From Parcubacteria group bacterium (GTDB taxonomy: Bacteria; Patescibacteriota; Patescibacteriia; Buchananbacterales; UBA6539), in contig NYZP01000001.1 in NCBI GenBank assembly GCA_002687175.1, positions 149,607 to 213,606 on the forward strand: a stretch of DNA of 64,000 bases, written 5' to 3'. The notes beneath the pieces were generated by a model. The model made no database searches and had not been told where the DNA came from. It saw nothing but the letters and a program-made list of their open reading frames with translations. The position numbers and the translations under genes were made by a program. Of this stretch, positions 1 to 64,000 are shown piece by piece (positions within the stretch are counted from its first letter, which is position 1; each line of letters starts with the position of its first letter).

Positions 1-531
1 CATCTTTGGCGCCACTCAAATCTAGACCAGCGAAAACTTTATATTCATTGGTTTGCTTATAATCTTCAATTAGGTTAGCCACGGTTTCTCTTAATCGATG
101 CCTTAAAGTAATATTAGTATAATCAGTAGACTTGTAGTTACGAATATCTTGATAGGTCAATTTATGAATGTAGTTAATAATTGTCTCAGCTGATAAAGCT
201 AAGCCGTTGCTATTGGTAATCTCTCCTTCGTCACGAATCATATCAATCAACTGATGGTAATCTTTGGCTTGACTAAAATCAACAACTTTACCTTCTTTAT
301 TTAAAAAGTCTTCCTTTTTCAGTTCTGGTGGCGCATTTTTCCCAACTTCTGCGGCTGGCTTTTTTTTCTTTCTCTCGGCTTCCTCGATATGCGCACTGAG
401 ATCTGGAACACCCCACTTTTGATCAAGTTCTGCTTGAACTTCTTCAAGATTTAATAATTCTTCTTCTGTTGGCTGAGCCTTTTCTGGTTCTTGTTCAGCT
501 AATGCTTGTCCTCCCTCAATGCTTTTTTGCA
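1..531 (-). CDS. Hypothetical protein, N-terminal part; the gene runs off the window start
   Basis: Open minus-strand frame with ATG at 529-531 (plus CAT). Translation begins MQKSIEGGQALAEQEPEKAQ..., acidic and Lys-rich. It is absent from the ORF track because it is truncated by the window edge. No recognisable motif. Confidence 0.3.
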
Positions 532-620
532 TATAGTTAAATTTTATTAAGTAAAACTAATTAAAAAATAACACAAAATTAGTCTTTTTTCAAGACTAAA
601 AATTATAAGAATTATCTCTA

Positions 621-1844
621 TTAATCTAATTGCTGTCTTAAATCAGTGATAGCACCAAAATAAGTTTCTTTATTTTCTTCAGCAATTCCTTTACTTGGAG
701 GGAATACCTCGCGTAACGGATTTATTTTGGTGCCATACTTGACCATCTCATAATGTAAATGGGGTCCAGTAGAAAGTCCAGTTGAACCAACATAACCAAT
801 GGTTTGACCTTGAGAAACTTTTTGACCGTAACTAACAGCTAAACGTGACATATGGGCATAATTTGTTGAGTAAGTGCCATTATGATGAACACTGACTTTA
901 TTTCCATAAGATCCATCCCAACCAGCAAAAGATATAGTGCCATCACCAACTGATCTGACCGGCGTACCATAAGTAGCAGCATAGTCAATGGCTCGATGAC
1001 CAGTAGAAATATTAAAGGCGGAAATGTATCGACTGCCAGTGGTAAACCCCGAGGTAATGTATTTAAAAGCGACCGGTGCCTTTAAGAATATTTTTTGAGC
1101 TGAATCACCGTTTTGGTCAAAAAAGCCTAAATTGTCTTCTGACTCTTGGTAGTAAAAAGCATAAAGTTCATCACCGTCATTAACAAATTTACCCGCTAAT
1201 ACCTGACCCGGCATAATATATTCACCATCAAGATATCGCTCTTCATATATAAATTTAAAAGTATCACCTTGACGAACTTGCCAAACAAAATCAACTGTCC
1301 ACTGAAAAGCTTCGGCAAAGGCAATCACCGCTCGCTCATCAATACCCTTAGCTAAAGCCGCTTCATACATTGAACTGTCAATTACTCCCTCGGCCGTAGC
1401 TATTTTAATTTCATAAGGTATGGCAATTCTGGCAGCCGACCAAATTGGGTCTGAAGAAGTTGCTGTTGTGCTTGTCCTAACTGTTTGACTGACGTATAAT
1501 TTTTCTTCACTGTCAATCTGATAAACTAATTGTTCAAGTTCATCGCTTTGCTTATTGTAAATTAAGTCAATGGTTCGGCCCAATCTCACTTTGCTTAAAT
1601 CATAAACGTCTTCAGCTGCCGTAAAAATTAACTGCCTAGTGCTAGTGGGAACTCGCGCCTCTTGCATTAAAATACCATAGGTTGACCCATCGGTAATTTC
1701 TATTTTTTTAGTATAGGTTAATTCTGGCTCTGGCTCTTTATCAGTAATACTTGAATCAGCTCCGGTGGTATTTGACTGCCAAATAAAAAATGCCAGGGCT
1801 CCCCCGACAATCAATAATATTATATTTAGCTTAGAAAACTTCAT
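621..1844 (-). CDS. M23 family metallopeptidase (LytM-like) with N-terminal transmembrane anchor
   Basis: C-terminal HRAIDYAA...GDG...HHNGTYSTNYAHM...GYVGSTGLSTGPHLHYE, the HxxxD plus HxH pattern of M23/LytM peptidases. N-terminal hydrophobic helix. Confidence 0.8.
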   Translation of the reverse strand: MKFSKLNIILLIVGGALAFFIWQSNTTGADSSITDKEPEPELTYTKKIEITDGSTYGILMQEARVPTSTRQLIFTAAEDVYDLSKVRLGRTIDLIYNKQSDELEQLVYQIDSEEKLYVSQTVRTSTTATSSDPIWSAARIAIPYEIKIATAEGVIDSSMYEAALAKGIDERAVIAFAEAFQWTVDFVWQVRQGDTFKFIYEERYLDGEYIMPGQVLAGKFVNDGDELYAFYYQESEDNLGFFDQNGDSAQKIFLKAPVAFKYITSGFTTGSRYISAFNISTGHRAIDYAATYGTPVRSVGDGTISFAGWDGSYGNKVSVHHNGTYSTNYAHMSRLAVSYGQKVSQGQTIGYVGSTGLSTGPHLHYEMVKYGTKINPLREVFPPSKGIAEENKETYFGAITDLRQQLD

Positions 1845-1903
1845 AGATCCTCATTATATCAACATTTCAAAAAACCGTCTACAACCTTTAATTAAATGAG
1901 AAA

Positions 1904-2815
1904 CTATTTTCTGGCTAACTGATTAACTGGAAAAGTAACTGTTACTTGAGTACCGGTACCTCTAATACTTTCTACCGTAATACTACCATTCATTAACTCA
2001 ACCAACTGTTTTGTGATCCAAAGTCCTAAGCCAGTGCCTTGAATAAACTTTGTTTTAATACTTTTTACCCTAAAAAATTTCTCAAATAATTTCTGCTGAT
2101 TTTCTGGAGACATACCGATGCCGGTATCTTTTACCTCAATGGCTACTTTGTTATTAACAACCTGAAGACTTACATCAACCGAACCTTTCTCGGTATACTT
2201 GATAGCATTACCAACAATGTTAATTAATATTTGTTTTAATTTATCAACATCAATATTAATTTTAGGAATACTGTCTTTAGCGCTAAAGTTTAATTTTAAC
2301 TTTTTGTTGTGGGCAGTTAATGATAGTTCATCAACGACGTCCTGAACTATCGCCGTAGGTACAACATTTTTAGAATTAAGTTGAATACGTCTTTGCTCAA
2401 TACGAGAAACATCCAATAAATTTTCTACCAAGTCACCTAAACGATTAGCCGAGGCCATAACTTTTTGGATTGCTGGTTTCATTTTGCTACTGACTTTACC
2501 TAAACTACCTTCCAGAATCAATGATAAATAGCCTTTGACCGCCGTAATTGGCGTTCGGAGTTCATGGGAAGCCATAGAAATAAATTCATCTTTCATTTGA
2601 TCAACCTCTTTAATTTTTCGATACAAGGTAGCATACCCCCAAAGCCTAGTACTAACTGCTAAAAATAAAATAGTAATCAAGATAGTCAAAGCTAACGAAT
2701 AAAGTGAAGATCTCCAAGTTAAATTAGCCAGATTATGAACTACTTGGGAAGATAAAGTGAGGCTTAACAAGGCCACTTTATTATTTTGGCTATCTACCAG
2801 TGGTAGAGAAATCAA
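1904..2815 (-). CDS. Sensor histidine kinase: TM helix, HisKA and HATPase_c (the catalytic portion)
   Basis: H-box SMASHELRTPITAVKGY and G-box GTGLGLWITKQLVELMNGSITVES. The ORF track uses a TTG start. Confidence 0.8.
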   Translation of the reverse strand: MISLPLVDSQNNKVALLSLTLSSQVVHNLANLTWRSSLYSLALTILITILFLAVSTRLWGYATLYRKIKEVDQMKDEFISMASHELRTPITAVKGYLSLILEGSLGKVSSKMKPAIQKVMASANRLGDLVENLLDVSRIEQRRIQLNSKNVVPTAIVQDVVDELSLTAHNKKLKLNFSAKDSIPKINIDVDKLKQILINIVGNAIKYTEKGSVDVSLQVVNNKVAIEVKDTGIGMSPENQQKLFEKFFRVKSIKTKFIQGTGLGLWITKQLVELMNGSITVESIRGTGTQVTVTFPVNQLARK

Positions 2816-3297
2816 CCAAAATCTCTCATCCTGCTCTAAAATTTCTGGGTTTACTTCCTCGCCGACTGAGGATAAGAGAAGCGAATTAGTTGCTAAAGCA
2901 TCATTACCTGTCTGTTGCCAGGCAAAAGTGTAATAATAAAAATTAATAACTTGGTTAATCGCTTCTGGCTTAGCACTGGCAATTACTTTAAAATCTGATC
3001 CTTGGGCACCAGGACCTGGAGATTTAAGATGTCCGGGCTAGCACCGCTAATTTCTTCAACCTTTTGTTGCAATAATACCTGATCATTAACACCATCTTTG
3101 ATAAATGTTGAAAAAATCCGGCCGACTAAAAGTCCTCGACGTTGCAAAGAAATATCAATCGTTTCGTTATAACGATTAATAATAAAAATGGCATTAAAAA
3201 TAATTACTAAAGGAATGAGTATAATTTAAAAAACTCCGTAAATAAGTTGAAACCGTTCATCACCCAGTAAAACTTTTATTTTTGAAGTGATTTTCAT
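1904..3297 (-). pseudogene. Disrupted full-length sensor histidine kinase; the N-terminal TM1 and periplasmic sensor part is broken by an in-frame TAA and a frameshift
   Basis: The minus strand from the ATG at 3295-3297 reads MKITSKIKVLLGDERFQLIYGVF, then TAA, then a TM helix IILIPLVIIFNAIFII and ~60 aa of sensor sequence. Around plus 3030-3045 the frame shifts. The shifted frame continues in-frame into the kinase ORF (..KSPGPGAQGSDFKVIASAKPEAINQV..ERFWLISLPLVD..). Confidence 0.5.
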
Positions 3298-3299
3298 GT

Positions 3300-5852
3300 T
3301 TACTCAACACCTCCATCAATTATCCCACCGGTAGTTTCATTGCTTGGACTACTTTTACGAAATTTAAGAAAATAAACAAACAACACGATGCCAGCGATAG
3401 TAAAGATAAAAGCCAATATGATGTAAATAAAAATTTGTTTACTTTGAGCACTGCTACGGGCAGATCGTTGAGCGGCAATAAATTCTTCTGGTGAAACCGC
3501 TTTAGCTTCTTCAATCAAAAAACTCAACGGATTACTCTTAGCAATAATCTTGCCTGTATTATCATTAACTGTCAGATAAATTTCGTGCTTACCGTCAACC
3601 AATGATCGTTGTAAGGTATATTCCCAGTTACCAAACTTATCTACATTGACCGTTACTACCAGAGGTAAATCACTATAAATATAAAGCGTCACGACACTAT
3701 CAGGAAAAGCTAATCCAGAAAATTTTTGGACTGTTATCCCCTCGGCGGCAAGTTTCACATCTTCAACATTTGTCACAATTAATTGACGGGAGATTGCTCC
3801 AGCTACTTTCGGCTGCTCGATGATTGCTTTATTAACTAACGCCTGCTCTGCCGGGGTTAAGTTGATTAGTAGATCACCACCGCCAGAGGGATTAAGATTT
3901 TTTCTTAATTCATCACCGTCAATAAACCCATCAGAATCAGTGTCCGCCAAAAATGGATTTGTTCCCAAACGACGTTCAATTTCATCGGATACTCCATCAC
4001 TATCACTATCAAAAATAATTACTGCCGAGGGAGTTTGCACTATTTCGTCGCGTTCGTTTAATAAAACCTGACTAACAGATGGTAGCAAAGTTATATTTGT
4101 GTCATCTTCAATAACAATTGGTACAAAATTTTCTATGCTATCTTCGGCCACTTCCTCGGTAACCTTTTGCAGGGTTACCGTTTGATTATTATTTTCTAGA
4201 ATTATTTCTTCAATAATTTGGTTCTGCTGCTGAATAATAATAAGATCATTTAAATGTCGTTCACGAAGTGCTCGGCTACATGTTTGGTCGTCCAGACCAT
4301 TGCAAGTAACGTCTGTTGCGTAGGTTTCTAAAATATGATCTTGACAAGCATCCACATCTGTTTTATCGGCCAAAGAACATTCTACATCAAGATATTGTTC
4401 ATTTAAATACTCATCACAGACACTCTGGTCAAGGATATTTGCACTCAAACATTCAGGTGATAAATAAAGTCCCGCTAAATAAATATCACAATCATCAACT
4501 GAACTAATATTTGCCTGACGACATTCATCTGGCAAAAAAGTATTTTTCAAAAACTGGTCACACTGTTCTTGATTTGTTATATTTGCTTCGATGCATTGTT
4601 GAGGAAGTAGGTTTTCTGGTGAGTCATCAATTAGTTGATTACTAATCTCAAATAAAAATCTGTTACAAGCATCGAAATCTACAATACCAGCAATAGCACA
4701 CTCTTCGGCAATCTCCGGATTAACCCTGTCCGGTTCTGGTTCTGGTTCCGGCTCTGGTTCTGTAGTTGATTCATTAAATTCCGTATCATCTTCCGGACTG
4801 TCACAATCAAAATCAACTAAATCGGTGTACCCATCACCATCGTTATCAAAACCGTCGGAACACTGTGTTGTTGTCTCTGGTTCTGGCGGTGGCGGTGGCG
4901 CTTCGGTTGGTTCATTAAACTCGTTATTATCTTCCGAATTGTCACAACCTGGATCATTAAGATCTATCAAGCCATCACCATCATTATCAATATAATCTGC
5001 ACAGGCAGTAACAAGAGTCGTAATAACATTTTGAATGTTAAAATTAATCTGGCTGCTAGCAAAATCTGGCGGATCATTAATAATCGCTTCGGCCAATAAA
5101 TTGTATGAACCGTCAGAAACACTATTAGTATCATATAAAATTTCCCAGCTTTCATCAGCTAACTGACTGGCAGAGCCAAGTGGTATATTACCAATACCAC
5201 TGACTAAAACAAAAGACAAAGAGTCAACTGGAATATTTGTTTCAGCATTAAATATTGTAATACCAGAAACTGTTGCTTCATTAACTGGTTCTTTAATTGT
5301 CACAGCAAGAGATTCCGTGATTGGGTTAGAAACTTCAACTGAAATTGGATCACTCCGGTAGGGGGATCCATCACTATCATCATAGGCAACTATAGTTATT
5401 GAGTAAGATTGATTAATCTCTCCTTCTGTCGACCAAACACCCTCCCAAAAAATATCATTCAAAGTTGTTGAAAGACGATAAACGCTTTCAGATTCTATCT
5501 CAAATTCAACATTTATCGGTTCTATCCCAAAAACTGTTGCCGAAAGTTCTTCTAGACCGGTGAGGATACTACCCTCAATTGGTGTTATAAAGGTAAATTC
5601 AACTGCGCCAGAACTAGAAAAACTACTTACATCAAACTCCTCATTATCTTCCAGGCTGACACAACCTGGATCATCTGGATAATCAATGAAACCGTTACCA
5701 TCATTATCAATGCCGTCTGTGCATTCGGTAAGTGTATTAGTACTTTGGGCAAATAAAATAGGGGTTGGTAAGACCCCAAATAAAGTAGCCAAAACAGCTA
5801 ACAAAAAAATAAAAAAAGTTGTATAAACTAGCTTAGATACAAACCTACTCAT
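3300..5852 (-). CDS. Large secreted/cell-surface protein with signal peptide, Asp-rich Ca-binding-type repeats, five tandem ~22-aa Cys repeats and a C-terminal TM anchor
   Basis: N-terminal signal MSRFVSKLVYTTFFIFLLAVLA. Three copies of C-x-DG-x-DNDG-x-G-x-x-D...PGC, a PEPEPEPEP linker, DTDSDGFIDGDE (thrombospondin-3-like) and repeats of C-x9-11-C-D-x-(F/Y)L. C-terminal hydrophobic helix plus basic tail. Confidence 0.6.
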   Translation of the reverse strand: MSRFVSKLVYTTFFIFLLAVLATLFGVLPTPILFAQSTNTLTECTDGIDNDGNGFIDYPDDPGCVSLEDNEEFDVSSFSSSGAVEFTFITPIEGSILTGLEELSATVFGIEPINVEFEIESESVYRLSTTLNDIFWEGVWSTEGEINQSYSITIVAYDDSDGSPYRSDPISVEVSNPITESLAVTIKEPVNEATVSGITIFNAETNIPVDSLSFVLVSGIGNIPLGSASQLADESWEILYDTNSVSDGSYNLLAEAIINDPPDFASSQINFNIQNVITTLVTACADYIDNDGDGLIDLNDPGCDNSEDNNEFNEPTEAPPPPPEPETTTQCSDGFDNDGDGYTDLVDFDCDSPEDDTEFNESTTEPEPEPEPEPDRVNPEIAEECAIAGIVDFDACNRFLFEISNQLIDDSPENLLPQQCIEANITNQEQCDQFLKNTFLPDECRQANISSVDDCDIYLAGLYLSPECLSANILDQSVCDEYLNEQYLDVECSLADKTDVDACQDHILETYATDVTCNGLDDQTCSRALRERHLNDLIIIQQQNQIIEEIILENNNQTVTLQKVTEEVAEDSIENFVPIVIEDDTNITLLPSVSQVLLNERDEIVQTPSAVIIFDSDSDGVSDEIERRLGTNPFLADTDSDGFIDGDELRKNLNPSGGGDLLINLTPAEQALVNKAIIEQPKVAGAISRQLIVTNVEDVKLAAEGITVQKFSGLAFPDSVVTLYIYSDLPLVVTVNVDKFGNWEYTLQRSLVDGKHEIYLTVNDNTGKIIAKSNPLSFLIEEAKAVSPEEFIAAQRSARSSAQSKQIFIYIILAFIFTIAGIVLFVYFLKFRKSSPSNETTGGIIDGGVE

Positions 5853-5898
5853 ATATTTACTTTATTATAACAAAAAACAGTAAAATTATCGACTATTA

Positions 5899-5927
5899 TT
5901 GACAAATTCCAAATATCATGATACTAT
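5899..5927 (+). promoter_or_regulatory. Sigma70-like promoter, TTGACA-N17-TACTAT
   Basis: TTGACA at 5899-5904, a 17-nt spacer, TACTAT at 5922-5927. AAGGAG at 5966-5971 lies downstream. Confidence 0.45.
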
Positions 5928-5953
5928 TGAATGTTGTTAAATAGCAACATAAA

Positions 5954-6247
5954 TTGCAACCTAAAAGAAGGAGTGATTACAATGATCCAAATTTCATGAT
6001 CGCAAATATCGTCGACTCTATCGTCGATTTCGTTGACAACTGGGTATGGATTTGGCTGATCGCTTCGGTCGCCTCGGTGTTGCTAATGCTGGCTTGTAGT
6101 AACGCGTGGGAAAAACTTGAGGACAAAAAGCATCAGCCTTTGCTGTGGGGCACTTGGACCTTCGGATTCCTTCGATTACCGTTCAGCATCTTGCTCATTG
6201 TTTCCGTTTATATCAACCTTATCAGGGCTTATGTCTATGTCGCCTAG
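5954..6247 (+). CDS. Small two-TM membrane protein of atypical (higher) G+C; the real start is probably the ATG at 5996
   Basis: Frame open from a TTG at 5954. Two hydrophobic helices (WVWIWLIASVASVLLMLA; FGFLRLPFSILLIVSVYINLI). Codon usage is GC-rich relative to its neighbours. It is preceded by a mini-ORF MIQIS whose TGA stop overlaps the ATG at 5996 (ATGA). Confidence 0.5.
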   Translation: MQPKRRSDYNDPNFMIANIVDSIVDFVDNWVWIWLIASVASVLLMLACSNAWEKLEDKKHQPLLWGTWTFGFLRLPFSILLIVSVYINLIRAYVYVA

Positions 6248-6278
6248 CGCAACCAATCGCCCTGAACAATGTTTATAG

Positions 6279-6330
6279 GCTGTCTCTAAGGAGACAAAAA
6301 CGACCCGCCTGTTAAGTGGTCGTTTTTTCT
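6279..6330. terminator. Bidirectional intrinsic terminator between convergent genes
   Basis: Hairpins GTCTC-taagg-GAGAC and AAACGACC-cgcctgttaagt-GGTCGTTT, followed by TTTTTT (6323-6328). Confidence 0.55.
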
Positions 6331-6350
6331 TTTATAATTTTCTGACTAAT

Positions 6351-7190
6351 TCAGGAATATTGACCGCGTTGATCTTCTGGTAGCATCTCGGCAATAACCT
6401 TTGCAACCTGATCAGCTTGTTTTTTTAGTTCTTGATGAACTTGGCTAAATTGTTCTCTTTCTTCTGGGCTAATTTTTTCACGATTTTTTCTTTTTTCTAA
6501 AACCTCCTCGATAATACTAACGTCAGTCTCCGGTAAATCAATAATATCTCCAACGTGATAGATAGCCTCTGCTCTCTTGGCTACACCCTTGGCCAATTCA
6601 AGTGGTCCTTCTAAATTAATTGAACCGCCTTCCAGTTCTAAGGCAGTGGGAATGATTTTAGCTCCGGTTTTGTGTGCTAAATATACTGAACCAATTTTTG
6701 GATCTTGCATTTCCTCTTCAAGGGTGAAAGGATGAATAGCCATCCAGGGGGTTTTGCCGTCTTCAATTTGTTCGGAAAGTAACTTAAAATCGTCAGGATT
6801 AAAAACTCCATGTTTCCCCTTTTTGGTTTTTTTATATTGTAAAGAAGTGAATTGATCTTTACCGGCTAGTCTAAAAAGCACTTCTTGTGGCGTTGCACCA
6901 CGCAGAACTGATTCGGTAGTAATCTGAATATCGAGTTTATCTCCTAAAGCTTTAATTGCCGCGGGGGCATCAAGGTTAGAAATATGTGAAGACGCCACTA
7001 TAAATTTCGAATCCGGTTCAACTTCCTGAATTTGTGTTAAATTTTCCTTACCATCAACCGTAAATTCCTTACAAAAAAGACCAAGAACTTTATCAACTTT
7101 ATTGCGTAAAGCCTCGTTAGTAACATTACTTTTTGCCTCTTTTGGTTGATTAGCTTCTGGAGGAATATAACTGGGAGTCTCTGGAGTCAT
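6351..7190 (-). CDS. Putative lysophospholipid/glycerolphosphate acyltransferase family protein (HX4D motif)
   Basis: VASSHISNLDAPAA contains H-x4-D. No other strong motif. TGA stop. Confidence 0.35.
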   Translation of the reverse strand: MTPETPSYIPPEANQPKEAKSNVTNEALRNKVDKVLGLFCKEFTVDGKENLTQIQEVEPDSKFIVASSHISNLDAPAAIKALGDKLDIQITTESVLRGATPQEVLFRLAGKDQFTSLQYKKTKKGKHGVFNPDDFKLLSEQIEDGKTPWMAIHPFTLEEEMQDPKIGSVYLAHKTGAKIIPTALELEGGSINLEGPLELAKGVAKRAEAIYHVGDIIDLPETDVSIIEEVLEKRKNREKISPEEREQFSQVHQELKKQADQVAKVIAEMLPEDQRGQYS

Positions 7191-7205
7191 ATTTTTCTAT
7201 ATTAA

Positions 7206-8789
7206 TTAAAAATCTTTCTTATGTCTAACTATTTTTTGATAATTAATAGCAAACCGATGAGCTTCGTCCCTGATTCGTTGCAAAAGCTTCAACGAGTCGG
7301 CTTTCTTGCTTAATCTTAACGGAAATTTACTATATAAAGTATAAATCTCCTCATTTTTCTTGGCAAGGGCAATTAGCGGAACATCTTGCAGACCTAATTC
7401 CCTTAAAGACTGCTTGGCTGCTGAAAGTTGCGGCTTACCGCCATCCACCATCACCAAATCTGGCATTTTTGATTTTTCTTTGGTGATTTTATAGTAACGA
7501 CGAAACACAACTTCTTTCATCGCATCAAAATCTGATTGACCACGAACAGTTTTAACTTTAAATTTGCGATAATTATTTTTATCGGGCTTGGCATCTTTAA
7601 AATGAACCATAGAACCAACTACTCCAGTTGGTCCAAGGTTAGAAATGTCAAAGCATTCAATTATGCGTGGCAACTTTGGTAAATTTAATTTATTTTGTAG
7701 CTCCAGTAAGCTGGAATCGCCGGCGGTTAAGTTAACTTCAATATTTTTCTTAACCATCTTTAACAATTTTAACTTGTCACCTTTCTGTGGCACAAACAAC
7801 ACCACTTTACTACCAGACAACTTTGATAAATATTTATTAATCACTTCAGCGTCAGCAAACTTAACTGGCACGATGATTTCTTGGGGAATGTCATTACTGT
7901 AATAAAACTGTTTGATAAACTCTGCTACTTCCTCGACCACACTACGTCCAGGAAGCTTTTGTAATTTAAACTCTTTACGACCAGAAATTATGCCTTTATT
8001 GATGTTAAACAGTTGTACAACAATTTTGTTCACTATTTCTAAGTAGTTGATAACGTCTTGATTATATCTTTTTTGCAGCTGAACTTTTTGACGAATAGCT
8101 AAATTTTCCAAAGCATTGATCTGATCACGACGCAGTTTGGCCAGCTCATACTTTTTCTGGGTAGAAAACTTTTTCATTTCTACTGCTAAATTTTTAACTA
8201 ACACTTTAGTATCACCTTTAAGTAGCAAGATTGCCTTGGCTAAATTATTTTGATAATCTACTTCGCTCATCTTTTGAACAAATGGTACCGAAGAGCTATG
8301 GTAATGATAAAGCTCACCCACCTTTTTTACTTTACCACCAACCCGTAACTTAAACAGTTGATTGGCTAACCGGATGGCATTTTGTCTGGCCGACCCAGAC
8401 GTATATGGTCCAAACACTTGATCACCTTTTTTTATCACTCTAGTCACCACCAAACGAGGAAAAAGTTCCGTCGTCACTTTAATATAAGCGTAGCAGACGC
8501 TGTCTTTAAGTTCAATGTTGTATTTTGGTTTATGTTGACGGATTAATCCGGCTTCAAGCAGTAAGGCTTCAACTTCATTGTCAGTTATTATAAATTCAAC
8601 GTCATTAATCTGTTTCACTAAGTCTTTAGTCTTAGCATCTTGATTTTTTGAACGAAAATAAGATGGAACACGCTTAGCTAAACTTTTTGCTTTACCAATA
8701 TAAATAACTTTACCCCCAGCATTTTTAAATAAATAACATCCTGGCTGCTTAGGTATTTTTTTTAATTTAGTTTTTAATAATTTTGTCAT
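7206..8789 (-). CDS. uvrC: Excinuclease ABC subunit C (UvrC), short form
   Basis: N-terminal GIY-YIG (GCYLFKNAGGKVIYIGKAKSLAKRVPSYF). C-terminal RDEAHRFAINY endonuclease motif. Confidence 0.85.
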   Translation of the reverse strand: MTKLLKTKLKKIPKQPGCYLFKNAGGKVIYIGKAKSLAKRVPSYFRSKNQDAKTKDLVKQINDVEFIITDNEVEALLLEAGLIRQHKPKYNIELKDSVCYAYIKVTTELFPRLVVTRVIKKGDQVFGPYTSGSARQNAIRLANQLFKLRVGGKVKKVGELYHYHSSSVPFVQKMSEVDYQNNLAKAILLLKGDTKVLVKNLAVEMKKFSTQKKYELAKLRRDQINALENLAIRQKVQLQKRYNQDVINYLEIVNKIVVQLFNINKGIISGRKEFKLQKLPGRSVVEEVAEFIKQFYYSNDIPQEIIVPVKFADAEVINKYLSKLSGSKVVLFVPQKGDKLKLLKMVKKNIEVNLTAGDSSLLELQNKLNLPKLPRIIECFDISNLGPTGVVGSMVHFKDAKPDKNNYRKFKVKTVRGQSDFDAMKEVVFRRYYKITKEKSKMPDLVMVDGGKPQLSAAKQSLRELGLQDVPLIALAKKNEEIYTLYSKFPLRLSKKADSLKLLQRIRDEAHRFAINYQKIVRHKKDF

Positions 8790-8826
8790 CAGTTTTATAT
8801 TTTTTATCTTAACACAGCAATTTTTA

Positions 8827-8855
8827 TTGACAAACCCAAATAGATATGATATACT
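8827..8855 (+). promoter_or_regulatory. Near-consensus sigma70 promoter, TTGACA-N17-TATACT
   Basis: TTGACA at 8827-8832, a 17-nt spacer, TATACT at 8850-8855. Confidence 0.45.
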
Positions 8856-8907
8856 AATGGTAGTAGATGTTCATCAATGTTTTTATATACTACTGGAGGA
8901 TTTTCTC

Positions 8908-9027
8908 ATGCATACGGACAGCTACTATCGCACATTTGGTAGGCAAAAACGCAGTCCACTCGATTTTTCCTTCGGGATTTATCACTTCTTCAGAAATTGG
9001 AGAGAAATAATTGGACTAAAGCCATAA
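8908..9027 (+). CDS. Candidate small basic/aromatic protein of 39 aa (or sRNA) with its own promoter, SD and terminator
   Basis: GGAGG at 8895-8899 is 8 nt upstream of the ATG at 8908. Product MHTDSYYRTFGRQKRSPLDFSFGIYHFFRNWREIIGLKP. Followed by the hairpin AGCGTC-tctcgaca-GACGCT plus a T-run. Confidence 0.3.
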   Translation: MHTDSYYRTFGRQKRSPLDFSFGIYHFFRNWREIIGLKP

Positions 9028-9140
9028 ATCCGAATGGATCCACTCGGCACAAAGCGTCTCTCGACAGACGCTTTTGCCATCTGTAAAATACAAGACGCCT
9101 ATTATTAAAAGGCTGTTTTTTTATTTCATTATCATTTGCT

Positions 9141-11969
9141 TTAGTATCTCAACATCCTTTTTAAGTATTTTCCAGTATAACTCCACTTGGCACACTTAGC
9201 TATTTTTTCTGGAGTACCTTCAGCAATCACCCGTCCACCTTTGTCGCCACCTTCTGGTCCCAGATCAATTACCCAGTCAGCACATTTAATGACATCTAAA
9301 TTATGCTCAATTACTACCACAGTATTACCTTTGTCGGTTAAGCGATACAAAACATTTAATAATTTATTAACATCATCAAAATGTAATCCAGTGGTTGGTT
9401 CATCTAAAATATACAGAGTATCACCACCTTTACGAGAAAGTTCGGAAGTTAATTTAATGCGCTGGGCTTCTCCTCCAGACAAAGTGGTGGCTGGCTGACC
9501 TAAAGTAATATAACCAAGCCCTACATCAAACAGTGTTTGTAATTTATTTTTGATGGCTGGAATATTTTGAAAAAATACCAGGGCTTCTTCAACCGTCATT
9601 TTTAAGACATCAGAGATGTTTTTATTTTTATATTTAATTTCCAAGGTATCTTCATTGTATCTTGTGCCTTTACATTTTTCACACTCAATGTAAACATCCG
9701 GCAGAAAATTCATCTCAATTTTTTTAACGCCATCACCTTCACACTCTTCACACCGTCCGCCATGAACATTAAATGAAAACCGCCCAGGTTTATAACCTCG
9801 AGTTTGGGCTTCTTTAGTTTTAGCAAATAATTCTCTAGTTGGTGTAAACACTCCAATATAAGTAGCTGGGTTAGATCTTGGTGTCCGGCCAATTGGTGAC
9901 TGGTCAACAATAACCGCTTTTTCTAATTTTCCAAATCCTTTAATTTCTTTATGCTTACCTGGTTTATCGTTTGTCGCCCAAAATATTTTGTATAAAGATT
10001 TATATAAAATATCGTTTATCAAACTACTTTTACCTGAACCGGAGACACCGGTAACACAGGTTAAAACTTTTAATGGAATTTTAACGTTGATGCTTTTTAA
10101 ATTATTCTCTTCAGCCTCAAAAATTTCTAAATAATCAAAAGCTCTACGTCTCTTCTCCGGAATTATAATATTTTTTTTATTACTGATGTAATCTCCGGTA
10201 ACTGAATTTTTAGCTTTAGCAATATTCTTGGGATCTCCCGAAAAAACAACTTCCCCACCGTGAATCCCTGCTCCTGGACCTAAATCAATAACATGATTGG
10301 CGGCATGGATAGTTTCTTCATCGTGTTCGACTACCACTACCGTATTTCCTAGGTCACGTAATTTTTTTAAGGTACTTATTAACTTTTCATTGTCTTTTTG
10401 GTGTAAACCAATTGATGGTTCATCTAAAATATAGAGTACTCCGCGAAGTTCTGAACCAATTTGAGTAGCTAAACGTATTCTTTGGGCTTCACCACCAGAT
10501 AAAGTCCGAGCACTACGAGCTAAGTTCAAATAATCTAGGCCAACATTAATTAAAAACTGCAACCGACTATAAATTTCTCGTAAAATTAGCGTGGCAATGA
10601 TCGTTTCTTGTTTATTGAGCTTTAAATCCTTAAAAAATTTTAATAACTTATCAATTGATAGCTCACTGATTTGCCAAATATTTTTGTCACCGACAGTGAC
10701 CGCTAAAATTTCTGGCTTTAATCTTTTACCGTCACAGGTTTGACAAGGTCCAGTACGCATATACTTTTCAATTTCCCGACGACGATACTCTGACTCCGTT
10801 TGATTATATAATCTTTTCAGTTGAGGAATAACACCTTCAAACTTACCGTACCAGTTATAGCTTGATCCTGTTTTGCTGGAGCTTAGATTAAATCTCATTT
10901 CTTCATCTGACCCATTTAAAATGATGTTCTGGACTTTTTTAGATATATCTTTCCAGGGAGTGAACATATCAAAACCATGTTTATCGGCCAAACCATCCAG
11001 CAACTGTTTGCGCCAACCCTCGCCATGGGTTTGCCATGGTCTAACAGCACCTTCAGATAATGATAAATTTTCATTGGGTATTACTAATTCTTGATCAACA
11101 CTTTGTAAGAAGCCGAGACCGTGACACTGTTCACAGGCACCAAATGGTGAGTTAAAAGAAAATGACCGCGGTTGAAATTCTTCCATCGAAATACCACAGT
11201 CCAAGCAGGCATTGTGTTGGGAAAATAATTTTTCTTTCTTGCCCACTATAGCCAAAATCAAACCATCGGCTTCGTGCAACGAAGTTTCTACCGCTTCCGA
11301 CAACCTATTGTTTATTCCTTTTTTTAAAGCCAAACGATCAACAATTATTTCAATATCATGTTTGACCTGTTTGTTAAGTTTAATTTTATCGCCATCAGAT
11401 AATTCATAAACTTTATTATCAACACGTACCCGACTAAAACCACGTTCCTCGAAATCTTTAAATAACTGTTCATATGTCCCTTTTTTGCTTCTGATAACCG
11501 GTGCTAAAATCTGTACCTTTGATCCTATTTTTTCTTGCAACAAAATTTTGGTAATAGTTTCCGCTGATTGTGAGTAAATTCTTTTCCCACACTTTGGGCA
11601 GTGCGGTACTCCCACTCGAGCATAAAGTAAACGCAGATAATCAGAAACTTCAGTAATGGTACCAACCGTTGATCGCGGATTCTTGGAAATTGATTTTTGT
11701 TCAATCGAAATGGCTGGAGATAAACCCTGAATCTTGTCAACGTCGGGTTTATTCATTAAGCCCAAAAACTGCCTGGCATAAGCTGACAATGATTCAACAT
11801 AGCGACGCTGACCCTCTGCATATAAAGTGTCAAATGCTAAAGTTGATTTGCCTGAACCAGACAAACCAGTAATTACGGTTAATTCATCGATTGGAATTTC
11901 AACGTTAATATTCTTAAGATTATGCTCTCTGGCACCTTTTATAGATATTTTATTACTGTTCTTGGACAT
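9141..11969 (-). CDS. uvrA: Excinuclease ABC subunit A (UvrA)
   Basis: [35 protein letters not shown]. Two ABC modules with LSGGE signatures and zinc-finger Cys pairs. 942 aa. Confidence 0.95.
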
Positions 11970-11983
11970 AATTTAACTTTTCA

Positions 11984-12012
11984 TTGACAATTTAATTAAT
12001 TTATGATATAGT
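11984..12012 (+). promoter_or_regulatory. Near-consensus sigma70 promoter, TTGACA-N17-TATAGT
   Basis: TTGACA at 11984-11989, a 17-nt spacer, TATAGT at 12007-12012. AAGGAG lies 9 nt before the ATG at 12060. Confidence 0.5.
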
Positions 12013-12059
12013 GCGTAGTTAAAATAGAAACTAAAACGTTCTTCAAGGAGATCTTTAAC

Positions 12060-12533
12060 ATGATTACGTTCATGGAGAAGCCCGCTACACAAGAGGTAAT
12101 TACTCCTACTCAAGCCAGAGACAGGATCTCAAACAGGGAAACGCTCAGCGGTTTTAAGATCAACGGTGATCTGGACCTACGAGGTCTTAGAACTCCTGGA
12201 CATCTGAACATTCGTGGAGTCACCATCGATGGCGATCTCCTGCTTACTGGGGCAAACATTGGCCAAGGCCTAGATATTGGCGATGCCGATGTTTGGGGTC
12301 TAGTCAATCTTTCTCGGATCAATGTCGGCGGAAAACTTTTCCTACTTGGTACTAAAGTTGGCACATCGTTGAGCTTGTTTCGAGCCACCATCGTTGATGA
12401 CATCAATCTGCATAAAGCAGAAGTGGCTGGCATGATCGACCTAACCGGTACAAACATCGTATCTGGAAAATTAATCACCGGCAATATGCAAGTTGGTCGT
12501 GTCCACGGAGGTGTTGCTCTCTTGGCTTCTTAG
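12060..12533 (+). CDS. Pentapeptide-repeat-like protein of atypical (higher) G+C
   Basis: Continuous 5-residue periodicity (GDLDL RGLRT PGHLN IRGVT IDGDL LLTGA NIGQG LDIGD ADVWG LVNLS RINVG ...). GC-rich codons (ctg, ggc, atc), unlike the flanking uvr genes. Confidence 0.55.
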   Translation: MITFMEKPATQEVITPTQARDRISNRETLSGFKINGDLDLRGLRTPGHLNIRGVTIDGDLLLTGANIGQGLDIGDADVWGLVNLSRINVGGKLFLLGTKVGTSLSLFRATIVDDINLHKAEVAGMIDLTGTNIVSGKLITGNMQVGRVHGGVALLAS

Positions 12534-12560
12534 TCATCTGGCAAAAACACGCCACATACC

Positions 12561-12600
12561 CCCTCAATGAATTTTATTCGTTGAGGGTTTTTATTTTTAT
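12561..12600 (+). terminator. Intrinsic terminator
   Basis: CCCTCAA-tgaattttattcg-TTGAGGG followed by TTTTTATTTTTAT. Confidence 0.55.
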
Positions 12601-12602
12601 AA

Positions 12603-12690
12603 TTTTTCTTTCAACTTTTCAACCTTATCTCTTAACTCAATAGCCTTTTCAAAATCTAACTCTTCAGCGGCAGCGGTTCTCCGGTAGCAG
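12603..12690 (-). repeat. Diverged duplicate of the uvrB 3' end (UVR-domain remnant) just downstream of the uvrB stop
   Basis: The minus strand in the +1 frame reads ..AAAEELDFEKAIELRDKVEKLKEKL*. The authentic UvrB C-terminus (12697-12790) reads ..AAEELDFEKAIDLRDKIDSLKNKLK*. By eye the DNA is about 70-75% identical. Confidence 0.6.
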
Positions 12691-12696
12691 ACTTCG

Positions 12697-14673
12697 CTAC
12701 TTTAATTTATTTTTTAAACTATCAATCTTATCTCTAAGGTCTATGGCTTTTTCAAAGTCTAATTCTTCCGCCGCCACTCGCATCCGCCCTTCCAGATCTA
12801 AGATCACTTTATCAAGTTCCAGCTCTTTTCCTTTCTCTCCTGGCTCAATCACCACTTCTTCTTCAGCAATAGCTTTAACTATTGATTTTGGAGTAATACC
12901 GTGTTTTTTATTATAATCTGCTTGAACTTTACGACGACGGTTAGTTTCATTGATCGCATCTCTGATTGAACCAGTCTGACGGTCAGCATACATGATAACC
13001 CGGGAATGAACATTTCTGGCCGCCCGACCACTGGTTTGAATCAAACTCCTGGTATTACGTAAAAAACCTTCTTTGTCAGCATCCAAAATTGCCACCAGGG
13101 CCACTTCCGGAATATCCAAGCCTTCTCGTAACAAATTAATTCCCACTAAAACATCATACTTGCCAACTCTAAAATCTCTAATTATTTTAATTCGTTCCAT
13201 TGATCCAATATCAGAATGCATATAAACCGCTTTAATGTCATTATCAATCAAATGATAACTTAAATCCTCGGCCATTCTTTTGGTTAAGGTAGTTACTAGG
13301 GTACGGTGACCCTTCCTGATTACTTTTTTAATTTCTGTCATCACATCATTAATTTGTCCATCAACCGGTTTAATGGTAATTGGTGGATCAATTAGGCCAG
13401 TTGGTCGTACTACTTGCTCAACAATTTTTTTACTATTTTCAATCTCGTAATCTCCGGGGGTGGCAGAGGTGTAAATTACATGATGTAAATATTTCTCAAA
13501 CTCCTTAAACTTTAACGGTCTATTATCTAATGCACTGGGTAAGCGAAACCCGTAATCAACTAAATTTTCCTTTCGGGCTCGATCACCATTATACATTCCA
13601 TGAACTTGGGGAACACTTTGATGACTTTCATCAATGACAAACAACCAATCTTTTTTAAAACGATAATTAAAAAAATCTAGCAATGTGTAAGGTGGTTCTC
13701 CAGGCTGACGATTGTCAAAATGACGAGAATAATTTTCAATCCCTTTACAATAACCAAGCTGTTCAATCATCTCTAAATCATAATTTGTTCGTTGTTTTAA
13801 ACGATGAGACTCAACCGTATCAAGTTTTGGTAAACGCTGCTTTAACTCTTTTCTAATTGATGATAAGGCCTTAGGAATTCGTTCACTGGGTACGACAAAT
13901 GGTCTAGCCGGATATATCCAAACATCTTTTAAATCTTCTAGCTTTTGTTTGGTCATGGCCTGAATTTTAGTCAGCTTATCAACTTTGTCACCTAGTAAAT
14001 TAATCCTGATTAAATAGTTACTGGCATAACCGGGGAATAGATCGATCGTGTCACCTTTAGCTCGAAATAATCCTGGTTTAACTTCCATATCATTTCGCTC
14101 ATACTGAATTGAGATTAATCTACTTAGTAATTCTTGGCGATCTATTTTTTGACCTTTTTTTAAATAGAAACTTTCATTTTCAAAATCTTGTGGTTGACCA
14201 AAGCCATAAATGCACGAAATAGACGAGACAATAATAACATCATCTTGCGACAGCAATGAAGTGGCTGCTTCTAGCCTAAGCTGCTCAATCTTTTCATTAA
14301 TATCGGCATCTTTTTCAATATAAGTGTCCGAAGCTGGCAAATAACTTTCTGGTTGATAATAATCATAATAAGAAATAAAATAATTAACTTTATTGTCTGG
14401 AAAAAATGTTTGAAATTCTTGATAAAGTTGAGCCGCTAAAGTTTTGTTATGAGATAGTACTAGAGTCGGCTTTTGAATTTTATCAATAACATTAGCAATA
14501 GTATAAGTTTTACCAGATCCGGTCACACCTAAAAGCGTCTGATTACTATTTTTATTATAACCAGACACCAATTGTCTTATCGCCTTAGGTTGATCTCCTC
14601 TAGGGGGGTTAGCTTTGTTTAACTGAAACTTAGACATATTAAGCTTAGAGGACCGCAAGCGAGTCCCCTTCAA
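12697..14673 (-). CDS. uvrB: Excinuclease ABC subunit B (UvrB)
   Basis: LLGVTGSGKTYTIANVI Walker A, helicase motifs and a C-terminal UVR domain. 658 aa. Confidence 0.95.
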   Translation of the reverse strand: MKGTRLRSSKLNMSKFQLNKANPPRGDQPKAIRQLVSGYNKNSNQTLLGVTGSGKTYTIANVIDKIQKPTLVLSHNKTLAAQLYQEFQTFFPDNKVNYFISYYDYYQPESYLPASDTYIEKDADINEKIEQLRLEAATSLLSQDDVIIVSSISCIYGFGQPQDFENESFYLKKGQKIDRQELLSRLISIQYERNDMEVKPGLFRAKGDTIDLFPGYASNYLIRINLLGDKVDKLTKIQAMTKQKLEDLKDVWIYPARPFVVPSERIPKALSSIRKELKQRLPKLDTVESHRLKQRTNYDLEMIEQLGYCKGIENYSRHFDNRQPGEPPYTLLDFFNYRFKKDWLFVIDESHQSVPQVHGMYNGDRARKENLVDYGFRLPSALDNRPLKFKEFEKYLHHVIYTSATPGDYEIENSKKIVEQVVRPTGLIDPPITIKPVDGQINDVMTEIKKVIRKGHRTLVTTLTKRMAEDLSYHLIDNDIKAVYMHSDIGSMERIKIIRDFRVGKYDVLVGINLLREGLDIPEVALVAILDADKEGFLRNTRSLIQTSGRAARNVHSRVIMYADRQTGSIRDAINETNRRRKVQADYNKKHGITPKSIVKAIAEEEVVIEPGEKGKELELDKVILDLEGRMRVAAEELDFEKAIDLRDKIDSLKNKLK

Positions 14674-14730
14674 AAAATCAGTAATAAATTTGTTACTTTA
14701 TTATAACAGAGCTTAAAATAAAGTCAAAAT

Positions 14731-14964
14731 CTATAGACCGAGAGCTTCCGTCAGTCCTTTTTGATCAAAACCAACCATAATTTTACCATCAATATCAATG
14801 ACCGGTACTCCCATTTGGCCTGATTTATCAATCATCTCTTGAGCCTTTTTTTGATCTAAGGATACATCAATCTCAGTATACTCAACATTATTTTCCTTAA
14901 AAAATGCTTTAGTTTTTTTACAGTAAACACAAGTTGGTGTTGAATAAATAGTTACATTCTTCAT
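14731..14964 (-). CDS. Glutaredoxin-like protein (NrdH/Grx-like)
   Basis: 77 aa with a TCVYCKK CxxC motif in a thioredoxin fold. Confidence 0.7.
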   Translation of the reverse strand: MKNVTIYSTPTCVYCKKTKAFFKENNVEYTEIDVSLDQKKAQEMIDKSGQMGVPVIDIDGKIMVGFDQKGLTEALGL

Positions 14965-15423
14965 AATTTTATCTTTAATAATTTCAACTTATTTAAAGCT
15001 TTCAGTTGTGATGTTTCAATATGAATTTCTGGTCTTTTTTTTCTAATTTTGGCAACTGCTTGTTTAACAGTTAAACCTTGACTGACAAAATAGGTGGCTA
15101 ACATTGTTGGCGCCCGACCATGACCATTCTTACAATGCATGTAAGTCTTGATTTTATTTTTTACTAAATAATCAATTTGTCGAATACCCAACAACAACTG
15201 ATGTTTTTTTGGTGGGTTGTGGTCTTTTGTAGGCAACCACAAAAAATAATCCACCCCCCCCCCAAGCAGCATCAATTCTTTTTTCTTCTAAACTAATATC
15301 AGCCCGAATGCCTTTTTCTAATAACTCTTTTTTGAAATGCATTTGACAGCAAGAATTACTGCCAACATAAATCATTGGGGTAATTTGATTATATTCCATT
15401 TTAACACCATGTTTTTTTGCCAT
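14961..15423 (-). pseudogene. Dual-specificity protein phosphatase (CX5R) split by a frameshift inside a G10 homopolymer; candidate phase-variable gene
   Basis: ORFs 15172..15423 and 14961..15275 overlap in different frames. The downstream one carries HCKNGHGRAPT (HCx5R). The two frames meet at C10 on the plus strand (15254-15263), which is G10 on the coding strand and encodes a Gly run. G9 or G12 would give one ~165-aa ORF. Confidence 0.6.
15254..15263. repeat. Homopolymeric C10/G10 tract inside a coding sequence
   Basis: Plus strand reads ccaCCCCCCCCCCaag. Confidence 0.9.
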
Positions 15424-15428
15424 ATCAT

Positions 15429-16394
15429 TTAGCCCTCAGCCGGACTTCCTTTCTTTAGATCTAAAATATAAGAATAAGCTGCTAAAGCGGCTCTAACACC
15501 GTCGCCAACCGAAATATTATTCTGTTTATAGGGATCATTGGAAACATCGCCAGCCGCAAAAATTCCTGGATGTGAAGTTTTGGCATGCATTGCATCAATT
15601 TTAACTTGTCCCCAATCGTCAATATCAACAACCCCTTTAACAATCTCTGAATTTGGTACCGAGCCAATTTCGACAAAAACTCCACCAACTTTTAACTCTT
15701 TTTCCTCCCCGCTTTTAGTGTCTTTATACTTCAAACCAGTTACCATTTTATCACCTAAAATCTCGACGGTCTCCGCGTTGGTAATAATTTCTACTTTAGA
15801 ATTTTTTTTGATTTGCGCTTGGGTTACTGGATCGCCGCTCAATTTATCACCACGTTGCAATAGATAAACTTTAGTGGCGTAGGCAGATAAATCAACGACT
15901 GCCTCCAAACCTGAATTACCACCACCAACCACCACCACATCCTTGTCTTTAAAAAGCGGGGCATCACAGGTTGAGCAGTATGATACTCCTTTACCGTTAT
16001 ACTCATCTTCGCCGGGTACTTTCAACTTTCGATGTCTGGCACCAGATGCTAAGATAATTGCTTTACCCATGTATTTACCTTCTCCAGTCTCAACTTCAAA
16101 ATCACATTCCCGATGATGGTCAAGACATTTATTATCAGAAATTTTTGTGACTTTTTCCGGCGACTTGATTGTTACCATATCAGGAAAACTTCTGGCATGT
16201 TCTTCTAATTTTTTGGCCAGATCAATACCGGAAATATTTTTTTCACCAATCCAATTGCCAATATCATCAGACACAATTGATTGACCACCAAACTGATCAG
16301 TAATTAATAAAGTTTTAAGTTGTTTCCTAGCAGTGTAAACCGTCGCCGCCACTCCGGCCGGTCCACCACCAATAATAATGACATCATACAGCAT
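15429..16394 (-). CDS. trxB: Thioredoxin-disulfide reductase
   Basis: N-terminal GGGPAG FAD motif, redox-active CSTCD and a second NAD(P) Rossmann motif (VVVVGGGNSG). Confidence 0.85.
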   Translation of the reverse strand: MLYDVIIIGGGPAGVAATVYTARKQLKTLLITDQFGGQSIVSDDIGNWIGEKNISGIDLAKKLEEHARSFPDMVTIKSPEKVTKISDNKCLDHHRECDFEVETGEGKYMGKAIILASGARHRKLKVPGEDEYNGKGVSYCSTCDAPLFKDKDVVVVGGGNSGLEAVVDLSAYATKVYLLQRGDKLSGDPVTQAQIKKNSKVEIITNAETVEILGDKMVTGLKYKDTKSGEEKELKVGGVFVEIGSVPNSEIVKGVVDIDDWGQVKIDAMHAKTSHPGIFAAGDVSNDPYKQNNISVGDGVRAALAAYSYILDLKKGSPAEG

Positions 16395-16404
16395 AATTTT
16401 ATAT

Positions 16405-16917
16405 TTATTCTTCTAGCAAGTAAGCTAATTCTTCGCCAAATTCAAGAGCCGCCTCTGGTCCTTTGGCGGTCACAATTTTACCATCCACTTCAACTGGCAT
16501 CCCGGTATAATCAGCCCCTTTGTCACGTAAATTTTGTTCTTGACTGGGAAATGACGTAGCTGTTTTACTGATCAGCAGTCCAGCATTGGCTAAGATTGAT
16601 GGCGCAATACAAATTGCCCCAACAATCTTTCCCGCTTGTTTAAAATCTTTAGCTAAGTTTAACACTGTTTCATTGTTGAAATAGTCAACTGCTCCGGCCC
16701 CACCAACAAATGCGACAGCATCAAAATCTTTTACCAAAATTTCGGGAATAGCTAAGTCTGGACTAATTTCCGTCCCCAGCTTTCCTTTGGCTTTATTCCT
16801 GGTTTTTGTTGCCACTTTAACCTCAATCTTTCTTTTGATTAGAACTTCTTTAGGCTTTAAAAGTTCTTCATCTCTAAAATTATTTTGGGCCACAATAAAT
16901 ACCACCTTTTTTGACAT
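16405..16917 (-). CDS. DJ-1/PfpI family protein
   Basis: AICIAP nucleophile elbow and FVGGAGA motif. 170 aa. Confidence 0.7.
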   Translation of the reverse strand: MSKKVVFIVAQNNFRDEELLKPKEVLIKRKIEVKVATKTRNKAKGKLGTEISPDLAIPEILVKDFDAVAFVGGAGAVDYFNNETVLNLAKDFKQAGKIVGAICIAPSILANAGLLISKTATSFPSQEQNLRDKGADYTGMPVEVDGKIVTAKGPEAALEFGEELAYLLEE

Positions 16918-17018
16918 AGCTTGAAAATTATTTAAATATCAAAAATATTATAGCATAATAAAAGAGGACAAGCCAATATTATTGAGTTGTCCTCTTTATA
17001 TTATACAATAAATATTAT

Positions 17019-17516
17019 TTAACGACTGACTGTAATAGCCGGTCTTTCACCAGCAATATCCTCTTCGTTACATGACCCAACGGTAATTCGGCCACTGGCC
17101 GAACGATAAACAAAATAATCAGTGTCTGCAGCATCAGGTGTTAAAGGGTCTTCAGGAATTTTAGAAAGATAGGTTGGTACTAAATCACTACTGAGATCAA
17201 TACAGGCGACCGGGGTGGTAGTGGCAACACCAGCAAGTCCATAAGTGCAATCATCACAATCAAGAGTACCGGTACCAAGTTTGTATGTTCCGGTGAATTC
17301 ATTTGTTAAAGCAGTTGGTAAAACTCCTTTATTATCAACCGTATATTTCAAAATACCATTTAAGATAGCGTTAGTTGAGCTCCACCTTTCGGCGTTTCTG
17401 GCTTCAGATAATCGCCTAGCTGGATCAACAACCACATATATAATAGCGGCTAAGATGGCGATGATGCCAATAACTATTAAAAGTTCGATCAGAGTAAAAC
17501 CTTTATATTTTTTCAT
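17019..17516 (-). CDS. Type IV pilin-like protein (prepilin N-terminal methylation motif)
   Basis: KGFTLIELLIVIGIIAILAAI. Confidence 0.7.
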   Translation of the reverse strand: MKKYKGFTLIELLIVIGIIAILAAIIYVVVDPARRLSEARNAERWSSTNAILNGILKYTVDNKGVLPTALTNEFTGTYKLGTGTLDCDDCTYGLAGVATTTPVACIDLSSDLVPTYLSKIPEDPLTPDAADTDYFVYRSASGRITVGSCNEEDIAGERPAITVSR

Positions 17517-17593
17517 AAATTCACCCCCTTCTTTAATTAAATTATTTTTATATTAATTTACTAACTAAATTATAACATAAAACTGTTTAATTG

Positions 17594-19444
17594 TTATTCC
17601 ACCTTATCCACATAAACTGAAGAAATCCAGCCTTTTGTACCTTCCTCAAACTCAATCTGATACCAACCTTGTGATTCATCAAGTACTGCAAACTCCTCAT
17701 CAGGCAAAACTTCACCAATTTTAGCATTGCCTGTTCCCGGACCCTCTCTGACATTTAAATACCCTAAGCTGGTATCGTTTATTATTATGCTTATCTTAGG
17801 CACTGGCTCAGGTTCAACAACTTCTTCCGCTTCTTCTTGAACCTCTCCGTCTTCAGTTGACTCATCTTCAATTAACTCTGGCTCAATAAGTTCGGCAAAA
17901 TTAGAAGATACCCATCCAACCGTTTCTTGATCTAACTCTATTTGATACCAATCATCTTCTTCGGCAATAAACAAATACTCTTCGCCGGGCAAGGCTTGAC
18001 CAATTTTTGGATTATTAGTCCCTGGCCCTTCTCTAACATTCAAAAATCCGGTGCCAGTATTAATAATCTGAACTTTAATTTCTGGTTCAATAGCTTCGGT
18101 CTCTTCCTCATCAATTTCCTCTTCTTCAGAATCGATAAACTGCTGACGTAATTGGTCTAAGGAATCAAAATTAATGTTTTCAAAATTAGCCTGAAAAGTT
18201 GGCTGGGGAAATAATTTTCGGTAAAAGTCCTGACCTTGTTTTTGGGCAAATAATAATCCACCAAATATTACAACCAGAATAACAAAAATTGCTAAACGAA
18301 TATATATAGATTTCCAAGCCTTTTTTTCTTCTTTCGGCGGTGCTAAAGCAAACTTCATCTTGCTACTAGGCAATAGGTTAATGTCGCTACTTACTGGATC
18401 TTTACTGATCCCTCGTAAAGCTAAGCCAGTAACATTGGAAAATAAAACTGACTTACCTTTTAGTTTAGCTAAATCATTAGGATCAGAAATTTTGGTAAAT
18501 GGTTTACCAACAGTTGTTTCAATATTAAAATTATCTGCCAGATACTGATCGATTGCGGGCAGTAATGATGATCCACCGGCTAAAATTACTTTGTCAATTT
18601 GTCCTTGTTGCTCCGTCTGAAAATAATCAATTAATTTCTTAGCTTCCTCAATAATTCTCTTGAATTCGTTCTGTAAAACTAACAACACTTTACCTTGTTC
18701 TTGTTTTGGATTAAAACCACTTTTCATTTTTAGCTCATTTGCTTTTTGAGGCGTAACCTTTAACTTGCTGGAAATTGCTTTGGTAAACCGATCACCAGCA
18801 ACATTGATTGATACACTTTGCCGAATACCACCATGACTAAAAATATTTAAATTAGTTGTTCGGTCTCCAATATCCATTATTAATTTAGCACCGGCAGATT
18901 TTTTATTACTATCTACTACGGCTCGAGCTAAGCTGATTGATTCTAAATCAAAGGCTAAAGGATTTAGTCCGATACCTTCTAAAACTGCTAAATAGCTATC
19001 GACCACTTTAATTGGCACGGCCACATAAAAAACTTCTTGGGTTTCACCTTCTTGAGCAATTGGTTTAAAGTCAAAATAAATTTCTGAGGTCTTAAAAGGA
19101 ATTACCTCTTCGGCCTTGAAGGGAATAGTATTTTTTATTTCATCTCGCTTTAAACCAGATGGTAGCTTAAAAATTGTGGTAAAAACCTGTGACTCTGGCA
19201 GTGATATTACGCAATAAGGTGTACGAATTGGTTTAGGCACCCCTGATTCCAAAAGTTTGAATATACTGTCGGCTAACTTTTCTGGTTTTTTAATAATGCC
19301 ATTTTTTATAATTTCTCCACGTAAAATTGTTCTGGCGTAAGAGGTAATCTTTGGTTTACCAAAAAAAGGCTTAGTTAAAACTAAAGCCTCTATTGAATGA
19401 TCAGAAATATCAAGCCCAAAAATTTGTTTTTTTATTATTTTCAT
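17594..19444 (-). CDS. PilM-like actin-fold protein fused to a PilN-like TM segment and two C-terminal SH3b-like domains
   Basis: N-terminal FGLDISDHSIEALVL..GGS (PilM/FtsA-like). Mid-protein TM helix AIFVILVVIFGGLLFA. Two repeats of LNVREGPGT(N/G)..KIG..LP.EE....E...WYQIE......GW.SS. Confidence 0.6.
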   Translation of the reverse strand: MKIIKKQIFGLDISDHSIEALVLTKPFFGKPKITSYARTILRGEIIKNGIIKKPEKLADSIFKLLESGVPKPIRTPYCVISLPESQVFTTIFKLPSGLKRDEIKNTIPFKAEEVIPFKTSEIYFDFKPIAQEGETQEVFYVAVPIKVVDSYLAVLEGIGLNPLAFDLESISLARAVVDSNKKSAGAKLIMDIGDRTTNLNIFSHGGIRQSVSINVAGDRFTKAISSKLKVTPQKANELKMKSGFNPKQEQGKVLLVLQNEFKRIIEEAKKLIDYFQTEQQGQIDKVILAGGSSLLPAIDQYLADNFNIETTVGKPFTKISDPNDLAKLKGKSVLFSNVTGLALRGISKDPVSSDINLLPSSKMKFALAPPKEEKKAWKSIYIRLAIFVILVVIFGGLLFAQKQGQDFYRKLFPQPTFQANFENINFDSLDQLRQQFIDSEEEEIDEEETEAIEPEIKVQIINTGTGFLNVREGPGTNNPKIGQALPGEEYLFIAEEDDWYQIELDQETVGWVSSNFAELIEPELIEDESTEDGEVQEEAEEVVEPEPVPKISIIINDTSLGYLNVREGPGTGNAKIGEVLPDEEFAVLDESQGWYQIEFEEGTKGWISSVYVDKVE

Positions 19445-19447
19445 TTT

Positions 19448-19822
19448 TTACTCTTCCCAAGATGTTACCTCTAAAGTATCATCAACTTGGATTTTTATTT
19501 TTTGTTTAAATATATCAACAGTTCCCGTGGCTGCTAAAGTAGCATTGCTACCATTAACAACTATATCTATTATACACGAATCTTGATCAATTGCCAAAGA
19601 ACCGGAGTAATTAGACCAATTAACTCGTAATCTTTCAAGTCCATCCTCAATACAACTATTTGTTATTGATTTTGCCCTGGCCGCCTGGCTAGTACCAAAA
19701 CTTAACTGTACTTCTTCAATCCCTCCTAAACTTAAAGCAATGCCGATGGTCAGTCCAGTGGCTGACACAAGCAACAATGCGATCAATGCAATATATCCTT
19801 GTTGATTATTATTATAATACAT
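19448..19822 (-). CDS. Hypothetical pilus-associated protein with N-terminal hydrophobic segment
   Basis: YIALIALLLVSATGLTIGIALSLGG. It sits inside the pilin cluster. Confidence 0.3.
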   Translation of the reverse strand: MYYNNNQQGYIALIALLLVSATGLTIGIALSLGGIEEVQLSFGTSQAARAKSITNSCIEDGLERLRVNWSNYSGSLAIDQDSCIIDIVVNGSNATLAATGTVDIFKQKIKIQVDDTLEVTSWEE

Positions 19823-19835
19823 AAATTAGTGATAA

Positions 19836-20402
19836 TTAACGGTAGCCCCTTAATTCGACTGAAAAATTTGCCGTGGTACTGGCATTATAATCCGGTAAAT
19901 TACTAGGATTTTTGTAAGACACAATAAGTTCAATATTGATATTTTTTGTTCGAGTTAAATAAGATAAGTCAGTAAAGTTACCAGTAATATTTACTCGCGT
20001 ACTGTTTAAATCCTCGGCCGTGGCTACCCCCAACTGTCTGGTTATTTTATTATCTAGTGAATCAAAATTATAAGTTATATCATCTCCCGGCATAGTTAAA
20101 ACTAAGGTGTCGGCGGCTAAACTACCAATCGCCTGAGCCGATTTTATGTCTTTGGTTAAGGTATTAGAAATAAATCTTATATTTTGATTAACGTCGCTAC
20201 TGGCATAACCACGAATTTGACCACTAATTAAATCTAAAATTAAATAGGAGATACTAACCAAAATAATACCAACAATTAAAATATAAATTATCATTTCAAT
20301 TAATGTAAACCCACCACCTTTTTTAATAGTTGAGTATATCTTTTCTCTCTTTCCCCATAAAAGGTGGGGGGTGAACCCAGATTTTAAGTTAGATTTATTC
20401 AT
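19836..20402 (-). CDS. Pseudopilin with prepilin-type N-terminal domain
   Basis: GGFTLIEMIIYILIVGIIL. Confidence 0.6.
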   Translation of the reverse strand: MNKSNLKSGFTPHLLWGKREKIYSTIKKGGGFTLIEMIIYILIVGIILVSISYLILDLISGQIRGYASSDVNQNIRFISNTLTKDIKSAQAIGSLAADTLVLTMPGDDITYNFDSLDNKITRQLGVATAEDLNSTRVNITGNFTDLSYLTRTKNINIELIVSYKNPSNLPDYNASTTANFSVELRGYR

Positions 20403-20909
20403 GGTGTGTAATTAATTTTAATTTCTTGAAATATTGGCGTGTCTAATCCGTCACCACTCAAAAAAAGTTTATACTTTAGCCATTGATCATCATTATGACC
20501 ATTGGTTAAAGGAATTAAAATCTCGGCTCCATCATCATAAAAACTTCCCGCCCCAGTCGGCCCCATCCAGGCTGACCAAGTACCAGGTGAACCACCGTCG
20601 TCAGGAGCTGTGGCAAGTTGTACTTGGATATCTTCAGCCCCTGAAGGCAGGGTCTCTAGTCAAAATAAAAAATTAAATGATGCGACATTAGTAGTATCAA
20701 AAGCTGATGATTCTAAAATACCGTTAGTGGCATAACCCGAACCTGAATCTTCTCCCCAGCCAATCCGTACATTGTCAAGCTGAACTTGTTGACTACCATC
20801 GCCAGTTAAAAAAGCCTGAAACGTAATCTCATGAAATAAAACGACGATACTGCTACTTAGTAATATCGTTGATGTTTTTTACACTCTTATATTGTGATTA
20901 ATCGAGAGA

Positions 20910-21698
20910 CTATACTTCCGGATGAACCGTTTTAACCAATAGCCTTAGAGCTTCAACTAGCCTAGGGCCTGGTCGATTTAGCAAGGAATCATTAAAGACA
21001 AAAATATTGTTATTTTTAACAGCCGTTAATTTATCATAACCAGGACGTTTTTTCACTGTTTCAATGCTGGCTTGATCGGCAAAACCGCACCAACTTAAAA
21101 TAATGTACTCTGGATCAAACTCAATTAACTGCTCCGTGGTAACCGCTGTGCTGTAAACCCCTGATTTTATCAAAGGGTAATCAGTTTGGGCCATGGCTAC
21201 AATATCCGGTACCCAATTACCAGAAACCGTTGGTGGCTTATGCCATTCTTCAATATATAACCGTGGTTTAGTTGTTGCATACTGCAAACTGTCTTGAATC
21301 TCGTCAAATTGGTTAACCATTTTTTCAATCAATATTGTAGCCTGATCTTCTCTGCCAGTTAACTGACCAATTTGAAAAATACTGTCATACACTTCGTCTA
21401 AAGTTTTAGGCCGAACAGCCACAATATTTAAATCTGAATCTTGATAACGTTTAGTTATATCATCCTGAACAAAAGTGGAAGTTAAAATCAAATCTGGGTG
21501 TAAGGAATTGACTAGATCATCATTAACATCAATCCAGCCACCAACCATTTTTTTTGAGTTAGCGTCATTAGGAAAATCGCAAAACCGGGTTACCCCCACA
21601 ATACTTTCTTCTAAGCCTAAAGCGTACAAAATTTCAGTATTGCTTGGTGCCAAACTGATGATCCGACGATATTTTGTTCTGATCATATTAAGTAACAT
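20910..21698 (-). CDS. ABC transporter substrate-binding protein, TroA/BtuF/FecB-like
   Basis: SLAPSNTEILYALGLEE..VGVTRFCDFP...LHPDLIL is typical of cobalamin/Fe3+-siderophore binding proteins. Confidence 0.5.
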   Translation of the reverse strand: MLLNMIRTKYRRIISLAPSNTEILYALGLEESIVGVTRFCDFPNDANSKKMVGGWIDVNDDLVNSLHPDLILTSTFVQDDITKRYQDSDLNIVAVRPKTLDEVYDSIFQIGQLTGREDQATILIEKMVNQFDEIQDSLQYATTKPRLYIEEWHKPPTVSGNWVPDIVAMAQTDYPLIKSGVYSTAVTTEQLIEFDPEYIILSWCGFADQASIETVKKRPGYDKLTAVKNNNIFVFNDSLLNRPGPRLVEALRLLVKTVHPEV

Positions 21699-22069
21699 TA
21701 TAATCCAAAAAATTTCTTAGCATCTTTAATATCTTTTTTAATTTGTTTTTGTAATTCCGCTATACTGGGAAATCTTTCCACTTCCCGGAATCTAAAAATT
21801 AATTTTTTTTCAACAGTTTTATTATATAAGTCTTGTCTTAAAGTTAATAAATGTGTTTCACAGGTAGCTCCTTTTAAACTAAAAGTTTTGGTCGGTCCTA
21901 AATGGGTGATCCCGGGATAAAATTTTTCTTTAATTTTAATTAAAGAAAAATATACTCCCCACTGCTTCTTCTTTATACTGTTAGGAACTGCAATATTAAT
22001 AGTTGGAAAACCTAACTTTTTTCCCTGACGCTTACCTTTTTTTACCTTGCCTGATAAAGTAAGAAACAT
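21698..22069 (-). CDS. Riboflavin kinase (monofunctional, RibF C-terminal-domain-like)
   Basis: GKRQGKKLGFPTINI...GVYFS...GITHLGPTKTF....ETHLL. Confidence 0.6.
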   Translation of the reverse strand: MFLTLSGKVKKGKRQGKKLGFPTINIAVPNSIKKKQWGVYFSLIKIKEKFYPGITHLGPTKTFSLKGATCETHLLTLRQDLYNKTVEKKLIFRFREVERFPSIAELQKQIKKDIKDAKKFFGL

Positions 22070-22074
22070 AGAGT

Positions 22075-22809
22075 TTATTGTTTGGTGATAACTCCTAAAT
22101 TAACAACCAACAGCTCAAACACTGAAGCTAATATAGTTAATAACACCAGACCTAAAAAAGTAATGACTAATAACTGATTTTGAGCACCACCGGCCAAGCT
22201 CAATACTCCGGCAAAGAAAATTAAAATTACTAACAGTGGTAAGATAGAAATTAGTACCACAATAGATGAATTTAAAACTCGTCGTTTTTTAAAACGATCA
22301 CCTAAAATCTGACCAAAACGATACCACACAATGGCACTACTGGCGGCAAACAGAAAAACTACCAGCAGCGGGATAAAAGCGATAAAAATTCCCTCGACTT
22401 CAAATAATGAACCTAGAATTGAAAAACCAATAAAGCCGAACAGAAATGCCAAAAATAAGGCAATATTAAAACCAAAGAGTACCAGCCCATTTTTCAAAAT
22501 TTGTTCTTTAGCCTTTTCTCGATTTCTTTGCTTTACTTTTTTTATTACCCCCATAAAATTTTTTGTTATTTTTAAATTATTGATTCTTTCTCTAATTTTT
22601 AATAAACGACGGTTGACTTTTGGCGTGATTTTACTGTAATCACTTTTAATCATCAACGAATACAAGGCAACCGCAAAACCAATCAAGAAAACTCCTGGTA
22701 AAATTGGCAAAAACACGCCTAGGGCTCCCAGCAATAAAACAAGTAAGATTATAATTAATAGTACAAACTCAATGGCCAAGGCTAAAATTAAGGTGATGTT
22801 CTTAAGCAT
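22075..22809 (-). CDS. Polytopic membrane protein, hypothetical
   Basis: Multiple hydrophobic helices. No motif. Confidence 0.4.
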   Translation of the reverse strand: MLKNITLILALAIEFVLLIIILLVLLLGALGVFLPILPGVFLIGFAVALYSLMIKSDYSKITPKVNRRLLKIRERINNLKITKNFMGVIKKVKQRNREKAKEQILKNGLVLFGFNIALFLAFLFGFIGFSILGSLFEVEGIFIAFIPLLVVFLFAASSAIVWYRFGQILGDRFKKRRVLNSSIVVLISILPLLVILIFFAGVLSLAGGAQNQLLVITFLGLVLLTILASVFELLVVNLGVITKQ

Positions 22810-22852
22810 TTTATTGACATTTTTGTTTTATTGGCTACCAAATTGATATTTT

Positions 22853-23806
22853 TTATTTCTTTCCTAAAAATTTTCTAACCTTGGGAAGCTGTCCAGCACT
22901 GCCAAGTTTCTTATTTTTGTTAACAATATACTTAGCATATTCGGCCATAAAGATTTTGCCTGGACCACGTAAGTCAAAAACTTCTGGTTGATCACGAAAA
23001 ACTTCACGGTGAACTCTGGTCCAAACTAATCGACCATCGGTATCAATATTAACCTTGGTCACTCCTAACTTAGCGGCTTTTTTAAACTGATTTTCATCAA
23101 CTCCTTTAGCACCGCCTAACTTTCCTCCGGCGGCATTAATTCGCTTAACCTCATCCTGCGGTATAGAACTGGAGCCATGCATCACTAACGGAAATTTAGG
23201 TGCTAATTTTTGAATTCTTTTTAAAATATCAAAATGGATGGCCTGACTACCTGAAAACTTATAGGCTCCATGACTGGTACCAATGGCACAAGCCAAGCTG
23301 TCACAGCCAGTCTGGTTAATAAAATCTTTAGCCTCTTCCGGATCAGTCAAATGAGCATCCTTCTCATCAACGGCAATGTGCTCCTCCACTCCTCCCAATT
23401 GACCAAGCTCGGCTTCAACAGTAATTTTTTTGGCATGAGCGGCCTTTACTACCTTTTTAGTTATGGACACATTATTTTTAAAATCTTGATCTGAAGCATC
23501 TATCATCACCGAAGAGTAAAAACCACTTTTGATTGAGTCTAGGCAGCTTTCTAAATCTCCATGATCAAGATGAACGGCAAACACCGCCTTAGGAAAAATT
23601 TGTTCCGCCGATTTTATCATGCCTTCTAATAAAAGTTTATCAGTATAAGCTCTGGCACCTCTAGAGATTTGAATAATGAAAGGTGCTTGGCTGTCAATAT
23701 TACCACGGAATAATCCCATGATCTGTTCGGCATTGTTTATATTGTAAGCGCCAAGGGCATATTTACCATAAGCGTGTTGAAATAATTTTTTGGTTGAAAC
23801 AATCAT
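22853..23806 (-). CDS. fba: Class II fructose-bisphosphate aldolase
   Basis: YALGAYNINN...HLDHG...GSS..; 317 aa. Confidence 0.9.
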   Translation of the reverse strand: MIVSTKKLFQHAYGKYALGAYNINNAEQIMGLFRGNIDSQAPFIIQISRGARAYTDKLLLEGMIKSAEQIFPKAVFAVHLDHGDLESCLDSIKSGFYSSVMIDASDQDFKNNVSITKKVVKAAHAKKITVEAELGQLGGVEEHIAVDEKDAHLTDPEEAKDFINQTGCDSLACAIGTSHGAYKFSGSQAIHFDILKRIQKLAPKFPLVMHGSSSIPQDEVKRINAAGGKLGGAKGVDENQFKKAAKLGVTKVNIDTDGRLVWTRVHREVFRDQPEVFDLRGPGKIFMAEYAKYIVNKNKKLGSAGQLPKVRKFLGKK

Positions 23807-23814
23807 AATGTAAT

Positions 23815-24765
23815 TTAAATTTTATGATGAGTAGTGATATAACGGACAGTACCTGATTTTCCTCTCATTACCACTGAGTGGGTTATCAGATGATTCTCTT
23901 TATAGATTATGCCATCGATTAAAGGACCCCCCAAAATTCCAGTTGCCGTGAAGGTTAATTGATCACCTTGAGCCATGCTTTCAGCATTAAATAAATAGTT
24001 AATGTCTTTAATCTTGGCTTTAGTTAAACATTTTAAAATATCCTTTTCGTCCTCATCAGAACGTGGGTTAAACCGACAAATAATTTCACCGCCATAGATC
24101 TTCATTGGTACAGCAGCCAGAACCGCTTCAGTACTACCACCGACCCCCATTAATAAATCAATCCCTGAATCGGGCATACAAGTAGCAATCGCTCCAGCCA
24201 CATCACCATCAGTAATAAATTTTATCCTAGCACCAGCCTGTCTAATTTCCCCAACTAATTTTTTATGTCGAGGTCGATCCATAACCATTACGGTAATCTC
24301 GCTCACTTTTTTACCTAACGCTTTAGCAGTTTTTTTGATATTGTCTTTGACTGGAGCATCGAGCTCAATTACTTTAGCCGCTTGTGGCCCAGCGGCAATC
24401 TTATTCATATAAGTATCTGGGGCGTGTAAAATTTTGCCTTTAGCCCCGGTGACAATCATTGATTGGGCATTACTACGACCGTGAGCTACGCTGTCGGTTG
24501 CTTCAAGAGGATCAATTGCTAAATCCATTTTTGGGCCTTTACCAGCACCAACTTTTTCGCCGGTATACAATTTTGGGGCCTCATCTTTTTCACCTTCACC
24601 AATCACCACTTCACCTGCAAAATCAACTTGATTAAATCGATCACGCATTTCATCCACTGCCGCTTTGTCAGCCGCCTTAGGATCTTTTTTCCCCACCCAT
24701 TTAGCGGCGGCAATTGCGGCCGCTTCGGTCACTCGGACAAATTCTAAAGCTAGGTTACGGTCCAT
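23815..24765 (-). CDS. glpX: Class II fructose-1,6-bisphosphatase (GlpX)
   Basis: MDRNLALEFVRVTEAAAIAAAKWVGKKDPKAADKAAVDEMR matches the GlpX N-terminus. 316 aa. Confidence 0.85.
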   Translation of the reverse strand: MDRNLALEFVRVTEAAAIAAAKWVGKKDPKAADKAAVDEMRDRFNQVDFAGEVVIGEGEKDEAPKLYTGEKVGAGKGPKMDLAIDPLEATDSVAHGRSNAQSMIVTGAKGKILHAPDTYMNKIAAGPQAAKVIELDAPVKDNIKKTAKALGKKVSEITVMVMDRPRHKKLVGEIRQAGARIKFITDGDVAGAIATCMPDSGIDLLMGVGGSTEAVLAAVPMKIYGGEIICRFNPRSDEDEKDILKCLTKAKIKDINYLFNAESMAQGDQLTFTATGILGGPLIDGIIYKENHLITHSVVMRGKSGTVRYITTHHKI

Positions 24766-25213
24766 AAATTCATTAAATAATACTCGTTAATTATATCAAA
24801 AAACCGCCCATAAGGCGATTTTTCGTACCTCTGAAAGTTCGTTTTTTATGTCTTCATACTCTTGGTATCCCTTCGGGGAGCTACTTTTGTAACCAAAAGT
24901 AGCCAAAAGTTCCGGGGGCCTTTATTCGCCTTATGGGCGGTTTACCTATAGCTCTCTCGCCAGGGGCTCAGAACGGCCCCCGGACCCCCGCCCACAAGAA
25001 CATTACTGTGGTATTAAATCTATAGAGGCAAAATCATTAGCAAAAAACTAATAAATGGGGGTTTGGGGGCGGCGCCTTAGCGCCCCTATAGATACGGCAG
25101 AGGGTTAATCAACGTGATAGCGATTCGCCGCCCCCAAGAGTTTTCTGACCACTTTTGCGGCCAAAAGTGGTCACCGCCGTCAGGCAGAACAATACCACAC
25201 GGGTGACAAAAAT
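24766..25213. other. GC-rich, ORF-free, hairpin-dense block (candidate structured RNA or MITE-like element) of undetermined family; on the minus strand it forms the leader of glpX
   Basis: 18-bp perfect inverted repeat AAACCGCCCATAAGGCGA (24798-24815) with its complement at 24920-24937. 9-bp hairpins CTACTTTTG/CAAAAGTAG and CCACTTTTG/CAAAAGTGG. A UUCG tetraloop hairpin (cccTTCGggg). GGGGCGGCG/CGCCGCCCC long-range pair. CCCCCAAACCCCC on the minus strand. No ORF of 60 aa or more. Confidence 0.4.
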
Positions 25214-25699
25214 TTAAATCTGATCAGCAATAGCAATATCGTACTTTTCCGAAATAATCTGCTGAATTGTTTTGAGGTGCTGCTCACCAACTTCTTCAGT
25301 AATAGCGGTGGCAAAATATTCAGCTAATAGTGGATTACCATGACCTTCTAGAATTTCACCAATGCACTCACCACAAGGATGCCTGCCATCAACAATATCA
25401 ACTAAACAATGACAACTAGCTCCCTCACCATGGCCAGGAGTTTTTTCCAAACAGTAAGTACAAGGTTTCTCTAAACAACAAGCATAATCACCATGGGTCA
25501 TCATTTCTCCCATCATCGAATTCTTCATGGTAATAAAATGCTCTCGATTATGTTCCATATTACCAAAACTGATATCAGCCATCATATGATGTCGGCTACC
25601 GCTGAAACCACCAAAAAAACCAAAGCTAATAACAACTATTACCGCTAAAAGCAAAACCATACTAGAATAAAACGGAAATTTATTATTTAAGTTATTCAT
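25214..25699 (-). CDS. Cys/His/Met-rich secreted or membrane-anchored protein, putative metal binding; start probably MNNLNNK
   Basis: HHMMADISFGNMEHNREH and CCLEKPCTYCLEKTPGHGEGASCHC...CGEC. Confidence 0.35.
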   Translation of the reverse strand: MNNLNNKFPFYSSMVLLLAVIVVISFGFFGGFSGSRHHMMADISFGNMEHNREHFITMKNSMMGEMMTHGDYACCLEKPCTYCLEKTPGHGEGASCHCLVDIVDGRHPCGECIGEILEGHGNPLLAEYFATAITEEVGEQHLKTIQQIISEKYDIAIADQI

Positions 25700-25709
25700 G
25701 TTTTTGAGA

Positions 25710-26192
25710 TTAAAAATTAATTGAATTAGTAACTGCACCATCATGCAGGGCAAAGATCTTAAAATCTCCCCTCTTAATTCCTGGCATGCCTGATGAACCA
25801 GCCGGCATTCCCGGCAAAGCAACAACCTCTAAATCAGGGTTTTGCTCTCTAATCATGGTTACGGCATCCAAAGGAACATGACCTTCAATAGCCACGTCAT
25901 CCATTACCGTAGTATGACAACTTTGCATGTTGTGCGGGATATTATACTTATCTTTAATATCAGCAGTATCGTTAGTAGACACTACCGTGACATCATAACC
26001 ATTTTTCTTAAGATAAGAAATATAGTTAACGCAACAACCACATGACAGCGATTTATAGACAGTTACTTTTGGACCTGTACCGTTAGATATTGGATCGGTT
26101 GAATCACCAGAAAAGACTAGAGCAATAATAACCGCAATCATTGCACCCCCAATGAAACCATACATTAAATTTTTATTAAGAGTATTATTCAT
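25710..26192 (-). CDS. CopG-like CxCC protein (DUF411-like), copper-associated thioredoxin-like fold
   Basis: VYKSLSCGCCVNY...CHTTVMDDVAIEGHVP pattern. N-terminal TM helix. Confidence 0.45.
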   Translation of the reverse strand: MNNTLNKNLMYGFIGGAMIAVIIALVFSGDSTDPISNGTGPKVTVYKSLSCGCCVNYISYLKKNGYDVTVVSTNDTADIKDKYNIPHNMQSCHTTVMDDVAIEGHVPLDAVTMIREQNPDLEVVALPGMPAGSSGMPGIKRGDFKIFALHDGAVTNSINF

Positions 26193-26262
26193 AAAATATT
26201 TTGATTAATCATAACAAAAAAACCTACTCTTAAATTCAAAGAATAAGCTTATTAAATCTTAG

Positions 26263-26670
26263 CTAGTAAATTTTGGGATGAATACTCCCCTGACTAAATA
26301 GAGGGGTTAAATAGACAAACAGTTTAAAATCACCAAACTGTTGATGAATATTTTTAAAATAATTATTGACTGAATTTAAATTTTTATATAAATGCTTAAT
26401 CAGCAGTAAGAATAAAACGCTTACCGATAAACCTAAAATCAAGACATCAGCTGTTGCCAGAACAGTATTTTTGATTACTCCTAAATATTGGGCTTGGCAC
26501 ATGTTCTGATGACCCATCATTAAACAATGAGAATGGGATCCAAAGATTACAAAAATACTGGCATAAAGTAATATACCAACCATGCCAAAAACAAAAGCGG
26601 TCAGTATGGTGGTTCTGCCAATATTTTTTAAATTTTTAATCATATTAATTCTTATAATATTATTATACAA
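26263..26670 (-). CDS. Small polytopic membrane protein with HSHCLMMGHQNMC motif
   Basis: Three hydrophobic helices. Confidence 0.35.
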   Translation of the reverse strand: MYNNIIRINMIKNLKNIGRTTILTAFVFGMVGILLYASIFVIFGSHSHCLMMGHQNMCQAQYLGVIKNTVLATADVLILGLSVSVLFLLLIKHLYKNLNSVNNYFKNIHQQFGDFKLFVYLTPLFSQGSIHPKIY

Positions 26671-26704
26671 CTACATTTAGTAGTAGTCAAATTAAGTGAA
26701 TTTT

Positions 26705-26746
26705 TTAAATTAAAAAATCTCCCTTGTTCATCCTTGAACAAGGGAG
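26705..26746 (-). terminator. Strong intrinsic terminator
   Basis: 12-bp perfect stem CTCCCTTGTTCA-tcc-TGAACAAGGGAG with an adjacent A/T run. Confidence 0.6.
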
Positions 26747-26764
26747 GTGGTACCGCGGCAAGAC

Positions 26765-27421
26765 TTACAAATCTCTGGGTTTGAAACCACCCATGGACGT
26801 TTGTGTCATACTCATGGTTGCGTCTCTGACACCTTGTGGTGTGGCCACTACAGTTACTGCGTGCTCGTCATCCGTTGGAAAACCCATGCCTTTGGCCAGT
26901 TCCTTGGCATCAATACCAATGCCGAAAGTCAAAAGTTCCCAACCCAGTGACTGTGCCTCGGCGGCGATGGCTTGCAGCGCTTCCGGCTGCAAAGATTTAT
27001 CCGATTCATTATCATCGCCGTCGCTGAAAACACCGATCACTACTCTGGTATCATCCCGCAATTCTGTCGGAATTCGCGACCGGTAAAAATTGAGAAGATC
27101 GTTAATGGTCTTATTGACCGTTTCCCAAAGTAGGGTCATGGCATGAGGACGATAGCCCTCAAGCATACCGAAGTCTTCCACTGGCATCAAGGGAATCTTC
27201 ACCTCATTGTCACTGGCGAAAGTGATGACCGCACAAAGATATTGTCGTCCATCATCACATTTCCTTAATGCTTCGTGATGGGCGTCCATCGCTTCCGGCG
27301 GTGTATTTCCATACTCCTCCATCGAGCCTGATTCATCAAGAATCGATACAGCAATAGTGGTCGCCTTCCCAGTGGTAATCTTCGTTTGAGCTGGTACTAT
27401 CGCAAACCCATTTTCGGTCAT
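26765..27421 (-). CDS. von Willebrand factor A (vWA) domain protein of atypical (higher) G+C
   Basis: MIDAS motif ILDESGSM (DxSGS), vWA fold spacing. Likely start MTENGF, preceded by AAAGGAGGG. GC-rich codons. Confidence 0.6.
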   Translation of the reverse strand: MTENGFAIVPAQTKITTGKATTIAVSILDESGSMEEYGNTPPEAMDAHHEALRKCDDGRQYLCAVITFASDNEVKIPLMPVEDFGMLEGYRPHAMTLLWETVNKTINDLLNFYRSRIPTELRDDTRVVIGVFSDGDDNESDKSLQPEALQAIAAEAQSLGWELLTFGIGIDAKELAKGMGFPTDDEHAVTVVATPQGVRDATMSMTQTSMGGFKPRDL

Positions 27422-27587
27422 AATCCAGCCCTCCTTTCTTGTTAGTGAAACCTCCATCAAGAAGTTGACATCAGCAAAATACTGAGCAACTGTTGATGTT
27501 ATACTAATTATTAAATTTTGTCAATACTAAAAACCGCCTTTCCTTGTTAATTCGCCACACCAGTGATTTAACAAGATAAACGGTTTA

Positions 27588-28751
27588 TTACCTAAAAATA
27601 TTTGGATTAATTTTTATAATTTTATCGTCATTAAAACGCATGGTACCCCGACCATCGGTATTAGAAGTAGTTAAGTACATAAATCCGGCATTGTCTAAAA
27701 CCACTGCCCTCAACCGACCAAACTCTTGAAAAAAATGAGAACTAAGTTCACCGCTAGCTAAACTAAATTCATATAAAGCTTCGCCACGTAAACCGGCAAA
27801 AAAGATACTGTCATTCCAAAAAATTGCTCCGGCCGGGGCCCAAGTAACATCTGGACCAGAGTGAATTCGCGGGGAAATCATTTCGACTTCTTCTTCGTCC
27901 CCTTGAACAACCGGCCAACCATAATTCTTACCAGGCTCAATTAAGTTCAATTCATCTAAACCGGAAAGTGCTCCTGATCGGCCATGTTCGGTAATCCATA
28001 GTCGATCAAATCGATCCCAAACTAACCCTTGAGGATTACGGTGACCATAAGAGTAAATCTCTGTACCAAAAGGATTATCTTCAGGCACTGAACCATCAGC
28101 ATTAAGCCGTAAAATTTTACCACCTAAGTAATCTAGATCCTGAGCCTTGTCACTTTGACCGGCATCACCAGTAGTGATATATAATTTATCATCAGGGCCA
28201 AATTCAATTCGACCACCATCATGAAAACGAGCCCCGGGAATATTATCAATAATTATGGTCTTATTTTCTAAACTGTTGCCAACTAATTGATAGCGTTCAA
28301 CTCGATTGATCAAACCATCTTTGGTCTTGGTGGTTAAGTATAAATAGATTAAATTATTATTAACAAAATCAGGATGTAAGGCCAATCCCTGTAAACCACC
28401 TTCACCAACATGCTCTACCCCAGAAATTTTAATCACCGTTCTGTCTTGGCCAATTTTTAATAAATTACCTGGTCGTTCGGTAACTAATAACTCACCAGTT
28501 GGTAAAAAAGTTATCTCCCAAGGTATTTGAAGGTCACTGACAATTATTTCGATATCTTCGGTTTCTGCCATTTCCTCTGAACTGACACCAATGTTGCCAC
28601 TTGGACCAGTTGGTGTAAAAACTTCAACTACAATTTTTTGACGAAAAAAATAAGCACCTGTTAAAATAATGGCCGCCGAAATAATTATAATTAATAAAGC
28701 TTTTTTTCCGCCAGAGGCGGATCCGCCTTTGGCGGACATATTATCTTTCAT
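27588..28751 (-). CDS. Soluble glucose/sorbosone dehydrogenase-like (PQQ-type) beta-propeller protein with N-terminal TM anchor
   Basis: GLQGLALHPDF, NRVERY, HDGGRIEFGPDDKLYITTGDAG, GKILRLNADGS.P.DNPF, YSYGHRNPQGLVWD, ITEHG. Confidence 0.6.
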   Translation of the reverse strand: MKDNMSAKGGSASGGKKALLIIIISAAIILTGAYFFRQKIVVEVFTPTGPSGNIGVSSEEMAETEDIEIIVSDLQIPWEITFLPTGELLVTERPGNLLKIGQDRTVIKISGVEHVGEGGLQGLALHPDFVNNNLIYLYLTTKTKDGLINRVERYQLVGNSLENKTIIIDNIPGARFHDGGRIEFGPDDKLYITTGDAGQSDKAQDLDYLGGKILRLNADGSVPEDNPFGTEIYSYGHRNPQGLVWDRFDRLWITEHGRSGALSGLDELNLIEPGKNYGWPVVQGDEEEVEMISPRIHSGPDVTWAPAGAIFWNDSIFFAGLRGEALYEFSLASGELSSHFFQEFGRLRAVVLDNAGFMYLTTSNTDGRGTMRFNDDKIIKINPNIFR

Positions 28752-28757
28752 AGATCT

Positions 28758-29294
28758 TTATTCAAAAATTACTGGCACTTCAAGCTGATCATCAAGTTCT
28801 CTAAGATCGGAAGGATTATCTTTTTGTAAAATCAACTTTCCTTTACCGAAACCAGGAGAACTAAAGTCAAGCTCTGCCTCAAAAGACACAAAATCTTCTG
28901 TCATCCATTCGCCTTGCGCTGTGGCAATACCAACAGCAATTTGCTCGCCAGCGGCGTTCAATAATCTAACTGGAAAATCTCCTTCAAAAAACCAAACCCC
29001 ACTGGCACTTCCGATAATTTTTAAAGGACTCCTAATAACTTGACTTGGTCGTGGTGATTCAATCCTGATTAAATCCATTTTTTCCAGTTCATTACCAATA
29101 TCCTCGACGAAAATTTGATCACCGGCTCGACATTGCCTAGGGTAACTTTTCATAATAGAATTTCCAGCCGCTACACAATCTTCAAAACTTAAAATTTGGT
29201 CATTATTAGTGACAAGATCATCTTTAACATAATAAAAATAACCAACAATCAAAATTGCTAATGCTAAAATAATTAAAAGAAAATATTTTTTCAT
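28758..29294 (-). CDS. Hypothetical exported/lipoprotein-like protein
   Basis: N-terminal hydrophobic helix. No motif. Confidence 0.35.
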   Translation of the reverse strand: MKKYFLLIILALAILIVGYFYYVKDDLVTNNDQILSFEDCVAAGNSIMKSYPRQCRAGDQIFVEDIGNELEKMDLIRIESPRPSQVIRSPLKIIGSASGVWFFEGDFPVRLLNAAGEQIAVGIATAQGEWMTEDFVSFEAELDFSSPGFGKGKLILQKDNPSDLRELDDQLEVPVIFE

Positions 29295-29540
29295 CTATAA
29301 ATTAAAACCAAATACATAAAATGCTAAAAAAGTATGGATCAATACTGAAACAAAAAAAGCCCACCAATAATAACAATGATACTTATATACTTTCTTAAAC
29401 CATGAGTATCTAAACAACCAAGTTGTAATTTTTTGGCCGGCTAAACAACGGCAAGAAAAAAACACTAACAAAATAAAAATTACGTTAGCAATACCAGCCC
29501 AAAATAATATTTTTACAGCCAGAGCAGTATCAAGCATCAT
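29295..29540 (-). CDS. Small membrane protein
   Basis: 81 aa with two hydrophobic helices. Confidence 0.3.
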   Translation of the reverse strand: MMLDTALAVKILFWAGIANVIFILLVFFSCRCLAGQKITTWLFRYSWFKKVYKYHCYYWWAFFVSVLIHTFLAFYVFGFNL

Positions 29541-29553
29541 TATGATTTAATCA

Positions 29554-30120
29554 CTAGTTAACAATCAAAGTTCCTTCCATGCTACCATGGCCTGAGCCAC
29601 AAAAAACTGAACAGAAAAACCTGAAGCTACCAGATTTATCAGCCACAAACTCAATAGTGGTTATTTCACCAGGATTTAGATCTGAATTAACCCCAAATTC
29701 AGGAATGGCAATGCCGTGTTTTACATCGATACTGTTAATAATCATTTTAACGGTATCGCCTTTATTGACCGTAATAGTTGATGGTACAAAATCCCACTGT
29801 TTGGCTACCATGTCAAAGGTCTTTATGGTTGATACTGGATCATTATCACCGGCAACATCTTCGGGGTCAGGTGGCGGTGGCGGTGCTGTATCAAGATTAG
29901 CATCACCATCGGCTTCGGGATCAGGTGGCGGTGGTGGATTATCAGTTAATGGAAAATCACCGTCTGTTTCGGGATCAGGTGGCGGTGGTACATTGTCGAG
30001 ATTACCAGCTTGATCGCCCCCAGTGCCGGTAGCATCATTATTCGCCGTTCCCTGGTTTAAACAACCACTGATCACCAATCCAGTGATTAATAAGCTGAAA
30101 AGTAAGAAAAATTTTTTCAT
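29554..30120 (-). CDS. Cupredoxin-like lipoprotein with CuA-type ligand motif
   Basis: Lipobox LITGLVISGC, Pro-rich PPPPDPE repeats, C-terminal FFCSVFCGSGHGSMEG (C-x3-C-x3-H-x2-M). Confidence 0.5.
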   Translation of the reverse strand: MKKFFLLFSLLITGLVISGCLNQGTANNDATGTGGDQAGNLDNVPPPPDPETDGDFPLTDNPPPPPDPEADGDANLDTAPPPPPDPEDVAGDNDPVSTIKTFDMVAKQWDFVPSTITVNKGDTVKMIINSIDVKHGIAIPEFGVNSDLNPGEITTIEFVADKSGSFRFFCSVFCGSGHGSMEGTLIVN

Positions 30121-30148
30121 ATTTTTTTAATTAGTTATTTAATTTATA

Positions 30149-30415
30149 TTAAGGTAATGTTTGACGGTCAGCAATTTCAGCTATTACATCACTTTCCGTC
30201 TGGGCTTGCTTACGGGCCATTGTCTCCTCATTAGATAAACGCTCGTCAACAATTGACCTAATATCTTCAACAACATCTCCGTTACCACTACCAATTGCTT
30301 TAGCCAACTCATCAAATTTATCTTCTTCTAGTCTCAAAGCCCCTTTGCTTAAATATGGAAGATTCTTTTTCAAAACCGCTGTTTTGCCTTCGGCAATTAA
30401 TGTGGCCATCATCAT
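30149..30415 (-). CDS. Hypothetical protein
   Basis: 88 aa, overlaps the upstream gene by 4 bp. No motif. Confidence 0.3.
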   Translation of the reverse strand: MMMATLIAEGKTAVLKKNLPYLSKGALRLEEDKFDELAKAIGSGNGDVVEDIRSIVDERLSNEETMARKQAQTESDVIAEIADRQTLP

Positions 30416-31281
30416 AATCCGTTCCTCGGCCTTAGCTCTTTTAGCCCGACGGTCAGAATATTAATCATAAAATCTTGCAGTTTCTTTATTAAGACATCTT
30501 TATCTTTTAACATTTCAGCTTTCATCTCAGCGGGTATGGCTTTAACAAAAACCTCAGCCGCTTCTTGAATGCTGGCCACACCATAATTTAAAACGGGATC
30601 TAAATCTACCGGGACAGTTTCACCATCATCGCCTTTAATCTCAATTTTGCTATGACCAATTTGAACTTTTTTTAATAAGTCATGTACCTCCTCGTCTGGC
30701 TTTGGAGCAATGATCGCAAACTCATCCCCGCCAATACGGTAGGCAACACTTTTAAGTTTATCGTCGCTCACATCTGGTTCCTCTTCGGCAATCACCTCAG
30801 TCATATCATTGGCCATTTCTTCTAAAATTTTATCACCACCACCATGGCCACCACCGAAGTGCTTGGTAATTTCAGGATCTTCATTATACTTACTCAAAAA
30901 ACCTAGATCGATTGAAGTTACTGAAAAATCGATTTTTCCTAAATGTTCTAAATCTTCATCACTTAATGAATCCTGTTCAAGCAATTTTAATAATTTATCA
31001 TCATTATCTAAATGACCCTCTAAATTATCATATAACCTATTAAAAAAGTTACCTCTGTTTTCCAGCCCCGTTAAGGTGTCTCGTTTTAACTTCTCAATCT
31101 GTTCTTTAAGATCTAATACTTCGCCTTCCAATTCTAATTTTTTTCTTTCGGCGGCATTAACTCTTCTTTCTCTGCGTTCATTCTCTGTTTTTGATTCAGC
31201 AAGCTCTTGCTCTAAACGAGCAATCTTTTCCGCATCGCTTTCTTTGTCTGGTGATCCAGATCCACCTTCCGGAGATACCAT
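30412..31281 (-). CDS. GGDEF-domain protein (putative diguanylate cyclase) with N-terminal coiled coil
   Basis: LTGLENRGNFFNRL and RIGGDEFAII. Confidence 0.65.
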   Translation of the reverse strand: MVSPEGGSGSPDKESDAEKIARLEQELAESKTENERRERRVNAAERKKLELEGEVLDLKEQIEKLKRDTLTGLENRGNFFNRLYDNLEGHLDNDDKLLKLLEQDSLSDEDLEHLGKIDFSVTSIDLGFLSKYNEDPEITKHFGGGHGGGDKILEEMANDMTEVIAEEEPDVSDDKLKSVAYRIGGDEFAIIAPKPDEEVHDLLKKVQIGHSKIEIKGDDGETVPVDLDPVLNYGVASIQEAAEVFVKAIPAEMKAEMLKDKDVLIKKLQDFMINILTVGLKELRPRNGL

Positions 31282-31335
31282 AATTTAAGAATTATTTATA
31301 AAAAAGAATGCAAGGGCCGTATAGATCCTTGCATT
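31282..31335 (-). terminator. Intrinsic terminator
   Basis: Minus strand: TGCAAGG-atctatacggc-CCTTGCA followed by TTCTTTTTT. Confidence 0.5.
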
Positions 31336-31674
31336 TTAAGCAGAAGAGGTAGCGGTAGGTGTTTGATTTTCAGAAGTGACAGAAAAAGCAGAGCAGGTTG
31401 ATGTCCAAATTTCATCAAAGTCAATCTGTCGTCCGTCAGTAAGACGGTCTAATTCTTGTTCGTTTGTGACGCCCAGGGCTTTCATCAATAAAGACAACGC
31501 AGAATCCACACCTCGTGGAGACCACCCTCTCTTTAATCCCTCGATTTGCTCCCTTGCGGTAGCGTGTGTTGATGCCTTTTTACTTGCCATCAACCTTGAC
31601 GCCGGGTCCGCACGTGTCGGAAACAGCTCTATGGGTGTAAGTTTTTTTGTAGTATCCATAATAACTGTCTCCAT
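31336..31674 (-). CDS. Small hypothetical protein of atypical (higher) G+C; start METVIMDTTKK
   Basis: Own TTGACA-N17-TATTAT promoter and RBS. GC-rich codons. No motif. Confidence 0.4.
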   Translation of the reverse strand: METVIMDTTKKLTPIELFPTRADPASRLMASKKASTHATAREQIEGLKRGWSPRGVDSALSLLMKALGVTNEQELDRLTDGRQIDFDEIWTSTCSAFSVTSENQTPTATSSA

Positions 31675-31695
31675 TTCCTTCTTGTGCTTAAAAAT

Positions 31696-31724
31696 ATAAT
31701 ACAATGGAGACCTAAAATTGTCAA
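31696..31724 (-). promoter_or_regulatory. Consensus-like sigma70 promoter, TTGACA-N17-TATTAT
   Basis: Minus strand reads ttgacaATTTTAGGTCTCCATTGtattat. Confidence 0.5.
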
Positions 31725-31741
31725 TGAATATTTTACATAAA

Positions 31742-31785
31742 ATAAAAAGCCCCATGTTCTTAATTTTGAACATGGGGGTCGTGAT
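31742..31785 (-). terminator. Intrinsic terminator
   Basis: CCCCCATGTTC-aaaattaa-GAACATGGGG followed by CTTTTTATTTT on the minus strand. Confidence 0.55.
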
Positions 31786-31809
31786 GTTTCTCTGCAATGT
31801 CGCGGAGTG

Positions 31810-32379
31810 TTAGAGTGTGTAAGGAACAGCGCCACCAGTTACGGTGTCAATACGGATCGCCTCCGGTGGTTCAAAGCCAGTGGCTCCGGCTATTGCGACG
31901 ATCTCGTCTTGGTTAACACCGTCACCACTTACGCCAAGGCCACCGACCAATTTTCCATTAATATAGAGCGGAACGCTTCCGGGAAATTCGATGATCCCGT
32001 GCTCGCGGTTACTGTTGCCGATCTGCCACAAATCTCCGTCAGGCTGTGAAAGTAAGCCGATTGAATGGGAGGTTAAGGCATTTTCATCGCTAGAAAAAGC
32101 CATGGCGGTAAAAGCTTTAGATTTGGCAATACTTATGCTGCCAAACCAAGCACCGTCCATTGATCGGTGATCCATTGTCATTTCATCAATGCGAGAGACA
32201 CAGAGTTCCATCCTGCAAGTCTGAGGCTTGCCCTCGGCATCCACGCGCAGTAGCGAAAGAAGACCGTTTGCCGTCGATTCCGCCTGATCTAAGATCTTAT
32301 TGACCATCTGTTCCGACAGAACATTTTCCTTATCTTGACTCGAAACACTGTTGGCCAATGCTGTCAGAGGTAGCACCAC
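31810..32379 (-). CDS. GlcG/HbpS-like DUF336 protein of atypical (higher) G+C, possibly secreted
   Basis: LYINGKLVGGLGVSGDGVNQDEIVAIAG and AKSKAFTAMAFSS patterns. The in-frame upstream extension KKLLLSRKSSIIITFLVVLPLTALA looks like a signal peptide but has no ATG. Confidence 0.5.
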   Translation of the reverse strand: MVLPLTALANSVSSQDKENVLSEQMVNKILDQAESTANGLLSLLRVDAEGKPQTCRMELCVSRIDEMTMDHRSMDGAWFGSISIAKSKAFTAMAFSSDENALTSHSIGLLSQPDGDLWQIGNSNREHGIIEFPGSVPLYINGKLVGGLGVSGDGVNQDEIVAIAGATGFEPPEAIRIDTVTGGAVPYTL

Positions 32380-32620
32380 GAGAAACGTGATTATGATGCT
32401 GGACTTTCGGGAAAGTAAGAGCTTCTTTATTGGTAATCCTCCCTTGCAAAGTTTTTACACAGTTAATATTTCTGAAATATTACTCTGTTTAATTTTCCTC
32501 CCTTTTCTCCTTTCGCTAATTGGCTGAGTGCTAATTAGTTGTTGTTTTACACTATTTTTTAAAAAATGTCAATAATAAAATAAAGGACCAAATAATCAAG
32601 GTCCTCTATTTAAAAATATA

Positions 32621-33946
32621 TTAAGCTAGATAATGCTTGTGTACTGATCGAGTGTTAGCATAGCTCTGGCAATCATCAATTTCCTCCAACACAATATCAG
32701 CATATGCCTGGTGCATGGTGCCAAGTTTATCAGCCAAGCTCTGATTATTTGAGTATTCTTGATAAGCCTCCCAGAGATTACGAGGTAACATGGTAAGTTT
32801 TTGTTCTTTAATCTCCTGTGGGCTAAGTGCCGAAAAATTTATATTTACAAAACCGGGAAATGGCAATTGTTGTTCGATACCACCTAAACCAGCAGCAATA
32901 AATCCGGCTGACATTAGATAGGGATTAGTTAAGGGATCAGGAAAACGAAACTCGGCTCTTAAAGCTTTACTCTTAGTTGTGGCATCAGCGATGGCCGGAA
33001 CTCGACAAGCAGCTGATCTATTATGGGCACTAATAGAAGCTATGACTGGTGCTTCAAATCCGGGAACTAACCTGGCATATGAAACCTCGGTTGGATTAGT
33101 GATAGCGGCTAAGGCTCTGGAGCTACTTAATATCCCAGTTAAAAATTGCAGCCCCTTAACGGAAAAATTCATATCAGTGCTTTCGGCATCATAAAATAAA
33201 TTTTCTTTATCACTTTGGACTGAGACATGGCAGTGCATTCCCGAACCGTTTCGATTATGATATGGCTTTGGTAAAAAAGTTACATCGTAACCAAATTTTC
33301 TGGCTACTTTGTGTACCATTAATTTGTAGTACTGAATTCTGTCAGCATTTCTTTCCGCACGATCATATTTCCAATTAGTTTCAAACTGTTCATCTCCAAC
33401 TTCCGTATGAGCTCGTTCAATCTCAAAATTCATCTGGTTAAGGACATTTGAAATTTCAGTAATAATCAAAGTTCGAGGATCTTTGGGGTTAAAATAATTT
33501 GAATTTCCACCACCTTTAGTAAACCCCTGCTCATGAGATATAAAGTATGATTCTGGCTCACTGCCCATAAAAAGTTTACCACCGCCCCAAACCCGTTCAA
33601 GTTCTGTCTGTAAACGTACCAGTTGACTTCTGGCACAATTAGGATGTGGTTGATGATCAACCGTCTGAATATTACAAATAATCATATATTCGGCTTTCTC
33701 CGAATCGGCAAATTTTTGTGGTATTTGAACTAAGGTTTCTGGAACACCAACCAAGATAGAGTCCGAACTCTCAATGCTATTAATGCCAGAAAAGCTGGAA
33801 CCATCGTAAGCCATCCCTGAACTGACAATCTCGTTTAACCTTGAAGTATGAGATATAATCTCCTTAAAACTGCCTGATAAATCAGTAACCATTACTTTTA
33901 GAATAGCGTCCTCCTTAACTATCATGTTTATATCTAGTTGTGACAT
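32621..33946 (-). CDS. glnA: Glutamine synthetase (type I-like)
   Basis: NGSGMHCHVSV matches the GS catalytic motif (E. coli GSGMHCHMS). 441 aa. Confidence 0.8.
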   Translation of the reverse strand: MSQLDINMIVKEDAILKVMVTDLSGSFKEIISHTSRLNEIVSSGMAYDGSSFSGINSIESSDSILVGVPETLVQIPQKFADSEKAEYMIICNIQTVDHQPHPNCARSQLVRLQTELERVWGGGKLFMGSEPESYFISHEQGFTKGGGNSNYFNPKDPRTLIITEISNVLNQMNFEIERAHTEVGDEQFETNWKYDRAERNADRIQYYKLMVHKVARKFGYDVTFLPKPYHNRNGSGMHCHVSVQSDKENLFYDAESTDMNFSVKGLQFLTGILSSSRALAAITNPTEVSYARLVPGFEAPVIASISAHNRSAACRVPAIADATTKSKALRAEFRFPDPLTNPYLMSAGFIAAGLGGIEQQLPFPGFVNINFSALSPQEIKEQKLTMLPRNLWEAYQEYSNNQSLADKLGTMHQAYADIVLEEIDDCQSYANTRSVHKHYLA

Positions 33947-34060
33947 AAAAATATTTGAGTTTAATCTTTAAATAGTTTATTATCTTACACTAATTAAAGA
34001 TTCAAAGCAAATAAAAAAAATCAGCCGTCATATGTTGATTACAGCTAATTTTTAATTAAG

Positions 34061-35599
34061 CTAATTTTTAAGAGAATCTTTGATATAGGAAAAAGCCATG
34101 GATTCGGTCATAAATTCTACGGGTGCTTTATCGTCGGTCAAAGTTATCAGCTTGTCACTGTAATTTATTTTCTCGGTTTTTTCAATCATCACTAACGTTA
34201 AGTCAGATAATTCCGGATTGACTGTTTTATTACTGATCGAGTTAAAATCAAGCTCCGTCTGTGAGGCAGTTATTAAATAGTTCCAGCTATTGTCCGATAG
34301 CGAAGTTAAATAAGTATGATCGAAAACACTGGCAATAGTATTAGAAATTGAATTTAATAAATCTGACTGCCTAACGATAGAATTAACATTAATCGTAATC
34401 AAACCATTATCAGTTAGCCTGTCTTTAATTAGAGTCCAAAATTCTTGGGTGGTTAAAGTCCAGGGTATATACAATTCCTTTTGATAAGCATCAACTATTA
34501 CTAAGTCATATTTGTCTTCGCTAACAGAATTACGTAAAAACATCCGTCCATCTTGATTATAAATATTAACTTTTGAGCTATCTAATCCAAAATATTCTTC
34601 GCCAGCATTAATTACTTTTTGATCAATTTCAACTCCATCTATAATAATTTCATCTTGAAAAAAATAGTTTAACTGACTGGCAATTGTTCCACCAGCTAAA
34701 CCAATGACCAAAACTCTCTTTTGACTATTTGTTTCTATTAAATATGGCAGTAGATTAATATTATCAAAATAGTTACCGGTTAAAATACTGCCATGACGTT
34801 TAACTGACTGGACTCCGCCACCTTCATTATAAACCAAAAATCTGTCTCCCTGGTTGTTCTGAAAAACACTAATATATTGATAGGCTGATTCATCTTCAAA
34901 AATTAAATCGGCGTTATCTTTAATACCAAGCTGGGCCGAATAAAATGCCAGAAATAAAAATAGTAATATACTGCCTAAACGAAACTTTATATTAATAAAA
35001 CCTAAGCTTCCTAAAACAATTAACACCATAGCAAAAATATTAATCGTCGCCTTGGTGCCTAAAACCGGAATAAAATACAAAGTTGGTAAAAAGGTTCCTA
35101 AAATACTACCGATGGTTGAAACGGCAAAAATTGTACCGGCCATTTGTCCAATATTTTCTTTCTCTAGGAGAGAATATAATTTAATTATAAAAGGACTAAC
35201 CATTCCTAAAATAAACAAGGGGATTGCAAAAAGAATTACTGTTACAATTAACGATGAAATAAAAATTACTACAGATGCTGTTTGTAAATTAGAAATTCCT
35301 AAATCAACAAATGAGGTCAGTGGCTTTATCACCATTGGAATGACTAAAAGTAAAATTCCAGCCAGCAGAATTAATTTAAGTAAAATATTAATCTGGGGTT
35401 TTTTATCAGCTAATTTTCCACCTAGGTAATAACCCAAAGATAAAGCAATTAAAACTACGCCAATAATATTTGTCCAAACAAATAATGATGTCCCGAAGTA
35501 TGGTGCTAACAACCTGGAAGCTGATATTTCCATGGCCATAATCGCAAAGCCGGCAACAAAGCTGATAAGTAACAAAAGACGAGGTGATGATTTAATCAT
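34061..35599 (-). CDS. Spermidine-synthase-like (aminopropyltransferase fold) protein fused to an N-terminal polytopic membrane domain
   Basis: VLVIGLAGGT...DGVEID and a ~7-TM N-terminus. Confidence 0.55.
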   Translation of the reverse strand: MIKSSPRLLLLISFVAGFAIMAMEISASRLLAPYFGTSLFVWTNIIGVVLIALSLGYYLGGKLADKKPQINILLKLILLAGILLLVIPMVIKPLTSFVDLGISNLQTASVVIFISSLIVTVILFAIPLFILGMVSPFIIKLYSLLEKENIGQMAGTIFAVSTIGSILGTFLPTLYFIPVLGTKATINIFAMVLIVLGSLGFINIKFRLGSILLFLFLAFYSAQLGIKDNADLIFEDESAYQYISVFQNNQGDRFLVYNEGGGVQSVKRHGSILTGNYFDNINLLPYLIETNSQKRVLVIGLAGGTIASQLNYFFQDEIIIDGVEIDQKVINAGEEYFGLDSSKVNIYNQDGRMFLRNSVSEDKYDLVIVDAYQKELYIPWTLTTQEFWTLIKDRLTDNGLITINVNSIVRQSDLLNSISNTIASVFDHTYLTSLSDNSWNYLITASQTELDFNSISNKTVNPELSDLTLVMIEKTEKINYSDKLITLTDDKAPVEFMTESMAFSYIKDSLKN

Positions 35600-35631
35600 A
35601 AGTTAATAATATAAATCTTCATATTTTAATA

Positions 35632-36072
35632 TTAAACTAAAATATAATCAAAGTAAAAAATTTTTAATATATGACGTCGGCAAACCGCAGTCTTTGGCTC
35701 CTTGAACCACTGTTTTTCGGTACTGGTGCTAGGTAGATCAATCTTTTCCTGATTTTTTTTGAAATAAACAATTGCTTCAATCACTTTACCCTCGTTGTTT
35801 TTTATTTTGAAATTATTTCTACCATAATAACCAGGGTAGCCTTCATGAAAATCAAGAGCGTCTAAATCATTTTGACTAATATCGTAAACTCCTCCCCAAA
35901 CCACATCACCAGGAGACTTTATAATATTTGCTACTGAGCCATCCCATTTTTTAGCATAACCTTCATAAACAAATTTAAAATCTTCAAGCAAGGCCGGCAT
36001 CATAAATTTACTGTCAAGACAACGCTCTTTGATTTGCTTATGATTTAAATTTGATCCGTAGGCAAAATATAA
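35632..36072 (-). CDS. Gamma-glutamylcyclotransferase/AIG2-like protein
   Basis: MLYFAYGSNLNHKQI is typical of the GGCT/AIG2 fold. The ORF-track extension to 36129 is probably upstream read-through. Confidence 0.45.
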   Translation of the reverse strand, partial: LYFAYGSNLNHKQIKERCLDSKFMMPALLEDFKFVYEGYAKKWDGSVANIIKSPGDVVWGGVYDISQNDLDALDFHEGYPGYYGRNNFKIKNNEGKVIEAIVYFKKNQEKIDLPSTSTEKQWFKEPKTAVCRRHILKIFYFDYILV

Positions 36073-36476
36073 CATAAAAAATATAAAAAAAGAAGAACTA
36101 AGCTCCCAACTACGGTCTAGTCCACCCACATCGGCGTTTTTGGGAGGTTTTTGGGGTATAAATTCGGAGTGAAATAACGCAGTACGGTCGGGGTAAATGA
36201 GACAAATGAGACAGTATAAAAAGGAACAAAATATAAATCAAAAATGTAATACAACAAAAAGCCCCAAATAAGCGTAATTTGACAGTATTTAAAAAGTGGT
36301 AGATAATTAATACAACGGTAGCGATGTCCTCTTTTACGAAAGAGGATCAACATCAAAAGCCATTCTGATAAGTCAGAGAAATTTCTCGACTTTTTAGTTT
36401 GGCTTTTTTTCGTGGAGTTTTTTCTTCTCATTAATTAAGTCATCTAAAAAGACTAATTAATAACTTTTTCAAAGAT

Positions 36477-37802
36477 ATGAAAGAGAAAAAACTTAAGGTG
36501 GTGCAGGTATCCACCAACCAACTAAAACCTGCGACTTATAATCCAAGGAAATGGAATCAAAGTGCAATTGATCAGTTAACCGAAAGCGTTAAGCGATTCG
36601 GATTAGTTGATCCAATCATCTGTAATTCCTCTCCTAAACGCCATAACATTGTTATTGGCGGACATTTTCGTTTAAAGGTCGTCAAAGATTTAAAAATCAA
36701 AGAAGTTCCAGTTGTCTATTTAGACATCCCCGACATTAAAAAAGAAAAGGAACTTAACCTCCGTCTTAATAAAAATGTCGGGGAGTTTGATATGGATTTG
36801 TTAGCCAAATTTGATGAGAACTTCCTATCCGACCTTGGTTTCAACAGTGAAGATTTAGATGAGATATTTGAGATTGAAGATAATCCGGAAAAATTTGATC
36901 TCAAAAAAGAGCTAGAAAAACTAGACATCAAAAAAATTGAGATTAAAAAGCAAGATATTTGGAAACTTGGTAATTCAAAATTAATGTGTGGTGATAGCAC
37001 CATAGAAGCTGATGTGTTAAAGCTCATGGCTGGCGAAAAAGCGGTTATGTGCTTTACGGATCCGCCTTATATTTTAGATTATCTTCGTGGGAAAAAGAAA
37101 AATGGTAAGGTGACGGAAGGATTTGGCCTAAAACGAGATCGAAAGTATCTTGAAACTGATGTCCTGCCCGACAATTTCACTGAACTTTGGATGAATAGTA
37201 TTTCTAAAATTCAGAAAAAAGATTTCTCAATTATTATTTTTGAAAATCCTAAAAATCTCCGTACTATTTGGAACGAAATGGAAAAACACTGGAAGTATCG
37301 CAATACTATTGTTTGGCATTTACCAAATCGTGTTCAGGGATTTGCCGCAAAGTATAAATTCTTCAATAAGCACGACATCGCTCTTGTTGGCACCAAAGGC
37401 AAGACGCCAATAAATATTGAACCCGAAGATCCTTTATTTCAAGAAGAATATGAGAATGCATTATTTGCCACCTCGGGTACTCCTACATGGGAATCATATA
37501 AAAAAGGAAAGAAATATTGCCCAACTGATTTCATTGACTATAAAGCCAGCGATGAAAAAAGCTCCGGCCAAGGAATTATCTTTGGTACTAAGCCAATAGA
37601 AATATTAATTCCCTATATCAAAGTTCTCACTAAGAGAGATGATTTAATTGTGGAACCTTTCGGCGGAAGTGGATCAACTCTTATTGCGGCCACAAAAATG
37701 AAACGGAGATGCTATATCATGGAGAAATCCCCTGTCTATGCTGAGGTAATTAAAAAACGTTGGGAAAAACTAACTGGTCAAAAAGCAAGGAGGGTTAAAT
37801 AA
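36477..37802 (+). CDS. ParB-like nuclease domain fused to an N6-adenine/N4-cytosine DNA methyltransferase
   Basis: N-terminal ParB-like domain (..NQLKPATYNPRKW..FGLVDPIIC..IVIGGHFRLKV). MTase motif IV TDPPY and motif I VEPFGGSGST. Confidence 0.75.
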   Translation: MKEKKLKVVQVSTNQLKPATYNPRKWNQSAIDQLTESVKRFGLVDPIICNSSPKRHNIVIGGHFRLKVVKDLKIKEVPVVYLDIPDIKKEKELNLRLNKNVGEFDMDLLAKFDENFLSDLGFNSEDLDEIFEIEDNPEKFDLKKELEKLDIKKIEIKKQDIWKLGNSKLMCGDSTIEADVLKLMAGEKAVMCFTDPPYILDYLRGKKKNGKVTEGFGLKRDRKYLETDVLPDNFTELWMNSISKIQKKDFSIIIFENPKNLRTIWNEMEKHWKYRNTIVWHLPNRVQGFAAKYKFFNKHDIALVGTKGKTPINIEPEDPLFQEEYENALFATSGTPTWESYKKGKKYCPTDFIDYKASDEKSSGQGIIFGTKPIEILIPYIKVLTKRDDLIVEPFGGSGSTLIAATKMKRRCYIMEKSPVYAEVIKKRWEKLTGQKARRVK

Positions 37803-37803
37803 T

Positions 37804-38256
37804 ATGGAAAAAGAAATAAATCCTACAATTCAAAAACGACAGGATAAAAATAAGGGTTTAATTATTGAGCAGTTAAAGAAAACTCCAGTGATTGAAATTG
37901 CTTGTAAAAAAGTTGGTATTGGTCGAGCCACCTATTACAGATGGAAAAAGGATGATATAGATTTCGCCGAAAAAGCAGGGATATCCCTTGAAGATGGACT
38001 GGGCATGATTTCCGATTTGGCTGAATCAAAACTTATTAGCGCTATTCAAGATGAAAATATGACAGCGATAATTTTCTGGCTTAAATCACATCGCAATGCT
38101 TATAGGAACAGGGTTGAACTAAGTACTTCTGAAAAACCAAAAGAAGAACTAACTCCCGAGCAACAACAAGCAGTAGAAAAAGCTCTTACCCTAGGTCAAT
38201 TGACCGACGATCATAAAGAAAATCAAGATGACAAAGATAATATCCCCAACAAATAA
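37804..38256 (+). CDS. Phage terminase small-subunit-like HTH protein
   Basis: IEIACKKVGIGRATYYRWKKDD HTH. It sits immediately upstream of the large-terminase gene, with a 29-bp overlap. Confidence 0.45.
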   Translation: MEKEINPTIQKRQDKNKGLIIEQLKKTPVIEIACKKVGIGRATYYRWKKDDIDFAEKAGISLEDGLGMISDLAESKLISAIQDENMTAIIFWLKSHRNAYRNRVELSTSEKPKEELTPEQQQAVEKALTLGQLTDDHKENQDDKDNIPNK

Positions 38257-39673
38257 TATCCTAGAAAAAATATATAAGGATAGATTAATTAGGTCATCAG
38301 TAACTGAAAAAAGTCATCAGTGGTTTTTTCATATTTATTTTGGCAATTATGTTAAATATCAGACTGCTCCATTCCAGCAAGAGATATTAAAATTAACTGA
38401 GGATCAAACTTTACCCTTGGTAGCTATAATGGCATTTCGTGGATCAGGTAAATCAACAATTGTTACCTGCTCCACGGCCATTTGGTCTGTGCTTGGATCA
38501 CCAAATAAAAAATATGTGGTCATCCTAACTAAAACCCAGCAACAAGCTCGACAACATTTAGCTAATATAAGGTACGAGTTTGAAAATAATGAGTTACTAA
38601 GAAATGATTTTGGCCCATTTGAAGACAAAAATTCTGAGTGGACTTCTTCATCTTTAACTCTGCCAAAATACGGAGCTAAAATCATTGCTGTTAGTGCTGA
38701 GCAAGGAATTCGTGGATTAAGACATAGAGAGTACCGACCAGATCTACTATTGGTGGATGATGTTGAAGATGATCAAAGTGTTAGAAACAAAGACAGCAGA
38801 GACAAAACTTATGATTGGTTTGTGCGAGAAGTAATACCTATTGGCGATGAAAATACCAAAATTATAGTTGTGGGAAATTTACTTCACCGAGATTCACTGA
38901 TGATGAGAATTAAAAATGATATTAGTAAAAAAAATAGAGAAGGAATATTTAAATCCTACCCAATTATAAATGATGATAAATTAATTAGTTGGCCAGCAAA
39001 ATTTCCATCATCAAAAGAAGTGGAAGATCTTAGATTAAAGATTGGTGATGAAAAAGCTTGGAAACAAGAATATGTTTTAAAAATTGTCTATGATGATAGT
39101 AGAGTAATACGACCAGAATGGATTCAGTATTATAATGAAATAAAAGAACATGAAGATAGTCTAAGATACAATGCTATCGGTGTTGATCCAGCTATATCTG
39201 AATCCACTTATGCTGATTACACCGGCATCGTATCAGCTAAGGTTTATGGCAATAGAGAAAATCTGAGGATATATATCCTACCCAATCTAATAAACCAAAA
39301 GATGAATTTCCCAAAATCAGTGGAAACCATAAAAAGCTTATACAAAACCATGAGCCATTGTGAAACCACTAAAGTTTTTGTTGAAAGTGTAGCTATGCAG
39401 GGAGCTGTTGCTCAAGCACTTAATCACGAGGGTATCCCCGCGGAAGAAATTAGAATCAAGGGTGATAAGAGAGCTAGACTAAGTGTATTGGGTGGAAATA
39501 TCCAAAAAGGCCAAATTCTATTTCCCAAAATTGGAGCTGAAGAATTAATAAATCAAATGATTGATTTGGGAACACATGGCCATGATGATTTGGCAGATGC
39601 ATTTAGTTTGTTGTGTAATAAGCTAATAGAAGAAGATGAGAATTTCACTATGCCAGATTTATATATTCTTTGA
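38228..39673 (+). CDS. Phage terminase large subunit
   Basis: Walker A AFRGSGKST, Walker B LLLVDDVED and a C-terminal RNaseH-like nuclease region. Confidence 0.75.
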   Translation: MTKIISPTNNILEKIYKDRLIRSSVTEKSHQWFFHIYFGNYVKYQTAPFQQEILKLTEDQTLPLVAIMAFRGSGKSTIVTCSTAIWSVLGSPNKKYVVILTKTQQQARQHLANIRYEFENNELLRNDFGPFEDKNSEWTSSSLTLPKYGAKIIAVSAEQGIRGLRHREYRPDLLLVDDVEDDQSVRNKDSRDKTYDWFVREVIPIGDENTKIIVVGNLLHRDSLMMRIKNDISKKNREGIFKSYPIINDDKLISWPAKFPSSKEVEDLRLKIGDEKAWKQEYVLKIVYDDSRVIRPEWIQYYNEIKEHEDSLRYNAIGVDPAISESTYADYTGIVSAKVYGNRENLRIYILPNLINQKMNFPKSVETIKSLYKTMSHCETTKVFVESVAMQGAVAQALNHEGIPAEEIRIKGDKRARLSVLGGNIQKGQILFPKIGAEELINQMIDLGTHGHDDLADAFSLLCNKLIEEDENFTMPDLYIL

Positions 39674-39683
39674 TTACTTATAA

Positions 39684-40070
39684 TCATAAAGACTTTTTTA
39701 TATCTTCATCAGACCAACCAGCATTTACTAGATTCTCTTTGATTTCTTTTCTCTTCATTCCAGAGGCCTGTGCCTTGCTAACATAATCTTGAAGTGCGCT
39801 TGAAATATTTTCCTCTCTATTTAAAAAAGTTGACCCGGATTGATTATCATCCTTAAACTTATCAATAATACTAAAAAATATTGAGCCAATAGCATATGAA
39901 ATAAAAATAATAACTACCCCTCCTATACCAACAGTACAAACAGTAGCTATAAATAGAAAACCAAAAACACTTTGAATATTACCAAGAAATATTAATAAAA
40001 TAACAACGAGAATTAAAAATCCAACAAGGGTTTTTAATAACTTACTCTTTGGCTTATTTATGGAATTCAT
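39684..40070 (-). CDS. Small membrane protein
   Basis: Two hydrophobic helices. No motif. Confidence 0.3.
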   Translation of the reverse strand: MNSINKPKSKLLKTLVGFLILVVILLIFLGNIQSVFGFLFIATVCTVGIGGVVIIFISYAIGSIFFSIIDKFKDDNQSGSTFLNREENISSALQDYVSKAQASGMKRKEIKENLVNAGWSDEDIKKSL

Positions 40071-40080
40071 ATTTTATATA

Positions 40081-40890
40081 TTAATTTTTATTATCTAATA
40101 TAATTTCCCAATACCTAACGAAAGTAATTACTAGTGCCAAATACAAAGGAATGGCAAATAAAACCTCAAATGCCAATACGGTCCCCGGAACCATAAAACC
40201 CATAAAATTATTTGTTAAACTTTCACCATATTGCCTAACTCCAGTTGCAACTAAAAAATTTTCAATTGGTATAGTAATAACAGTTAATAGAACAAGGTAT
40301 GCTATAAATCTTTTAACTAAATTTTCCTTAATCATAAAATAATCAACAATAGAAGTTGAAACATAAATCAAAAACACCCAACCAAGTGTGATTATAAAGC
40401 TAATATCATGATAGATATATGACCAATTTGGTAGATTGGCATTAATCACCATTGGTTCTATCATAACCTCATATAACAACACACCAATTATTGCAATAAT
40501 TAAATTTCTAATCCACTTATTTTTATTGATTGGTAAAATTATTTTTTTCGATAAATGTAAATCCCAATACTTATAAAACGCAATTATTAGACTCATAAAT
40601 ACTGGAATATAATAAAGTGACTCAATTGGAAGTTTTAAAAGTGGAATGTTAATATTAATTAGAATATTAGCCACTTCTGGGGCATAAGTTCTAATCCCAA
40701 TACCAACAACCCATGCCTCACCCAATAAACCCAAAATTGTCGCAATTACTAAATAAACAAAAAATCTAGTTCTTTCTTTAATAGTCTTGAAAAAATAATC
40801 ACCAGCAATTACTGCCAAAGATATCAAACCAGTCCATCCTAAAGTTAAAATCCAACTAACATCATAATAAACATAAGCAAAACGACCCAT
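40081..40890 (-). CDS. Polytopic membrane protein
   Basis: About eight hydrophobic helices. Confidence 0.35.
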   Translation of the reverse strand: MGRFAYVYYDVSWILTLGWTGLISLAVIAGDYFFKTIKERTRFFVYLVIATILGLLGEAWVVGIGIRTYAPEVANILININIPLLKLPIESLYYIPVFMSLIIAFYKYWDLHLSKKIILPINKNKWIRNLIIAIIGVLLYEVMIEPMVINANLPNWSYIYHDISFIITLGWVFLIYVSTSIVDYFMIKENLVKRFIAYLVLLTVITIPIENFLVATGVRQYGESLTNNFMGFMVPGTVLAFEVLFAIPLYLALVITFVRYWEIILDNKN

Positions 40891-41546
40891 ATTATAACTA
40901 TAACCATGACATTAGCGGCAATGTCGACTGGAACTAAATTAACATACCCACTGAGCTTAGGGAAACGCACTACATCATTAGTGGAGTTTAACGCTTTAAT
41001 AAAGGCTCCTAAAGCAAGATAAAAGCCGCTAAAATTAATAATTTCACCAGTCCTGCTGTGCCCGGTTAAAATTGATGGTCTAAAAATTGTACTCGAAACT
41101 TTAGAATTTATGAGAATCTCTTCGGCCTTACTTTTATCTTCCTCATACTGGTTGCTAAAAGGCTCTTGATTTGGTTTATAAAGATACGCTGTACTAGCAT
41201 AGGATAATTGTATGTCGGAATTATTAATGTGCTTAATAAGATTCATCATCATTCTTTGATTAGAATCTTTGGCGTCATGAAAATGAACGATACCAGCGCA
41301 GTGAATAATTGCGCTGGCATTTTTTATCACAAAAGAGGGCAGCGGGTCTTTTACAAGGTCACAAAAGACAACTTCTTTAAAACTGGATAAATTATTAAAA
41401 CTAGTCTTTAACTTGCCTAAGCTCTCCTGAGAGCTTAACACGGGAACTACTCCATAGTTTTTAGATAGTAGCTTTCTTCCAATCTCCGCTCCAAGGTTGC
41501 CCGTCACTCCTGTAAGAATTATATTCATATCTGTATATTTTACCAA
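40845..41546 (-). CDS. NAD(P)-binding Rossmann-fold protein (short epimerase/SDR-like)
   Basis: ILTGVTGNLGAEIGRKL glycine-rich motif. Confidence 0.4.
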   Translation of the reverse strand: MVKYTDMNIILTGVTGNLGAEIGRKLLSKNYGVVPVLSSQESLGKLKTSFNNLSSFKEVVFCDLVKDPLPSFVIKNASAIIHCAGIVHFHDAKDSNQRMMMNLIKHINNSDIQLSYASTAYLYKPNQEPFSNQYEEDKSKAEEILINSKVSSTIFRPSILTGHSRTGEIINFSGFYLALGAFIKALNSTNDVVRFPKLSGYVNLVPVDIAANVMVIVIIWVVLLMFIMMLVGF

Positions 41547-41591
41547 AAAATCGCCTTATTGGCGACTTATCTGGCATTTTTAGATGTCGGG

Positions 41592-42434
41592 TTAATCAAA
41601 CTCGCGAATTCTTTTTGAGAACTCCTTACCCACAACTTCATTGCCCAGTGCACGTGCGCGGTCATTAACATAGTAGTAATCTCTAATTTTCTTCCACTCT
41701 AGGTCACTATCAATCATGTCTAAATTGTACGCCAAGTGATCGGAGTACCCAGGAAAAATTGTTCCAACATGCCATTTAGGAACTCTACTCGGCAGCAAAT
41801 CATTAACGTGTTGAATTAAAGTGCTAGTGCAGTTATGAGTCAGCGTATTATAAAATTCTGGTTTTTGCCTTAATTCATTTGTGCGTTCCAACATGGCAAC
41901 GAATACATGACGCATTCTCTCCGGAGTAGTTTTGATTGGATAAAGATGAACAGCTTCATTTTCTCGATAATTTGTACGAACTTTAATAATATCATTTTCA
42001 TCACCAATTTGGTAAATAATTTCATAGGCGTTAGCCAAACCAGTCAACGGTGAGTACTCTTCTCCTTCTTCCATTCTGGTCTCAACTGAAACGGAGATAT
42101 ATTCATCATCAGTAAATCCAAAACTAACAAAAGTGTGAGCAATACCTCTCCATGACTTAAAAGGATTTACTCCGAGCCAAGCTGATTCAATGTTACTTAA
42201 ATCAAAAGTCTTATCGTAGTAATCGGGAGTAATATCTAAATGATCTTTGCCATACTTAAAATTACGAATATTGTGGATTGTCACCAAATCTCCGTCAAAA
42301 GTAGTGTAAGGCATTATTGAATCTTCAATCGCCCAATTGCGATCATTGGATGGTCGCCTTAGAGAAATAAAAAAAGATCCTACAATGACTCCTACTACCA
42401 AAATTAACATAATGGAAACAATTGTTTTCTTCAT
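41592..42434 (-). CDS. Membrane-anchored hypothetical protein (DUF4105-like?)
   Basis: N-terminal TM helix. No catalytic motif recognised. Confidence 0.3.
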   Translation of the reverse strand: MKKTIVSIMLILVVGVIVGSFFISLRRPSNDRNWAIEDSIMPYTTFDGDLVTIHNIRNFKYGKDHLDITPDYYDKTFDLSNIESAWLGVNPFKSWRGIAHTFVSFGFTDDEYISVSVETRMEEGEEYSPLTGLANAYEIIYQIGDENDIIKVRTNYRENEAVHLYPIKTTPERMRHVFVAMLERTNELRQKPEFYNTLTHNCTSTLIQHVNDLLPSRVPKWHVGTIFPGYSDHLAYNLDMIDSDLEWKKIRDYYYVNDRARALGNEVVGKEFSKRIREFD

Positions 42435-42469
42435 AATTCTATTTTACCAAAAAACCCATGATTAAGCGA

Positions 42470-42497
42470 TTTGACCGTTGATTGGACTCGAACCAAA
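42470..42497 (-). other. Orphan tRNA 3'-end-like fragment (T-arm plus acceptor 3' strand), possible att-site remnant
   Basis: The minus strand reads TTGGTTCGAGTCCAATCAACGGTCA (GGTTCGAGTCC T-loop motif) with no matching 5' half nearby. Confidence 0.35.
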
Positions 42498-42522
42498 AAT
42501 TTTTACTAAAATAAGCCATCCG

Positions 42523-42594
42523 CTCCGAGGGCCGGATTCGAACCGGCAACCAATTGATTAACAGTCAACTGCTCTACCATTGAGCTACCTCGGA
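42523..42594 (-). tRNA. tRNA-Asn(GTT), copy A
   Basis: Minus strand reads TCCGAGGTAGCTCAATGGTAGAGCAGTTGACTGTTAATCAATTGGTTGCCGGTTCGAATCCGGCCCTCGGAG. Anticodon loop is CUGUUAA. Confidence 0.85.
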
Positions 42595-42683
42595 GCACAT
42601 GGCTCATTTTTTACTCTATTGCGCTATATTCTAATTTTAAAGTCTTTGACGGAAACCGGTCGGTCAGAAACGCTTCCGGTCTC

Positions 42684-42755
42684 CTCCGGGGGTCGGATTC
42701 GAACCGACAACCAATTGATTAACAGTCAACTGCTCTACCGTTGAGCTACCCCGGA
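42684..42755 (-). tRNA. tRNA-Asn(GTT), copy B (variant stems)
   Basis: Same fold with compensatory changes (CCCCGGA..GTCGG/CCGAC). Confidence 0.8.
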
Positions 42756-42845
42756 GCACATGGCTCATTTTTTTGCTCTACAAACTATATTTTAAATTTT
42801 CAAGCCCCTGACAGGAACCGGTCGCTTTGGAAAGCGTCCGATCTC

Positions 42846-42917
42846 CTCCGAGGGCCGGATTCGAACCGGCAACCAATTGATTAACAGTCAACTGCTCTAC
42901 CATTGAGCTACCTCGGA
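42846..42917 (-). tRNA. tRNA-Asn(GTT), copy C
   Basis: Identical to copy A. Confidence 0.85.
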
Positions 42918-42957
42918 ACTTAATTCTCCTTAATTACTTTTACCTTCTAAACCTTGA

Positions 42958-44220
42958 TTAATAATCTTTTAATTTACCAATCAAGTGATGTTTTTCAATC
43001 TTTTCTAGAGCCTTGGCCTCAATTTGTCTAATTCTTTCGCGAGTAACATCAAATTCTTGACCGACTTCTTCAAGGGTATGAGCGATTCCATCTTTCAAAC
43101 CAAAACGCATTTCTAAAATCTTTTGTTCTCGGGGAGTTAAGTCTTGGATAACATCAGTGACATAATCACGTAAAAGTTGTAAGGCCGCTACCCGGTCAGG
43201 AGTAATTGTTTTAACATCTTCGATGAAATCTTCAAGCGTGCTGTCTTCATCGTCTTCACCAACAGAAGTTTCAATTGAAATAGTATCCTGACTAATTTTA
43301 ATAATATGTAAAATTTTATCAAGTGGCTGGCTCATCTCAGCGGCAATTTCTTCTGGCAAAGGTTCCCGACCAAGATCTTGAATCAACTGTCGTTCTGCTT
43401 GCTTGAATTTATTAATCGTTTCCACCATATGCACTGGAATCCGAATTGTTCTTGATTGATCAGCCAAGGCTCTAGTGATCGCCTGGCGAATCCACCAGGT
43501 AGCATAAGTGGAAAATTTATATCCACGCCGGTAATCAAATTTTTCTACCGCTCGAAAAAGACCAATGTTACCTTCTTGAATCAAATCTAGCAATGATAAG
43601 CTTTTCCCGGTAAAACGTTTAGCAATAGAAACTACTAATCGTAAATTTGCTTCTATTAATTTTTTCTTAGCTTCCTTATCACCATGCTCAGATTTTTTAG
43701 CTAAATTAATTTCTTCATCTGCTTTAAGTAAAGACACTTTACCGATTTCTCGTAAATACATCTGGATTGAGTCAGCCGAGATATCTGATATATCAATTCT
43801 TTTTTTACCCTTTTTAGCAAGCCCAATTTTTTCTAATGCCTCAGATCTTTTTTCTTCAGTTTCTAAAAGTCCAGCTTCCGTTTCTACAACGCTTAAACCA
43901 AGTTTATCAATAGTAAATAAAAAATCCTCATACTGGTCAACATACTCCTCAATTTCGGGAAAAGCATGTAAGACCTCTACTTCAGTAATAAATCCTCTGG
44001 TGTTACCTTTTTTAATCAGTTTGTCAATATCTTCTTGATTAGAAGAAACTTTAACTTTAGTTCTTTTAGTAGAATCAGGCTTCTTTTTTTTAGCTGTGGT
44101 TTTTTTAGCTGTGGTTTTTTTGGTAGCTTTTTTTACCTTGCTTTTTGTAGTCTTTTTCAAAACTTTCTTCTTTTTAGTTACCTTTTTTGCCACTTTCTTG
44201 GTTGTATTTTTAGCAGGCAT
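42958..44220 (-). CDS. rpoD: RNA polymerase sigma factor RpoD (sigma-70) with a Lys/Thr-rich N-terminus
   Basis: Regions 2 to 4 including [14 protein letters not shown] and the region 4 HTH. Confidence 0.9.
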
Positions 44221-44227
44221 AAATATA

Positions 44228-46015
44228 TTATTCTAAAACATTTAACTGAGCAATGACTTGATTAAATTGCTCAATTAATTTTTTTACTTCTTCACTCTCT
44301 CCTTTGTTTTCCGCCGTTTTTATCTGTCCTTCAATTTCTTTAAGTTGAAAATTATAATGATTTTCTTTACAAAACTTAGTTGCTTTAATCAACTCATCTC
44401 TAATTATTTCTGAATCGAAATCAAAAAAATCCTTCTCTGCCAAGAGAACGAGTTTATCAGCAATGACATCGAGGCTGTCGGCTTTAAGTTTATTATGAAA
44501 TTCTTGATAATCAAAATTATCTATATTATTATCAATGTCTTCAGTATAGTAAATAATGAGCTTTTTGTAAAGGTCATTTAAACTATCATCAATAAATATT
44601 TCTGGTTCTAGGTTATCAATTAGATAAGGCAGATTTATCGGATATTTTAAAACCATGGCTAAAACCTGCTCCAACAACATTGTATTACGACTTTTAGTTA
44701 CCTGAACAGTGGCTTCAGTTTTTTCAGGAGATTTTTCTGGTTCTGATTTTGGTAAAGACTCACGTAAGATTGATTCAGTAACATTTAATAAGCTGGATAA
44801 TTTTTGTAGCCAATGGGTCTGTTCTATTTTGTTACTTATTTTGTTGATGATTGGCAACAATATTTTGGCGGCTTCTTTTTTACCCTCAACATTACCTAAA
44901 TTAATACGGTCTAAAGTTTGATCAAAGTAATAATCCATGATTGACTTAGCATTTTTATTAGCTTCTTCCCAAACCTTTTTATCAGCTTTAATAACATCGT
45001 CTGGATCTTTACCGTCAGGCAACACAATAATTTTAACATTTAGATCTTCAGATAAAGCTAAAGCAATGCCCCGCTTAGCGGCTGATTCACCGGCAACATC
45101 AGTGTCAAAAGCAATTTTAATATTTTTAGTATATCTTTTCAATAATTTAAGTTGATCTAAAGTAAAAGCCGTTCCTGATGCTGCAATAACGTTCTTTGTT
45201 CCAGCCTGCCAAGCAGCTAAAACATCCATTTGACCTTCAACCACAATGGCGTAATCATTTTTTTTAATATACTCCTTGGCTTTATCTAAATTATAAATAA
45301 CTAAACTTTTATTATAGACTAAAGTTTGTGGCGTGTTGATATATTTACCACCTTTTTCATCAGTTTTTAAAGCTCGGGCAGAAAAACCAACTGGACTACC
45401 ATGAGCATCATTGATCGGAAACATTAAACGACCACGGAACCGATCATAAAATCCTTGACCTCGTTCTTTCTTAACCGTTAAACCAGCTAAAAATATTTCT
45501 TGCTCATTGAAACCTTTACTCTTCAGATGGTTAAACATGTTACCCCAAGAATCATGAGCATAACCTAATTTAAATTCTTCCGTTGTTTCTTTATTAAGTT
45601 GACGATCATTAATTAAATATTCATTAATTTTCTTTGCCGATTCTGGCTTTAAATTCTCAGACCAAAATCTGGATGCCTCTTGGCAAATATCTAAAATCTT
45701 ATTCTTCTGACTGGCTAGCTTTGGATCTTGCGCTACCAACTTGACTCCAGCTTTTTGGGCTAACAGTCTTAAAGCCTCTGGAAAATCCATCCCTTCCATC
45801 TTCTGGACAAACGTAAAAATATCACCGCCTTCACTACAGCCAAAACAATGAAAAATTTGTTTGTCTTTAGAAACAACAAAAGATGGAGTTTTTTCATTAT
45901 GAAAAGGACATAGCGCTTTCCAGCTATTTGTTCCCGCTTGTTTTAGCCTAATATATTCTGAAACTAACTCAACTATATCAAGTCTATTTTTTATCTCTTC
46001 ACTTTGATTCGCCAT
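44228..46015 (-). CDS. dnaG: DNA primase
   Basis: Zinc finger [25 protein letters not shown] and a TOPRIM domain. Confidence 0.9.
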
Positions 46016-46123
46016 AAAAGTATTGTCATTGTACTCTAATTATCGTTATTTAGGCAAGAAGACTTTGACTAATTAGTGATTTTCTGCTTTAATAGTATAG
46101 TATTAAAAACTTTTCATAATAGA

Positions 46124-46185
46124 GTGGAGGGGTGCCCCCGGCAGCTTGCCCCGTTGAAGAACGGGGCCGGGGCAGGCTCCGTGGT
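46124..46185 (+). other. Degenerate GC-enriched tRNA-Ser-like fragment
   Basis: GGAGGGGTGCC...CTTG...GGGGCAGGCTCCGTGGTC shares its start and the CTCCGTGG block with the tRNA-Ser at 46544 but lacks a T-loop. Confidence 0.35.
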
Positions 46186-46208
46186 CTATAAATATTTATT
46201 AAGAACAA

Positions 46209-46247
46209 AGCGGAGGGGTGCCAGAGTGGTCGAATGGGACAGTCTTG
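46209..46247 (+). repeat. Exact 39-nt duplicate of the 5' half of tRNA-Ser(TGA), truncated inside the anticodon loop
   Basis: AGCGGAGGGGTGCCAGAGTGGTCGAATGGGACAGTCTTG is identical to 46541-46579. The copy ends after CTTG of the anticodon loop and is followed by two GC hairpins (CCCGCC-agag-GCGGG and TCCGCC-ttcg-GCGGA). Confidence 0.85.
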
Positions 46248-46295
46248 CCCGCCAGAGGCGGGTCCGCCTTCGGCGGAAAAACAACTACCTTGAGT

Positions 46296-46580
46296 ATGCC
46301 TTGCACTTATATTTTATATAGTAGGTCAACCAACAAATTTTATACTGGATCAAGCAGAGAAAAAGCCGCTAATAATCGTTTAAAATCACATAACGCCGGA
46401 AAAACTAAATCGACAAAAGCTGGCCGTCCCTGGATAATTATTCATCAAGAAAAATACCAAAATTATACTGATGCCAGAAAAAGAGAAATTTTTTTAAAAT
46501 CAGGTCAAGGACGCAAATATATTAAAACTTTAAACAGCAGAGCGGAGGGGTGCCAGAGTGGTCGAATGGGACAGTCTTGA
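46296..46580 (+). CDS. GIY-YIG nuclease family protein (~94 aa); its 3' end overlaps the 5' half of tRNA-Ser
   Basis: MPCTYILYSRSTNKFYTGSSREKAANNRLKSHNAGK...RPWIIIHQEKYQNYTDARKREIFLKSGQGRKYI gives the GIY...YIG...R...E...N pattern. Confidence 0.55.
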   Translation: MPCTYILYSRSTNKFYTGSSREKAANNRLKSHNAGKTKSTKAGRPWIIIHQEKYQNYTDARKREIFLKSGQGRKYIKTLNSRAEGCQSGRMGQS

Positions 46581-46630
46581 AAACTGTTGAGGCAGCAATG
46601 TCTCCGTGGGTTCGAATCCCACTCCCTCCG
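46544..46630 (+). tRNA. tRNA-Ser(TGA)
   Basis: GGAGGGG-TG-CCAGAGTGGTCGAATGGG-ACAGTC-TTGAAAA-..., long variable arm, GTGGGTTCGAATCCCAC T-arm. No encoded CCA. Confidence 0.85.
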
Positions 46631-46656
46631 CTCTGCTGTTTATTTAACTTATAAGA

Positions 46657-46748
<92 letters not shown>

Positions 46749-46766
46749 TTTTACATTCAGCGAAAT

Positions 46767-48119
46767 ATGGTAGACTCAGCAATAGAACGCGCGCAAAACG
46801 AAAACGAAAACTACGATCGCCTTATTGGCGAGAAAAAAATATTAGAATACCTCAATACTGTATTGAAAGGAGAAAAACCTGAATCGTTTATTGCGCGGCC
46901 AATGAGCCAAGATTGCAAAGTAGCTGTAATGATTCCTGCCTATAATGAAAGTGCGTCAAATATCTTGCGTTCTTTGTCATCTTTAGCAGAACAAGAAGAA
47001 GTCGACCCTAATTTATTTGAGGTTGATTTGGTTGTAAACAATCGCAGAATTGATGCCGAGCAAAACACTCCTGCGTTTTTAGCAAATCAAGAATCAATAA
47101 GATTAATAAAATACATAAATGGCGAATCTCAAGAAATACCAGAAGGTTTAACTACTGAACAAGCTGAACAGATAGAAAAAATAAGAAAGGCGGAAATAAA
47201 AATCAACGTCATTGATAAATCTTCAGTAAATACATCAGATGAAGAAAATAATGTTGGCGTCGCAAGAGATAGGGCTGGGGCTGAAATCCTTGATAGGTTT
47301 ATGAAATCGTCTGGCAACACAGAGGGCGCTCTTGCAATCACTGATTGCGACTGCACATTTTCCCGCAATTTTATAAAGTCGTTAATTCAGTCATTTGAAC
47401 AACATAAAATCAACGGGGTTTCTGGTAATTTAGAGTTTGAAATTGATTCCTCATTGCCCAACCAAGAGTTGATTAAAAAAGCTTTTGATATTTATATGGG
47501 TAAGAACGGGCCCAAACAAGATTATTCAGGTGAGCCTAATTTCAAAATTCAAAAAGAAGGTGCCCTGCAAGCCGGTGCGAATATGGCTGTAACCGCAAAG
47601 GCGTGGGCAATGGTTAATGGAATGCCTAGAATCGCTGGCGGTGAAGATATTCGCTTTGGCAAAAATATTGAAGATTTACGGGGACAAGTAGCAAAAAATT
47701 ACGACTACACTATTACATCCCTTATACGCGTTTCAGAGCGTACCGGCTTGCAGGGCAATGGAAGAATAGTTAAAAAAATAAAAGAATCCGTGGACGATTT
47801 TGTTGCGGGTAAAACAGATAGAATCGTTGTTGAAGATAGAGAAATGGTTGATAAATTTTTTAATGGAGTTTTACGAGCAAATGAAAGTAAGGCGTTAAAA
47901 GGAAAATTATTTTTAGATTTAATGAAAGAATGCAATTTTAAACAAAATAATATTCCTGAGGCAGAATACGATGAACTGGCAAGTGAAATTAATACAGAAT
48001 TGGAAAAACCAAGGTCGGAGCAAGAATTGAAAAAGATTGAAAGATTGATTTTAGAGAAAATTTATCCTTACTATCCAGAAAGAGATGTAACTGATAAAAT
48101 AGTAAAGAAAGAATCTTAG
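46767..48119 (+). CDS. Glycosyltransferase family 2-like protein
   Basis: VAVMIPAYNESASNILRSLSSL GT2 N-terminal motif and ITDCDC. Start taken at the first ATG after the tRNA, since the ORF-track start at 46689 overlaps the tRNA. Confidence 0.5.
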   Translation: MVDSAIERAQNENENYDRLIGEKKILEYLNTVLKGEKPESFIARPMSQDCKVAVMIPAYNESASNILRSLSSLAEQEEVDPNLFEVDLVVNNRRIDAEQNTPAFLANQESIRLIKYINGESQEIPEGLTTEQAEQIEKIRKAEIKINVIDKSSVNTSDEENNVGVARDRAGAEILDRFMKSSGNTEGALAITDCDCTFSRNFIKSLIQSFEQHKINGVSGNLEFEIDSSLPNQELIKKAFDIYMGKNGPKQDYSGEPNFKIQKEGALQAGANMAVTAKAWAMVNGMPRIAGGEDIRFGKNIEDLRGQVAKNYDYTITSLIRVSERTGLQGNGRIVKKIKESVDDFVAGKTDRIVVEDREMVDKFFNGVLRANESKALKGKLFLDLMKECNFKQNNIPEAEYDELASEINTELEKPRSEQELKKIERLILEKIYPYYPERDVTDKIVKKES

Positions 48120-48469
48120 GCGGCGCGCCAACTTCGTTGGCACGAAATTCGGCGACGGCGGAAAGCGAGGGCGGGCAAAAATTCCTTCCCCCCCCCAACC
48201 CCCTTCCTTTTTGCCCGCCCGAGCGTTGGGGTGGGAAGCGGCTCGTCTCTGCGTCAGCAGAGAAGCAAAGCTCGCAAAAATTGTTTCCTTAATTAAAATT
48301 TGCGCGCGCCCATTAAAAGAAAAAGAAATTTTTGCGAGCTTTGCTGGCCGCCGTCAGGCGGCGAGCCGATGGGCGGGTTCACTCAGCGAAATCCGTAGGA
48401 TTTTGCTCAAACATTGTTCGAACTTCGTCCAAAAAACACCGCCACTATTAAAAATCTAAAAAATTATTT
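48120..48469. other. GC-rich, ORF-free, hairpin-dense block of undetermined family between convergent genes
   Basis: UUCG hairpin GCCAAC-ttcg-GTTGGC. Long stem GCGAGGGCGGGCAAAAA...TTTTTGCCCGCCCGAGCG enclosing a C9 run (..TTCCCCCCCCCAACCCCC..). CTCTGC-gtca-GCAGAG and GCCGCC-gtca-GGCGGC hairpins. A ~20-bp long-range pair GAAGCAAAGCTCGCAAAAATT / AATTTTTGCGAGCTTTGC. Shares CCGCCGTCAGGC and the CCCCCAA(A)CCCCC motif with block 24766-25213. Confidence 0.4.
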
Positions 48470-48520
48470 TTAATTAAAAAAATACCCGCTAGATCAATTC
48501 TAGCGGGTATTTAAAATTAA
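48470..48520. terminator. Bidirectional intrinsic terminator
   Basis: ACCCGCTAG-atcaattc-CTAGCGGGT flanked by A-run and T-run. Confidence 0.55.
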
Positions 48521-48524
48521 ATTT

Positions 48525-49268
48525 TTAGTTTAACAAACCATCAATAATTGTAGTAAAGGTGGCCAGAGGATAAGCTCCTTTTACTAATTCACTGTTAACG
48601 AAAGTTCCCGGGGTTCCAGTGATTCCAGCTGCTTGAGCTTCGGCTGCTTGACCATTAACTTTACTGGCATACTTATCTGAATCAAGACAGCTATCAAACT
48701 GACTTTGATTTAAACCAAGATTACCAGCGTATGATTTAAGATTAGTGATTTGTAAAGCAGTTTGATTTTCAAACAAGGTATCATGATATTCCCAAAATTG
48801 GCCCTGTTCACCAGCACATTCAGAGGCCTCGGCCGCTTTTTGAGCTTGAGGGTGAATTGAGTTTAAAGGAAAGTGTCGGTAAACCAATCGAACGTCACCT
48901 TCATACTGTTCTAATACTTGTTCAAGGGTTGGGATGTGTCTTTGACAAAATGGACACTGAAAATCAGAGTACTCTATTAACGTTACCGAAGCATCTACAT
49001 TACCTCTAATGTGATCAGCGTCAGTCACTTCAGCCACCTTGGAACTATCTCCAGTAGAAGGCGGGGATGGAGGTGTTGGTGAAGGCGTTGGAGCAGTGTT
49101 AGTACCGGCTACTGAATCACTGGTAGTTCCTGGTTGATTATCGGTTAACATAACTGCTAGAGCAATAACACTAACAATGGCAATACCTCCTACCAAACCC
49201 ATTACCAAACTTTGCTTGGACGACATGTCAAAAAAATCTCGTTCAGACATAAATTTCAAATTAATCAA
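48525..49268 (-). CDS. DsbA-like thiol:disulfide oxidoreductase with N-terminal TM anchor
   Basis: YSDFQCPFCQRH CxxC motif. Confidence 0.65.
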   Translation of the reverse strand: MINLKFMSERDFFDMSSKQSLVMGLVGGIAIVSVIALAVMLTDNQPGTTSDSVAGTNTAPTPSPTPPSPPSTGDSSKVAEVTDADHIRGNVDASVTLIEYSDFQCPFCQRHIPTLEQVLEQYEGDVRLVYRHFPLNSIHPQAQKAAEASECAGEQGQFWEYHDTLFENQTALQITNLKSYAGNLGLNQSQFDSCLDSDKYASKVNGQAAEAQAAGITGTPGTFVNSELVKGAYPLATFTTIIDGLLN

Positions 49269-49306
49269 TAATTAAATCTTTTTTATTATATGATAACTAT
49301 GTTATT

Positions 49307-50779
49307 TTAGTCAACATTGGGCTTTTTGGTGTGCCAATCAGTTGCCTGCTGATATTGATGCCCAACTCTTAAAATAGTTCCTTCGTCAAACTGCTTTCCA
49401 ATAATTTGCAGACCCACGGGTAGCTCTTTTTCGCCATCTTTTGGTTTAGCCATGCCACACGGCAGAGAAACTCCAGGCAGCCCAGCAATATTAGCTGTTA
49501 CTGTAAAAACATCATTTAAATACATAGTGATAGGATCTTCAATTTTTTCACCTAATTTAAAAGCTGGCGTAGGAGTTGTGGGGGTTACCAAACAATCAAC
49601 CTGTTTAAAAACATTTTCAAAATCTTTTTTAATTAGAGTTCTAACTTTTTGAGCTTTTAGATAGTAAGCATCATAGTAACCAGCAGATAATGAATAGGTT
49701 CCAACCATTATGCGTCTCCGTACTTCATCTCCAAAACCAGTTGCCTTAGTTTTTAAATATTGATCTAAAAGATTTTCTGCTGGTTCAACACTACCATACC
49801 TAATACCATCATAACGTGCTAAATTTGAACTTAATTCGGATGGCATAATAATATAGTAAACCGGTAAACCATATTTAGTATGAGGTAAGCTAACATCAAC
49901 AATTTCTGCTCCTAAATCTTTTAATTGATCAATTGCTTGTTTAACAACTTTTTCAACTTCTGGATCAATACCTTCAATAAAATATTCTTTTGGTATTCCA
50001 ATTTTTAATCCTTTAATGTCTTTATTAATTTCGTTAACATAGTCAGGAACATCTTTATTTACTATAGTGGAATCTTTTTTATCCAAGCTGGCAATTTGTT
50101 TTAAAACAATAGCTGCGTCTTCTACCGTTTTCGTTACTGGACCAACTTGATCTAAAGATGATGCCATGGCAATTACTCCATAACGGGAAACTCGTCCATA
50201 AGTTGGCTTTAGTCCTACCACGCCTGTCAGAGAAGCTGGCTGTCTAATTGAGCCTCCAGTGTCAGTACCAAGAGCATAAATACATTGATCAGCTGACACC
50301 GAAGCGGTTGAACCTCCAGAGCTGCCACCAGGAACCCTCTCTAAATCCCAGGGATTTTTGGTCTGGCCAAAGTAAGAAGTTTCAGTTGATGATCCACAAG
50401 CAAATTCATCCATATTAGTTTTACCAACAATAACTGCATCATCCCCTAAATTTTTAACCGCTGTTGAAGAGTACGGTGGGGTATAATTTTCTAAAATTTT
50501 TGAAGCGGCCGTGGTTTTAATATCCTTAGTACAAAAAATATCTTTTATGCCGACAGGAATACCGGACAAGGGATTTTCAAAATTTTCTGCATCATCAACC
50601 TTCTTGGCCTTAGCCAGGGCTTCATCTTTAGTAACCGTAATAAAAGCTTTTAGCTTTTCGTCTGTCTTTTCAATATTATCTAAACAAACTTGGGTTAACT
50701 CAACTGAAGAAAATTCTTTTTTCTTCAAACCTTCATTGGCCTGTTTGATTGTCAGTTCGTTTAAATTCATACTATTCAA
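49307..50779 (-). CDS. gatA: Glu-tRNA(Gln) amidotransferase subunit A
   Basis: Amidase signature [11 protein letters not shown]...[12 protein letters not shown]. 490 aa. Confidence 0.9.
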
Positions 50780-51065
50780 ACACTGCTTTGGTCTTAATTA
50801 AATCATCTTCGGTTTTGGGTGCTTGCTTAAGTAATTTATCACGGACTTCCTTGTCAGTTTCTTCAACTGAGTCTTCACGCATCACATTTTCCAACCCAGT
50901 CACTTGAGCACTTGGCTCAACACCATCAGTCTTAACTTCTTTTAACTGTTCAACATAATCTAAAATAGAGGAAAGCTGAGTAGTAAACTTCTCTTTTTCC
51001 TCTTCAGTTAAGCCCAGACGGGCTAATATGGCTATTTTTTCGACTTCTTCTTTAGATAAAGACAT
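50772..51065 (-). CDS. gatC: Glu-tRNA(Gln) amidotransferase subunit C
   Basis: 97 aa, [21 protein letters not shown], overlaps gatA by 8 bp. Confidence 0.8.
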
Positions 51066-51168
51066 AAATAATACCTATATAGTATAGCCACAATTTATCC
51101 ATTTGACAACCTAAAACAGTAATGATATCATTTTTATTATTCCAATAAACTATTTTGTTTTATTGGTA

Positions 51169-51293
51169 GGGCTTGTAGCTCAGGGGTAGAGCGTCTGAGA
51201 CCAACATTTTAATCAATCAGTGAGGGTACCCGATCTGTGCGATGATGTTGGAAAATCAGAAAGTCAGGGGTTCAAATCCCTTCAGGCCCACCA
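51169..51293 (+). tRNA. tRNA (Ile-like acceptor and T-arm) with a ~50-nt intervening sequence in the anticodon loop; anticodon unresolved
   Basis: GGGCTTG-TA-GCTCAGGGGTAGAGC-G-TCTGA-[57 nt: GACCAACAT...ATGTTGGAAAA]-TCAGA-AAGTC-AGGGGTTCAAATCCCTT-CAGGCCC-A-CCA. The insert has a 7-bp stem CCAACAT/ATGTTGG. Followed by TTTTTT. Confidence 0.55.
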
Positions 51294-51310
51294 TTTTTTG
51301 TTCTTAAAGA

Positions 51311-51390
51311 GCTGGGGTAGCTCAGTGGTAGAGCTGTTGACTTCTTCGGATAGTTGATGGTCGGGGGTTCAAATCCCTCCTCCAGCTCCA
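51311..51390 (+). tRNA. Atypical tRNA, candidate tRNA-Arg(UCG) with an apparently extended (8-bp, G:U-rich) anticodon stem
   Basis: GCTGGGG-TA-GCTC-AGTGGTA-GAGC, anticodon loop CUUCGGA, GGGGG-TTCAAAT-CCCTC T-arm, CTCCAGC-T-CCA. There are 28 nt between the D and T stems where 22-23 are expected. Direct repeat GTTGA...GTTGA. Confidence 0.45.
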
Positions 51391-51394
51391 ATTA

Positions 51395-51953
51395 CTTTTG
51401 ATCCGGTCCCCGCTGAAAAGTGGCGATACGTCTATTTGACAGAACCGAGGGGTTCTCCAAACAGAGAAGACAGGGTAATGTCACCGGATCTTGGAACGGA
51501 TGTCCTCGGACATAGTGTTCTCCCCCTATCTAGGGCGAACTAATGCGCAAGCATTATTACTTCAGACTTTGGTCTGACCGTTCCGCCAATGTTTCAACTT
51601 TGTCTCGAATTCGCAAGAGGCGAGACGAGTTGACCCCGGACACTCAGACTGCACCCCCAGCCTGAGTGTCCACTCTACATTTTTTCCAGCCTGAATCCCT
51701 TGCGGCCAGGCTGTCACCTGGGGTCACCTGGATAACCCGAGTCTGGGTGACCCCTCTATTACAATGTCCCGCGCTCAAGCGCTTGGCATAGGCACATCTT
51801 TATCTTCAAAAGCCCAAACAAACTCGACGAGACCATGATTTGGTGCAACCCTTCAAAAGAGGATCCCGGGATTCTCTGGCGCTAGGCGTTCAATCCTTTC
51901 ATGTCTTTCGAAAAAAAATCGCTCTTAGCTGTGAGCGGCGTAACGGGCTCCTA
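51395..51953 (+). other. GC-rich, ORF-free, hairpin-dense block ending in a plus-strand terminator; candidate structured RNA of undetermined family
   Basis: Perfect 10-bp hairpin GGACACTCAG-actgcacccccagc-CTGAGTGTCC, GGGTCACC...GGTGACCC, GTCTCG-aattcgcaagag-GCGAGAC, GAACC-gagg-GGTTC. No RNase P (GGAAAGTCCGGGC / ACAGAA..GCTTA in the right order), tmRNA or SRP (GGAAGGAAGCAGC) hallmark was found by eye. Confidence 0.4.
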
Positions 51954-51979
51954 GAAGGTGATGTGCCTTCTTTTTTTAC
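51954..51979 (+). terminator. Intrinsic terminator
   Basis: AGAAGG-tgatgtg-CCTTCT followed by TTTTTT. Overlaps the ligA stop on the opposite strand. Confidence 0.5.
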
Positions 51980-53997
51980 TTTAATAATTTTAAAAACTCT
52001 TTCTCCTCAATAACCTTAACTCCCAAGTCCTTGGCTTTTTGTAACTTTGATCCAGGGTTTTCACCAACTACCAGGTAATCAGTATTCTTAGAAACCGAAG
52101 ATACCCAGTCCCCTCCAACTTGTCGGATTTTCTGTTTAGCTTCATCGCGAGATAAAGAAGAGAGTGAACCAGTAACCACAATTTTTCTACCAGTTAATGG
52201 TCCAGATTTAATTGAAACTTTTTGATTCTGGACATCAACTCCAACACTTGCTAAATCATCAAGTAACTTTAAATTATTTTTATCACTAAACCAATCGGCG
52301 ATACTTTGTGCCACAATCGGACCAATATCTTCCACTGATTCTAAGTCACTGTCTGATAATTTTTTAATCTTGGCTAAACTGCCAAATTTATTTGCCAAAG
52401 CAATCGCCGTTTCTTCACCAACGTTAGCTATTCCTAAAGAATATAAAAATTTAGGTAAAGTTATTGTCTTAACCTGGTTAATTGAGTCAAGCAAGTTGTC
52501 AGCAGATTTTTCAGCAAAGCGTTCTAAGCCAACCAGGTCATCTTTTTCTAATCTAAAAATATCGGCCGGAGTTTTTAGTAAACCTTCCTCCATTAATTGA
52601 ACCACAATTTTTTCTCCCAACCCGTCAATATTAAAAGCCTTCTTGGATACAAAATGAATTACTCCTCGTTGTTGTTGAGCAAAACACTGTTTATTGGTAC
52701 AAAACAGATCAACGCTATCACTACCTTTCTCAGCGCGTTTTTGAGTTATTGCCGAACCGCAAGCCGGACACTTATGAGGCATAACAAACTTCTTTTCTTT
52801 ACCTGTTCGTAGCTTTGTTAAGACAGACACCACTTCGGGAATAATTTCTCCAGCCTTACGAATGACTACAGTATCACCAATTTTCACTCCCAAGCGTTTA
52901 ATCTGGTCTTCATTATGTAACGTTGCACGCTTGACCGTTGTTCCGGCCAGTTTAACCGGGCGGAGGTGGGCCACTGGCGTGAGGGTGCCAAGCCGACCGA
53001 CTTGAACCGTAATATTTTCAATGACCGTTGTAACTTTTTCAGCGGCAAATTTGAAAGCAATGGTTGATCGAGGCGCTTTGCCAACAAACCCTAAACGATC
53101 TCGATAATCAACACTATTAATTTTAACCACCACCCCATCAATCCAATATGGTTCTGACTTCCGTTTTTTATCCCAAGTTTTCCAGAAACTGATCACTTCC
53201 TCTAAATTTTTACACACCTGGTAATGCTGATTAACTTTAAAACCTAATTTTTTTAGCTCTTCAAGTTTTGCCAACTGATTAGTTGGTATTTTATCGGTAC
53301 CGCCAGACCAGGAATAAATAAAACAGTCCAGTTTTCTTTTAGCCGCTACTTTAGGGTCTAATTGTCTAATGGTACCGGCCGCAGCGTTACGAGGATTAGC
53401 GAATTCTGGTTGGCCATCTTTCTTTCTTTGTTTATTAATCAAATTAAGCTGTTTTTCTGACAACCAAACTTCTCCTTCAACGATAATGTTAGCTGGTTTT
53501 TTTAATTTTAATGGAACGCTTTGAATAGTTTTTATATTTTTGGTAACATCTTCGCCAATCTGGCCATCACCACGTGTAGCCGCCGTCACTAAAACTCCAT
53601 TTTCATAAGTGAAAACAATGTGCAAGCCGTCAATTTTAATTTCACAGACATATTCTAGCTTTGGCTTATGCCCTAAATTTTTAATTAATAATTTTTCAAT
53701 TCTTTCTTGCCAATCAAAAAGTTCCGCTTCCGAAAAAGCATCATTAAAAGACCACTGACGTACTTGATGTTTTACTTTTACAAATTTATCAAGCGGTTCT
53801 CCGCCAATTCTTTCCAATGGAGAATCAGCACGTTTTAAATCCGGAAATTCTTTTTCTAACTTAGCTAATTCTTGCTGCAAAGAATCATAAACCTCATCAC
53901 TCACTGCCGGATCATCCAAAACATGATAGCGCTTCCGCAAATCATCAATTTGTACAACCAGTTTGTCTATTCTGTTTTTAGCTGACTTTTTATCCAT
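51976..53997 (-). CDS. ligA: NAD-dependent DNA ligase
   Basis: KIDGL adenylation motif, Zn-finger cysteines, HhH and C-terminal BRCT. 673 aa. Confidence 0.95.
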   Translation of the reverse strand: MDKKSAKNRIDKLVVQIDDLRKRYHVLDDPAVSDEVYDSLQQELAKLEKEFPDLKRADSPLERIGGEPLDKFVKVKHQVRQWSFNDAFSEAELFDWQERIEKLLIKNLGHKPKLEYVCEIKIDGLHIVFTYENGVLVTAATRGDGQIGEDVTKNIKTIQSVPLKLKKPANIIVEGEVWLSEKQLNLINKQRKKDGQPEFANPRNAAAGTIRQLDPKVAAKRKLDCFIYSWSGGTDKIPTNQLAKLEELKKLGFKVNQHYQVCKNLEEVISFWKTWDKKRKSEPYWIDGVVVKINSVDYRDRLGFVGKAPRSTIAFKFAAEKVTTVIENITVQVGRLGTLTPVAHLRPVKLAGTTVKRATLHNEDQIKRLGVKIGDTVVIRKAGEIIPEVVSVLTKLRTGKEKKFVMPHKCPACGSAITQKRAEKGSDSVDLFCTNKQCFAQQQRGVIHFVSKKAFNIDGLGEKIVVQLMEEGLLKTPADIFRLEKDDLVGLERFAEKSADNLLDSINQVKTITLPKFLYSLGIANVGEETAIALANKFGSLAKIKKLSDSDLESVEDIGPIVAQSIADWFSDKNNLKLLDDLASVGVDVQNQKVSIKSGPLTGRKIVVTGSLSSLSRDEAKQKIRQVGGDWVSSVSKNTDYLVVGENPGSKLQKAKDLGVKVIEEKEFLKLLK

Positions 53998-54006
53998 AAA
54001 AACTAA

Positions 54007-54924
54007 TTAATTTTTTTCAATTTTTTCTTCGGAGAATAATACAAAATCATAAAGGCCAGAAAGTGACGGACGAACTGGAGCTCTGACTTTTACTCGCTGA
54101 AATGAGTTACCAAAAATTGACTCCGAATCAATTAGCAGTCGGCCGGGAATTGGTAGCTGAGCACCTGAAGTTTTATTAAATACATTTAATACAAGCGAGA
54201 CAGGCCCATCATATTCATCTATAGGATAACCAAACTTAAATGTATAAGAGCACTGTTCTAAAATACTTATCCTATCAACTGAAGTAATTGGAAAAGGAGA
54301 GAAAGATATTGGTGTTATTTCTTTTAAAACAGGCGGTTTAGTTAAACAATCGGAAGCTTGAGGATTTGTAACATTTAAAATCTTAGTTAAGTTAATCAAC
54401 TCAGTATTCCAATATATTTGAAGATTATCGATTACTAATTCTAGGCGGCCAATGTCAGATTTGAATGATTGGAATGGATTAAATAAATCAATTTGAAACG
54501 AATCACCCTTTTTTAAAACAATAGAAAAATCAAAAGTGTTAGTGGCATTAACCGACCAGTCACCCCGGGCACTTAAACCACTATCATCTATATTAACACA
54601 GGGAGCTGTTGGTTCATTAGTACAAAATCCCGTATTTTGACAAGCACAAAGTGCCGGAGGGTTACAAGCAATATCGGGAAACTCTTCAATAATTCGACAG
54701 TCCCTAACTGCTTCACGGTGTCTAATCTGTTGCAGTGCTCGCTCTACGCCACTTTCTGCTAAGTAGCGAGATTGGATTGACTGATCTATTAAGCGTGATT
54801 GCAAGATATCCCTAATAATCAAATTAGAAAATAAAACCGCTCCGCCAATGGCAACCGCAATCAAAATAACGGCTAAGATTAAAATCATTCCCGATTGATT
54901 TTTTGGTTGAGACTTTATTTTCAT
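54007..54924 (-). CDS. Pseudopilin/minor pilin-like protein
   Basis: N-terminal hydrophobic helix GMILILAVILIAVAIGGAVLF. Cys-rich middle. Confidence 0.45.
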   Translation of the reverse strand: MKIKSQPKNQSGMILILAVILIAVAIGGAVLFSNLIIRDILQSRLIDQSIQSRYLAESGVERALQQIRHREAVRDCRIIEEFPDIACNPPALCACQNTGFCTNEPTAPCVNIDDSGLSARGDWSVNATNTFDFSIVLKKGDSFQIDLFNPFQSFKSDIGRLELVIDNLQIYWNTELINLTKILNVTNPQASDCLTKPPVLKEITPISFSPFPITSVDRISILEQCSYTFKFGYPIDEYDGPVSLVLNVFNKTSGAQLPIPGRLLIDSESIFGNSFQRVKVRAPVRPSLSGLYDFVLFSEEKIEKN

Positions 54925-54927
54925 AAA

Positions 54928-55731
54928 TTATCTTTTATAAATTCGGCTTAAAACCGTAGTTTGCAAAAAAACTATTTTTCTGTCTTCTGGTCTAACGGTT
55001 ACTGACTCAAACCCTACGACAATAGTTACTCGAGGTTGATTATCAAAAGGTAGACAAATTCCAACACCGCCAGGATCCGGACAATTGTTAGTGGAACACT
55101 CTGAATCTTGACTACATTGACAAAATCCAATTTCGGCAACATCAGAACATTTTCCACCTGGACATTGAATATCGCTGGTACAAACATTACCGGCATTACT
55201 ACCACCTTCACAAACTCTTTTTAAAGTACATGAATTACTTAGGCAATCGGTATCTTCATTACATCGATCGGCTGTGGAAAATGGGTTAGTTGTCGGGTCA
55301 ATATAAAATAAAAGTTTAACGACATTTATTTCACTTGGATCCGTAAATGAAGAAACTTGTTCCTTAACTTTTATTTTCACCACACCTTTACCACTACCGC
55401 TGTCAGTTTCTAGAAAATAACTAAACTCATTATTACTTTCATCGACAAGATGTAATTCTTTTTCATCATCCTGGATTCCGGCAACAGTATCCAAGTCATA
55501 AGACTTAGTATAATCAATCTCTGATATTCTAATTTGTTGTGCCATACTTTCCATAGTAAAGCGTAAGTTATCAATTGATGTTTGCCTGAAAGAGGCTTGA
55601 CGTTGAGATTGCAAAGATAAAATAAAAACTGTAATAATTACGGTCACCAGAACAACAAAAATACCCATGGCAACAATAATTTCCATTAAGGTGAACCCCT
55701 GTTTATTATTATTCAAATTATTTCCAAGCAT
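54928..55731 (-). CDS. Type IV pilin-like protein with a Cys-rich C-terminal domain
   Basis: QGFTLMEIIVAMGIFVVLV prepilin motif and more than 14 cysteines C-terminally. Confidence 0.6.
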   Translation of the reverse strand: MLGNNLNNNKQGFTLMEIIVAMGIFVVLVTVIITVFILSLQSQRQASFRQTSIDNLRFTMESMAQQIRISEIDYTKSYDLDTVAGIQDDEKELHLVDESNNEFSYFLETDSGSGKGVVKIKVKEQVSSFTDPSEINVVKLLFYIDPTTNPFSTADRCNEDTDCLSNSCTLKRVCEGGSNAGNVCTSDIQCPGGKCSDVAEIGFCQCSQDSECSTNNCPDPGGVGICLPFDNQPRVTIVVGFESVTVRPEDRKIVFLQTTVLSRIYKR

Positions 55732-56287
55732 AAAGAAAACTTTCTAAAGTAACTTGTCGATCTCGGCCCCGCTCCAGCCAGCTTACTTCCGAGGTAACCT
55801 TAACACCAATTTTCTGTCCTGTGCTACATGGCGGTGAAACTTCAATGGTTTCACCATCATCTAAACAAATATCGTCTAGAGTTAAAATACGACGAAACTC
55901 TGATGGCTGACCACTGCCATCATGACTATAAAGACCTCGGCTAAGACCACTGGATATATACAGCAGATCATCGGTAAAATCAAAATTTAAACTCCAAGTA
56001 TTAGTAACAATATCAAATTCGGCCGTAGCGACATTTTTAGTCGCGTCAGTCAGACCTTCATCCCAAGCTACTCCGGCCAGCCAATTACTGTCACGAATAC
56101 TACGAACAACTTCAATACCTTCACGCGCCAAATTATTAGCCACTATCTGAAACTCACTTTCTTTCTGCCCAACAATGTTAGATGTTGTCAGTGCTAAAAC
56201 AGCCGAGAGTGCCATAACTAAAATTGTAAGAGCAATAACTACCTCTAATAAACTTTGGCCTGATTGTGACTCTTTCAAATTTTTCAT
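55718..56287 (-). CDS. Prepilin-type N-terminal domain protein
   Basis: GQSLLEVVIALTILVMALSAV. Confidence 0.55.
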   Translation of the reverse strand: MKNLKESQSGQSLLEVVIALTILVMALSAVLALTTSNIVGQKESEFQIVANNLAREGIEVVRSIRDSNWLAGVAWDEGLTDATKNVATAEFDIVTNTWSLNFDFTDDLLYISSGLSRGLYSHDGSGQPSEFRRILTLDDICLDDGETIEVSPPCSTGQKIGVKVTSEVSWLERGRDRQVTLESFLYAWK

Positions 56288-56928
56288 AAACTAAAATCAC
56301 TAACCACTAATCCAGAGAGAACCGACACATAGAAATAAGCCTCTTGGCCAGTTTCCGTATGTCTAATTTTTCCACCAACAAAAATAAATTTAGTACTAAA
56401 ATTATCTTCAGACGGAACAGCCGTAATCTCACCTGGTGCCGAAAAAATTATTTCTAGCGGATTGATTGATTGACTTAAGGTGTCCCAGTTTCCCTCACAG
56501 GGAAGTCCGCTAGCAACTGTATCATCTGTCAATCCACAAAATTCTATAAACTCAATCTTGTCTAATTCAAACTTATCAATTTCGATTTCACCGGTAGTAT
56601 CAACGGCAAATAAAGTTACTTCATCGGGTGTGGGGCTTGGTAAAATTTCAAAACGAATACCATAGCCACCATCAGGAAAAATTTCATTCGGTGGTGGCAC
56701 TGGATTATCGATCAATTGCCCACCTAAATTCATATTACGCACAGTGGTCACTCCATTTACAATTTTTTTTACAATACCTTCAAAATTAACAATATTTTCA
56801 GCGGTGTTAAAATTGACCAACACAAAACTAAATAAAATTATAATAATTGATATTGACACAATCAAATCAATAACCGTGAATCCTTTATTATTTTTTAAAA
56901 AGTTATAAGACCGTCTAAATTTAAACAT
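56284..56928 (-). CDS. Prepilin-type N-terminal domain protein
   Basis: KGFTVIDLIVSISIIIILF. Confidence 0.55.
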   Translation of the reverse strand: MFKFRRSYNFLKNNKGFTVIDLIVSISIIIILFSFVLVNFNTAENIVNFEGIVKKIVNGVTTVRNMNLGGQLIDNPVPPPNEIFPDGGYGIRFEILPSPTPDEVTLFAVDTTGEIEIDKFELDKIEFIEFCGLTDDTVASGLPCEGNWDTLSQSINPLEIIFSAPGEITAVPSEDNFSTKFIFVGGKIRHTETGQEAYFYVSVLSGLVVSDFSL

Positions 56929-57670
56929 AGAGCAAACGTAGATACCAATTTAATATAACCTGACCATAAATAAGGCTAACTAAAGTTGCCACAGTTAGAA
57001 ATGGACCAAACGGAACTTGGGATGACATCTTTTTTTTATTAAGAGCAATTAAACTTAGGCCAAAAATTGCACCAATTAAATAGGCCAAAAATAAAGCCAC
57101 TAACAAGAGCTGCCAACCAAGTATTAAACCCATTAGTATTCCTAAGCGAATGTCGCCACCACCAACCCACTTACCTTTAGAGATAAAATACTGAGCTGCA
57201 AAAAAACCTCCCCCAATTAAAGCACCAATAATCAAATTAAATAAACTCAACCCAAGGATTAAATTTGCAACAAATGCCACTACCATCGCCGGCAGCGAAA
57301 CCTTGTCCAGAATTAAATAGTGTTTAAGATCATAAACAAAGATGATAATCAGAAAACTGACAAAGACTACATAACTAAAAAATTTAAAAGACAATCCAAA
57401 ATTAAAATAGAGTAAGACAAAAATTAAGGCCGTAGCTATTTCAATAACTAAATATTGCCACGATATTTTTTTATCACACTGGCGACATCGAGCTTTTAAA
57501 ATTAAGAAACTTAAAACCGGAATATTATCGTACCAACTAATTATTTTTTTGCAATTTGGGCAGTGTGATCTGCCTCCTAAAAATGATTTTTTTGTTCCTA
57601 AACGTAAAATAACTACATTTAAAAAACTTCCGCTGGCTAAGCCAAAAAGAAAAATAATTAAAAATATCAT
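56921..57670 (-). CDS. pilD: Prepilin peptidase (A24 family)
   Basis: CPNC...C..C zinc-binding N-terminus, polytopic, ~250 aa. Confidence 0.8.
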   Translation of the reverse strand: MIFLIIFLFGLASGSFLNVVILRLGTKKSFLGGRSHCPNCKKIISWYDNIPVLSFLILKARCRQCDKKISWQYLVIEIATALIFVLLYFNFGLSFKFFSYVVFVSFLIIIFVYDLKHYLILDKVSLPAMVVAFVANLILGLSLFNLIIGALIGGGFFAAQYFISKGKWVGGGDIRLGILMGLILGWQLLLVALFLAYLIGAIFGLSLIALNKKKMSSQVPFGPFLTVATLVSLIYGQVILNWYLRLLYV

Positions 57671-57825
57671 GCCTTAATTTTACCTTGAGGCATTAAATAA
57701 GGCAAACTTAAATTTATCTTAAACTAAACCAAAAACCCTGCAAAAAAAGCAGGGTTTTTAATTGAATTTATTTGTGAAATTCTGAATCTTCTGTAAATTT
57801 ATGACCAGAATAATAACGTTAGCTA

Positions 57826-58401
57826 CTACGGGCAAACACCGTCTGAGATACCTGAAGGTGTCGCACATTTATCACCACCACTTAAATCACCCGCTCCACC
57901 TTCTAAGTAAAAGTCTATTGTATAGGTGACACATTCCCCAAAATCTTCACAAGCTATAGGTACCTCATCACCAGTCTCGGCCGCGTAAACAAAATCATAA
58001 GTTGGTGATTGTGGATCATCTGGTACTAAACCAATATATATCGGATCACTGCAACTTGTATCAAATCCACCACCATCAAGACAATCTACATCTACTCCTA
58101 AGGTATAGCTGCTACTAGCACCGAGATCTGGATAGCTGGTGTTAGAATTAAAAAATAGCTCAAGGGCTGTCTGAATATTTTTAACGTCAGCGACCCTTTT
58201 GGCATCTCGTGATTTCTCGCGAGCTGAGTCTAAAGCAATAGCGGCAAAAGTTGCTAACAGGCCAATAATAGCAATAACCACTAAGAGTTCTATTAAAGTA
58301 AACCCAGCACCTTTTTTAGATGTTAAGTGGTTAGATTGTTTATGTCCCAGCAAAAGGTGCTGGGTAAAACCTTTTTTCTTCATGTTTCCACCTCCTTTCA
58401 A
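57826..58401 (-). CDS. Type IV pilin
   Basis: KKGAGFTLIELLVVIAIIGLLATFA. Confidence 0.65.
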   Translation of the reverse strand: MKGGGNMKKKGFTQHLLLGHKQSNHLTSKKGAGFTLIELLVVIAIIGLLATFAAIALDSAREKSRDAKRVADVKNIQTALELFFNSNTSYPDLGASSSYTLGVDVDCLDGGGFDTSCSDPIYIGLVPDDPQSPTYDFVYAAETGDEVPIACEDFGECVTYTIDFYLEGGAGDLSGGDKCATPSGISDGVCP

Positions 58402-58483
58402 GCCTTTAATATAAATAAAGGCTTTATTTTGATGTTAATTTATATACTTAATTATACTAATTTTTCACAATTTTAACAATAAG

Positions 58484-60301
58484 TTATTCACTATCTTCTA
58501 GCCAGTCCCCTCGATAGTCAATATACCTACGATACTCATGATTAAATGGTAAAGGATCAAAAGCGATTGCTTTAACTAAAAACTCTTGAGATTTTTCTAT
58601 TTGTCCATCATTTAAATAAAAGGTGGCTAAGTTGTAATAATAATGAGAAGCCAAACCAGTGTCCGGATAACTACTAAACTCATCAATTTCATCTATATTT
58701 CTTAAGGTCACATTATAGCCATCCAAATCCCCTTTTTTGGCCTCAGCAAAATTAGAATAAATCTTATGAACATAACCATTAGATCGACTAAAAATATCCA
58801 GAGCAAAATCATCATTAGTTACTGAAAAATTTGTATATATCGGTCTGTCTTCAACCTCCTGCAAAAGACCAATAATCTCATTTCTTTTTTCATCAAACGT
58901 AAGAGCATAGTGATCCTTAGGTACGCGCATCGCCACATCTTTATAAAAAAAGTTATGCTCAGAAATAATATCAATGTCTGACCTTAGATTTTCCACCATT
59001 TTGAAATAAATTATACTAAATATTTCTGAATCCCCCTGTAAAGTTTCGTCATATGCAAAATAATATAGACTATCTGGTTCCATACTATTTAGTAGGTTTT
59101 TACCATAATCATAGGCCAACCAATAATTACTTAGATCGGATCTTTTATAATTCATTATTAAAAAACTTATTGGTAGCGAGAACAAAACTATAAAAAAAAC
59201 TATTTGAAAAAATTTAAAGGATAAGACAGAACTTTTTTTCAAGGCTTTAACGAAAAAAGTATAAAGATACTCTGCGGTATGAGCAAACCAAAAAATAATA
59301 ATCATGAATACTGGCAAGTAATAAACTCGGTAGGTGTACTCAATACCAATAGTCCAACCAAATTTTCTTAAATATATGATGGCCACACCATTAAGTAAAA
59401 AAATACCGATAGTTAATACCGCCAAAGCCCTGGACTTTTTTAGTAAATAAACTGCTCCACCAAAGGCTAGCAATAAAGTTGGCAGAAAAAATTGCTGATA
59501 AATTTCAAAGAAAAAAGTTATGACCACACCAGTTTTACTGTAAGTGTTAACTAACGGTGAAAAATCATCATACTGAGCTCGACTAATATGATTCCAAACG
59601 TCCGGCCAAGCAGTGATAGGTCCCCAATTAAAAACTGGTGATTGGGAAGCCCTGAGTGGTAAATAAAGATAAACTGTTAAACCTAATAGAAATAAAAAGA
59701 ACATTTTAAAAATTAATTTCCAATTGGTATTAAAACTTTTGTCGCTCAGTAATATATAAAGTCCAAAAGCCGGGGCCAACAAAACTGACATTGTGTGATT
59801 TGTTAAACTCAAACCAAATAAAAAAGCAAACCACAAAAGATATTTATTTTTTTTATTTTCTTGCCAAATTAGCAAGATTAAAATCAGTAAAGCTACGAAA
59901 AAAGTGTTTAAAGTATAAACTTCCGCAATAAGACTTTGAGACCAAAATACCGGACTAAAAGCAAACATTAATGAAAAACTAAAAGCAATAATTTTATTTC
60001 TTGTTGTTTTATGAATTATTAAATACAACAAGGCAATAGTCAGGGCGCCAAAAAAAGCTGACATCAAATTAACTCTCCAGGCAATTGATCCTAAAGGAAT
60101 AAAGGTAAATAATTTACCTAAAATAACATACAAGGGGAACCCCGGGGGATGAGGAATACCTAAAGTATAGGCAGCTGCGACTAATTCACCGCTATCTTCC
60201 ATAGTGATACTAGGGGCTAAAGTAAATAAATAAACAACACCAGAAATCAAAAAGATTATTGATGATAACAAAAAATTAATATTAAACTTTTTCAAATTCA
60301 T
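58484..60301 (-). CDS. Polytopic membrane protein, DUF2723/TMEM260-like putative glycosyltransferase with a C-terminal soluble domain
   Basis: N-terminal MEDSGELVAAAYTLGIPHPPGFPLY motif and about ten TM helices. Confidence 0.45.
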   Translation of the reverse strand: MNLKKFNINFLLSSIIFLISGVVYLFTLAPSITMEDSGELVAAAYTLGIPHPPGFPLYVILGKLFTFIPLGSIAWRVNLMSAFFGALTIALLYLIIHKTTRNKIIAFSFSLMFAFSPVFWSQSLIAEVYTLNTFFVALLILILLIWQENKKNKYLLWFAFLFGLSLTNHTMSVLLAPAFGLYILLSDKSFNTNWKLIFKMFFLFLLGLTVYLYLPLRASQSPVFNWGPITAWPDVWNHISRAQYDDFSPLVNTYSKTGVVITFFFEIYQQFFLPTLLLAFGGAVYLLKKSRALAVLTIGIFLLNGVAIIYLRKFGWTIGIEYTYRVYYLPVFMIIIFWFAHTAEYLYTFFVKALKKSSVLSFKFFQIVFFIVLFSLPISFLIMNYKRSDLSNYWLAYDYGKNLLNSMEPDSLYYFAYDETLQGDSEIFSIIYFKMVENLRSDIDIISEHNFFYKDVAMRVPKDHYALTFDEKRNEIIGLLQEVEDRPIYTNFSVTNDDFALDIFSRSNGYVHKIYSNFAEAKKGDLDGYNVTLRNIDEIDEFSSYPDTGLASHYYYNLATFYLNDGQIEKSQEFLVKAIAFDPLPFNHEYRRYIDYRGDWLEDSE

Positions 60302-60981
60302 AAATTAATTTTTTTTACTCTAAATACAATTATTTTCCACATATTAAAAATAATATTTTTTTCTCCTACAATAGAAAACCCTTGATCTTCAAAAAGCTTA
60401 AAACCTTCTTTCTTAAAATCATGTACATGAATATCGTCCCAAACTTTTCCTCTTAATCTAGTCCAAAAAAACCAAGCTAATTTAAATAGAAAATTCTCAC
60501 TTGGTATACCTACTACTAGATAGCCATCTTTATTTAGCAATCTTTTAATTTCTGCTAAAACATCTGGTAAGTCTGGAACATGCTCTAAGACGTCAAAGGC
60601 TGTTACGGCCTGAAAATAGCTATCACTAAAAGGAGAATTTCGTGGAAAATCATTATAAATAAAAGTAATTTTGGAAAATCGAGATTTAGCGTAATCAATT
60701 GCTTGAGGAGAAATATCTATGCCATAGACCTGACAGTCAGTAGCTTTATTGATAACATTGGTACGATCACCGCTGTGACACCCTAAATCTAATATCTTGC
60801 CATTCAAATTCAAATTTTTAACTACTCGGCTAATGTGCTTAATACAACTGCCGTGCCAATATTTCTGAAAAATATTTGTTTTAACACCTCGCTGATAATA
60901 ATCAACTGGGACAGATTGATGCTTGTGATCCAACTCTTCTTTAGTGATCATGATTATTTTTAAGCTTAGGCAAGACATCAA
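60298..60981 (-). CDS. Class I SAM-dependent methyltransferase
   Basis: ILDLGCHSGDRT motif I. Confidence 0.65.
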   Translation of the reverse strand: MMSCLSLKIIMITKEELDHKHQSVPVDYYQRGVKTNIFQKYWHGSCIKHISRVVKNLNLNGKILDLGCHSGDRTNVINKATDCQVYGIDISPQAIDYAKSRFSKITFIYNDFPRNSPFSDSYFQAVTAFDVLEHVPDLPDVLAEIKRLLNKDGYLVVGIPSENFLFKLAWFFWTRLRGKVWDDIHVHDFKKEGFKLFEDQGFSIVGEKNIIFNMWKIIVFRVKKINL

Positions 60982-62335
60982 GTTTATAAATTTCTAAAAC
61001 AATTAGAAGAATCAAAATACCTGATATACCAAAATAATAATTAGTAAAACCTCTCTTAATTAGATAAAGGGACAGTAAAAAAATTGTCCCCGAAAAGATA
61101 ATTCCACTTAATGTTCGCTGAGTTTTAATTAATAAAAATAGCAATAAAAATATTAGAGCAATAATCATAGCAGTTAAAGGGATACCGTCATAAAAAATAA
61201 TTTTATTTAAAGAATTAAAAGACAAAGAATGAAGAGCGTCTTCATATTGTAATTGATCAAGGAACACATCATAGATAAAATCATTAAAATTCCATACCGC
61301 AAATGGTAAAACAATAATAACCAAAGTAATAAGTGTTAGAAAAAACTTTTTAAAATTTAATTCTTGAAATCTGGCCAAAAATGGTAAAAAAATTAGATAA
61401 GGTTGCTTGGAAGATAAAAATAATCCAAACACTACGTAAGGGACATACTTATAGCCACGCAATACTAAAAAAACGAATAGATAAAGTAGGAATAGCGACA
61501 ACGAATCAACCCAGGTTTGTTCTAAAACATATAAACTTAAAGGTAAATAAAGAATAAGTAAGGAGCTTAACTCGGCAATTTTTAAATTATTTGAAAATTT
61601 CTTCTTAAGTAACGAATAAATTATGGCAGCGGTACCAAAAATAGAAAAAACAAAAGTAAATCTAATATCACCAAATAAAAATTTAAAAAAAGTAGTGGCG
61701 ACCATGGTTGATGGTAAATAAGAATAATTATCATTCTTGCAATCAGGATCCTGGTACAGGGCTTCACATTCTGCCGGTGAATAAACATTATAAAAATCAC
61801 CTGAATATGGGTTATTACCAGTGATTAATGAATCACTAGCACCTTGTAAAAGCCAAAAAATATCAATTCTTGGCTGAGGTGAATAAAAAATTGTAGCCAG
61901 ACGTAAAATTAATGCTAAAGATACGAGATAAACGAATTTGTACTTTTTTAAATGGATTAAAAAAATACTAAAAAAATTTTTCTGTTTAAAACTAAAATCA
62001 ACCAAATACAAAAAAAATAAACTTATTGCAAAAAACTTCAACAAAACTGTATTATTATAAGCCTGGTTTGAGATTAAAAAAATTCCACCATCAATGAAAT
62101 AAAATAAGACAAAACTGATTAAATTTGCTGTCAGTAATAAAGTTAATGGATTTAAGTTAAAATTAAAATTCAACCAAAATTTTTTTAAAAAAATCAATAC
62201 TAAAACCAGTAAACCTAAAAATAAAAACCAAAGCTGAGCTTGATGAATAAATAAACCTTTGTTCATTGAATATCCTAATAAAATTAGAATATGAGCAATA
62301 ATGAGATATGATAAATTTTTTGATTTAATTTCCAT
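60941..62335 (-). CDS. Polytopic membrane protein, hypothetical
   Basis: About ten hydrophobic helices. Confidence 0.3.
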   Translation of the reverse strand: MEIKSKNLSYLIIAHILILLGYSMNKGLFIHQAQLWFLFLGLLVLVLIFLKKFWLNFNFNLNPLTLLLTANLISFVLFYFIDGGIFLISNQAYNNTVLLKFFAISLFFLYLVDFSFKQKNFFSIFLIHLKKYKFVYLVSLALILRLATIFYSPQPRIDIFWLLQGASDSLITGNNPYSGDFYNVYSPAECEALYQDPDCKNDNYSYLPSTMVATTFFKFLFGDIRFTFVFSIFGTAAIIYSLLKKKFSNNLKIAELSSLLILYLPLSLYVLEQTWVDSLSLFLLYLFVFLVLRGYKYVPYVVFGLFLSSKQPYLIFLPFLARFQELNFKKFFLTLITLVIIVLPFAVWNFNDFIYDVFLDQLQYEDALHSLSFNSLNKIIFYDGIPLTAMIIALIFLLLFLLIKTQRTLSGIIFSGTIFLLSLYLIKRGFTNYYFGISGILILLIVLEIYKLDVLPKLKNNHDH

Positions 62336-62337
62336 GT

Positions 62338-63918
62338 TTACTGATTAACTTGCTTCTTCTGATTAATAAAGTAATAAAGTAAATATAAAAATAAAATAAG
62401 AATAGTTAGCAAAGTTAGTAGCTTGCCAATAAAGTAGGGCATTGATTTAAATAAAAATTTTATCTCGTGCTGTCCAGCTGGAATTTTAATCGCTGTAAAA
62501 GCGTAATTAGCTCTAACAATTTCTACTTCACTATCATTAATATAGGCTTGCCATCCAGGGAAAAATGCTTGGCTTAAATAAAGATATCCTGGATCAGAAA
62601 AATTGGCTGTTAGCTTAAAACTGTTATCAGTTTGTTTAATTATTACAACCTCAGCCGTAGACTCTGAAGTCTGATCATTTAATAAAGGCTGGCCGGAAGC
62701 AATCACTGTCTGGTGTTCCGGGTCAAAATTTTCTTCAAATAATAGACCGAGTGCCTGATCGGTACTTGATGATTCTACGACATCAAATATTCCAAAGGTA
62801 AAGGGTAAAAAGTACTGATTTTCGTAAATCTTTAATGATGGTAAAAAATCTCGACGTATCTCCTTAACAAGCTCCAAATTTTCATTTTTTAAATCTTTAT
62901 ATGATAAAACATATTTAACATTTCCTAAACCAAAAACTTTTAAAGCTTGATCACTGATAGTAATTTTACCTTCGCTATCTTGATCAGACCAACTAGCAGT
63001 AACTAAACGGTTAATTAATAAATGATTTTCCCTGACTAACATCCCTCCCTCAGATGACGCCCTGTCTTGTACCGAATTGATGCCCCAAAAAACATTTAGG
63101 TTAGGGGGGATTAACTCTTTTCCCGAAACAAAAAAATCTAAATTATTTTGCCAACCGCCTGATACTTGATAAAGTGAGTGCCAAGCTCCCGGCCAGTCAA
63201 TGCTATAAATTCTAAAAATATCATTGTCTTGTTTTAAAAATTGGGCACTGTCTGATGGTGTAAAATATTTTTTGTAATCCATCGAACCAAGATAGTTAAA
63301 GGCAACAAAAAATAAATCTACAGCTACTATTAAAATTATCAAAGATGGTAATAAAGTAGAAAATAACAATTTGGATTTTAACATTCTTTTAGATCGTTTT
63401 TGCCAATCTTGAAGCTTTTGCCATAAAAAATCAAAACCAAAGCCAGCCAAGACAGTAAAACAAACAAGGGCTAACAATAAAAACCGTTGAGGAAAACGAA
63501 ACATTTGAAAACCGGGAATTACATTCCAAAAAATTATAAACAACGGACTAAAGTCACCAAAAGCAAATAAAAAGGATATAGTCAATAAAATGAATAAAAA
63601 TCTAACCACTTTATTTCTGGCGAAAAGAAAAAATATAGCAATGAGTGACAGGGCAAGTGGTGCCAACCCAAAATATATATTATTCTCCCAAAAAATGCCA
63701 AAAATATTTATTTCAAGAGGGTAAGTATTAAAGGCCGGGTTGCCCCAAAAATAGGGAGCAACAAAATTAATTATACTTGATGCTGGATAAGGAAAACTGG
63801 TTATATCCCCGTAGGTCATAGTTTGACTACGACTAGAAATTGCTGAATAAAAAAAGGTTGGTAAAAGTTGAATGGCAACTAAACCAAATAGCATTACCGC
63901 TAACAGCAGCCACGGCAA
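62338..63918 (-). CDS. Polytopic membrane protein, hypothetical (YfhO-like?)
   Basis: Hydrophobic N-terminal half, soluble C-terminal half. Confidence 0.3.
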   Translation of the reverse strand: MPWLLLAVMLFGLVAIQLLPTFFYSAISSRSQTMTYGDITSFPYPASSIINFVAPYFWGNPAFNTYPLEINIFGIFWENNIYFGLAPLALSLIAIFFLFARNKVVRFLFILLTISFLFAFGDFSPLFIIFWNVIPGFQMFRFPQRFLLLALVCFTVLAGFGFDFLWQKLQDWQKRSKRMLKSKLLFSTLLPSLIILIVAVDLFFVAFNYLGSMDYKKYFTPSDSAQFLKQDNDIFRIYSIDWPGAWHSLYQVSGGWQNNLDFFVSGKELIPPNLNVFWGINSVQDRASSEGGMLVRENHLLINRLVTASWSDQDSEGKITISDQALKVFGLGNVKYVLSYKDLKNENLELVKEIRRDFLPSLKIYENQYFLPFTFGIFDVVESSSTDQALGLLFEENFDPEHQTVIASGQPLLNDQTSESTAEVVIIKQTDNSFKLTANFSDPGYLYLSQAFFPGWQAYINDSEVEIVRANYAFTAIKIPAGQHEIKFLFKSMPYFIGKLLTLLTILILFLYLLYYFINQKKQVNQ

Positions 63919-64000
63919 AATTATTTTATGAAAAATTTTTTTTAATTTAAAATTATCTTTTCCTTCAAAAAAAACTTTTAAACAAAAATAAATAAAGGCG

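Follow-up and report, generated by a model that had tools for sequence, protein, structure and literature searches.

The window analysed here, a stretch of 64,000 nucleotides, carries uvrABC, trxB, pilM, glpX, fba, glnA and other genes whose Pfam matches mark it as bacterial chromosome. Its host is a marine, AT-rich member of the Parcubacteria with a backbone GC of 0.357 (~36% G+C), and the DNA belongs to a Parcubacteria MAG scaffold from Tara Oceans. The nearest relatives are distant, with best values of 62% for UvrA (among the matches listed) and 47% for UvrC, and a metagenome scan with a neighboring 279-aa protein gave no match. Competence/pilus genes are present in the form of pilM and a pilin gene. 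A phage genome, to which the tRNAs and a GIY-YIG gene had pointed, was rejected, as megablast against a phage collection gave no match and Pfam indicated a bacterial chromosome.

Dispersed among these genes are five single-gene units, c1 to c5, and one further unit, c0, that was absent from the earlier list:

5899-6333, plus strand: c1; putative promoter TTGACA-N17-TACTAT with TG at 5899-5927, Shine-Dalgarno site GAAGGAG at 5967-5973, ORF 5996-6247, terminator region with hairpins at 6281-6296 and 6300-6323 and then a T-run
8827-9125, plus strand: c0; putative promoter TTGACA-N17-TATACT with TG at 8827-8855, ORF 8908-9027, two hairpin/T-run elements
11984-12597, plus strand: c2; putative promoter TTGACA-N17-TATAGT with TG at 11984-12012, Shine-Dalgarno site AAGGAG, ORF 12060-12533, terminator 12561-12587 with a T-run
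26712-27524, minus strand: c3; putative promoter TTGACA-N17-TAACAT at 27524-27496, Shine-Dalgarno site AAGGAGG, ORF 27421-26765, terminator 26746-26719 with a T-run
31300-31724, minus strand: c4; putative promoter TTGACA-N17-TATTAT at 31724-31696, ORF 31674-31336, hairpin 31334-31308 with a T-run
31740-32572, minus strand: c5; TTGACA at 32572-32567, N17 and TAAAAC, 5' hairpin 32539-32515, Shine-Dalgarno site AGGGAGG, likely ORF 31810-32430, terminator 31777-31750 with a T-run

This map places c3, c4 and c5 on the minus strand, a correction to the earlier list, and alters two ORFs. c1, previously drawn from 5954 to 6247, retains its two predicted transmembrane helices but most likely starts at ATG 5996, which overlaps the stop of a 5-codon uORF at 5982-5999 (ATGA) and yields a protein of 83 aa. 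In c5, previously drawn as 31810-32379, the homologous N-terminus (a signal peptide) lies upstream of GTG 32379, in a region with no canonical start codon; translation likely begins at ATA 32430, 7 nt after the AGGGAGG. The additional unit c0, with a 39-aa ORF antisense between uvrC and uvrA, has the same architecture as the other five and a G+C of 0.40, with no clear elevation. The spacers that house the five units separate uvrB from uvrA, the 279-aa gene from a Big_13 gene, GSDH from the 26263-26670 gene, and glnA from a GGDEF gene.

As a sequence pattern, all five units combine TTGACA, a 17-nt spacer, a -10-like hexamer, a Shine-Dalgarno site and a hairpin with a T-run. Each would thereby consist of a single ORF flanked by its own promoter and its own intrinsic terminator, signals that are presumably used in vivo. 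The first-pass annotation had described a Shine-Dalgarno site for every unit, a promoter of this type for three and a terminator for all except c5; the promoter pattern extends to all five, and c5 has both a terminator and a TTGACA. Its further claim that backbone genes lack such textbook signals was mistaken. Promoters matching 10-11/12 positions precede uvrB (14727), 26263-26670 (26690), 48525-49268 (49314), the tRNA operon (51103), 36477-37802 (36279), the pilin gene and others. Because these backbone operon starts score equally well, the promoter contrast between units and backbone fails.

The units and their junctions were 100% identical across up to six independent assemblies (ENA, NCBI, Logan and JGI). 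The identity included 300-600 bp of flank on each side in the Tara scaffold, GCA_002434675.1, ERZ909154, ERZ11848503 and Logan SRR5321589, and c1, c3, c4 and c5 are annotated in a second NCBI MAG (locus tags CMI53_).

Base composition of the units

Measurement bore out the initial impression that the five ORFs are compositional outliers. Compared with a backbone GC3 of 0.275 (sd, 0.035; maximum, 0.342; n = 54 ORFs), GC3 was 0.63 in c1 (z 10.1), 0.45 in c2 (z 4.9), 0.48 in c3 (z 5.9), 0.39 in c4 (z 3.2) and 0.51 in c5 (z 6.6). The difference from host composition by which horizontally acquired genes are recognized was thus found at z values of 3.2 to 10.1. A test against 5,000 same-length backbone coding windows agreed: none (0/5000) reached the G+C of c2, c3 or c5, and ~1% (at most 1.3%) reached that of c1 or c4. 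The excess is restricted to the ORFs, while the 5' regions have a G+C of 0.25-0.34; as this is close to the AT-richness of the host, the promoters may be of local origin and not have been imported. From backbone to units, AAG rose from 0.25 to 0.48 and ATC from 0.14 to 0.51, while TTA fell from 0.49 to 0.12. Because C-ending and G-ending codons both rise, the shift appears to be a general compositional one.

Three further G+C-rich islands in the window are non-coding. Known RNA families were considered as a cause of G+C-rich islands and rejected, as the Rfam matches were tRNAs only. mRNA folding z values of -2.0 to -4.3 for the units, terminators included, were unremarkable relative to the non-coding islands.

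Gene families and their relatives

The c5 product gave an essentially full-length match to PF03928 (DUF336) of 71.4 bits, against a curated cut-off of 25 (profile positions 5-127 of 128), in line with its original assignment as GlcG/DUF336, and it shares 76 invariant columns with seven homologues. It is predicted to be a secreted haem-binding-type protein. Hundreds of proteins are 58-70% identical to it, and the named ones belong to Planctomycetota or Phycisphaerae. In L098/L099, two assemblies of one context on contigs of 60% G+C, the c5 homologue has backbone composition, with a GC3 of 0.72. Such ~60% G+C relatives of native composition lend direct support to a probable acquisition of c5. 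With an identity of no more than 70% to any relative, the transfer would not be recent, and slow amelioration would then have to account for the G+C excess that remains. As an unlikely side reading, the Planctomycetota-like GlcG gene may mark the physical host of this episymbiont.

c3 encodes a stand-alone, cytoplasmic vWA domain of 218 aa with a complete MIDAS motif. Its Pfam VWA (PF00092) score of 23.0 bits falls just below the 23.8 cut-off. Nonetheless, the DxSxS...T...D motif is invariant in 16 homologues (D29, S31, S33, T96 or T101, D134 or D137), and the structural model (pLDDT 92) matched vWA domains with a Foldseek probability of 1.0 and a TM of ~0.6, so that the vWA identity proposed for this gene holds. 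Among the 15 c3 homologues, all named ones come from Parcubacteria, Magasanikbacteria or Patescibacteria; since these relatives are other CPR bacteria, any transfer of c3 would have occurred within the phylum. Protein identity among the vWA homologues is only 33-56%, and the genomic context differs at each locus. GC3 of the vWA gene exceeded the host median in 6/6 loci, slightly in hosts of intermediate G+C (L095 and L100) and strongly in AT-rich ones (0.73 versus 0.32 in L102), and in three of the five other loci (L091, L093 and L100) the gene adjoins tRNA genes. Good support for a putative acquisition of c3 comes from this combination of a family whose named members are all CPR bacteria, a G+C above that of the host in all cases, and frequent tRNA neighbors. 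Selection acting on the coding sequence is another possible cause of an excess over all hosts.

For c2, which encodes 157 aa and lies antisense between uvrA and uvrB, the argument is one of position. The uvrB-uvrA gap in the window measures 727 bp, compared to 0-90 bp in 27 of the 40 fetched loci with an adjacent, co-oriented pair. In distant CPR and other bacteria, the pair is either compact or separated by a spacer with different genes; the spacers of other CPR loci likewise hold different genes, and in an AT-rich member of the Patescibacteria (L004) the spacer contains an unrelated antisense ORF with a GC3 of 0.46 versus 0.20. A normally contiguous pair that is split here supports the acquisition of c2 as a candidate event. 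Pentapeptide repeat proteins are characterized by tandem repeats of five residues that build a right-handed quadrilateral beta-helix. No direct Pfam match was obtained for c2, even at E=1. An exhaustive HMMER search reached a best E of 4e-28, with 27-38% identity, among the matches listed, to repeats in long proteins, and these relatives carry PF13576 (Pentapeptide_3). One of five AlphaFold models was a confident all-beta solenoid (pLDDT 89; the other four, 45-58), whose top PDB match was a pentapeptide-repeat protein, albeit a weak one (E=7e-3, TM 0.32). c2 thus appears to encode a beta-helical protein whose repeats are related to those of Pentapeptide_3.

The remaining two genes, like c2, have no close homologues. 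The c1 protein belongs to no family in Pfam, PHROG, NCBIfam or PADLOC, and an NCBI Parcubacteria MAG has an annotated protein identical to its 83 aa. No homologue of c4 (112 aa) was found beyond this population, and its cluster members are all identical except for the called start. For c1 and c4, support for a foreign origin is compositional only. Co-transfer of c4 with c5 was considered and set aside: a gene of 111 aa follows downstream in one GlcG context and is missing from a second.

Origin of the units

Taken together, these data make it probable that each of the five units is a single gene, or islet, that an AT-rich Parcubacteria chromosome acquired horizontally and separately from the others. 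The repeated gain of foreign single-gene modules, as first proposed for this DNA, is the best-supported reading, with direct evidence for c5, good evidence for c3, positional evidence for c2 and composition for c1 and c4. Single genes would have landed in intergenic spacers and kept the codon usage and the raised G+C of the DNA from which they derive. Each would be transcribed on its own, from a sigma-70-type promoter to an intrinsic terminator, and translated from a Shine-Dalgarno site; such signals would be needed because a gene lying between or antisense to housekeeping operons would otherwise go unexpressed and not be tolerated by its neighbors. The sources probably differ: a high-G+C lineage (with Planctomycetota-labelled relatives) for the GlcG/HbpS-like gene and a family circulating among CPR bacteria for the vWA gene, while the pentapeptide-type, 2-TM and 112-aa genes would be orphans. 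Plausibly, the DNA would have entered through the competence/type IV pilus apparatus and then been integrated by illegitimate recombination. We infer both the direction and the mechanism of transfer.

Whole promoter-gene-terminator modules might instead be mobile, like phage morons, and spread among CPR bacteria by G+C-richer phages or mobile DNA. This would produce the architecture seen here, a self-contained unit whose composition is atypical and whose neighbors are unrelated genes. Furthermore, TTGACA-N17 promoters also precede the vWA homologues of L091, L093, L100 and L102, hairpin terminators occur at the first three and possibly at L102, three homologues adjoin tRNA genes, and c3 matches PHROG 7371 (E=1e-15) and is ~30% identical to hypothetical proteins of large Streptomyces phages. 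However, the sequences upstream and downstream of the vWA homologues are dissimilar except for the hexamers; the five units have no direct or inverted repeats or att-like sites in common; no phage, integrase or transposase genes were found near them among the annotated genes; and no relatives of c2 or c3 were found in viral contigs (IMG/VR). We consider such modules rather unlikely.

A related idea, which we also hold to be unlikely, is that the G+C excess is a lasting property of certain CPR accessory families, not the fading trace of a recent transfer. In each CPR genome examined, the stand-alone vWA gene surpasses its host in G+C, and the uvrB-uvrA-uvrC spacers of AT-rich CPR bacteria repeatedly contain unrelated, G+C-rich antisense single genes. 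If true, preferred sites would be seeded with single-gene units from a mobile, G+C-rich reservoir, either phage or plasmid, belonging to CPR bacteria or to their hosts; alternatively, selection would keep these coding sequences at high G+C.

Native genes whose G+C-rich codons are kept by selection for very high expression or stable mRNA, with strong signals as part of the same adaptation, are a quite improbable explanation. All five units have a perfect TTGACA -35 and strong Shine-Dalgarno sites, the G+C excess begins and ends with the ORF, NNC codons rise strongly, and the vWA homologues keep their excess in all six CPR loci despite their low identity. On the other hand, GC3 is not high in native genes for which good expression would be expected (pilin 17019-17516, 0.27; glnA, 0.31; fba, 0.32), and GroEL does not exceed the locus median in two CPR loci (0.18 versus 0.25 and 0.53 versus 0.53). 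G-ending codons are also up, c5 has relatives in high-G+C genomes, and backbone promoters are equally good.

The earlier suggestion of one dispersed system that unites the five products, whose role might be in defence or at the surface, is very improbable. All that favors it is that the five lie within 27 kb and share a composition and an architecture. The other families were absent from the flanking sequence retrieved (6-8 kb, or as far as the contig reached) around the vWA homologues in five other loci and around the GlcG homologues in the one other genome available (L098/L099), no PADLOC defence model matched, and the taxonomic ranges are very different (CPR only, PVC-like, or orphan). Finally, the stereotyped "textbook" layout might recall an artefact, whether a planted or engineered set, as the first-pass annotation had raised, or a chimeric assembly with reads of a G+C-richer organism, but this is almost certainly wrong: because units, junctions and flanks are identical in independent assemblies, with four units annotated in a second MAG, the units are neither planted nor chimeric.

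Under the favored reading of separate acquisitions, this window offers an example, at single-gene resolution, of accessory gain by ultra-small CPR genomes. The gains would comprise a product predicted to be secreted and of the haem-binding type, a vWA protein with a MIDAS motif, a protein built of beta-helical repeats, and small membrane proteins; each acquired gene would arrive as, or turn into, a transcription unit insulated from the core operons on either side. Promoters and terminators of "textbook" quality are the norm in this lineage and do not point to engineering. Composition-based scanning is effective in AT-rich CPR genomes, and the probable donors, PVC-type bacteria and other CPR, may offer a clue to ecological partners.

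Comparison with known gene-transfer systems

Phage morons, described by Hendrix and colleagues, sit between conserved phage genes as autonomous units of promoter, gene and terminator with an atypical composition. The units resemble them in having one gene, a putative promoter and intrinsic terminator of their own, a differing composition and, for c2, a position between uvrB and uvrA, which are adjacent in relatives. Unlike morons, which reside in a (pro)phage genome, they lie in a bacterial chromosome among housekeeping genes (uvrABC, trxB, pilM, glpX, fba and glnA), with no prophage genes and no viral relatives. Integron cassettes are usually promoterless, end in attC and form head-to-tail arrays beside an integrase. 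They too are single-gene modules of varied function and foreign composition; the present units, in contrast, are dispersed and have their own putative promoters, and the window holds neither a repeat family in the place of attC nor an annotated integrase. With tRNA-linked genomic islands, the units have atypical G+C in common, and vWA homologues abut tRNA genes in three other CPR loci; the units in the window, however, measure 0.4-0.8 kb and lack an integrase, direct repeats and tRNA linkage.

The nearest counterpart comes from a study of 125 Patescibacteria genomes, which reports individually transferred genes and islands of up to 13% of the genome, exchanged mostly among Patescibacteria with some donors from other phyla (PMC12455944). 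Those transfers were inferred by phylogeny among co-assembled MAGs, whereas the evidence here is mainly compositional, without an identified donor genome; the regular promoter/terminator layout and the uvr-cluster location are not known to feature in that study. The likenesses are a streamlined CPR host with single foreign genes between core genes and the presence of competence/pilus genes, here pilM and the pilin gene. Moreover, exchange within the Patescibacteria would parallel the vWA gene, and donors from other phyla the GlcG gene. Separate horizontal acquisition in these bacteria is thus known and fairly ordinary, and a new mechanism is not required.

Composition and expression signals of the five genes

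Five genes had been singled out by a first-pass annotation as high-G+C outliers, each with its own signals. Their coordinates required correction, since c3, c4, and c5 lie on the minus strand and the starts of c1 and c5 were revised. The genes and related features are as follows:

5996-6247 (+), c1, 83-aa protein with two hydrophobic helices
12060-12533 (+), c2, pentapeptide-related protein
26765-27421 (-), c3, stand-alone vWA domain
31336-31674 (-), c4, 112-aa protein
31810-32379 or 32430 (-), c5, GlcG/HbpS-like protein
31777-31750 (-), c5 terminator, hairpin plus T-run
32572-32567 (-), c5 TTGACA, from sequence reading
8827-9125 (+), sixth unit, antisense, in the uvrC-uvrA spacer: consensus promoter at 8827, ORF 8908-9027, two terminators

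In 400-nt windows, background G+C was mostly 0.27 to 0.42, and local peaks of 0.45 to 0.50 fell at the places reported. The outlier status is real and statistically strong: G+C at third codon positions (GC3) was 0.63, 0.45, 0.48, 0.39, and 0.51 for c1 to c5, compared to 0.275 ± 0.035 (maximum, 0.342) for 54 ORFs of the AT-rich backbone, giving z-scores of 3.2 to 10.1. Among 5000 random, length-matched backbone coding windows, none matched the G+C of c2, c3, or c5, and about 1% matched that of c1 or c4. GC1 and GC2 were close to the backbone; thus, the shift is mostly synonymous, with C-ending and G-ending codons rising alike. The excess was limited to the ORFs, and the promoter-to-start stretches had 0.25 to 0.34 G+C.

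In all five units (promoter, ORF, and terminator), a perfect TTGACA is separated by 17 nt from a −10-like hexamer; an AGGAG-type Shine-Dalgarno site precedes the ORF, and a hairpin with a T-run comes after it. This bears out the view that each gene has its own signals and extends it to c5, whose terminator and TTGACA had been overlooked. The supposed promoter contrast with the backbone did not hold: matches at 10 to 11 of 12 positions also precede backbone units, namely, uvrB, the genes at 26263-26670 and 48525-49268, the tRNA operon, and the methylase, pilin, and DJ-1 genes. The 8827-9125 unit is laid out like c1 to c5, without a clear G+C excess; its 39-aa ORF is basic and aromatic (MHTDSYYRTFGRQKRSPLDFSFGIYHFFRNWREIIGLKP), and the ENA record calls no gene there.

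Translation of c1 most likely starts at ATG 5996. A 5-codon ORF with a Shine-Dalgarno site 8 nt before it ends in a stop codon overlapping this ATG (ATGA), an overlap that suggests coupled translation of the two. Alignment with seven homologues placed the c5 signal-peptide region upstream of GTG 32379, where no canonical start codon for it was found. ATA 32430, 7 nt past AGGGAGG, is a candidate start; translation would then begin at a non-canonical codon, unless the start has been lost.

Gene products and origins of c3 and c5

The c5 protein has a signal peptide and matched PF03928 (HbpS/GlcG, DUF336) with 71 bits. For c3, the Pfam score (23.0 bits) fell just under the cut-off (23.8), PHROG 7371 matched at 1e-15, and the MIDAS residues were invariant in 16 homologues; its AlphaFold model (pLDDT, 92) matched vWA domains with a Foldseek probability of 1.0. 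Pfam gave no direct match for c2. The relatives found with HMMER (E values as low as 4e-28, 27 to 38% identity among the matches listed) are repeats within proteins of 600 to 1500 aa that carry Pentapeptide_3; one confident model is a beta-solenoid, and PDB matches were weak, the top one being a pentapeptide-repeat protein. Family searches gave no match for c1 or c4, and PADLOC defence models matched none of the five proteins.

The backbone belongs to a bacterial chromosome with 36% G+C, and its genes include uvrC, uvrA, uvrB, thioredoxin reductase, pilM, a type IV pilin, glpX, a class II aldolase, glnA, rpoD, dnaG, ligA, and gatA. The closest UvrA among the matches listed from 185,579 species representatives was 62% identical and the closest UvrC, in JGI metagenomes, 47%; judged by these matches, the lineage is deep. 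An exact copy of UvrA lies on TARA_SAMEA2619974_METAG-scaffold_6 (242 kb), NCBI assigns several window proteins to a 'Parcubacteria group bacterium' MAG (locus tags CMI53_), and a second NCBI assembly, GCA_002434675.1, has the region.

Only 15 relatives of c3 were found, and all named ones are Parcubacteria, Magasanikbacteria, or Patescibacteria. GC3 of the vWA gene exceeded that of its host in the window and in 5 of 5 other fetched contexts (L-numbers denote fetched comparison loci).

GC3 of vWA genes and their hosts
Window: c3 0.48, host 0.28
L091: gene 0.69, host 0.43
L093: gene 0.54, host 0.40
L095: gene 0.67, host 0.60
L100: gene 0.62, host about 0.56
L102: gene 0.73, host 0.32

The genomic context differed at every locus fetched. 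The vWA genes of L091, L093, and L102 stand alone, their neighbours being on the other strand, and those of L091, L093, and L100 lie 50 to 150 bp from tRNA genes. A TTGACA-N17 promoter match was present at each homologue except the L095 copies, and hairpin terminators were seen in L091, L093, L100, and possibly L102. On the simplest account, the family belongs to mid-G+C CPR (Patescibacteria) lineages, being nearly native in L095 and L100, and was passed to AT-rich CPR. We also observed two tandem vWA paralogues in one Patescibacteria contig (L095, 6951-8561), about 600 bp downstream of holA; the L091 homologue is likewise beside holA.

c5 has 544 relatives, the best 58 to 70% identical, and the few with names belong to Planctomycetota or Phycisphaerae. 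In L098/L099, one context of 60% G+C, the homologue adjoins rpmB, dnaG, and rpoD and is native in composition (GC3, 0.72); two JGI contexts showed PVC-type neighbours. Since the GC3 of c5 (0.51) is intermediate between this homologue and the backbone, c5 fits a transferred, partly ameliorated gene.

The uvr spacers and other elements

uvrB lies upstream of uvrA on the same strand in 40 of 80 fetched UvrA loci, with a gap of 0 to 90 bp in 27 of the 40. In the window, c2, encoded on the opposite strand, fills a gap of 727 bp. Two Patescibacteria loci, L004 and L012, have gaps of similar size, about 700 bp. In L004 (36% G+C; backbone GC3, 0.20), the spacer holds an antisense 136-aa ORF unrelated to c2, with a GC3 of 0.46, a Shine-Dalgarno site, and a terminator hairpin; in L012, the spacer gene matches the backbone in composition. 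The nearest UvrC relatives (L103, L104, L106, L107, and L116) have 0.5 to 3 kb of other genes of ordinary composition among uvrB, uvrA, and uvrC, and the cluster of more distant relatives is compact. Given these differing occupants, spacer content is variable across CPR genomes; the occupants in the window and L004 look the most recent. L004 comes from an AT-rich Patescibacteria MAG; elsewhere in this locus, a pair of neighbouring nitronate monooxygenase genes (12615-14622, about 2 kb; G+C 0.54, GC3 0.57 versus 0.20 for the backbone) directly follows a six-tRNA array, a textbook foreign island.

Further elements were noted in the window:

51392-51975 (+), 580 nt, about 49% G+C, non-coding; directly 3' of two tRNA genes and 5' of terminator 51953-51971; apparently co-transcribed from promoter 51103; folding z = -8.5 versus shuffles
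24790-25215 (-), 430 nt, G+C about 0.50, non-coding, upstream of glpX-fba; several long hairpins with perfect stems, and a terminator at the end; folding z = -6.1
48115-48515 (+), 400 nt, G+C-rich, non-coding, between convergent genes; nested long inverted repeats, e.g., GGGCGGGCAAAAA...TTTTTGCCCGCCC; folding z = -8.0
51169-51290 (+), 122-nt tRNA gene, an unusual length; the anticodon region carries about 50 inserted nt
51311-51390 (+), tRNA-Lys(CTT), 77 to 80 nt depending on the tool, an unusual length
46101-46631 (+), first 47 nt of tRNA-Ser(TGA) (46533-46579) duplicated at 46201-46247 (94% identical), flanking a 120-aa GIY-YIG endonuclease ORF (46218-46580); third copy of an upstream motif at 46101-46136
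42472-42918 (-), three tandem tRNA-Asn(GTT) genes in 161- to 162-nt repeats
20403-20909, 500-bp gap, G+C moderately raised (0.42 to 0.44), only broken ORFs on both strands

Rfam gave no match for the three non-coding islands (for 51392-51975, even at E < 0.5). The first may be a large structured RNA not previously described, and the second a leader/regulatory RNA or a separate small-RNA gene; within the third, an 82-aa ORF (48211-48459) is probably spurious. The tRNA genes at 51169-51290 and 51311-51390 may contain introns or insertions, 46101-46631 resembles the outcome of a homing-endonuclease insertion in which part of the tRNA gene was duplicated, and 20403-20909 may be a decayed gene remnant.

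Alternative accounts and known systems

The five genes look like foreign single-gene acquisitions, and this part of the first-pass interpretation stands. Selection for G+C-rich codons in native, highly expressed genes would also account for the vWA pattern, the strong signals, and the restriction of the shift to the ORFs; however, the window's own pilin, glnA, and fba have a GC3 of 0.27 to 0.32, GroEL is not GC3-enriched in two CPR loci, G-ending codons are raised too, and high-G+C relatives are clear for c5. The units may instead move as whole modules through phages, but no positive sign of this was found, and the sequence around the vWA homologues is not conserved. The proposal that the products form a single dispersed system is unsupported, as none of the other families occurs within the fetched flanks (6 to 8 kb, or to the contig end) of vWA homologues at five other loci or of the GlcG homologue in L098/L099. 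Planting or engineering, also raised earlier, is excluded, as is chimeric assembly: the units with 300 to 600 bp of flank per side are 100% identical, with the same junction sequence, in up to six fetched records (for c2, L001 and L082-L086), which come from five independent assemblies (ENA, NCBI, and Logan), and the proteins recur in JGI and Tara catalogues.

As foreign single-gene acquisitions, the units look like a fresh instance of something already known. They resemble phage morons in function and architecture, but their surroundings are chromosomal and lack prophage genes; unlike integron cassettes, they have no attC sites, array, or nearby integrase. They fit the individually transferred genes of Patescibacteria described in PMC12455944, which ascribes up to 13% of a genome to horizontal transfer, mostly by exchange within the phylum, with competence and pili as the proposed route.

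What the first reader, a model, noticed from the sequence alone, without database searches (positions are those of the whole stretch)
8790..9140. Consensus promoter, SD, 39-aa ORF and terminator cassette in the uvrC-uvrA spacer
A TTGACA-N17-TATACT promoter points away from uvrC. A perfectly spaced GGAGG follows, then a 39-codon ORF encoding a basic, aromatic-rich peptide, then a hairpin terminator. It is a candidate small protein or sRNA antisense to the uvrA 3' end region.
Basis: seen in the sequence. Interest (0 to 1): 0.5.

Follow-up and report, generated by a model that had tools for sequence, protein, structure and literature searches.

The report
Unannotated small-protein gene splitting uvrA–uvrC
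The uvrA–uvrC gap of this marine Parcubacteria (CPR) genome holds a real, never-annotated transcription unit for a 39-residue protein of unknown function, which is also present in two related lineages and looks foreign to its host genome.

Summary
Window 8827-9122 (+) carries TTGACA-N17-TATACT with an extended -10 TG, GGAGG 8 nt before ATG 8908, a 39-codon ORF (8908-9027), a 13-bp hairpin and a second weak hairpin with a U7 run.

The window is a Parcubacteria-group bacterium (CPR), so bacterial signals apply. In two related lineages (UvrC 74-75% identical) the same module is present: a homologous promoter, TAGTAG at the predicted start site, GGAGG, ATG, an ORF of 41 or 43 codons and two terminator hairpins. 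Hairpin 1 is kept by different sequence.

The peptide evolves fast: 47% identity between the two relatives and 26% to the window. It has no other homologue in any database searched. All three peptides share a basic N-terminus and an amphipathic C-terminal helix, with no transmembrane segment.

Other relatives have uvrA and uvrC adjacent or overlapping, so the module is an insertion. Insert genes have SD sites and high GC3. Host genes lack SD.

Against coding: the ORF's codon usage is extremely atypical for the host, and promoter and terminators are better conserved than the ORF. No Rfam family or conserved RNA fold was found.

Best reading: a strongly expressed, horizontally acquired, fast-evolving orphan small-protein gene. 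The transcript stops before the uvrA coding sequence.

The parts
8790..8826 (+). A/T-rich region upstream of the -35 hexamer. It is UP-element-like. In relatives it corresponds to the T-tract of the preceding gene's terminator.
   Evidence: Alignment A1: TTTTTTATCTTAA...AATTTT is conserved in L166 and L168. Identity is 59-62% to the window and 82% between the relatives.
8827..8855 (+). Sigma-70-type promoter: -35 TTGACA (8827-8832), 17-nt spacer, extended -10 TGaTATACT (8847-8855). It points away from uvrC.
   Evidence: 11/12 match, TG present. (only perfect match in 64 kb, 0.09 expected at <=1 mismatch). Conserved at 65-79% in L168 and L166.
8861..8866 (+). Conserved TAGTAG at the predicted transcription start (about 8862-8863, inferred from -10 spacing).
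   Evidence: Invariant in all three lineages. The start site itself is an inference; no transcript data exist.
8895..8899 (+). Shine-Dalgarno GGAGG, 8 nt upstream of the ATG.
   Evidence: Conserved as AAGGAGGAT (L168) and CAGGAGGGC (L166). It is unusual in this genome: only 4/43 annotated-length ORFs, or 11/51 with generous start choice, have any SD-like 4-mer. Only 4-5 loci in the window have a full (A)GGAG(G) before a long ORF.
8908..9027 (+). 39-codon ORF plus TAA: MHTDSYYRTFGRQKRSPLDFSFGIYHFFRNWREIIGLKP. The N-terminus is basic and disordered, and the C-terminus is an amphipathic helix (about residues 17-34).
   Evidence: Positional orthologues of 41 aa (P0121, L168/L169) and 43 aa (P0122, L166). 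AF2 gives a helix at 17-34 with pLDDT 66. Amphipathic moment is 0.75-0.81 in all three, with no TM segment.
9046..9078 (.). 13-bp hairpin (GGCA-AAAGCGTCT / AGACGCTTT-TGCC), equally stable on both strands. It is a likely bidirectional intrinsic terminator for the sORF transcript (+) and for uvrA (-).
   Evidence: -18.7 and -18.4 kcal/mol, z = -6.3 and -5.5. (I3). Relatives have a hairpin of different sequence (CCGACCAC..GTGGCCGG plus a T-run) at the same place.
9092..9122 (+). Second, weak hairpin (GCCT..AGGC core) followed by TGTTTTTTT: a back-up terminator.
   Evidence: -6.8 kcal/mol, not better than shuffles. The ...AGCTGTTTTTT motif is conserved in L166 and L168, 59-62% to the window and 85% between the relatives.
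8806..8833 (-). Candidate uvrC promoter (TTGTCA-16-TAAGAT with TG). Its -35 hexamer occupies the same bases as the sORF -35 (back-to-back divergent promoters). This is inferred only.
   Evidence: 9/12, TG present. It is not conserved in relatives, where uvrC is not adjacent to this module.

Best explanation
The spacer is an independent, monocistronic, strongly expressed gene for a 39-residue protein. It is transcribed divergently from uvrC and convergently with uvrA.

**Proposed mechanism (inferred steps marked)**
- RNA polymerase starts at about 8862 from a near-consensus extended -10 promoter (inferred).
- A leader of about 45 nt carries a GGAGG that recruits the ribosome to ATG 8908 (inferred).
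- Transcription ends at a 13-bp hairpin, backed up by a hairpin with a U7 run, before reaching uvrA.

**The product**
It has a basic, disordered N-terminal half and a C-terminal amphipathic helix. The conserved pattern is F-x-R-x-x-R-x-I. It has no membrane-spanning segment. It most likely acts by binding a partner, either a protein or a membrane surface, rather than as an enzyme or pore. This is an inference.

**Evolutionary context**
- The gene belongs to a fast-evolving, foreign-looking set of opposite-strand cassette genes.
- These genes have been inserted into the ancestrally contiguous uvrA-uvrC junction in one Parcubacteria subclade.
- They use SD-led translation and GC3-rich codons. 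The host genes of that genome are SD-less and often look leaderless.

**Side effect**
The insert uncouples uvrC from uvrA. The palindromic hairpin probably also terminates uvrA transcription, and uvrC then needs its own promoter. This too is an inference.
For: **Shown**
1. All signals are present, and the promoter is far beyond chance.
2. The host is a bacterium (Parcubacteria group, CPR). Evidence: PilM, type IV pilins and an M23 peptidase in the window, and source names on identical and related UvrC proteins.
3. The module recurs in L166 and L168/L169 (UvrC 74-75% identical to the window). The recurrence covers a homologous promoter, TAGTAG, GGAGG, ATG, M-x-T-(P/D)-S, ORFs of 43 and 41 codons, TAA, hairpin 1 and hairpin 2.
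4. Hairpin 1 is maintained by a completely different sequence in the window. This indicates selection on the structure.
5. p41 and p43 are 47% identical. Their length difference is an in-frame 6 nt. Their C-terminal halves differ mostly by synonymous or conservative changes (L/I, I/V, F/L).
6. Window versus p41 gives 26% identity with a global-alignment shuffle p = 0.005.
7. All three peptides share the same architecture.
8. The sORF divergence scales with the host. UvrC is 87% identical between L166 and L168 against 47% for the sORF. The neighbouring cassette proteins are only 32% and 21% identical.
9. Relatives L170, L172, L173, L187 and L188 have uvrA and uvrC overlapping or <=10 nt apart, so the spacer is an insertion.
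10. In all five insert-bearing lineages the insert genes have SD sites and higher GC3, while host genes have neither.
11. Other GGAGG-led genes in the window include a pilin-like ORF, so SD probably marks high expression.
Against: - Host-trained codon statistics reject the ORF as typical host coding sequence. The synonymous-usage score is -0.255 against a host value of 0.267 +/- 0.143, and 0 of 3000 host windows score as low. For example, TTC is used 4 times and TTT twice, although the host uses 89% TTT.
- Between L166 and L168 the substitutions show no third-position excess ([17, 13, 16]; 5 synonymous against 21 non-synonymous codon changes).
- Promoter and terminators are better conserved than the ORF body. 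The ORF body is 31-36% identical between the window and the relatives, which is near random.
- Window versus p43 similarity is not significant (p = 0.12), and local alignments are not significant.
- Other frames of the cassette are open for 40-64 codons too, so openness alone is weak evidence.
- No gene caller has ever called this ORF.
- No homologue exists beyond the two relatives in 5.8 billion clusters or 1.84 billion representatives.
- There are no transcript or peptide data.
- About half of Parcubacteria reportedly lack the anti-SD motif (PMC9297842). The 16S rRNA 3' end of this organism could not be examined.
Confidence: 0.55

Rival explanations
1. Non-coding reading. The conserved unit is a promoter plus terminators producing a 215-260-nt RNA, and the ORF is incidental. 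It could work in two ways. The RNA could be antisense to uvrA-to-uvrC read-through RNA. Alternatively, the convergent transcription and the bidirectional hairpin could insulate or tune uvrA and uvrC expression.
For: - Promoter and terminators are more conserved than the ORF body.
- Codon usage is strongly non-host-like.
- There is no third-position bias.
- The peptide is an orphan.
- The hairpin is equally stable on both strands.
- The -35 hexamer overlaps a candidate uvrC -35 on the other strand.
Against: - GGAGG and ATG at SD spacing are conserved in three lineages of a genome type that rarely uses SD.
- ORF length is kept at 39, 41 and 43 codons, with an in-frame indel.
- The C-terminal half of p41 and p43 is conserved at the amino-acid level.
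- There is no Rfam hit.
- RNAalifold finds no conserved fold outside the terminators, and the covariation term is unfavourable.
- In L166 and L168 the module is 0.6-1 kb away from uvrC, behind two other genes, so a uvrC-specific role is not conserved.
Confidence: 0.25
2. Decaying remnant. The window retains only the last unit of a larger three-gene cassette seen in relatives (119-138 aa, 130-136 aa, then the sORF). The ORF is drifting without function.
For: - The window lacks the two upstream cassette genes present in L166 and L168.
- The window peptide is barely alignable to p41 and p43.
- Codon usage is atypical.
- Hairpin 2 is weaker than in the relatives.
Against: - The promoter is a perfect consensus-class match with an extended -10.
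- SD, ATG and the open frame are intact.
- Hairpin 1 has been rebuilt from different sequence into an even stronger stem. This indicates continuing selection.
- The spacer is identical in five independent assemblies.
- The divergence is what the family's fast rate predicts.
Confidence: 0.12
3. Toxic or exported peptide. Candidates are a type I toxin with an antisense RNA antitoxin (as near SOS or DNA-repair genes in E. coli), or a double-glycine-leader bacteriocin-like or PSM-like amphipathic peptide.
For: - Small size, strong promoter and fast evolution.
- Cationic amphipathic C-terminal helix.
- p41 has a leader-like S..DI....GG motif (sequence inspection).
- Location among uvr genes.
Against: - There is no hydrophobic transmembrane stretch: the maximum 19-residue Kyte-Doolittle mean is 0.11-0.61.
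- GG is not conserved. p43 has GLG and the window has a single G.
- There is no convincing antisense promoter inside the unit.
- There is no C39-peptidase or ABC exporter next to it.
- There is no PADLOC, Pfam or NCBIfam match.
Confidence: 0.06
4. Chance co-occurrence of motif look-alikes in an A/T-rich spacer.
For: Promoter-like sites in general are not enriched in 8000-10000: 8 found against 6.7 expected.
Against: - The composite promoter is unique in 64 kb.
- The whole module is conserved in order and spacing in two other lineages, at E = 1e-74 to 1e-96 with a profile.
Confidence: 0.02

Closest known systems
Bacterial sORF-encoded small proteins (under 50 aa) missed by annotation, as catalogued in E. 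coli and other model bacteria (own knowledge)
   Same: It has its own promoter, an SD, an ATG, an ORF of about 40 codons and an intrinsic terminator. It lies in an intergenic gap, is not called by gene finders, and has an amphipathic helix as its only structural element.
   Different: It has no transmembrane helix, although many known small proteins are membrane-bound. It evolves very fast. Its codon usage looks foreign. The host is a CPR bacterium whose own genes are largely SD-less. No function or partner is known.
Dual-function sRNAs (S. aureus RNAIII/delta-haemolysin, E. coli SgrS/SgrT, B. subtilis SR1/SR1P) (own knowledge)
   Same: A 200-260-nt monocistronic transcript with a short ORF and a strong terminator. 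The RNA-level signals are better conserved than the peptide.
   Different: There is no conserved RNA fold or seed region outside the promoter-proximal TAGTAG and the SD. There is no Rfam match. No target is known.
Type I toxin-antitoxin loci linked to DNA-damage genes (tisB/istR-1, dinQ/agrB) (own knowledge)
   Same: A small ORF with strong expression signals, located among DNA-repair genes.
   Different: The peptide is not hydrophobic. No antisense RNA gene was found. No LexA-like box was recognised by eye.
SD-led genes in SD-poor lineages, for example rpsU in Bacteroidia, where an SD on one small basic protein's mRNA stands out against an SD-less genome (own knowledge; anti-SD loss in Parcubacteria from PMC9297842)
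   Same: A strong GGAGG precedes a small basic protein gene in a genome where most genes lack SD.
   Different: There is no similarity to bS21 or to any ribosomal protein family. Several other SD-led genes exist in the window, including a pilin-like ORF and the 157-aa insert gene. The anti-SD status of this organism is unknown.

Membership tests
Sigma-70 (housekeeping) promoter | -35 TTGACA and -10 TATAAT hexamers 16-18 nt apart, optionally with an extended -10 TG. | tested here: met
   11/12 match, 17-nt spacer, TG present. Unique in the window. Conserved in relatives. Activity was not tested.
Intrinsic (Rho-independent) terminator | G+C-rich hairpin immediately followed by a U-run. | tested here: inconclusive
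   Hairpin 1 is very stable, but its 4 U's lie within the stem. Hairpin 2 has a U7 run but a weak stem. The consensus scan called neither. Both are positionally conserved, and in relatives they have canonical T-runs.
Protein-coding small ORF | Conserved start signals and reading frame across orthologues. | tested here: met
   GGAGG, ATG and ORFs of 39, 41 and 43 codons at the same position in three lineages. The indel is in-frame.
Protein-coding small ORF | Amino-acid-level conservation or purifying selection. | tested here: inconclusive
   p41 to p43: 47% identity with conservative changes in the C-terminal half, but no third-position excess. Window to p41: 26%, p = 0.005. Window to p43: p = 0.12.
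Protein-coding small ORF | Codon usage like the host's genes. | tested here: not met
   The synonymous-usage score is 3.6 sd below the host mean, and 0 of 3000 host windows score as low. This is compatible with foreign origin, since the 157-aa insert gene is atypical too.
Protein-coding small ORF | Evidence of translation (Ribo-seq, peptide or reporter). | not testable with these tools
   No expression data are available.
Any described RNA family (Rfam 15), tRNA or tmRNA | Covariance-model match at or near the gathering score. | tested here: not met
   Only chance-level hits at E >= 4. No gathering-level hit in the spacer. ARAGORN found none there.
Structured or base-pairing sRNA | Conserved secondary structure with covariation. 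| tested here: not met
   RNAalifold on three orthologues: the covariation term is +2.23 (unfavourable), and only the terminator helices are shared. Power is low with three sequences.
Type I toxin | Hydrophobic transmembrane helix in a peptide under 60 aa, plus an overlapping antisense RNA. | tested here: not met
   The maximum 19-residue hydropathy is 0.11-0.61. There is no credible internal antisense promoter.
Double-glycine-leader bacteriocin | Conserved GG (or GA/GS) cleavage motif and an adjacent C39-peptidase ABC exporter. | tested here: not met
   GG occurs only in p41. No exporter gene is adjacent.
Known protein families (Pfam, NCBIfam, PHROGs, PADLOC, PDB sequences) | Significant profile match. 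| tested here: not met
   there were no matches, apart from one PHROG of unknown function at E = 0.042.

The most novel reading that the evidence does not exclude
The uvrA-uvrC junction (and the uvrB-uvrA junction) of this Parcubacteria subclade is a hotspot. It collects horizontally acquired, rapidly diversifying expression cassettes whose genes keep consensus promoters and strong SD sites in genomes that otherwise translate SD-less, leaderless-type mRNAs.

Under this reading the 39-43-aa cationic amphipathic peptide is an arms-race effector. It could be directed at the host cell of this presumed episymbiont, at phages, or at the ribosome's anti-SD. Its expression signals are under stronger selection than its sequence.
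Probability: 0.12. Interest if true: 0.7.

Novelty: new member of a known kind. Interest (0 to 1): 0.4.

Why it matters
Small proteins of CPR/Patescibacteria are essentially unexplored, and automatic annotation missed this one in five independent assemblies.

If the peptide is made, it defines a new orphan family with three members so far. It is a handle on a variable insertion site that breaks an otherwise conserved DNA-repair operon.

The contrast is consistent across five lineages: insert genes are SD-led and GC3-rich, while host genes are SD-less and often leaderless-like. This could serve as a practical marker for recently acquired genes in these genomes. It also bears on the open question of how translation initiation works in Parcubacteria, about half of which are reported to lack the anti-SD motif (PMC9297842).

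If the unit is only a non-coding transcription unit, it is an ordinary case of operon interruption with a bidirectional terminator.

Tried and rejected
1. **Archaeal origin.** The first genome scan with UvrC returned DPANN archaea as best hits. I therefore considered a TATA-box or leaderless reading. This was rejected. The window encodes PilM, type IV pilins and an M23 peptidase. Identical or 60-75% identical UvrC proteins are from Parcubacteria or Buchananbacteria. The pattern-based scans simply did not contain close relatives.
2. **Known RNA families.** Searches for SRP, RNase P, 6S, tmRNA, riboswitches and tRNA found nothing.
3. **Conserved RNA structure.** None was found beyond the terminators.
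4. **Alternative ORF 8867-9010.** This is a 47-aa ORF with a hydrophobic N-terminus. Its ATG is absent in L166 and L168, so it was rejected.
5. **Frameshifted homology of the window to p41 or p43 in other frames.** None was found.
6. **Peptide homologues.**
   - The word-index search with the window peptide found none, and the same search with the three-sequence profile returned only P0121 and P0122.
   - Full HMMER against 1.84 billion representatives found only P0121 and P0122 plus repetitive false positives.
   - Searches of PDB sequences, phages, plasmids and viral contigs also found none.
7. **Promoter-motif scan of viral contigs.** The 12 hits are generic extended -10 promoters at about the chance rate.
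8. **Repeats or mobile-element ends flanking the insert.** Nothing convincing was found. The only features are the -10 duplication ATATACTAATGG / ATATACTACTGG and T-tract similarity.
9. **Additional copies of the cassette.** A search of the window and 188 fetched loci found none.
10. **More relatives.** P0005, P0007 and P0011 were fetched. Their contigs are too short or have no spacer.

Full report
**1. What is in the sequence**

The 351-bp spacer 8790-9140 lies between the start of uvrC (7206-8789, minus strand) and the stop of uvrA (9141-11969, minus strand). On the plus strand it contains the following elements.

| Element | Coordinates | Source |
|---|---|---|
| -35 TTGACA | 8827-8832 | |
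| Spacer | 17 nt | |
| TGa-TATACT (extended -10) | 8847-8855 | (11/12 match) |
| GGAGG | 8895-8899 | |
| ATG, 8 nt after GGAGG | 8908 | |
| 39-codon ORF ending TAA | 8908-9027 | |
| 13-bp hairpin | 9046-9078 | |
| Weak hairpin with U7 run | 9092-9122 | |

- The peptide is MHTDSYYRTFGRQKRSPLDFSFGIYHFFRNWREIIGLKP.
- The 13-bp hairpin has a free energy of -18.7 kcal/mol and z = -6.3 against shuffles. It is equally stable on either strand.
- The simple terminator scan did not call either hairpin. The U's of hairpin 1 are inside its stem, and hairpin 2 has only a 4-bp G+C core.
- The composite promoter motif is the only perfect match in 64 kb. At <=1 mismatch there are three hits against 0.09 expected. 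The other two sit in front of a tRNA gene (51103) and in front of another opposite-strand ORF between uvrB and uvrA (11984). This is therefore the strong-promoter type of this genome.

**2. Which organism**

A first pattern-based scan with UvrC returned DPANN archaea at <=46% identity. That briefly raised an archaeal reading. It is wrong, for two reasons.
- The window encodes PilM, type IV pilin-like proteins, an M23 peptidase, a histidine kinase and GlpX.
- The exact UvrC occurs on five contigs, including GCA_002434675.1 and a 242-kb Tara Oceans scaffold. It is named as from a Parcubacteria group bacterium. Homologues at 52-65% identity are from Patescibacteria or Candidatus Buchananbacteria.

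Bacterial promoter, SD and terminator logic therefore applies.

**3. Not a known RNA**

- Rfam at E <= 10 on 8600-9400 gave only chance hits.
- The whole window at gathering thresholds gave only tRNAs.
- ARAGORN found nothing in the spacer.
- Single-sequence folding is modestly better than shuffles on both strands (z about -2.5 to -2.7). The terminator hairpins are the main stable elements.

**4. Relatives**

UvrC homologues at 73-75% identity were traced to their contigs. Homologues at about 65% identity were traced as well.
- **No spacer:** in L170, L172, L173, L187 and L188, uvrA and uvrC overlap or are <=10 nt apart. A tight uvrA-uvrC junction is therefore the common state, and probably the ancestral one.
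- **Spacer with opposite-strand ORFs lacking any Pfam family:** the window, L166, L167, L168/L169 and L171.
  - L166 has ORFs of 119, 130, 43 and 165 aa.
  - L168 has ORFs of 138, 136 and 41 aa.
  - L167 has ORFs of 124 and 65 aa.
  - L171 has a 68-aa hydrophobic ORF.

**5. The module is conserved**

blastn links window 8800-8866 to the region just upstream of the 41-aa ORF of L168 (74% over 69 nt, E = 2e-4). It also links it to the region upstream of the 43-aa ORF of L166.

The three-way alignment shows conserved features in the same order and spacing:
- an A/T-rich upstream tract;
- (T)TGACAAA;
- TATGnTATACT;
- TAGTAG at the predicted start;
- GGAGG;
- ATG followed by M-x-T-(P/D)-S;
- an ORF of 39, 41 or 43 codons ending in TAA;
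- hairpin 1 plus a T-run;
- hairpin 2 (…GCTGTTTTTT).

Hairpin 1 is CCGACCAC..GTGGCCGG in the relatives and GCGTCT..AGACGC, extended to 13 bp, in the window. The structure is preserved by different sequence.

A nucleotide profile of the module finds only these lineages among 1.78 Mb of held sequence, and no second copy in the window.

Identity by segment:

| Segment | Window vs relatives | L166 vs L168 |
|---|---|---|
| Promoter (-35 to -10) | 65-79% | 74% |
| ORF body | 31-36% | 60% |
| Terminators | 50-62% | 85-93% |

**6. Is the ORF coding?**

For coding:
- SD and ATG are conserved at the correct spacing.
- The ORF length is conserved, and the only length difference between L166 and L168 is an in-frame 6 nt.
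- The C-terminal halves ATDLFIRFCRKIWSFA and ATDIFVRLCRAIWSSA differ by synonymous and conservative changes.
- MAFFT finds nine invariant columns across the three peptides (M1, T3, S5, R8, G23, F, R, R, I).
- Window versus p41 is better than 99.5% of shuffles in global alignment.
- All three peptides have net positive charge, many aromatic residues, no transmembrane stretch and a strongly amphipathic C-terminal segment.
- AF2 predicts one helix at residues 17-34 with a mean pLDDT of 66.
- The divergence is in proportion to the rest of the cassette. UvrC is 87% identical between L166 and L168, the sORF 47%, and the neighbouring cassette proteins 32% and 21%. At 74-75% UvrC identity, near-saturation of the sORF is expected.

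Against coding:
- Substitutions between L166 and L168 show no third-position excess (17/13/16).
- Window versus p43 is not significant.
- Other frames are open for 40-64 codons as well.
- The ORF's codon usage is far outside the host range. The synonymous score is -0.255 against 0.267 +/- 0.143, and none of 3000 host windows is as low. GC3 is 0.44 against 0.28 for the host.
- No gene caller has recorded this ORF.
- No homologue exists apart from P0121 and P0122.

**7. Foreign-looking signals**

The atypical codon usage has a coherent explanation.
- In all five insert-bearing lineages the insert genes have SD sites (GGAGG, GGAG or GGGGAG) and GC3 of 0.42-0.72.
- The flanking host genes have GC3 of 0.28-0.46 and no SD. 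Several have a TATAAT box 6-8 nt before the ATG.
- In the window only 4 of 43 long ORFs have any SD-like 4-mer at the annotated start, or 11 of 51 with any candidate start.
- -10-like hexamers pile up 6-12 nt upstream of start codons (15 hexamer occurrences across the 42 ORFs; several per position against about one elsewhere). This suggests many leaderless or near-leaderless mRNAs.
- A few window genes do carry a full AGGAGG. These include a pilin-like ORF (57826-58383) and the 157-aa insert gene (12060-12533). SD-dependent initiation therefore probably works here and may mark high expression.
- The literature reports that the anti-SD motif is undetectable in about half of Parcubacteria (PMC9297842). 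The 16S rRNA of this organism is not in the window, so this could not be checked.

**8. Relation to uvrA and uvrC**

Both hairpins precede the uvrA stop codon (9141-9143). A terminated transcript therefore does not overlap the uvrA coding sequence.

The following points are inferences.
- Hairpin 1 is a perfect two-way hairpin flanked by A's and T's. It probably also stops uvrA transcription.
- uvrC would then depend on a promoter inside the spacer.
- The best candidate is TTGTCA-16-TAAGAT with TG (8833 to 8806, minus strand; 9/12). It shares its -35 bases with the sORF promoter.

**9. Comparison with known systems**

The unit works like a classical small-protein gene. It could also be a dual-function RNA.
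- It fails the defining features of type I toxins: there is no hydrophobic helix and no antisense RNA.
- It fails those of double-glycine bacteriocins: GG is not conserved and there is no exporter.
- It matches no described RNA or protein family.
- It is best filed as a new orphan member of the known kind 'unannotated bacterial small-protein gene'.

**10. Verdict**

- That it encodes a functional 39-aa protein is the best-supported reading, but it is not secure (about 0.55).
- A non-coding or insulating role (about 0.25) and a decaying remnant (about 0.12) remain open.
- Interest is moderate. The gene itself is ordinary in kind. The context deserves follow-up with metatranscriptomes and more genomes: a variable, fast-evolving, SD-led cassette site splitting the uvr operon in SD-poor CPR genomes.

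Noticed in passing
window 51169-51290 (+), with neighbour 51311-51390: A tRNA gene matches the Rfam tRNA model end to end (53.7 bits) but has 57 nt where the 7-nt anticodon loop should be. This implies an insertion or intron of about 50 nt in the anticodon loop of a bacterial (CPR) tRNA. ARAGORN did not call it. The adjacent tRNA-Lys(CTT) also has a lengthened anticodon region. A TTGACA-N14-TGATATCAT promoter sits at 51103.
   Followed up: partly
window 11984-12600 (+): A second opposite-strand insert lies in the uvr cluster, between uvrB and uvrA. It has a near-consensus promoter (11984), an SD AAGGAGA, a 157-aa repeat-rich ORF (12060-12533) that looks like a beta-helix or pentapeptide repeat protein, and a strong terminator (about 12560-12595). 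GC3 is 0.45 and there is no Pfam, NCBIfam or PADLOC family. Its codon usage is atypical, like that of the sORF.
   Followed up: partly
L166 2094-3903, L168 296-1514, L167 3240-3944, L171 3712-3918: The uvrA-uvrC junction of related Parcubacteria holds different sets of orphan, SD-led, GC3-rich opposite-strand genes. One is a 119-138-aa family with a W-x-E-Y-N-I-P-G-R-T motif (32% identity between genomes whose UvrC is 87% identical). Others are a 130-136-aa family (21% identity), a 65-aa Cys-rich protein and a 68-aa hydrophobic protein. None has a match in Pfam, PHROGs or, where scanned, PADLOC and NCBIfam (the 68-aa ORF was scanned only against Pfam and PHROGs).
   Followed up: partly
whole window, and host genes in L166, L168 and L171: Most genes lack a Shine-Dalgarno sequence (4/43 to 11/51). 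-10-like hexamers cluster 6-12 nt upstream of start codons, for example gcTATAATaaaatatATG. This suggests widespread leaderless or very short-leader mRNAs in this Parcubacteria clade.
   Followed up: partly
window 42522-42918 (-): Three tandem tRNA-Asn(GTT) genes lie at a spacing of about 161 nt.
   Followed up: no
window 8849-8860 and 8885-8896 (+): The -10 region ATATACTAATGG is repeated 36 nt downstream as ATATACTACTGG, directly abutting the SD. L166 has CATACT at the same place and L168 lacks it. It could be a second start site or a pause element.
   Followed up: no
L168 1640-1745: G+C-rich palindromic hairpins (REP-like) lie between uvrC and the first cassette gene in L168 only.
   Followed up: no

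What the first reader, a model, noticed from the sequence alone, without database searches (positions are those of the whole stretch)
11984..12790. Island between uvrA and uvrB carrying a pentapeptide-repeat gene and a diverged duplicate of the uvrB 3' end
Immediately downstream of the uvrB stop lies an ~90-bp remnant. In the +1 frame it encodes AAAEELDFEKAIELRDKVEKLKEKL*, a second UVR-domain C-terminus. It is about 70-75% identical to the real uvrB 3' end, so it is an old or foreign copy rather than a recent tandem duplication. Together with the GC-rich pentapeptide cassette, this is the signature of an element that inserted into the uvrB 3' end and supplied a replacement 3' end, or of recombination with a foreign uvrB.
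Basis: seen in the sequence. Interest (0 to 1): 0.7.

Follow-up and report, generated by a model that had tools for sequence, protein, structure and literature searches.

The report
Silent foreign-type uvrB end after uvrB
Right after the DNA-repair gene uvrB of a marine candidate-phyla-radiation bacterium sits an untranslated second copy of the gene's last 25 codons that evolved as a working gene end in another lineage, a recombination scar that recurs at uvrA/uvrB gene ends in related bacteria.

Summary
A 78-nt silent copy of the uvrB 3' end (12597-12674, minus strand, +1 frame) follows the uvrB stop after a 22-nt spacer. It matches the working end at 55 of 72 nt, and the locus is identical in five assemblies. 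It is not a decayed tandem duplicate: synonymous sites are near saturation (pS 0.71) while replacements are rare (pN 0.13), and its peptide passes Pfam UVR. The two ends therefore diverged as working gene ends in separate lineages and were joined recently. The best reading is one-sided (homology-facilitated illegitimate) recombination with foreign uvrB-region DNA. Which copy was imported is unresolved.

An integrase-type island is not supported: both copies lie on the same side of the cassette and no recombinase is nearby. The cassette ORF (12060-12533) is a compositionally atypical beta-solenoid with its own promoter and terminator, only distantly related to Pentapeptide_3 proteins.

In relatives, uvrB-uvrA adjacency is conserved, but the spacer runs from 20 nt to 3.2 kb with varied cargo. 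Eleven of 29 Patescibacteria lineages carry silent uvrA or uvrB end fragments, and no other gene does. The 5' cases adjoin one conserved ~125-nt hairpin element.

The parts
12697..14637 (-). uvrB, intact (646 aa)
   Evidence: Translation. Identical protein P0001 is annotated excinuclease ABC subunit B and carries the UvrB Pfam set.
12697..12816 (-). Working UVR-domain 3' end of uvrB, including the TAG stop. The part duplicated in the remnant is 12703-12774.
   Evidence: Pfam UVR 34 bits, profile positions 1-36. Repeat family D6.
12675..12696 (-). Junction spacer CGAAGTCTGCTACCGGAGAACC. It is unique, relatively GC-rich and only weakly structured.
   Evidence: Unique in the window and absent from the other loci. 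Fold z-score -1.45.
12597..12674 (-). Silent uvrB 3'-end remnant (AAAEELDFEKAIELRDKVEKLKEKL plus TAA). It is in the +1 frame and has no start codon.
   Evidence: Pfam UVR 30.4 bits. 24/24 aa identical to the UvrB end of relative L083, with 17 synonymous nucleotide differences. Scores 87 bits on a profile of 61 relatives' UvrB ends, where the relatives themselves score 78 +/- 8.
12561..12597 (+). Intrinsic terminator of the cassette ORF: a 12-pair stem followed by a T run. It lies 8 nt beyond the remnant's stop on the other strand.
12060..12533 (+). Cassette ORF (157 aa), a small beta-solenoid repeat protein convergent with uvrB.
   Evidence: Called as a gene in three assemblies. No Pfam hit of its own. 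HMMER homologues to E 4e-28 carry Pentapeptide_3. AlphaFold2 best-model pLDDT 89; the best PDB match is a pentapeptide protein, but weak (E 7e-3, TM 0.32). GC3 z = 2.7.
11984..12012 (+). Sigma-70-like promoter of the cassette ORF: TTGACA, 17 nt, TG-TATAGT. An AAGGAG ribosome-binding site lies at 12046-12051.
   Evidence: Sequence.
9141..11969 (-). uvrA, intact (942 aa), downstream of uvrB on the same strand.

Best explanation
The remnant is a scar of recombination between this genome and uvrB-region DNA from a different, fairly distant Patescibacteria lineage.

A linear foreign fragment was probably taken up by natural transformation. It was fixed by a homologous crossover in a conserved uvr gene at one end and by an illegitimate join at the other. 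This is homology-facilitated illegitimate recombination.

The illegitimate join did not fall at the homologous position. As a result, two orthologous uvrB 3' ends now lie in tandem. The first is contiguous with the gene and is translated. The second, behind the stop codon and out of frame, is silent.

Two polarities fit equally well:
- (a) The anchor was in uvrB. The working end plus about 22 nt of donor flank was imported, and the native end was displaced downstream.
- (b) The anchor was in uvrA. The remnant arrived as the left edge of a fragment that also brought the terminator and the beta-solenoid cassette.

What is shown: the two copies diverged under purifying selection, the remnant shows no detectable neutral decay, and the architecture recurs at uvr gene ends in relatives. 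What is inferred: the uptake route, the type of junction and the polarity.
For: 1. Divergence pattern. pS is 0.71 against pN 0.13 (dN/dS 0.07; Fisher p 1e-4). A model with a neutrally drifting remnant predicts pN >= 0.58 (P = 2e-12).
2. The remnant is not decayed. It scores 87 bits on the profile of 61 relatives' UvrB ends, above its own working end at 80. It is 24/24 aa identical to L083's end. Only about 0.1% of copies given 4 random substitutions keep that score.
3. Both copies have their own stop at the homologous position, so the second copy was never an in-frame extension.
4. The same arrangement arose independently in L003, L014, L106 and L169, with pS 0.58-0.99 and pN 0.09-0.30. In L005 the two copies are identical over 80 nt.
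5. Mirror-image silent 5' fragments occur for uvrA (L003, L012, L168, L169, and weakly L014) and for uvrB (L006, L083, L087).
6. No other gene end among 1519 (3' scan) and 1270 (5' scan) ORFs shows this pattern. This fits a need for a highly conserved anchor.
7. The uvrB-uvrA spacer is a turnover site. It ranges from 20 nt to 3.2 kb with unrelated cargo.
8. Natural competence with homologous recombination has been demonstrated in cultivated Patescibacteria (PMC10633639). Displaced 3' ends explained by this mechanism are described for T6SS and Rhs loci (PMC5361080).
Against: - No donor and no pre-insertion allele was found. The nearest UvrB anywhere is 76% identical, so neither junction could be compared with an empty site.
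- The donor is diverged to synonymous saturation, which should make the homologous crossover inefficient.
- Experimental homology-facilitated illegitimate recombination usually deletes recipient DNA rather than leaving short duplications (own knowledge).
- Breakpoints recur. uvrB remnants start at (E)KAIE in L003, L014 and L169. uvrA remnants all end after GAREH and are followed by CCCGCC. A conserved hairpin element sits at the 5' junctions. Random illegitimate joins do not predict either feature, so a site-specific component may be missing from this model.
- No mosaic signal is visible in GC3 along uvrB or uvrA.
Confidence: 0.55

Rival explanations
1. Nuclease-triggered end replacement. A selfish endonuclease cassette, or another site-specific activity, cuts near the ends of uvrA or uvrB. 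Repair from an invading resistant allele copies a replacement gene end plus flanking hairpin, leaving the native end as a silent fragment. The nuclease gene has since been lost at this locus.
For: - Breakpoints recur and one hairpin element family lies at the junctions in relatives.
- In this same window, a 5' fragment of tRNA-Ser(TGA), GC-rich hairpins, a GIY-YIG ORF (Pfam E 3.7e-11) and then the complete tRNA form the same architecture, with a nuclease gene between the two copies.
- DUF559 nuclease genes directly flank uvr genes in L005, L008 and L009, with another about 1.6 kb beyond uvrA in L013.
Against: - No nuclease ORF lies between or beside the two uvrB copies in the window, or in any of the other five uvrB 3' cases.
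- The window has no DUF559 gene, and its spacer lacks the hairpin element.
- No cleavage specificity is known for these proteins.
Confidence: 0.17
2. Integrase-type island. A site-specific integrative element targeted the uvrB 3' end and carried a replacement end in its attP, as prophages e14 and 21 do at icd. The pentapeptide-like cassette is its cargo, or its body was later deleted.
For: The gene end is duplicated with a diverged, functional-type copy. The neighbouring cassette is compositionally atypical.
Against: - The copies are adjacent and both lie on the uvrB side of the cassette, whereas att copies should flank the element.
- No remnant lies distal to the cargo in any of the 169 loci.
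- The longest exact shared run is 9 nt.
- No integrase lies within +/-4 kb.
Confidence: 0.08
3. In situ tandem duplication of about 103 nt, by slippage or as a long target duplication around a small insert, followed by divergence of the untranslated copy.
For: L005 shows that such duplications do arise: a 127-nt unit repeated, with 80 nt identical. The geometry resembles 'insertion with long target duplication' (PMC2853133).
Against: - The synonymous-biased divergence and the undecayed remnant reject it for the window (P 2e-12).
- The closest relatives lack the copy, so an ancient duplication kept under selection is also unlikely.
Confidence: 0.03
4. The second UVR segment is functional. It would be reached by a +1 frameshift at AAG-UAG-C and give an alternative or extended UvrB C-terminus, which would explain its conservation.
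For: The +1 frame is open from the codon overlapping the stop through to the remnant. L169 is also open in +1 and L106 in frame 0. dN/dS is low.
Against: - There is no slippery site.
- The frame is inconsistent across lineages, and it is blocked by stop codons in L003, L005 and L014.
- The remnant is absent from the closest relatives.
- It has no start codon of its own.
Confidence: 0.03

Closest known systems
Homology-facilitated illegitimate recombination during natural transformation (Acinetobacter, Streptococcus pneumoniae, Pseudomonas stutzeri; cited in PMC5361080 and PMC3240628)
   Same: One conserved anchor plus one non-homologous join lets foreign DNA enter. The outcome is additive rather than a clean replacement. 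Competent hosts are involved.
   Different: The known cases were shown experimentally, with close anchors and usually with recipient deletions. Here the process is inferred from sequence, the donor is diverged to synonymous saturation, and the outcome is a short duplication of a gene end.
Displaced 'orphan' 3' ends at Rhs, CDI and T6SS effector loci (PMC5361080)
   Same: An incoming module with a conserved 5' part supplies a new 3' end and shifts the old 3' end downstream, where it persists as a silent fragment.
   Different: Those loci diversify toxin and immunity pairs under strong selection. Here the gene is a housekeeping repair gene, both ends encode nearly the same peptide, and no selective payoff is evident.
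Insertion with long target duplication (PMC2853133)
   Same: Direct repeats longer than 30 bp occur at an insertion without mobility genes, mostly in naturally competent species, and often overlap a gene's 3' end.
   Different: Those repeats flank the inserted genes and are near-identical (for example 44/46 and 417/423). Here the copies are 22 nt apart, lie on one side of the cassette, and are only 76% identical.
Integrative elements that restore the target gene's 3' end (e14 and phage 21 at icd; tRNA-targeting islands). From own knowledge.
   Same: A diverged but functional replacement end, plus a leftover native end.
   Different: This requires an integrase, an identical core, and copies at the two ends of the element. 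None of these is met here.
Free-standing homing-endonuclease genes that carry a duplicated end of the invaded gene (for example fungal mitochondrial atp6). From own knowledge.
   Same: A foreign gene end is fused in frame and the native end is left as a pseudogene fragment. The tRNA-Ser/GIY-YIG locus in this window looks like this.
   Different: No endonuclease gene lies at the uvrB junction.

Membership tests
UVR domain (Pfam PF02151): identity of the remnant | Profile score above the gathering cut-off | tested here: met
   30.4 bits against 21.5, profile positions 12-36 of 36.
Homology-facilitated illegitimate recombination scar | One of the juxtaposed segments is of foreign (xenologous) origin | tested here: met
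   pS 0.71, pN 0.13, in situ model P 2e-12. The remnant is undecayed.
Homology-facilitated illegitimate recombination scar | One homologous junction in a conserved anchor and one illegitimate junction at a microhomology | tested here: inconclusive
   The junction was mapped to 12675-12696, but no empty-site or donor sequence exists to define the microhomology. No mosaic signal in GC3.
Homology-facilitated illegitimate recombination scar | The host takes up and recombines DNA | not testable with these tools
   Pilus genes (PilM, a pilin) lie upstream. Competence has been shown only for Saccharibacteria (PMC10633639).
Integrase-mediated island with a replacement 3' end | A tyrosine or serine recombinase gene in or beside the island | tested here: not met
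   Neighbouring genes within +/-4 kb carry only PilM, pilin, DJ-1, Pyr_redox, PTP, glutaredoxin, UvrB, UvrA and UvrC domains.
Integrase-mediated island with a replacement 3' end | The two gene-end copies flank the element and share an identical core | tested here: not met
   The copies are 22 nt apart on the same side of the cassette. The longest identical run is 9 nt. No distal remnant occurs in any locus.
Insertion with long target duplication | Near-identical direct repeats longer than 30 bp flank the inserted genes | tested here: not met
   76% identity, and only 22-25 nt lie between the copies. This feature is met only in relative L005.
Diversity-generating retroelement (template and variable repeats) | Mismatches confined to adenines of one copy, with a reverse transcriptase nearby | tested here: not met
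   The differences include C/G, T/G, T/C and G/A in both directions. No reverse transcriptase is among the neighbours.
Pentapeptide repeat protein (cassette ORF) | Pfam pentapeptide model above threshold, with a right-handed quadrilateral beta-helix | tested here: inconclusive
   No Pfam hit of its own at E<=10. Homologues with E 4e-28 to 1e-10 carry Pentapeptide_3. The model is a beta-solenoid (pLDDT 89), but the match to pentapeptide protein 6fls is weak (E 7e-3, TM 0.32).
Homing-endonuclease cassette | A nuclease ORF between the intact gene and the displaced fragment | tested here: not met
   None at uvrB. It is met at the tRNA-Ser locus, 46201-46631.

The most novel reading that the evidence does not exclude
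In this clade of Patescibacteria, the ends of uvrA and uvrB are specific targets of an undescribed end-replacement process. A small structured element, or the nuclease or recombinase that acts on it, enters the terminal 11-26 codons of the gene together with a replacement gene end from the donor. This leaves the native end as a silent fossil.

The element has CCCCGCC...GGCGGGG arms. The ~125-nt version has a CGCCTTCGGC core and is found only upstream of uvrA and uvrB starts.

The window's remnant would be one such fossil whose element has been lost or reduced to the 22-nt spacer.
Probability: 0.2. Interest if true: 0.75.

Novelty: new variant of a known kind. Interest (0 to 1): 0.5.

Why it matters
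Silent but undecayed gene-end fossils are direct, datable evidence of recent DNA exchange between deeply diverged, uncultivated candidate-phyla-radiation lineages. Such exchange is otherwise hard to show from metagenome-assembled genomes.

The pattern hits 11 of 29 lineages, only at uvrA and uvrB. It has recurrent breakpoints and a conserved structured element. Either very conserved genes act as preferred landing pads for illegitimate integration in these small genomes, or an unrecognised site-specific element targets the nucleotide-excision-repair genes. Both possibilities can be tested by genome-wide scans and by transformation experiments in the few cultivable Patescibacteria.

For annotation, it is a warning that short 'second C-termini' behind conserved genes are recombination scars, not genes.

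Tried and rejected
- Assembly artefact: rejected. Five assemblies are identical.
- In situ duplication plus decay: rejected by codon-based counts and by a neutral-decay simulation.
- In-frame ancient duplication later truncated: rejected, because both copies carry their own stop at the homologous position.
- Diversity-generating retroelement: rejected. The mismatches are not adenine-specific and no reverse transcriptase is nearby.
- Known RNA family: none in 11800-12900, nor in the relatives' element.

Polarity tests led nowhere:
- Identity of each copy to 28 relatives: 49.9 against 50.9 of 72, Wilcoxon p 0.17.
- Sister pair L168/L169: 39 against 41 of 54.
- Host codon usage fits both copies.
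- GC3 profiles along uvrB and uvrA show no mosaic.

Searches for a close relative or a population variant found nothing above 76-80% identity. This covered genome contigs, metagenome contigs and two protein searches.

Other checks that gave nothing:
- Whether the working ends of remnant-bearing lineages form one recently spread unit: they do not.
- The 22-nt spacer matches nothing else.
- Cluster look-up of the cassette's homologues gave no taxonomy.
- The word-indexed protein search missed all cassette homologues. Only the exhaustive HMMER search found them.
Full report
**What is there.** The window comes from a marine member of the Patescibacteria (candidate phyla radiation).
- Its UvrB is identical to a protein annotated from a 'Parcubacteria group bacterium' MAG, and it occurs on Tara Oceans contigs.
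- The nearest relatives, Buchananbacteria-like MAGs, reach only 74-76% UvrB identity.
- uvrB (12697-14637) and uvrA (9141-11969) lie on the minus strand, separated by 727 nt.
- Reading in the uvrB direction, that spacer holds:
  - the TAG stop;
  - 22 nt of unique sequence (12675-12696);
  - a 78-nt stretch (12597-12674) that reads AAAEELDFEKAIELRDKVEKLKEKL-stop in the +1 frame;
  - a hairpin that is the intrinsic terminator of a convergent gene;
  - that gene itself (12060-12533, plus strand);
  - its near-consensus promoter (11984-12012).

- The remnant aligns without gaps to the working uvrB end at 55 of 72 nt. Shuffles give 31 +/- 1.6 (maximum 39), and the other 53 long ORFs of the window give at most 42.
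- Its peptide passes the Pfam UVR gathering threshold: 30.4 bits, covering the C-terminal two thirds of the motif.
- The kilobase around it is 100% identical in three long, independently made assemblies and two short contigs.

**It is not a decayed tandem duplicate.**
- Of the 24 aligned codons, nine differ only synonymously and five differ in amino acid, mostly conservatively.
- Nei-Gojobori counts give pS 0.71 and pN 0.13, so dN/dS is about 0.07.
- If the untranslated copy had drifted neutrally for half of that synonymous distance, pN should be at least 0.58. The observed value has P = 2e-12.
- The remnant differs from the consensus of 61 relatives' UvrB ends at two conservative positions. 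It scores higher on their profile (87 bits) than the window's own working end (80) or the average relative (78 +/- 8).
- It is 24/24 identical in protein to the end of relative L083, while differing from it at 17 of 72 nucleotides.
- Four random substitutions preserve such a score in about 0.1% of trials.
- Both copies end with their own stop at the homologous position, so the second was never an in-frame extension.
- The conclusion is that the two ends diverged as functional gene ends in different lineages and were brought together recently.

**Surroundings in relatives.**
- The uvrB-to-uvrA order on one strand is conserved in 39 distinct lineages among the loci fetched. The 29 closest have at least 58% UvrB identity and are mostly Patescibacteria.
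- Among those 29, the spacer ranges from 20 nt to 3.2 kb. Its cargo is unrelated between lineages: DUF559 nucleases, a phosphatase, membrane proteins and small antisense ORFs.
- The site is therefore a turnover spot, and the compact state exists.
- No homologue of the window's cassette ORF sits at this site elsewhere.

**The cassette ORF.**
- It has no Pfam hit of its own.
- An exhaustive HMMER search finds 125 proteins at E <= 1e-10. These are mostly large repeat proteins, and all seven that were scanned carry Pentapeptide_3.
- A single-sequence AlphaFold2 model is a confident beta-solenoid, with best-model pLDDT 89. Its match to solved pentapeptide proteins is weak.
- Its GC3 of 0.45 is 2.7 SD above the window's ORFs.
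- 'Pentapeptide-like beta-solenoid, probably acquired' is a fair label. 'Pentapeptide-repeat gene' is not strictly shown.

**The same scar recurs.**
- A profile scan of all six frames of 1.69 Mb of fetched loci finds a second uvrB-end motif in five further lineages: L003 (=L084), L005 (=L085), L014, L106 and L169.
- The second motif always lies 90-150 nt behind the first on the same strand. It never lies beyond the cargo.
- In L003, L014, L106 and L169 the pairs again show saturated synonymous and low non-synonymous divergence. In L005 the two copies are identical over 80 nt.
- In L003, L014, L106 and L169 a strongly folding GC-rich hairpin lies between the stop and the remnant. For L014, L106 and L169 the fold z-scores are -3.6 to -5.8.
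- In three lineages the remnant starts at the same codon, (E)KAIE.
- A matching scan of 5' ends found silent uvrA starts in L003, L012, L168, L169 and (weakly) L014. All end after GAREH. It also found silent uvrB starts in L006, L083 and L087.
- In both scans (1519 and 1270 ORFs) the top hits are exclusively uvr genes.
- In total, 11 of the 29 lineages carry at least one such fragment.

**A conserved element at the 5' junctions.**
- Between the 5' fragments and the intact genes lies a ~125-nt element with CCCCGCC...GGCGGGG arms and a CGCCTTCGGC core.
- The same family lies upstream of uvrB in three lineages and upstream of uvrA in two.
- Its 13-bp outer stem shows some compensatory changes.
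- It has no Rfam match, and a covariance model found no further copy in 430 kb.
- The window itself has no copy. Its 22-nt spacer is only weakly structured.

**Mechanism.**
- The topology excludes a classical integrative island. The two copies are adjacent and on one side of the cassette, share no core longer than 9 nt, and have no recombinase nearby.
- The best-supported explanation is additive recombination with foreign uvrB-region DNA, with a homologous crossover in a conserved uvr gene and an illegitimate join at the other end. This process is known from naturally transformable bacteria. It has been invoked for displaced 3' ends at T6SS and Rhs loci (PMC5361080; PMC3240628).
- Natural competence has been demonstrated in cultivated Patescibacteria (PMC10633639).
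- A survivorship argument, which is inference, explains why most pairs are highly diverged. Identical direct repeats are quickly lost by recombination, while 75%-identical ones are stable.
- Which copy is the import could not be decided. Comparisons with relatives, a sister-pair test, codon usage and composition profiles were all uninformative. No close relative or population variant exists in any collection searched.
- Displacement of the native end needs only the gene itself as an anchor, and it would explain fragments at all three kinds of uvr end. Arrival with the cassette explains the remnant's position next to the cassette terminator. I give these two polarities similar weight.

**What remains unexplained.**
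- Random illegitimate joins do not predict the recurrent breakpoints, the hairpin elements at the junctions, or the restriction to uvr genes.
- A site-specific component is a serious alternative, for example a nuclease. The window itself offers a parallel: a tRNA-Ser 5' fragment, GC-rich hairpins, a GIY-YIG gene and then the intact tRNA (46201-46631). DUF559 nuclease genes also flank uvr genes in four relatives.
- No nuclease gene lies at any of the uvrB 3' junctions, however.
- Recoding of the second UVR segment is unlikely. Its frame is inconsistent across lineages and is often blocked by stop codons.

**Verdict.** The 'integrated element including the pentapeptide cassette' half does not. 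As a single locus it is a modest recombination scar of a known general kind. The recurrence at uvr gene ends across the clade makes it a new variant worth a systematic survey.

Noticed in passing
window 46201-46631 (+): The first 37 nt of tRNA-Ser(TGA) plus about 10 nt upstream (46201-46247) are 94% identical to 46533-46579. They are followed by GC-rich hairpins, a small GIY-YIG ORF (46296-46550, Pfam E 3.7e-11) and then the complete tRNA-Ser (46544-46631). The break lies in the anticodon loop. This looks like a nuclease gene inserted at a tRNA gene together with a duplicated or replacement 5' half.
   Followed up: partly
L083 2300-2427; L006 5859-5983; L087 4859-4986; L003 8326-8452; L112 7290-7416: A conserved ~125-nt structured element with CCCCGCC...GGCGGGG arms and a CGCCTTCGGC core. 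It lies 25-60 nt upstream of the uvrB or uvrA start in five lineages. In four of them a silent 5' fragment of the same gene sits just upstream. It has no Rfam match, and a covariance model finds no other copy in 430 kb. It could be a uvr-specific leader or a mobile element.
   Followed up: partly
L168 3029-3135; L169 7213-7326; L003 8289-8330; L012 8774-8816: Silent uvrA 5' fragments (ATG through ...GAREH) that all break at the same codon and are followed by CCCGCC. In L168 the fragment starts 8 nt after the uvrB stop. The 60-nt spacer element is 57/60 identical between L168 and L169, although their genes are about 80% identical.
   Followed up: partly
L166 ~3590-3720; L169 ~7040-7175; L005 ~8890-9100; L095 ~2150-2290: A conserved long inverted repeat (ATCCGTAGCAACGAAAAGG ... 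CCTTTTTCGCTGCTACGGAT, with compensatory changes) followed by TTTGTCAAG. It lies upstream of uvrA in four lineages and may be a terminator or operator plus the uvrA promoter. No Rfam or tRNA hit.
   Followed up: partly
L008 8029-8340; L009 8006-8350; L005 5605-5946; L013 13120-13422: DUF559 (Vsr-like endonuclease, Pfam E 7.5e-37) genes near uvr genes in four relatives. Two lie right after uvrB, one right before uvrB, and one about 1.6 kb beyond uvrA.
   Followed up: partly
L001 and L002 (short Tara contigs), ending at window 12616 and 12607: Two independent low-coverage contigs from different samples both end inside the remnant. This could be chance, or a branch in the assembly graph caused by strain variants at this junction.
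   Followed up: no
window 42472-42918 (-): Three tandem tRNA-Asn(GTT) genes in about 161-nt units. The units are 63-85% identical.
   Followed up: no
window 12683-12701 (+): A 6-pair hairpin (GGTAGC...GCTACT) overlaps the uvrB stop codon and is followed by a T-rich run on the plus strand. The scan scored it as terminator-like. This is probably coincidental.
   Followed up: no
window 4735-5731 and 29848-29997: Diverged internal direct repeats with periods of 141 nt and 54 nt, apparently inside coding regions for repeat proteins.
   Followed up: no
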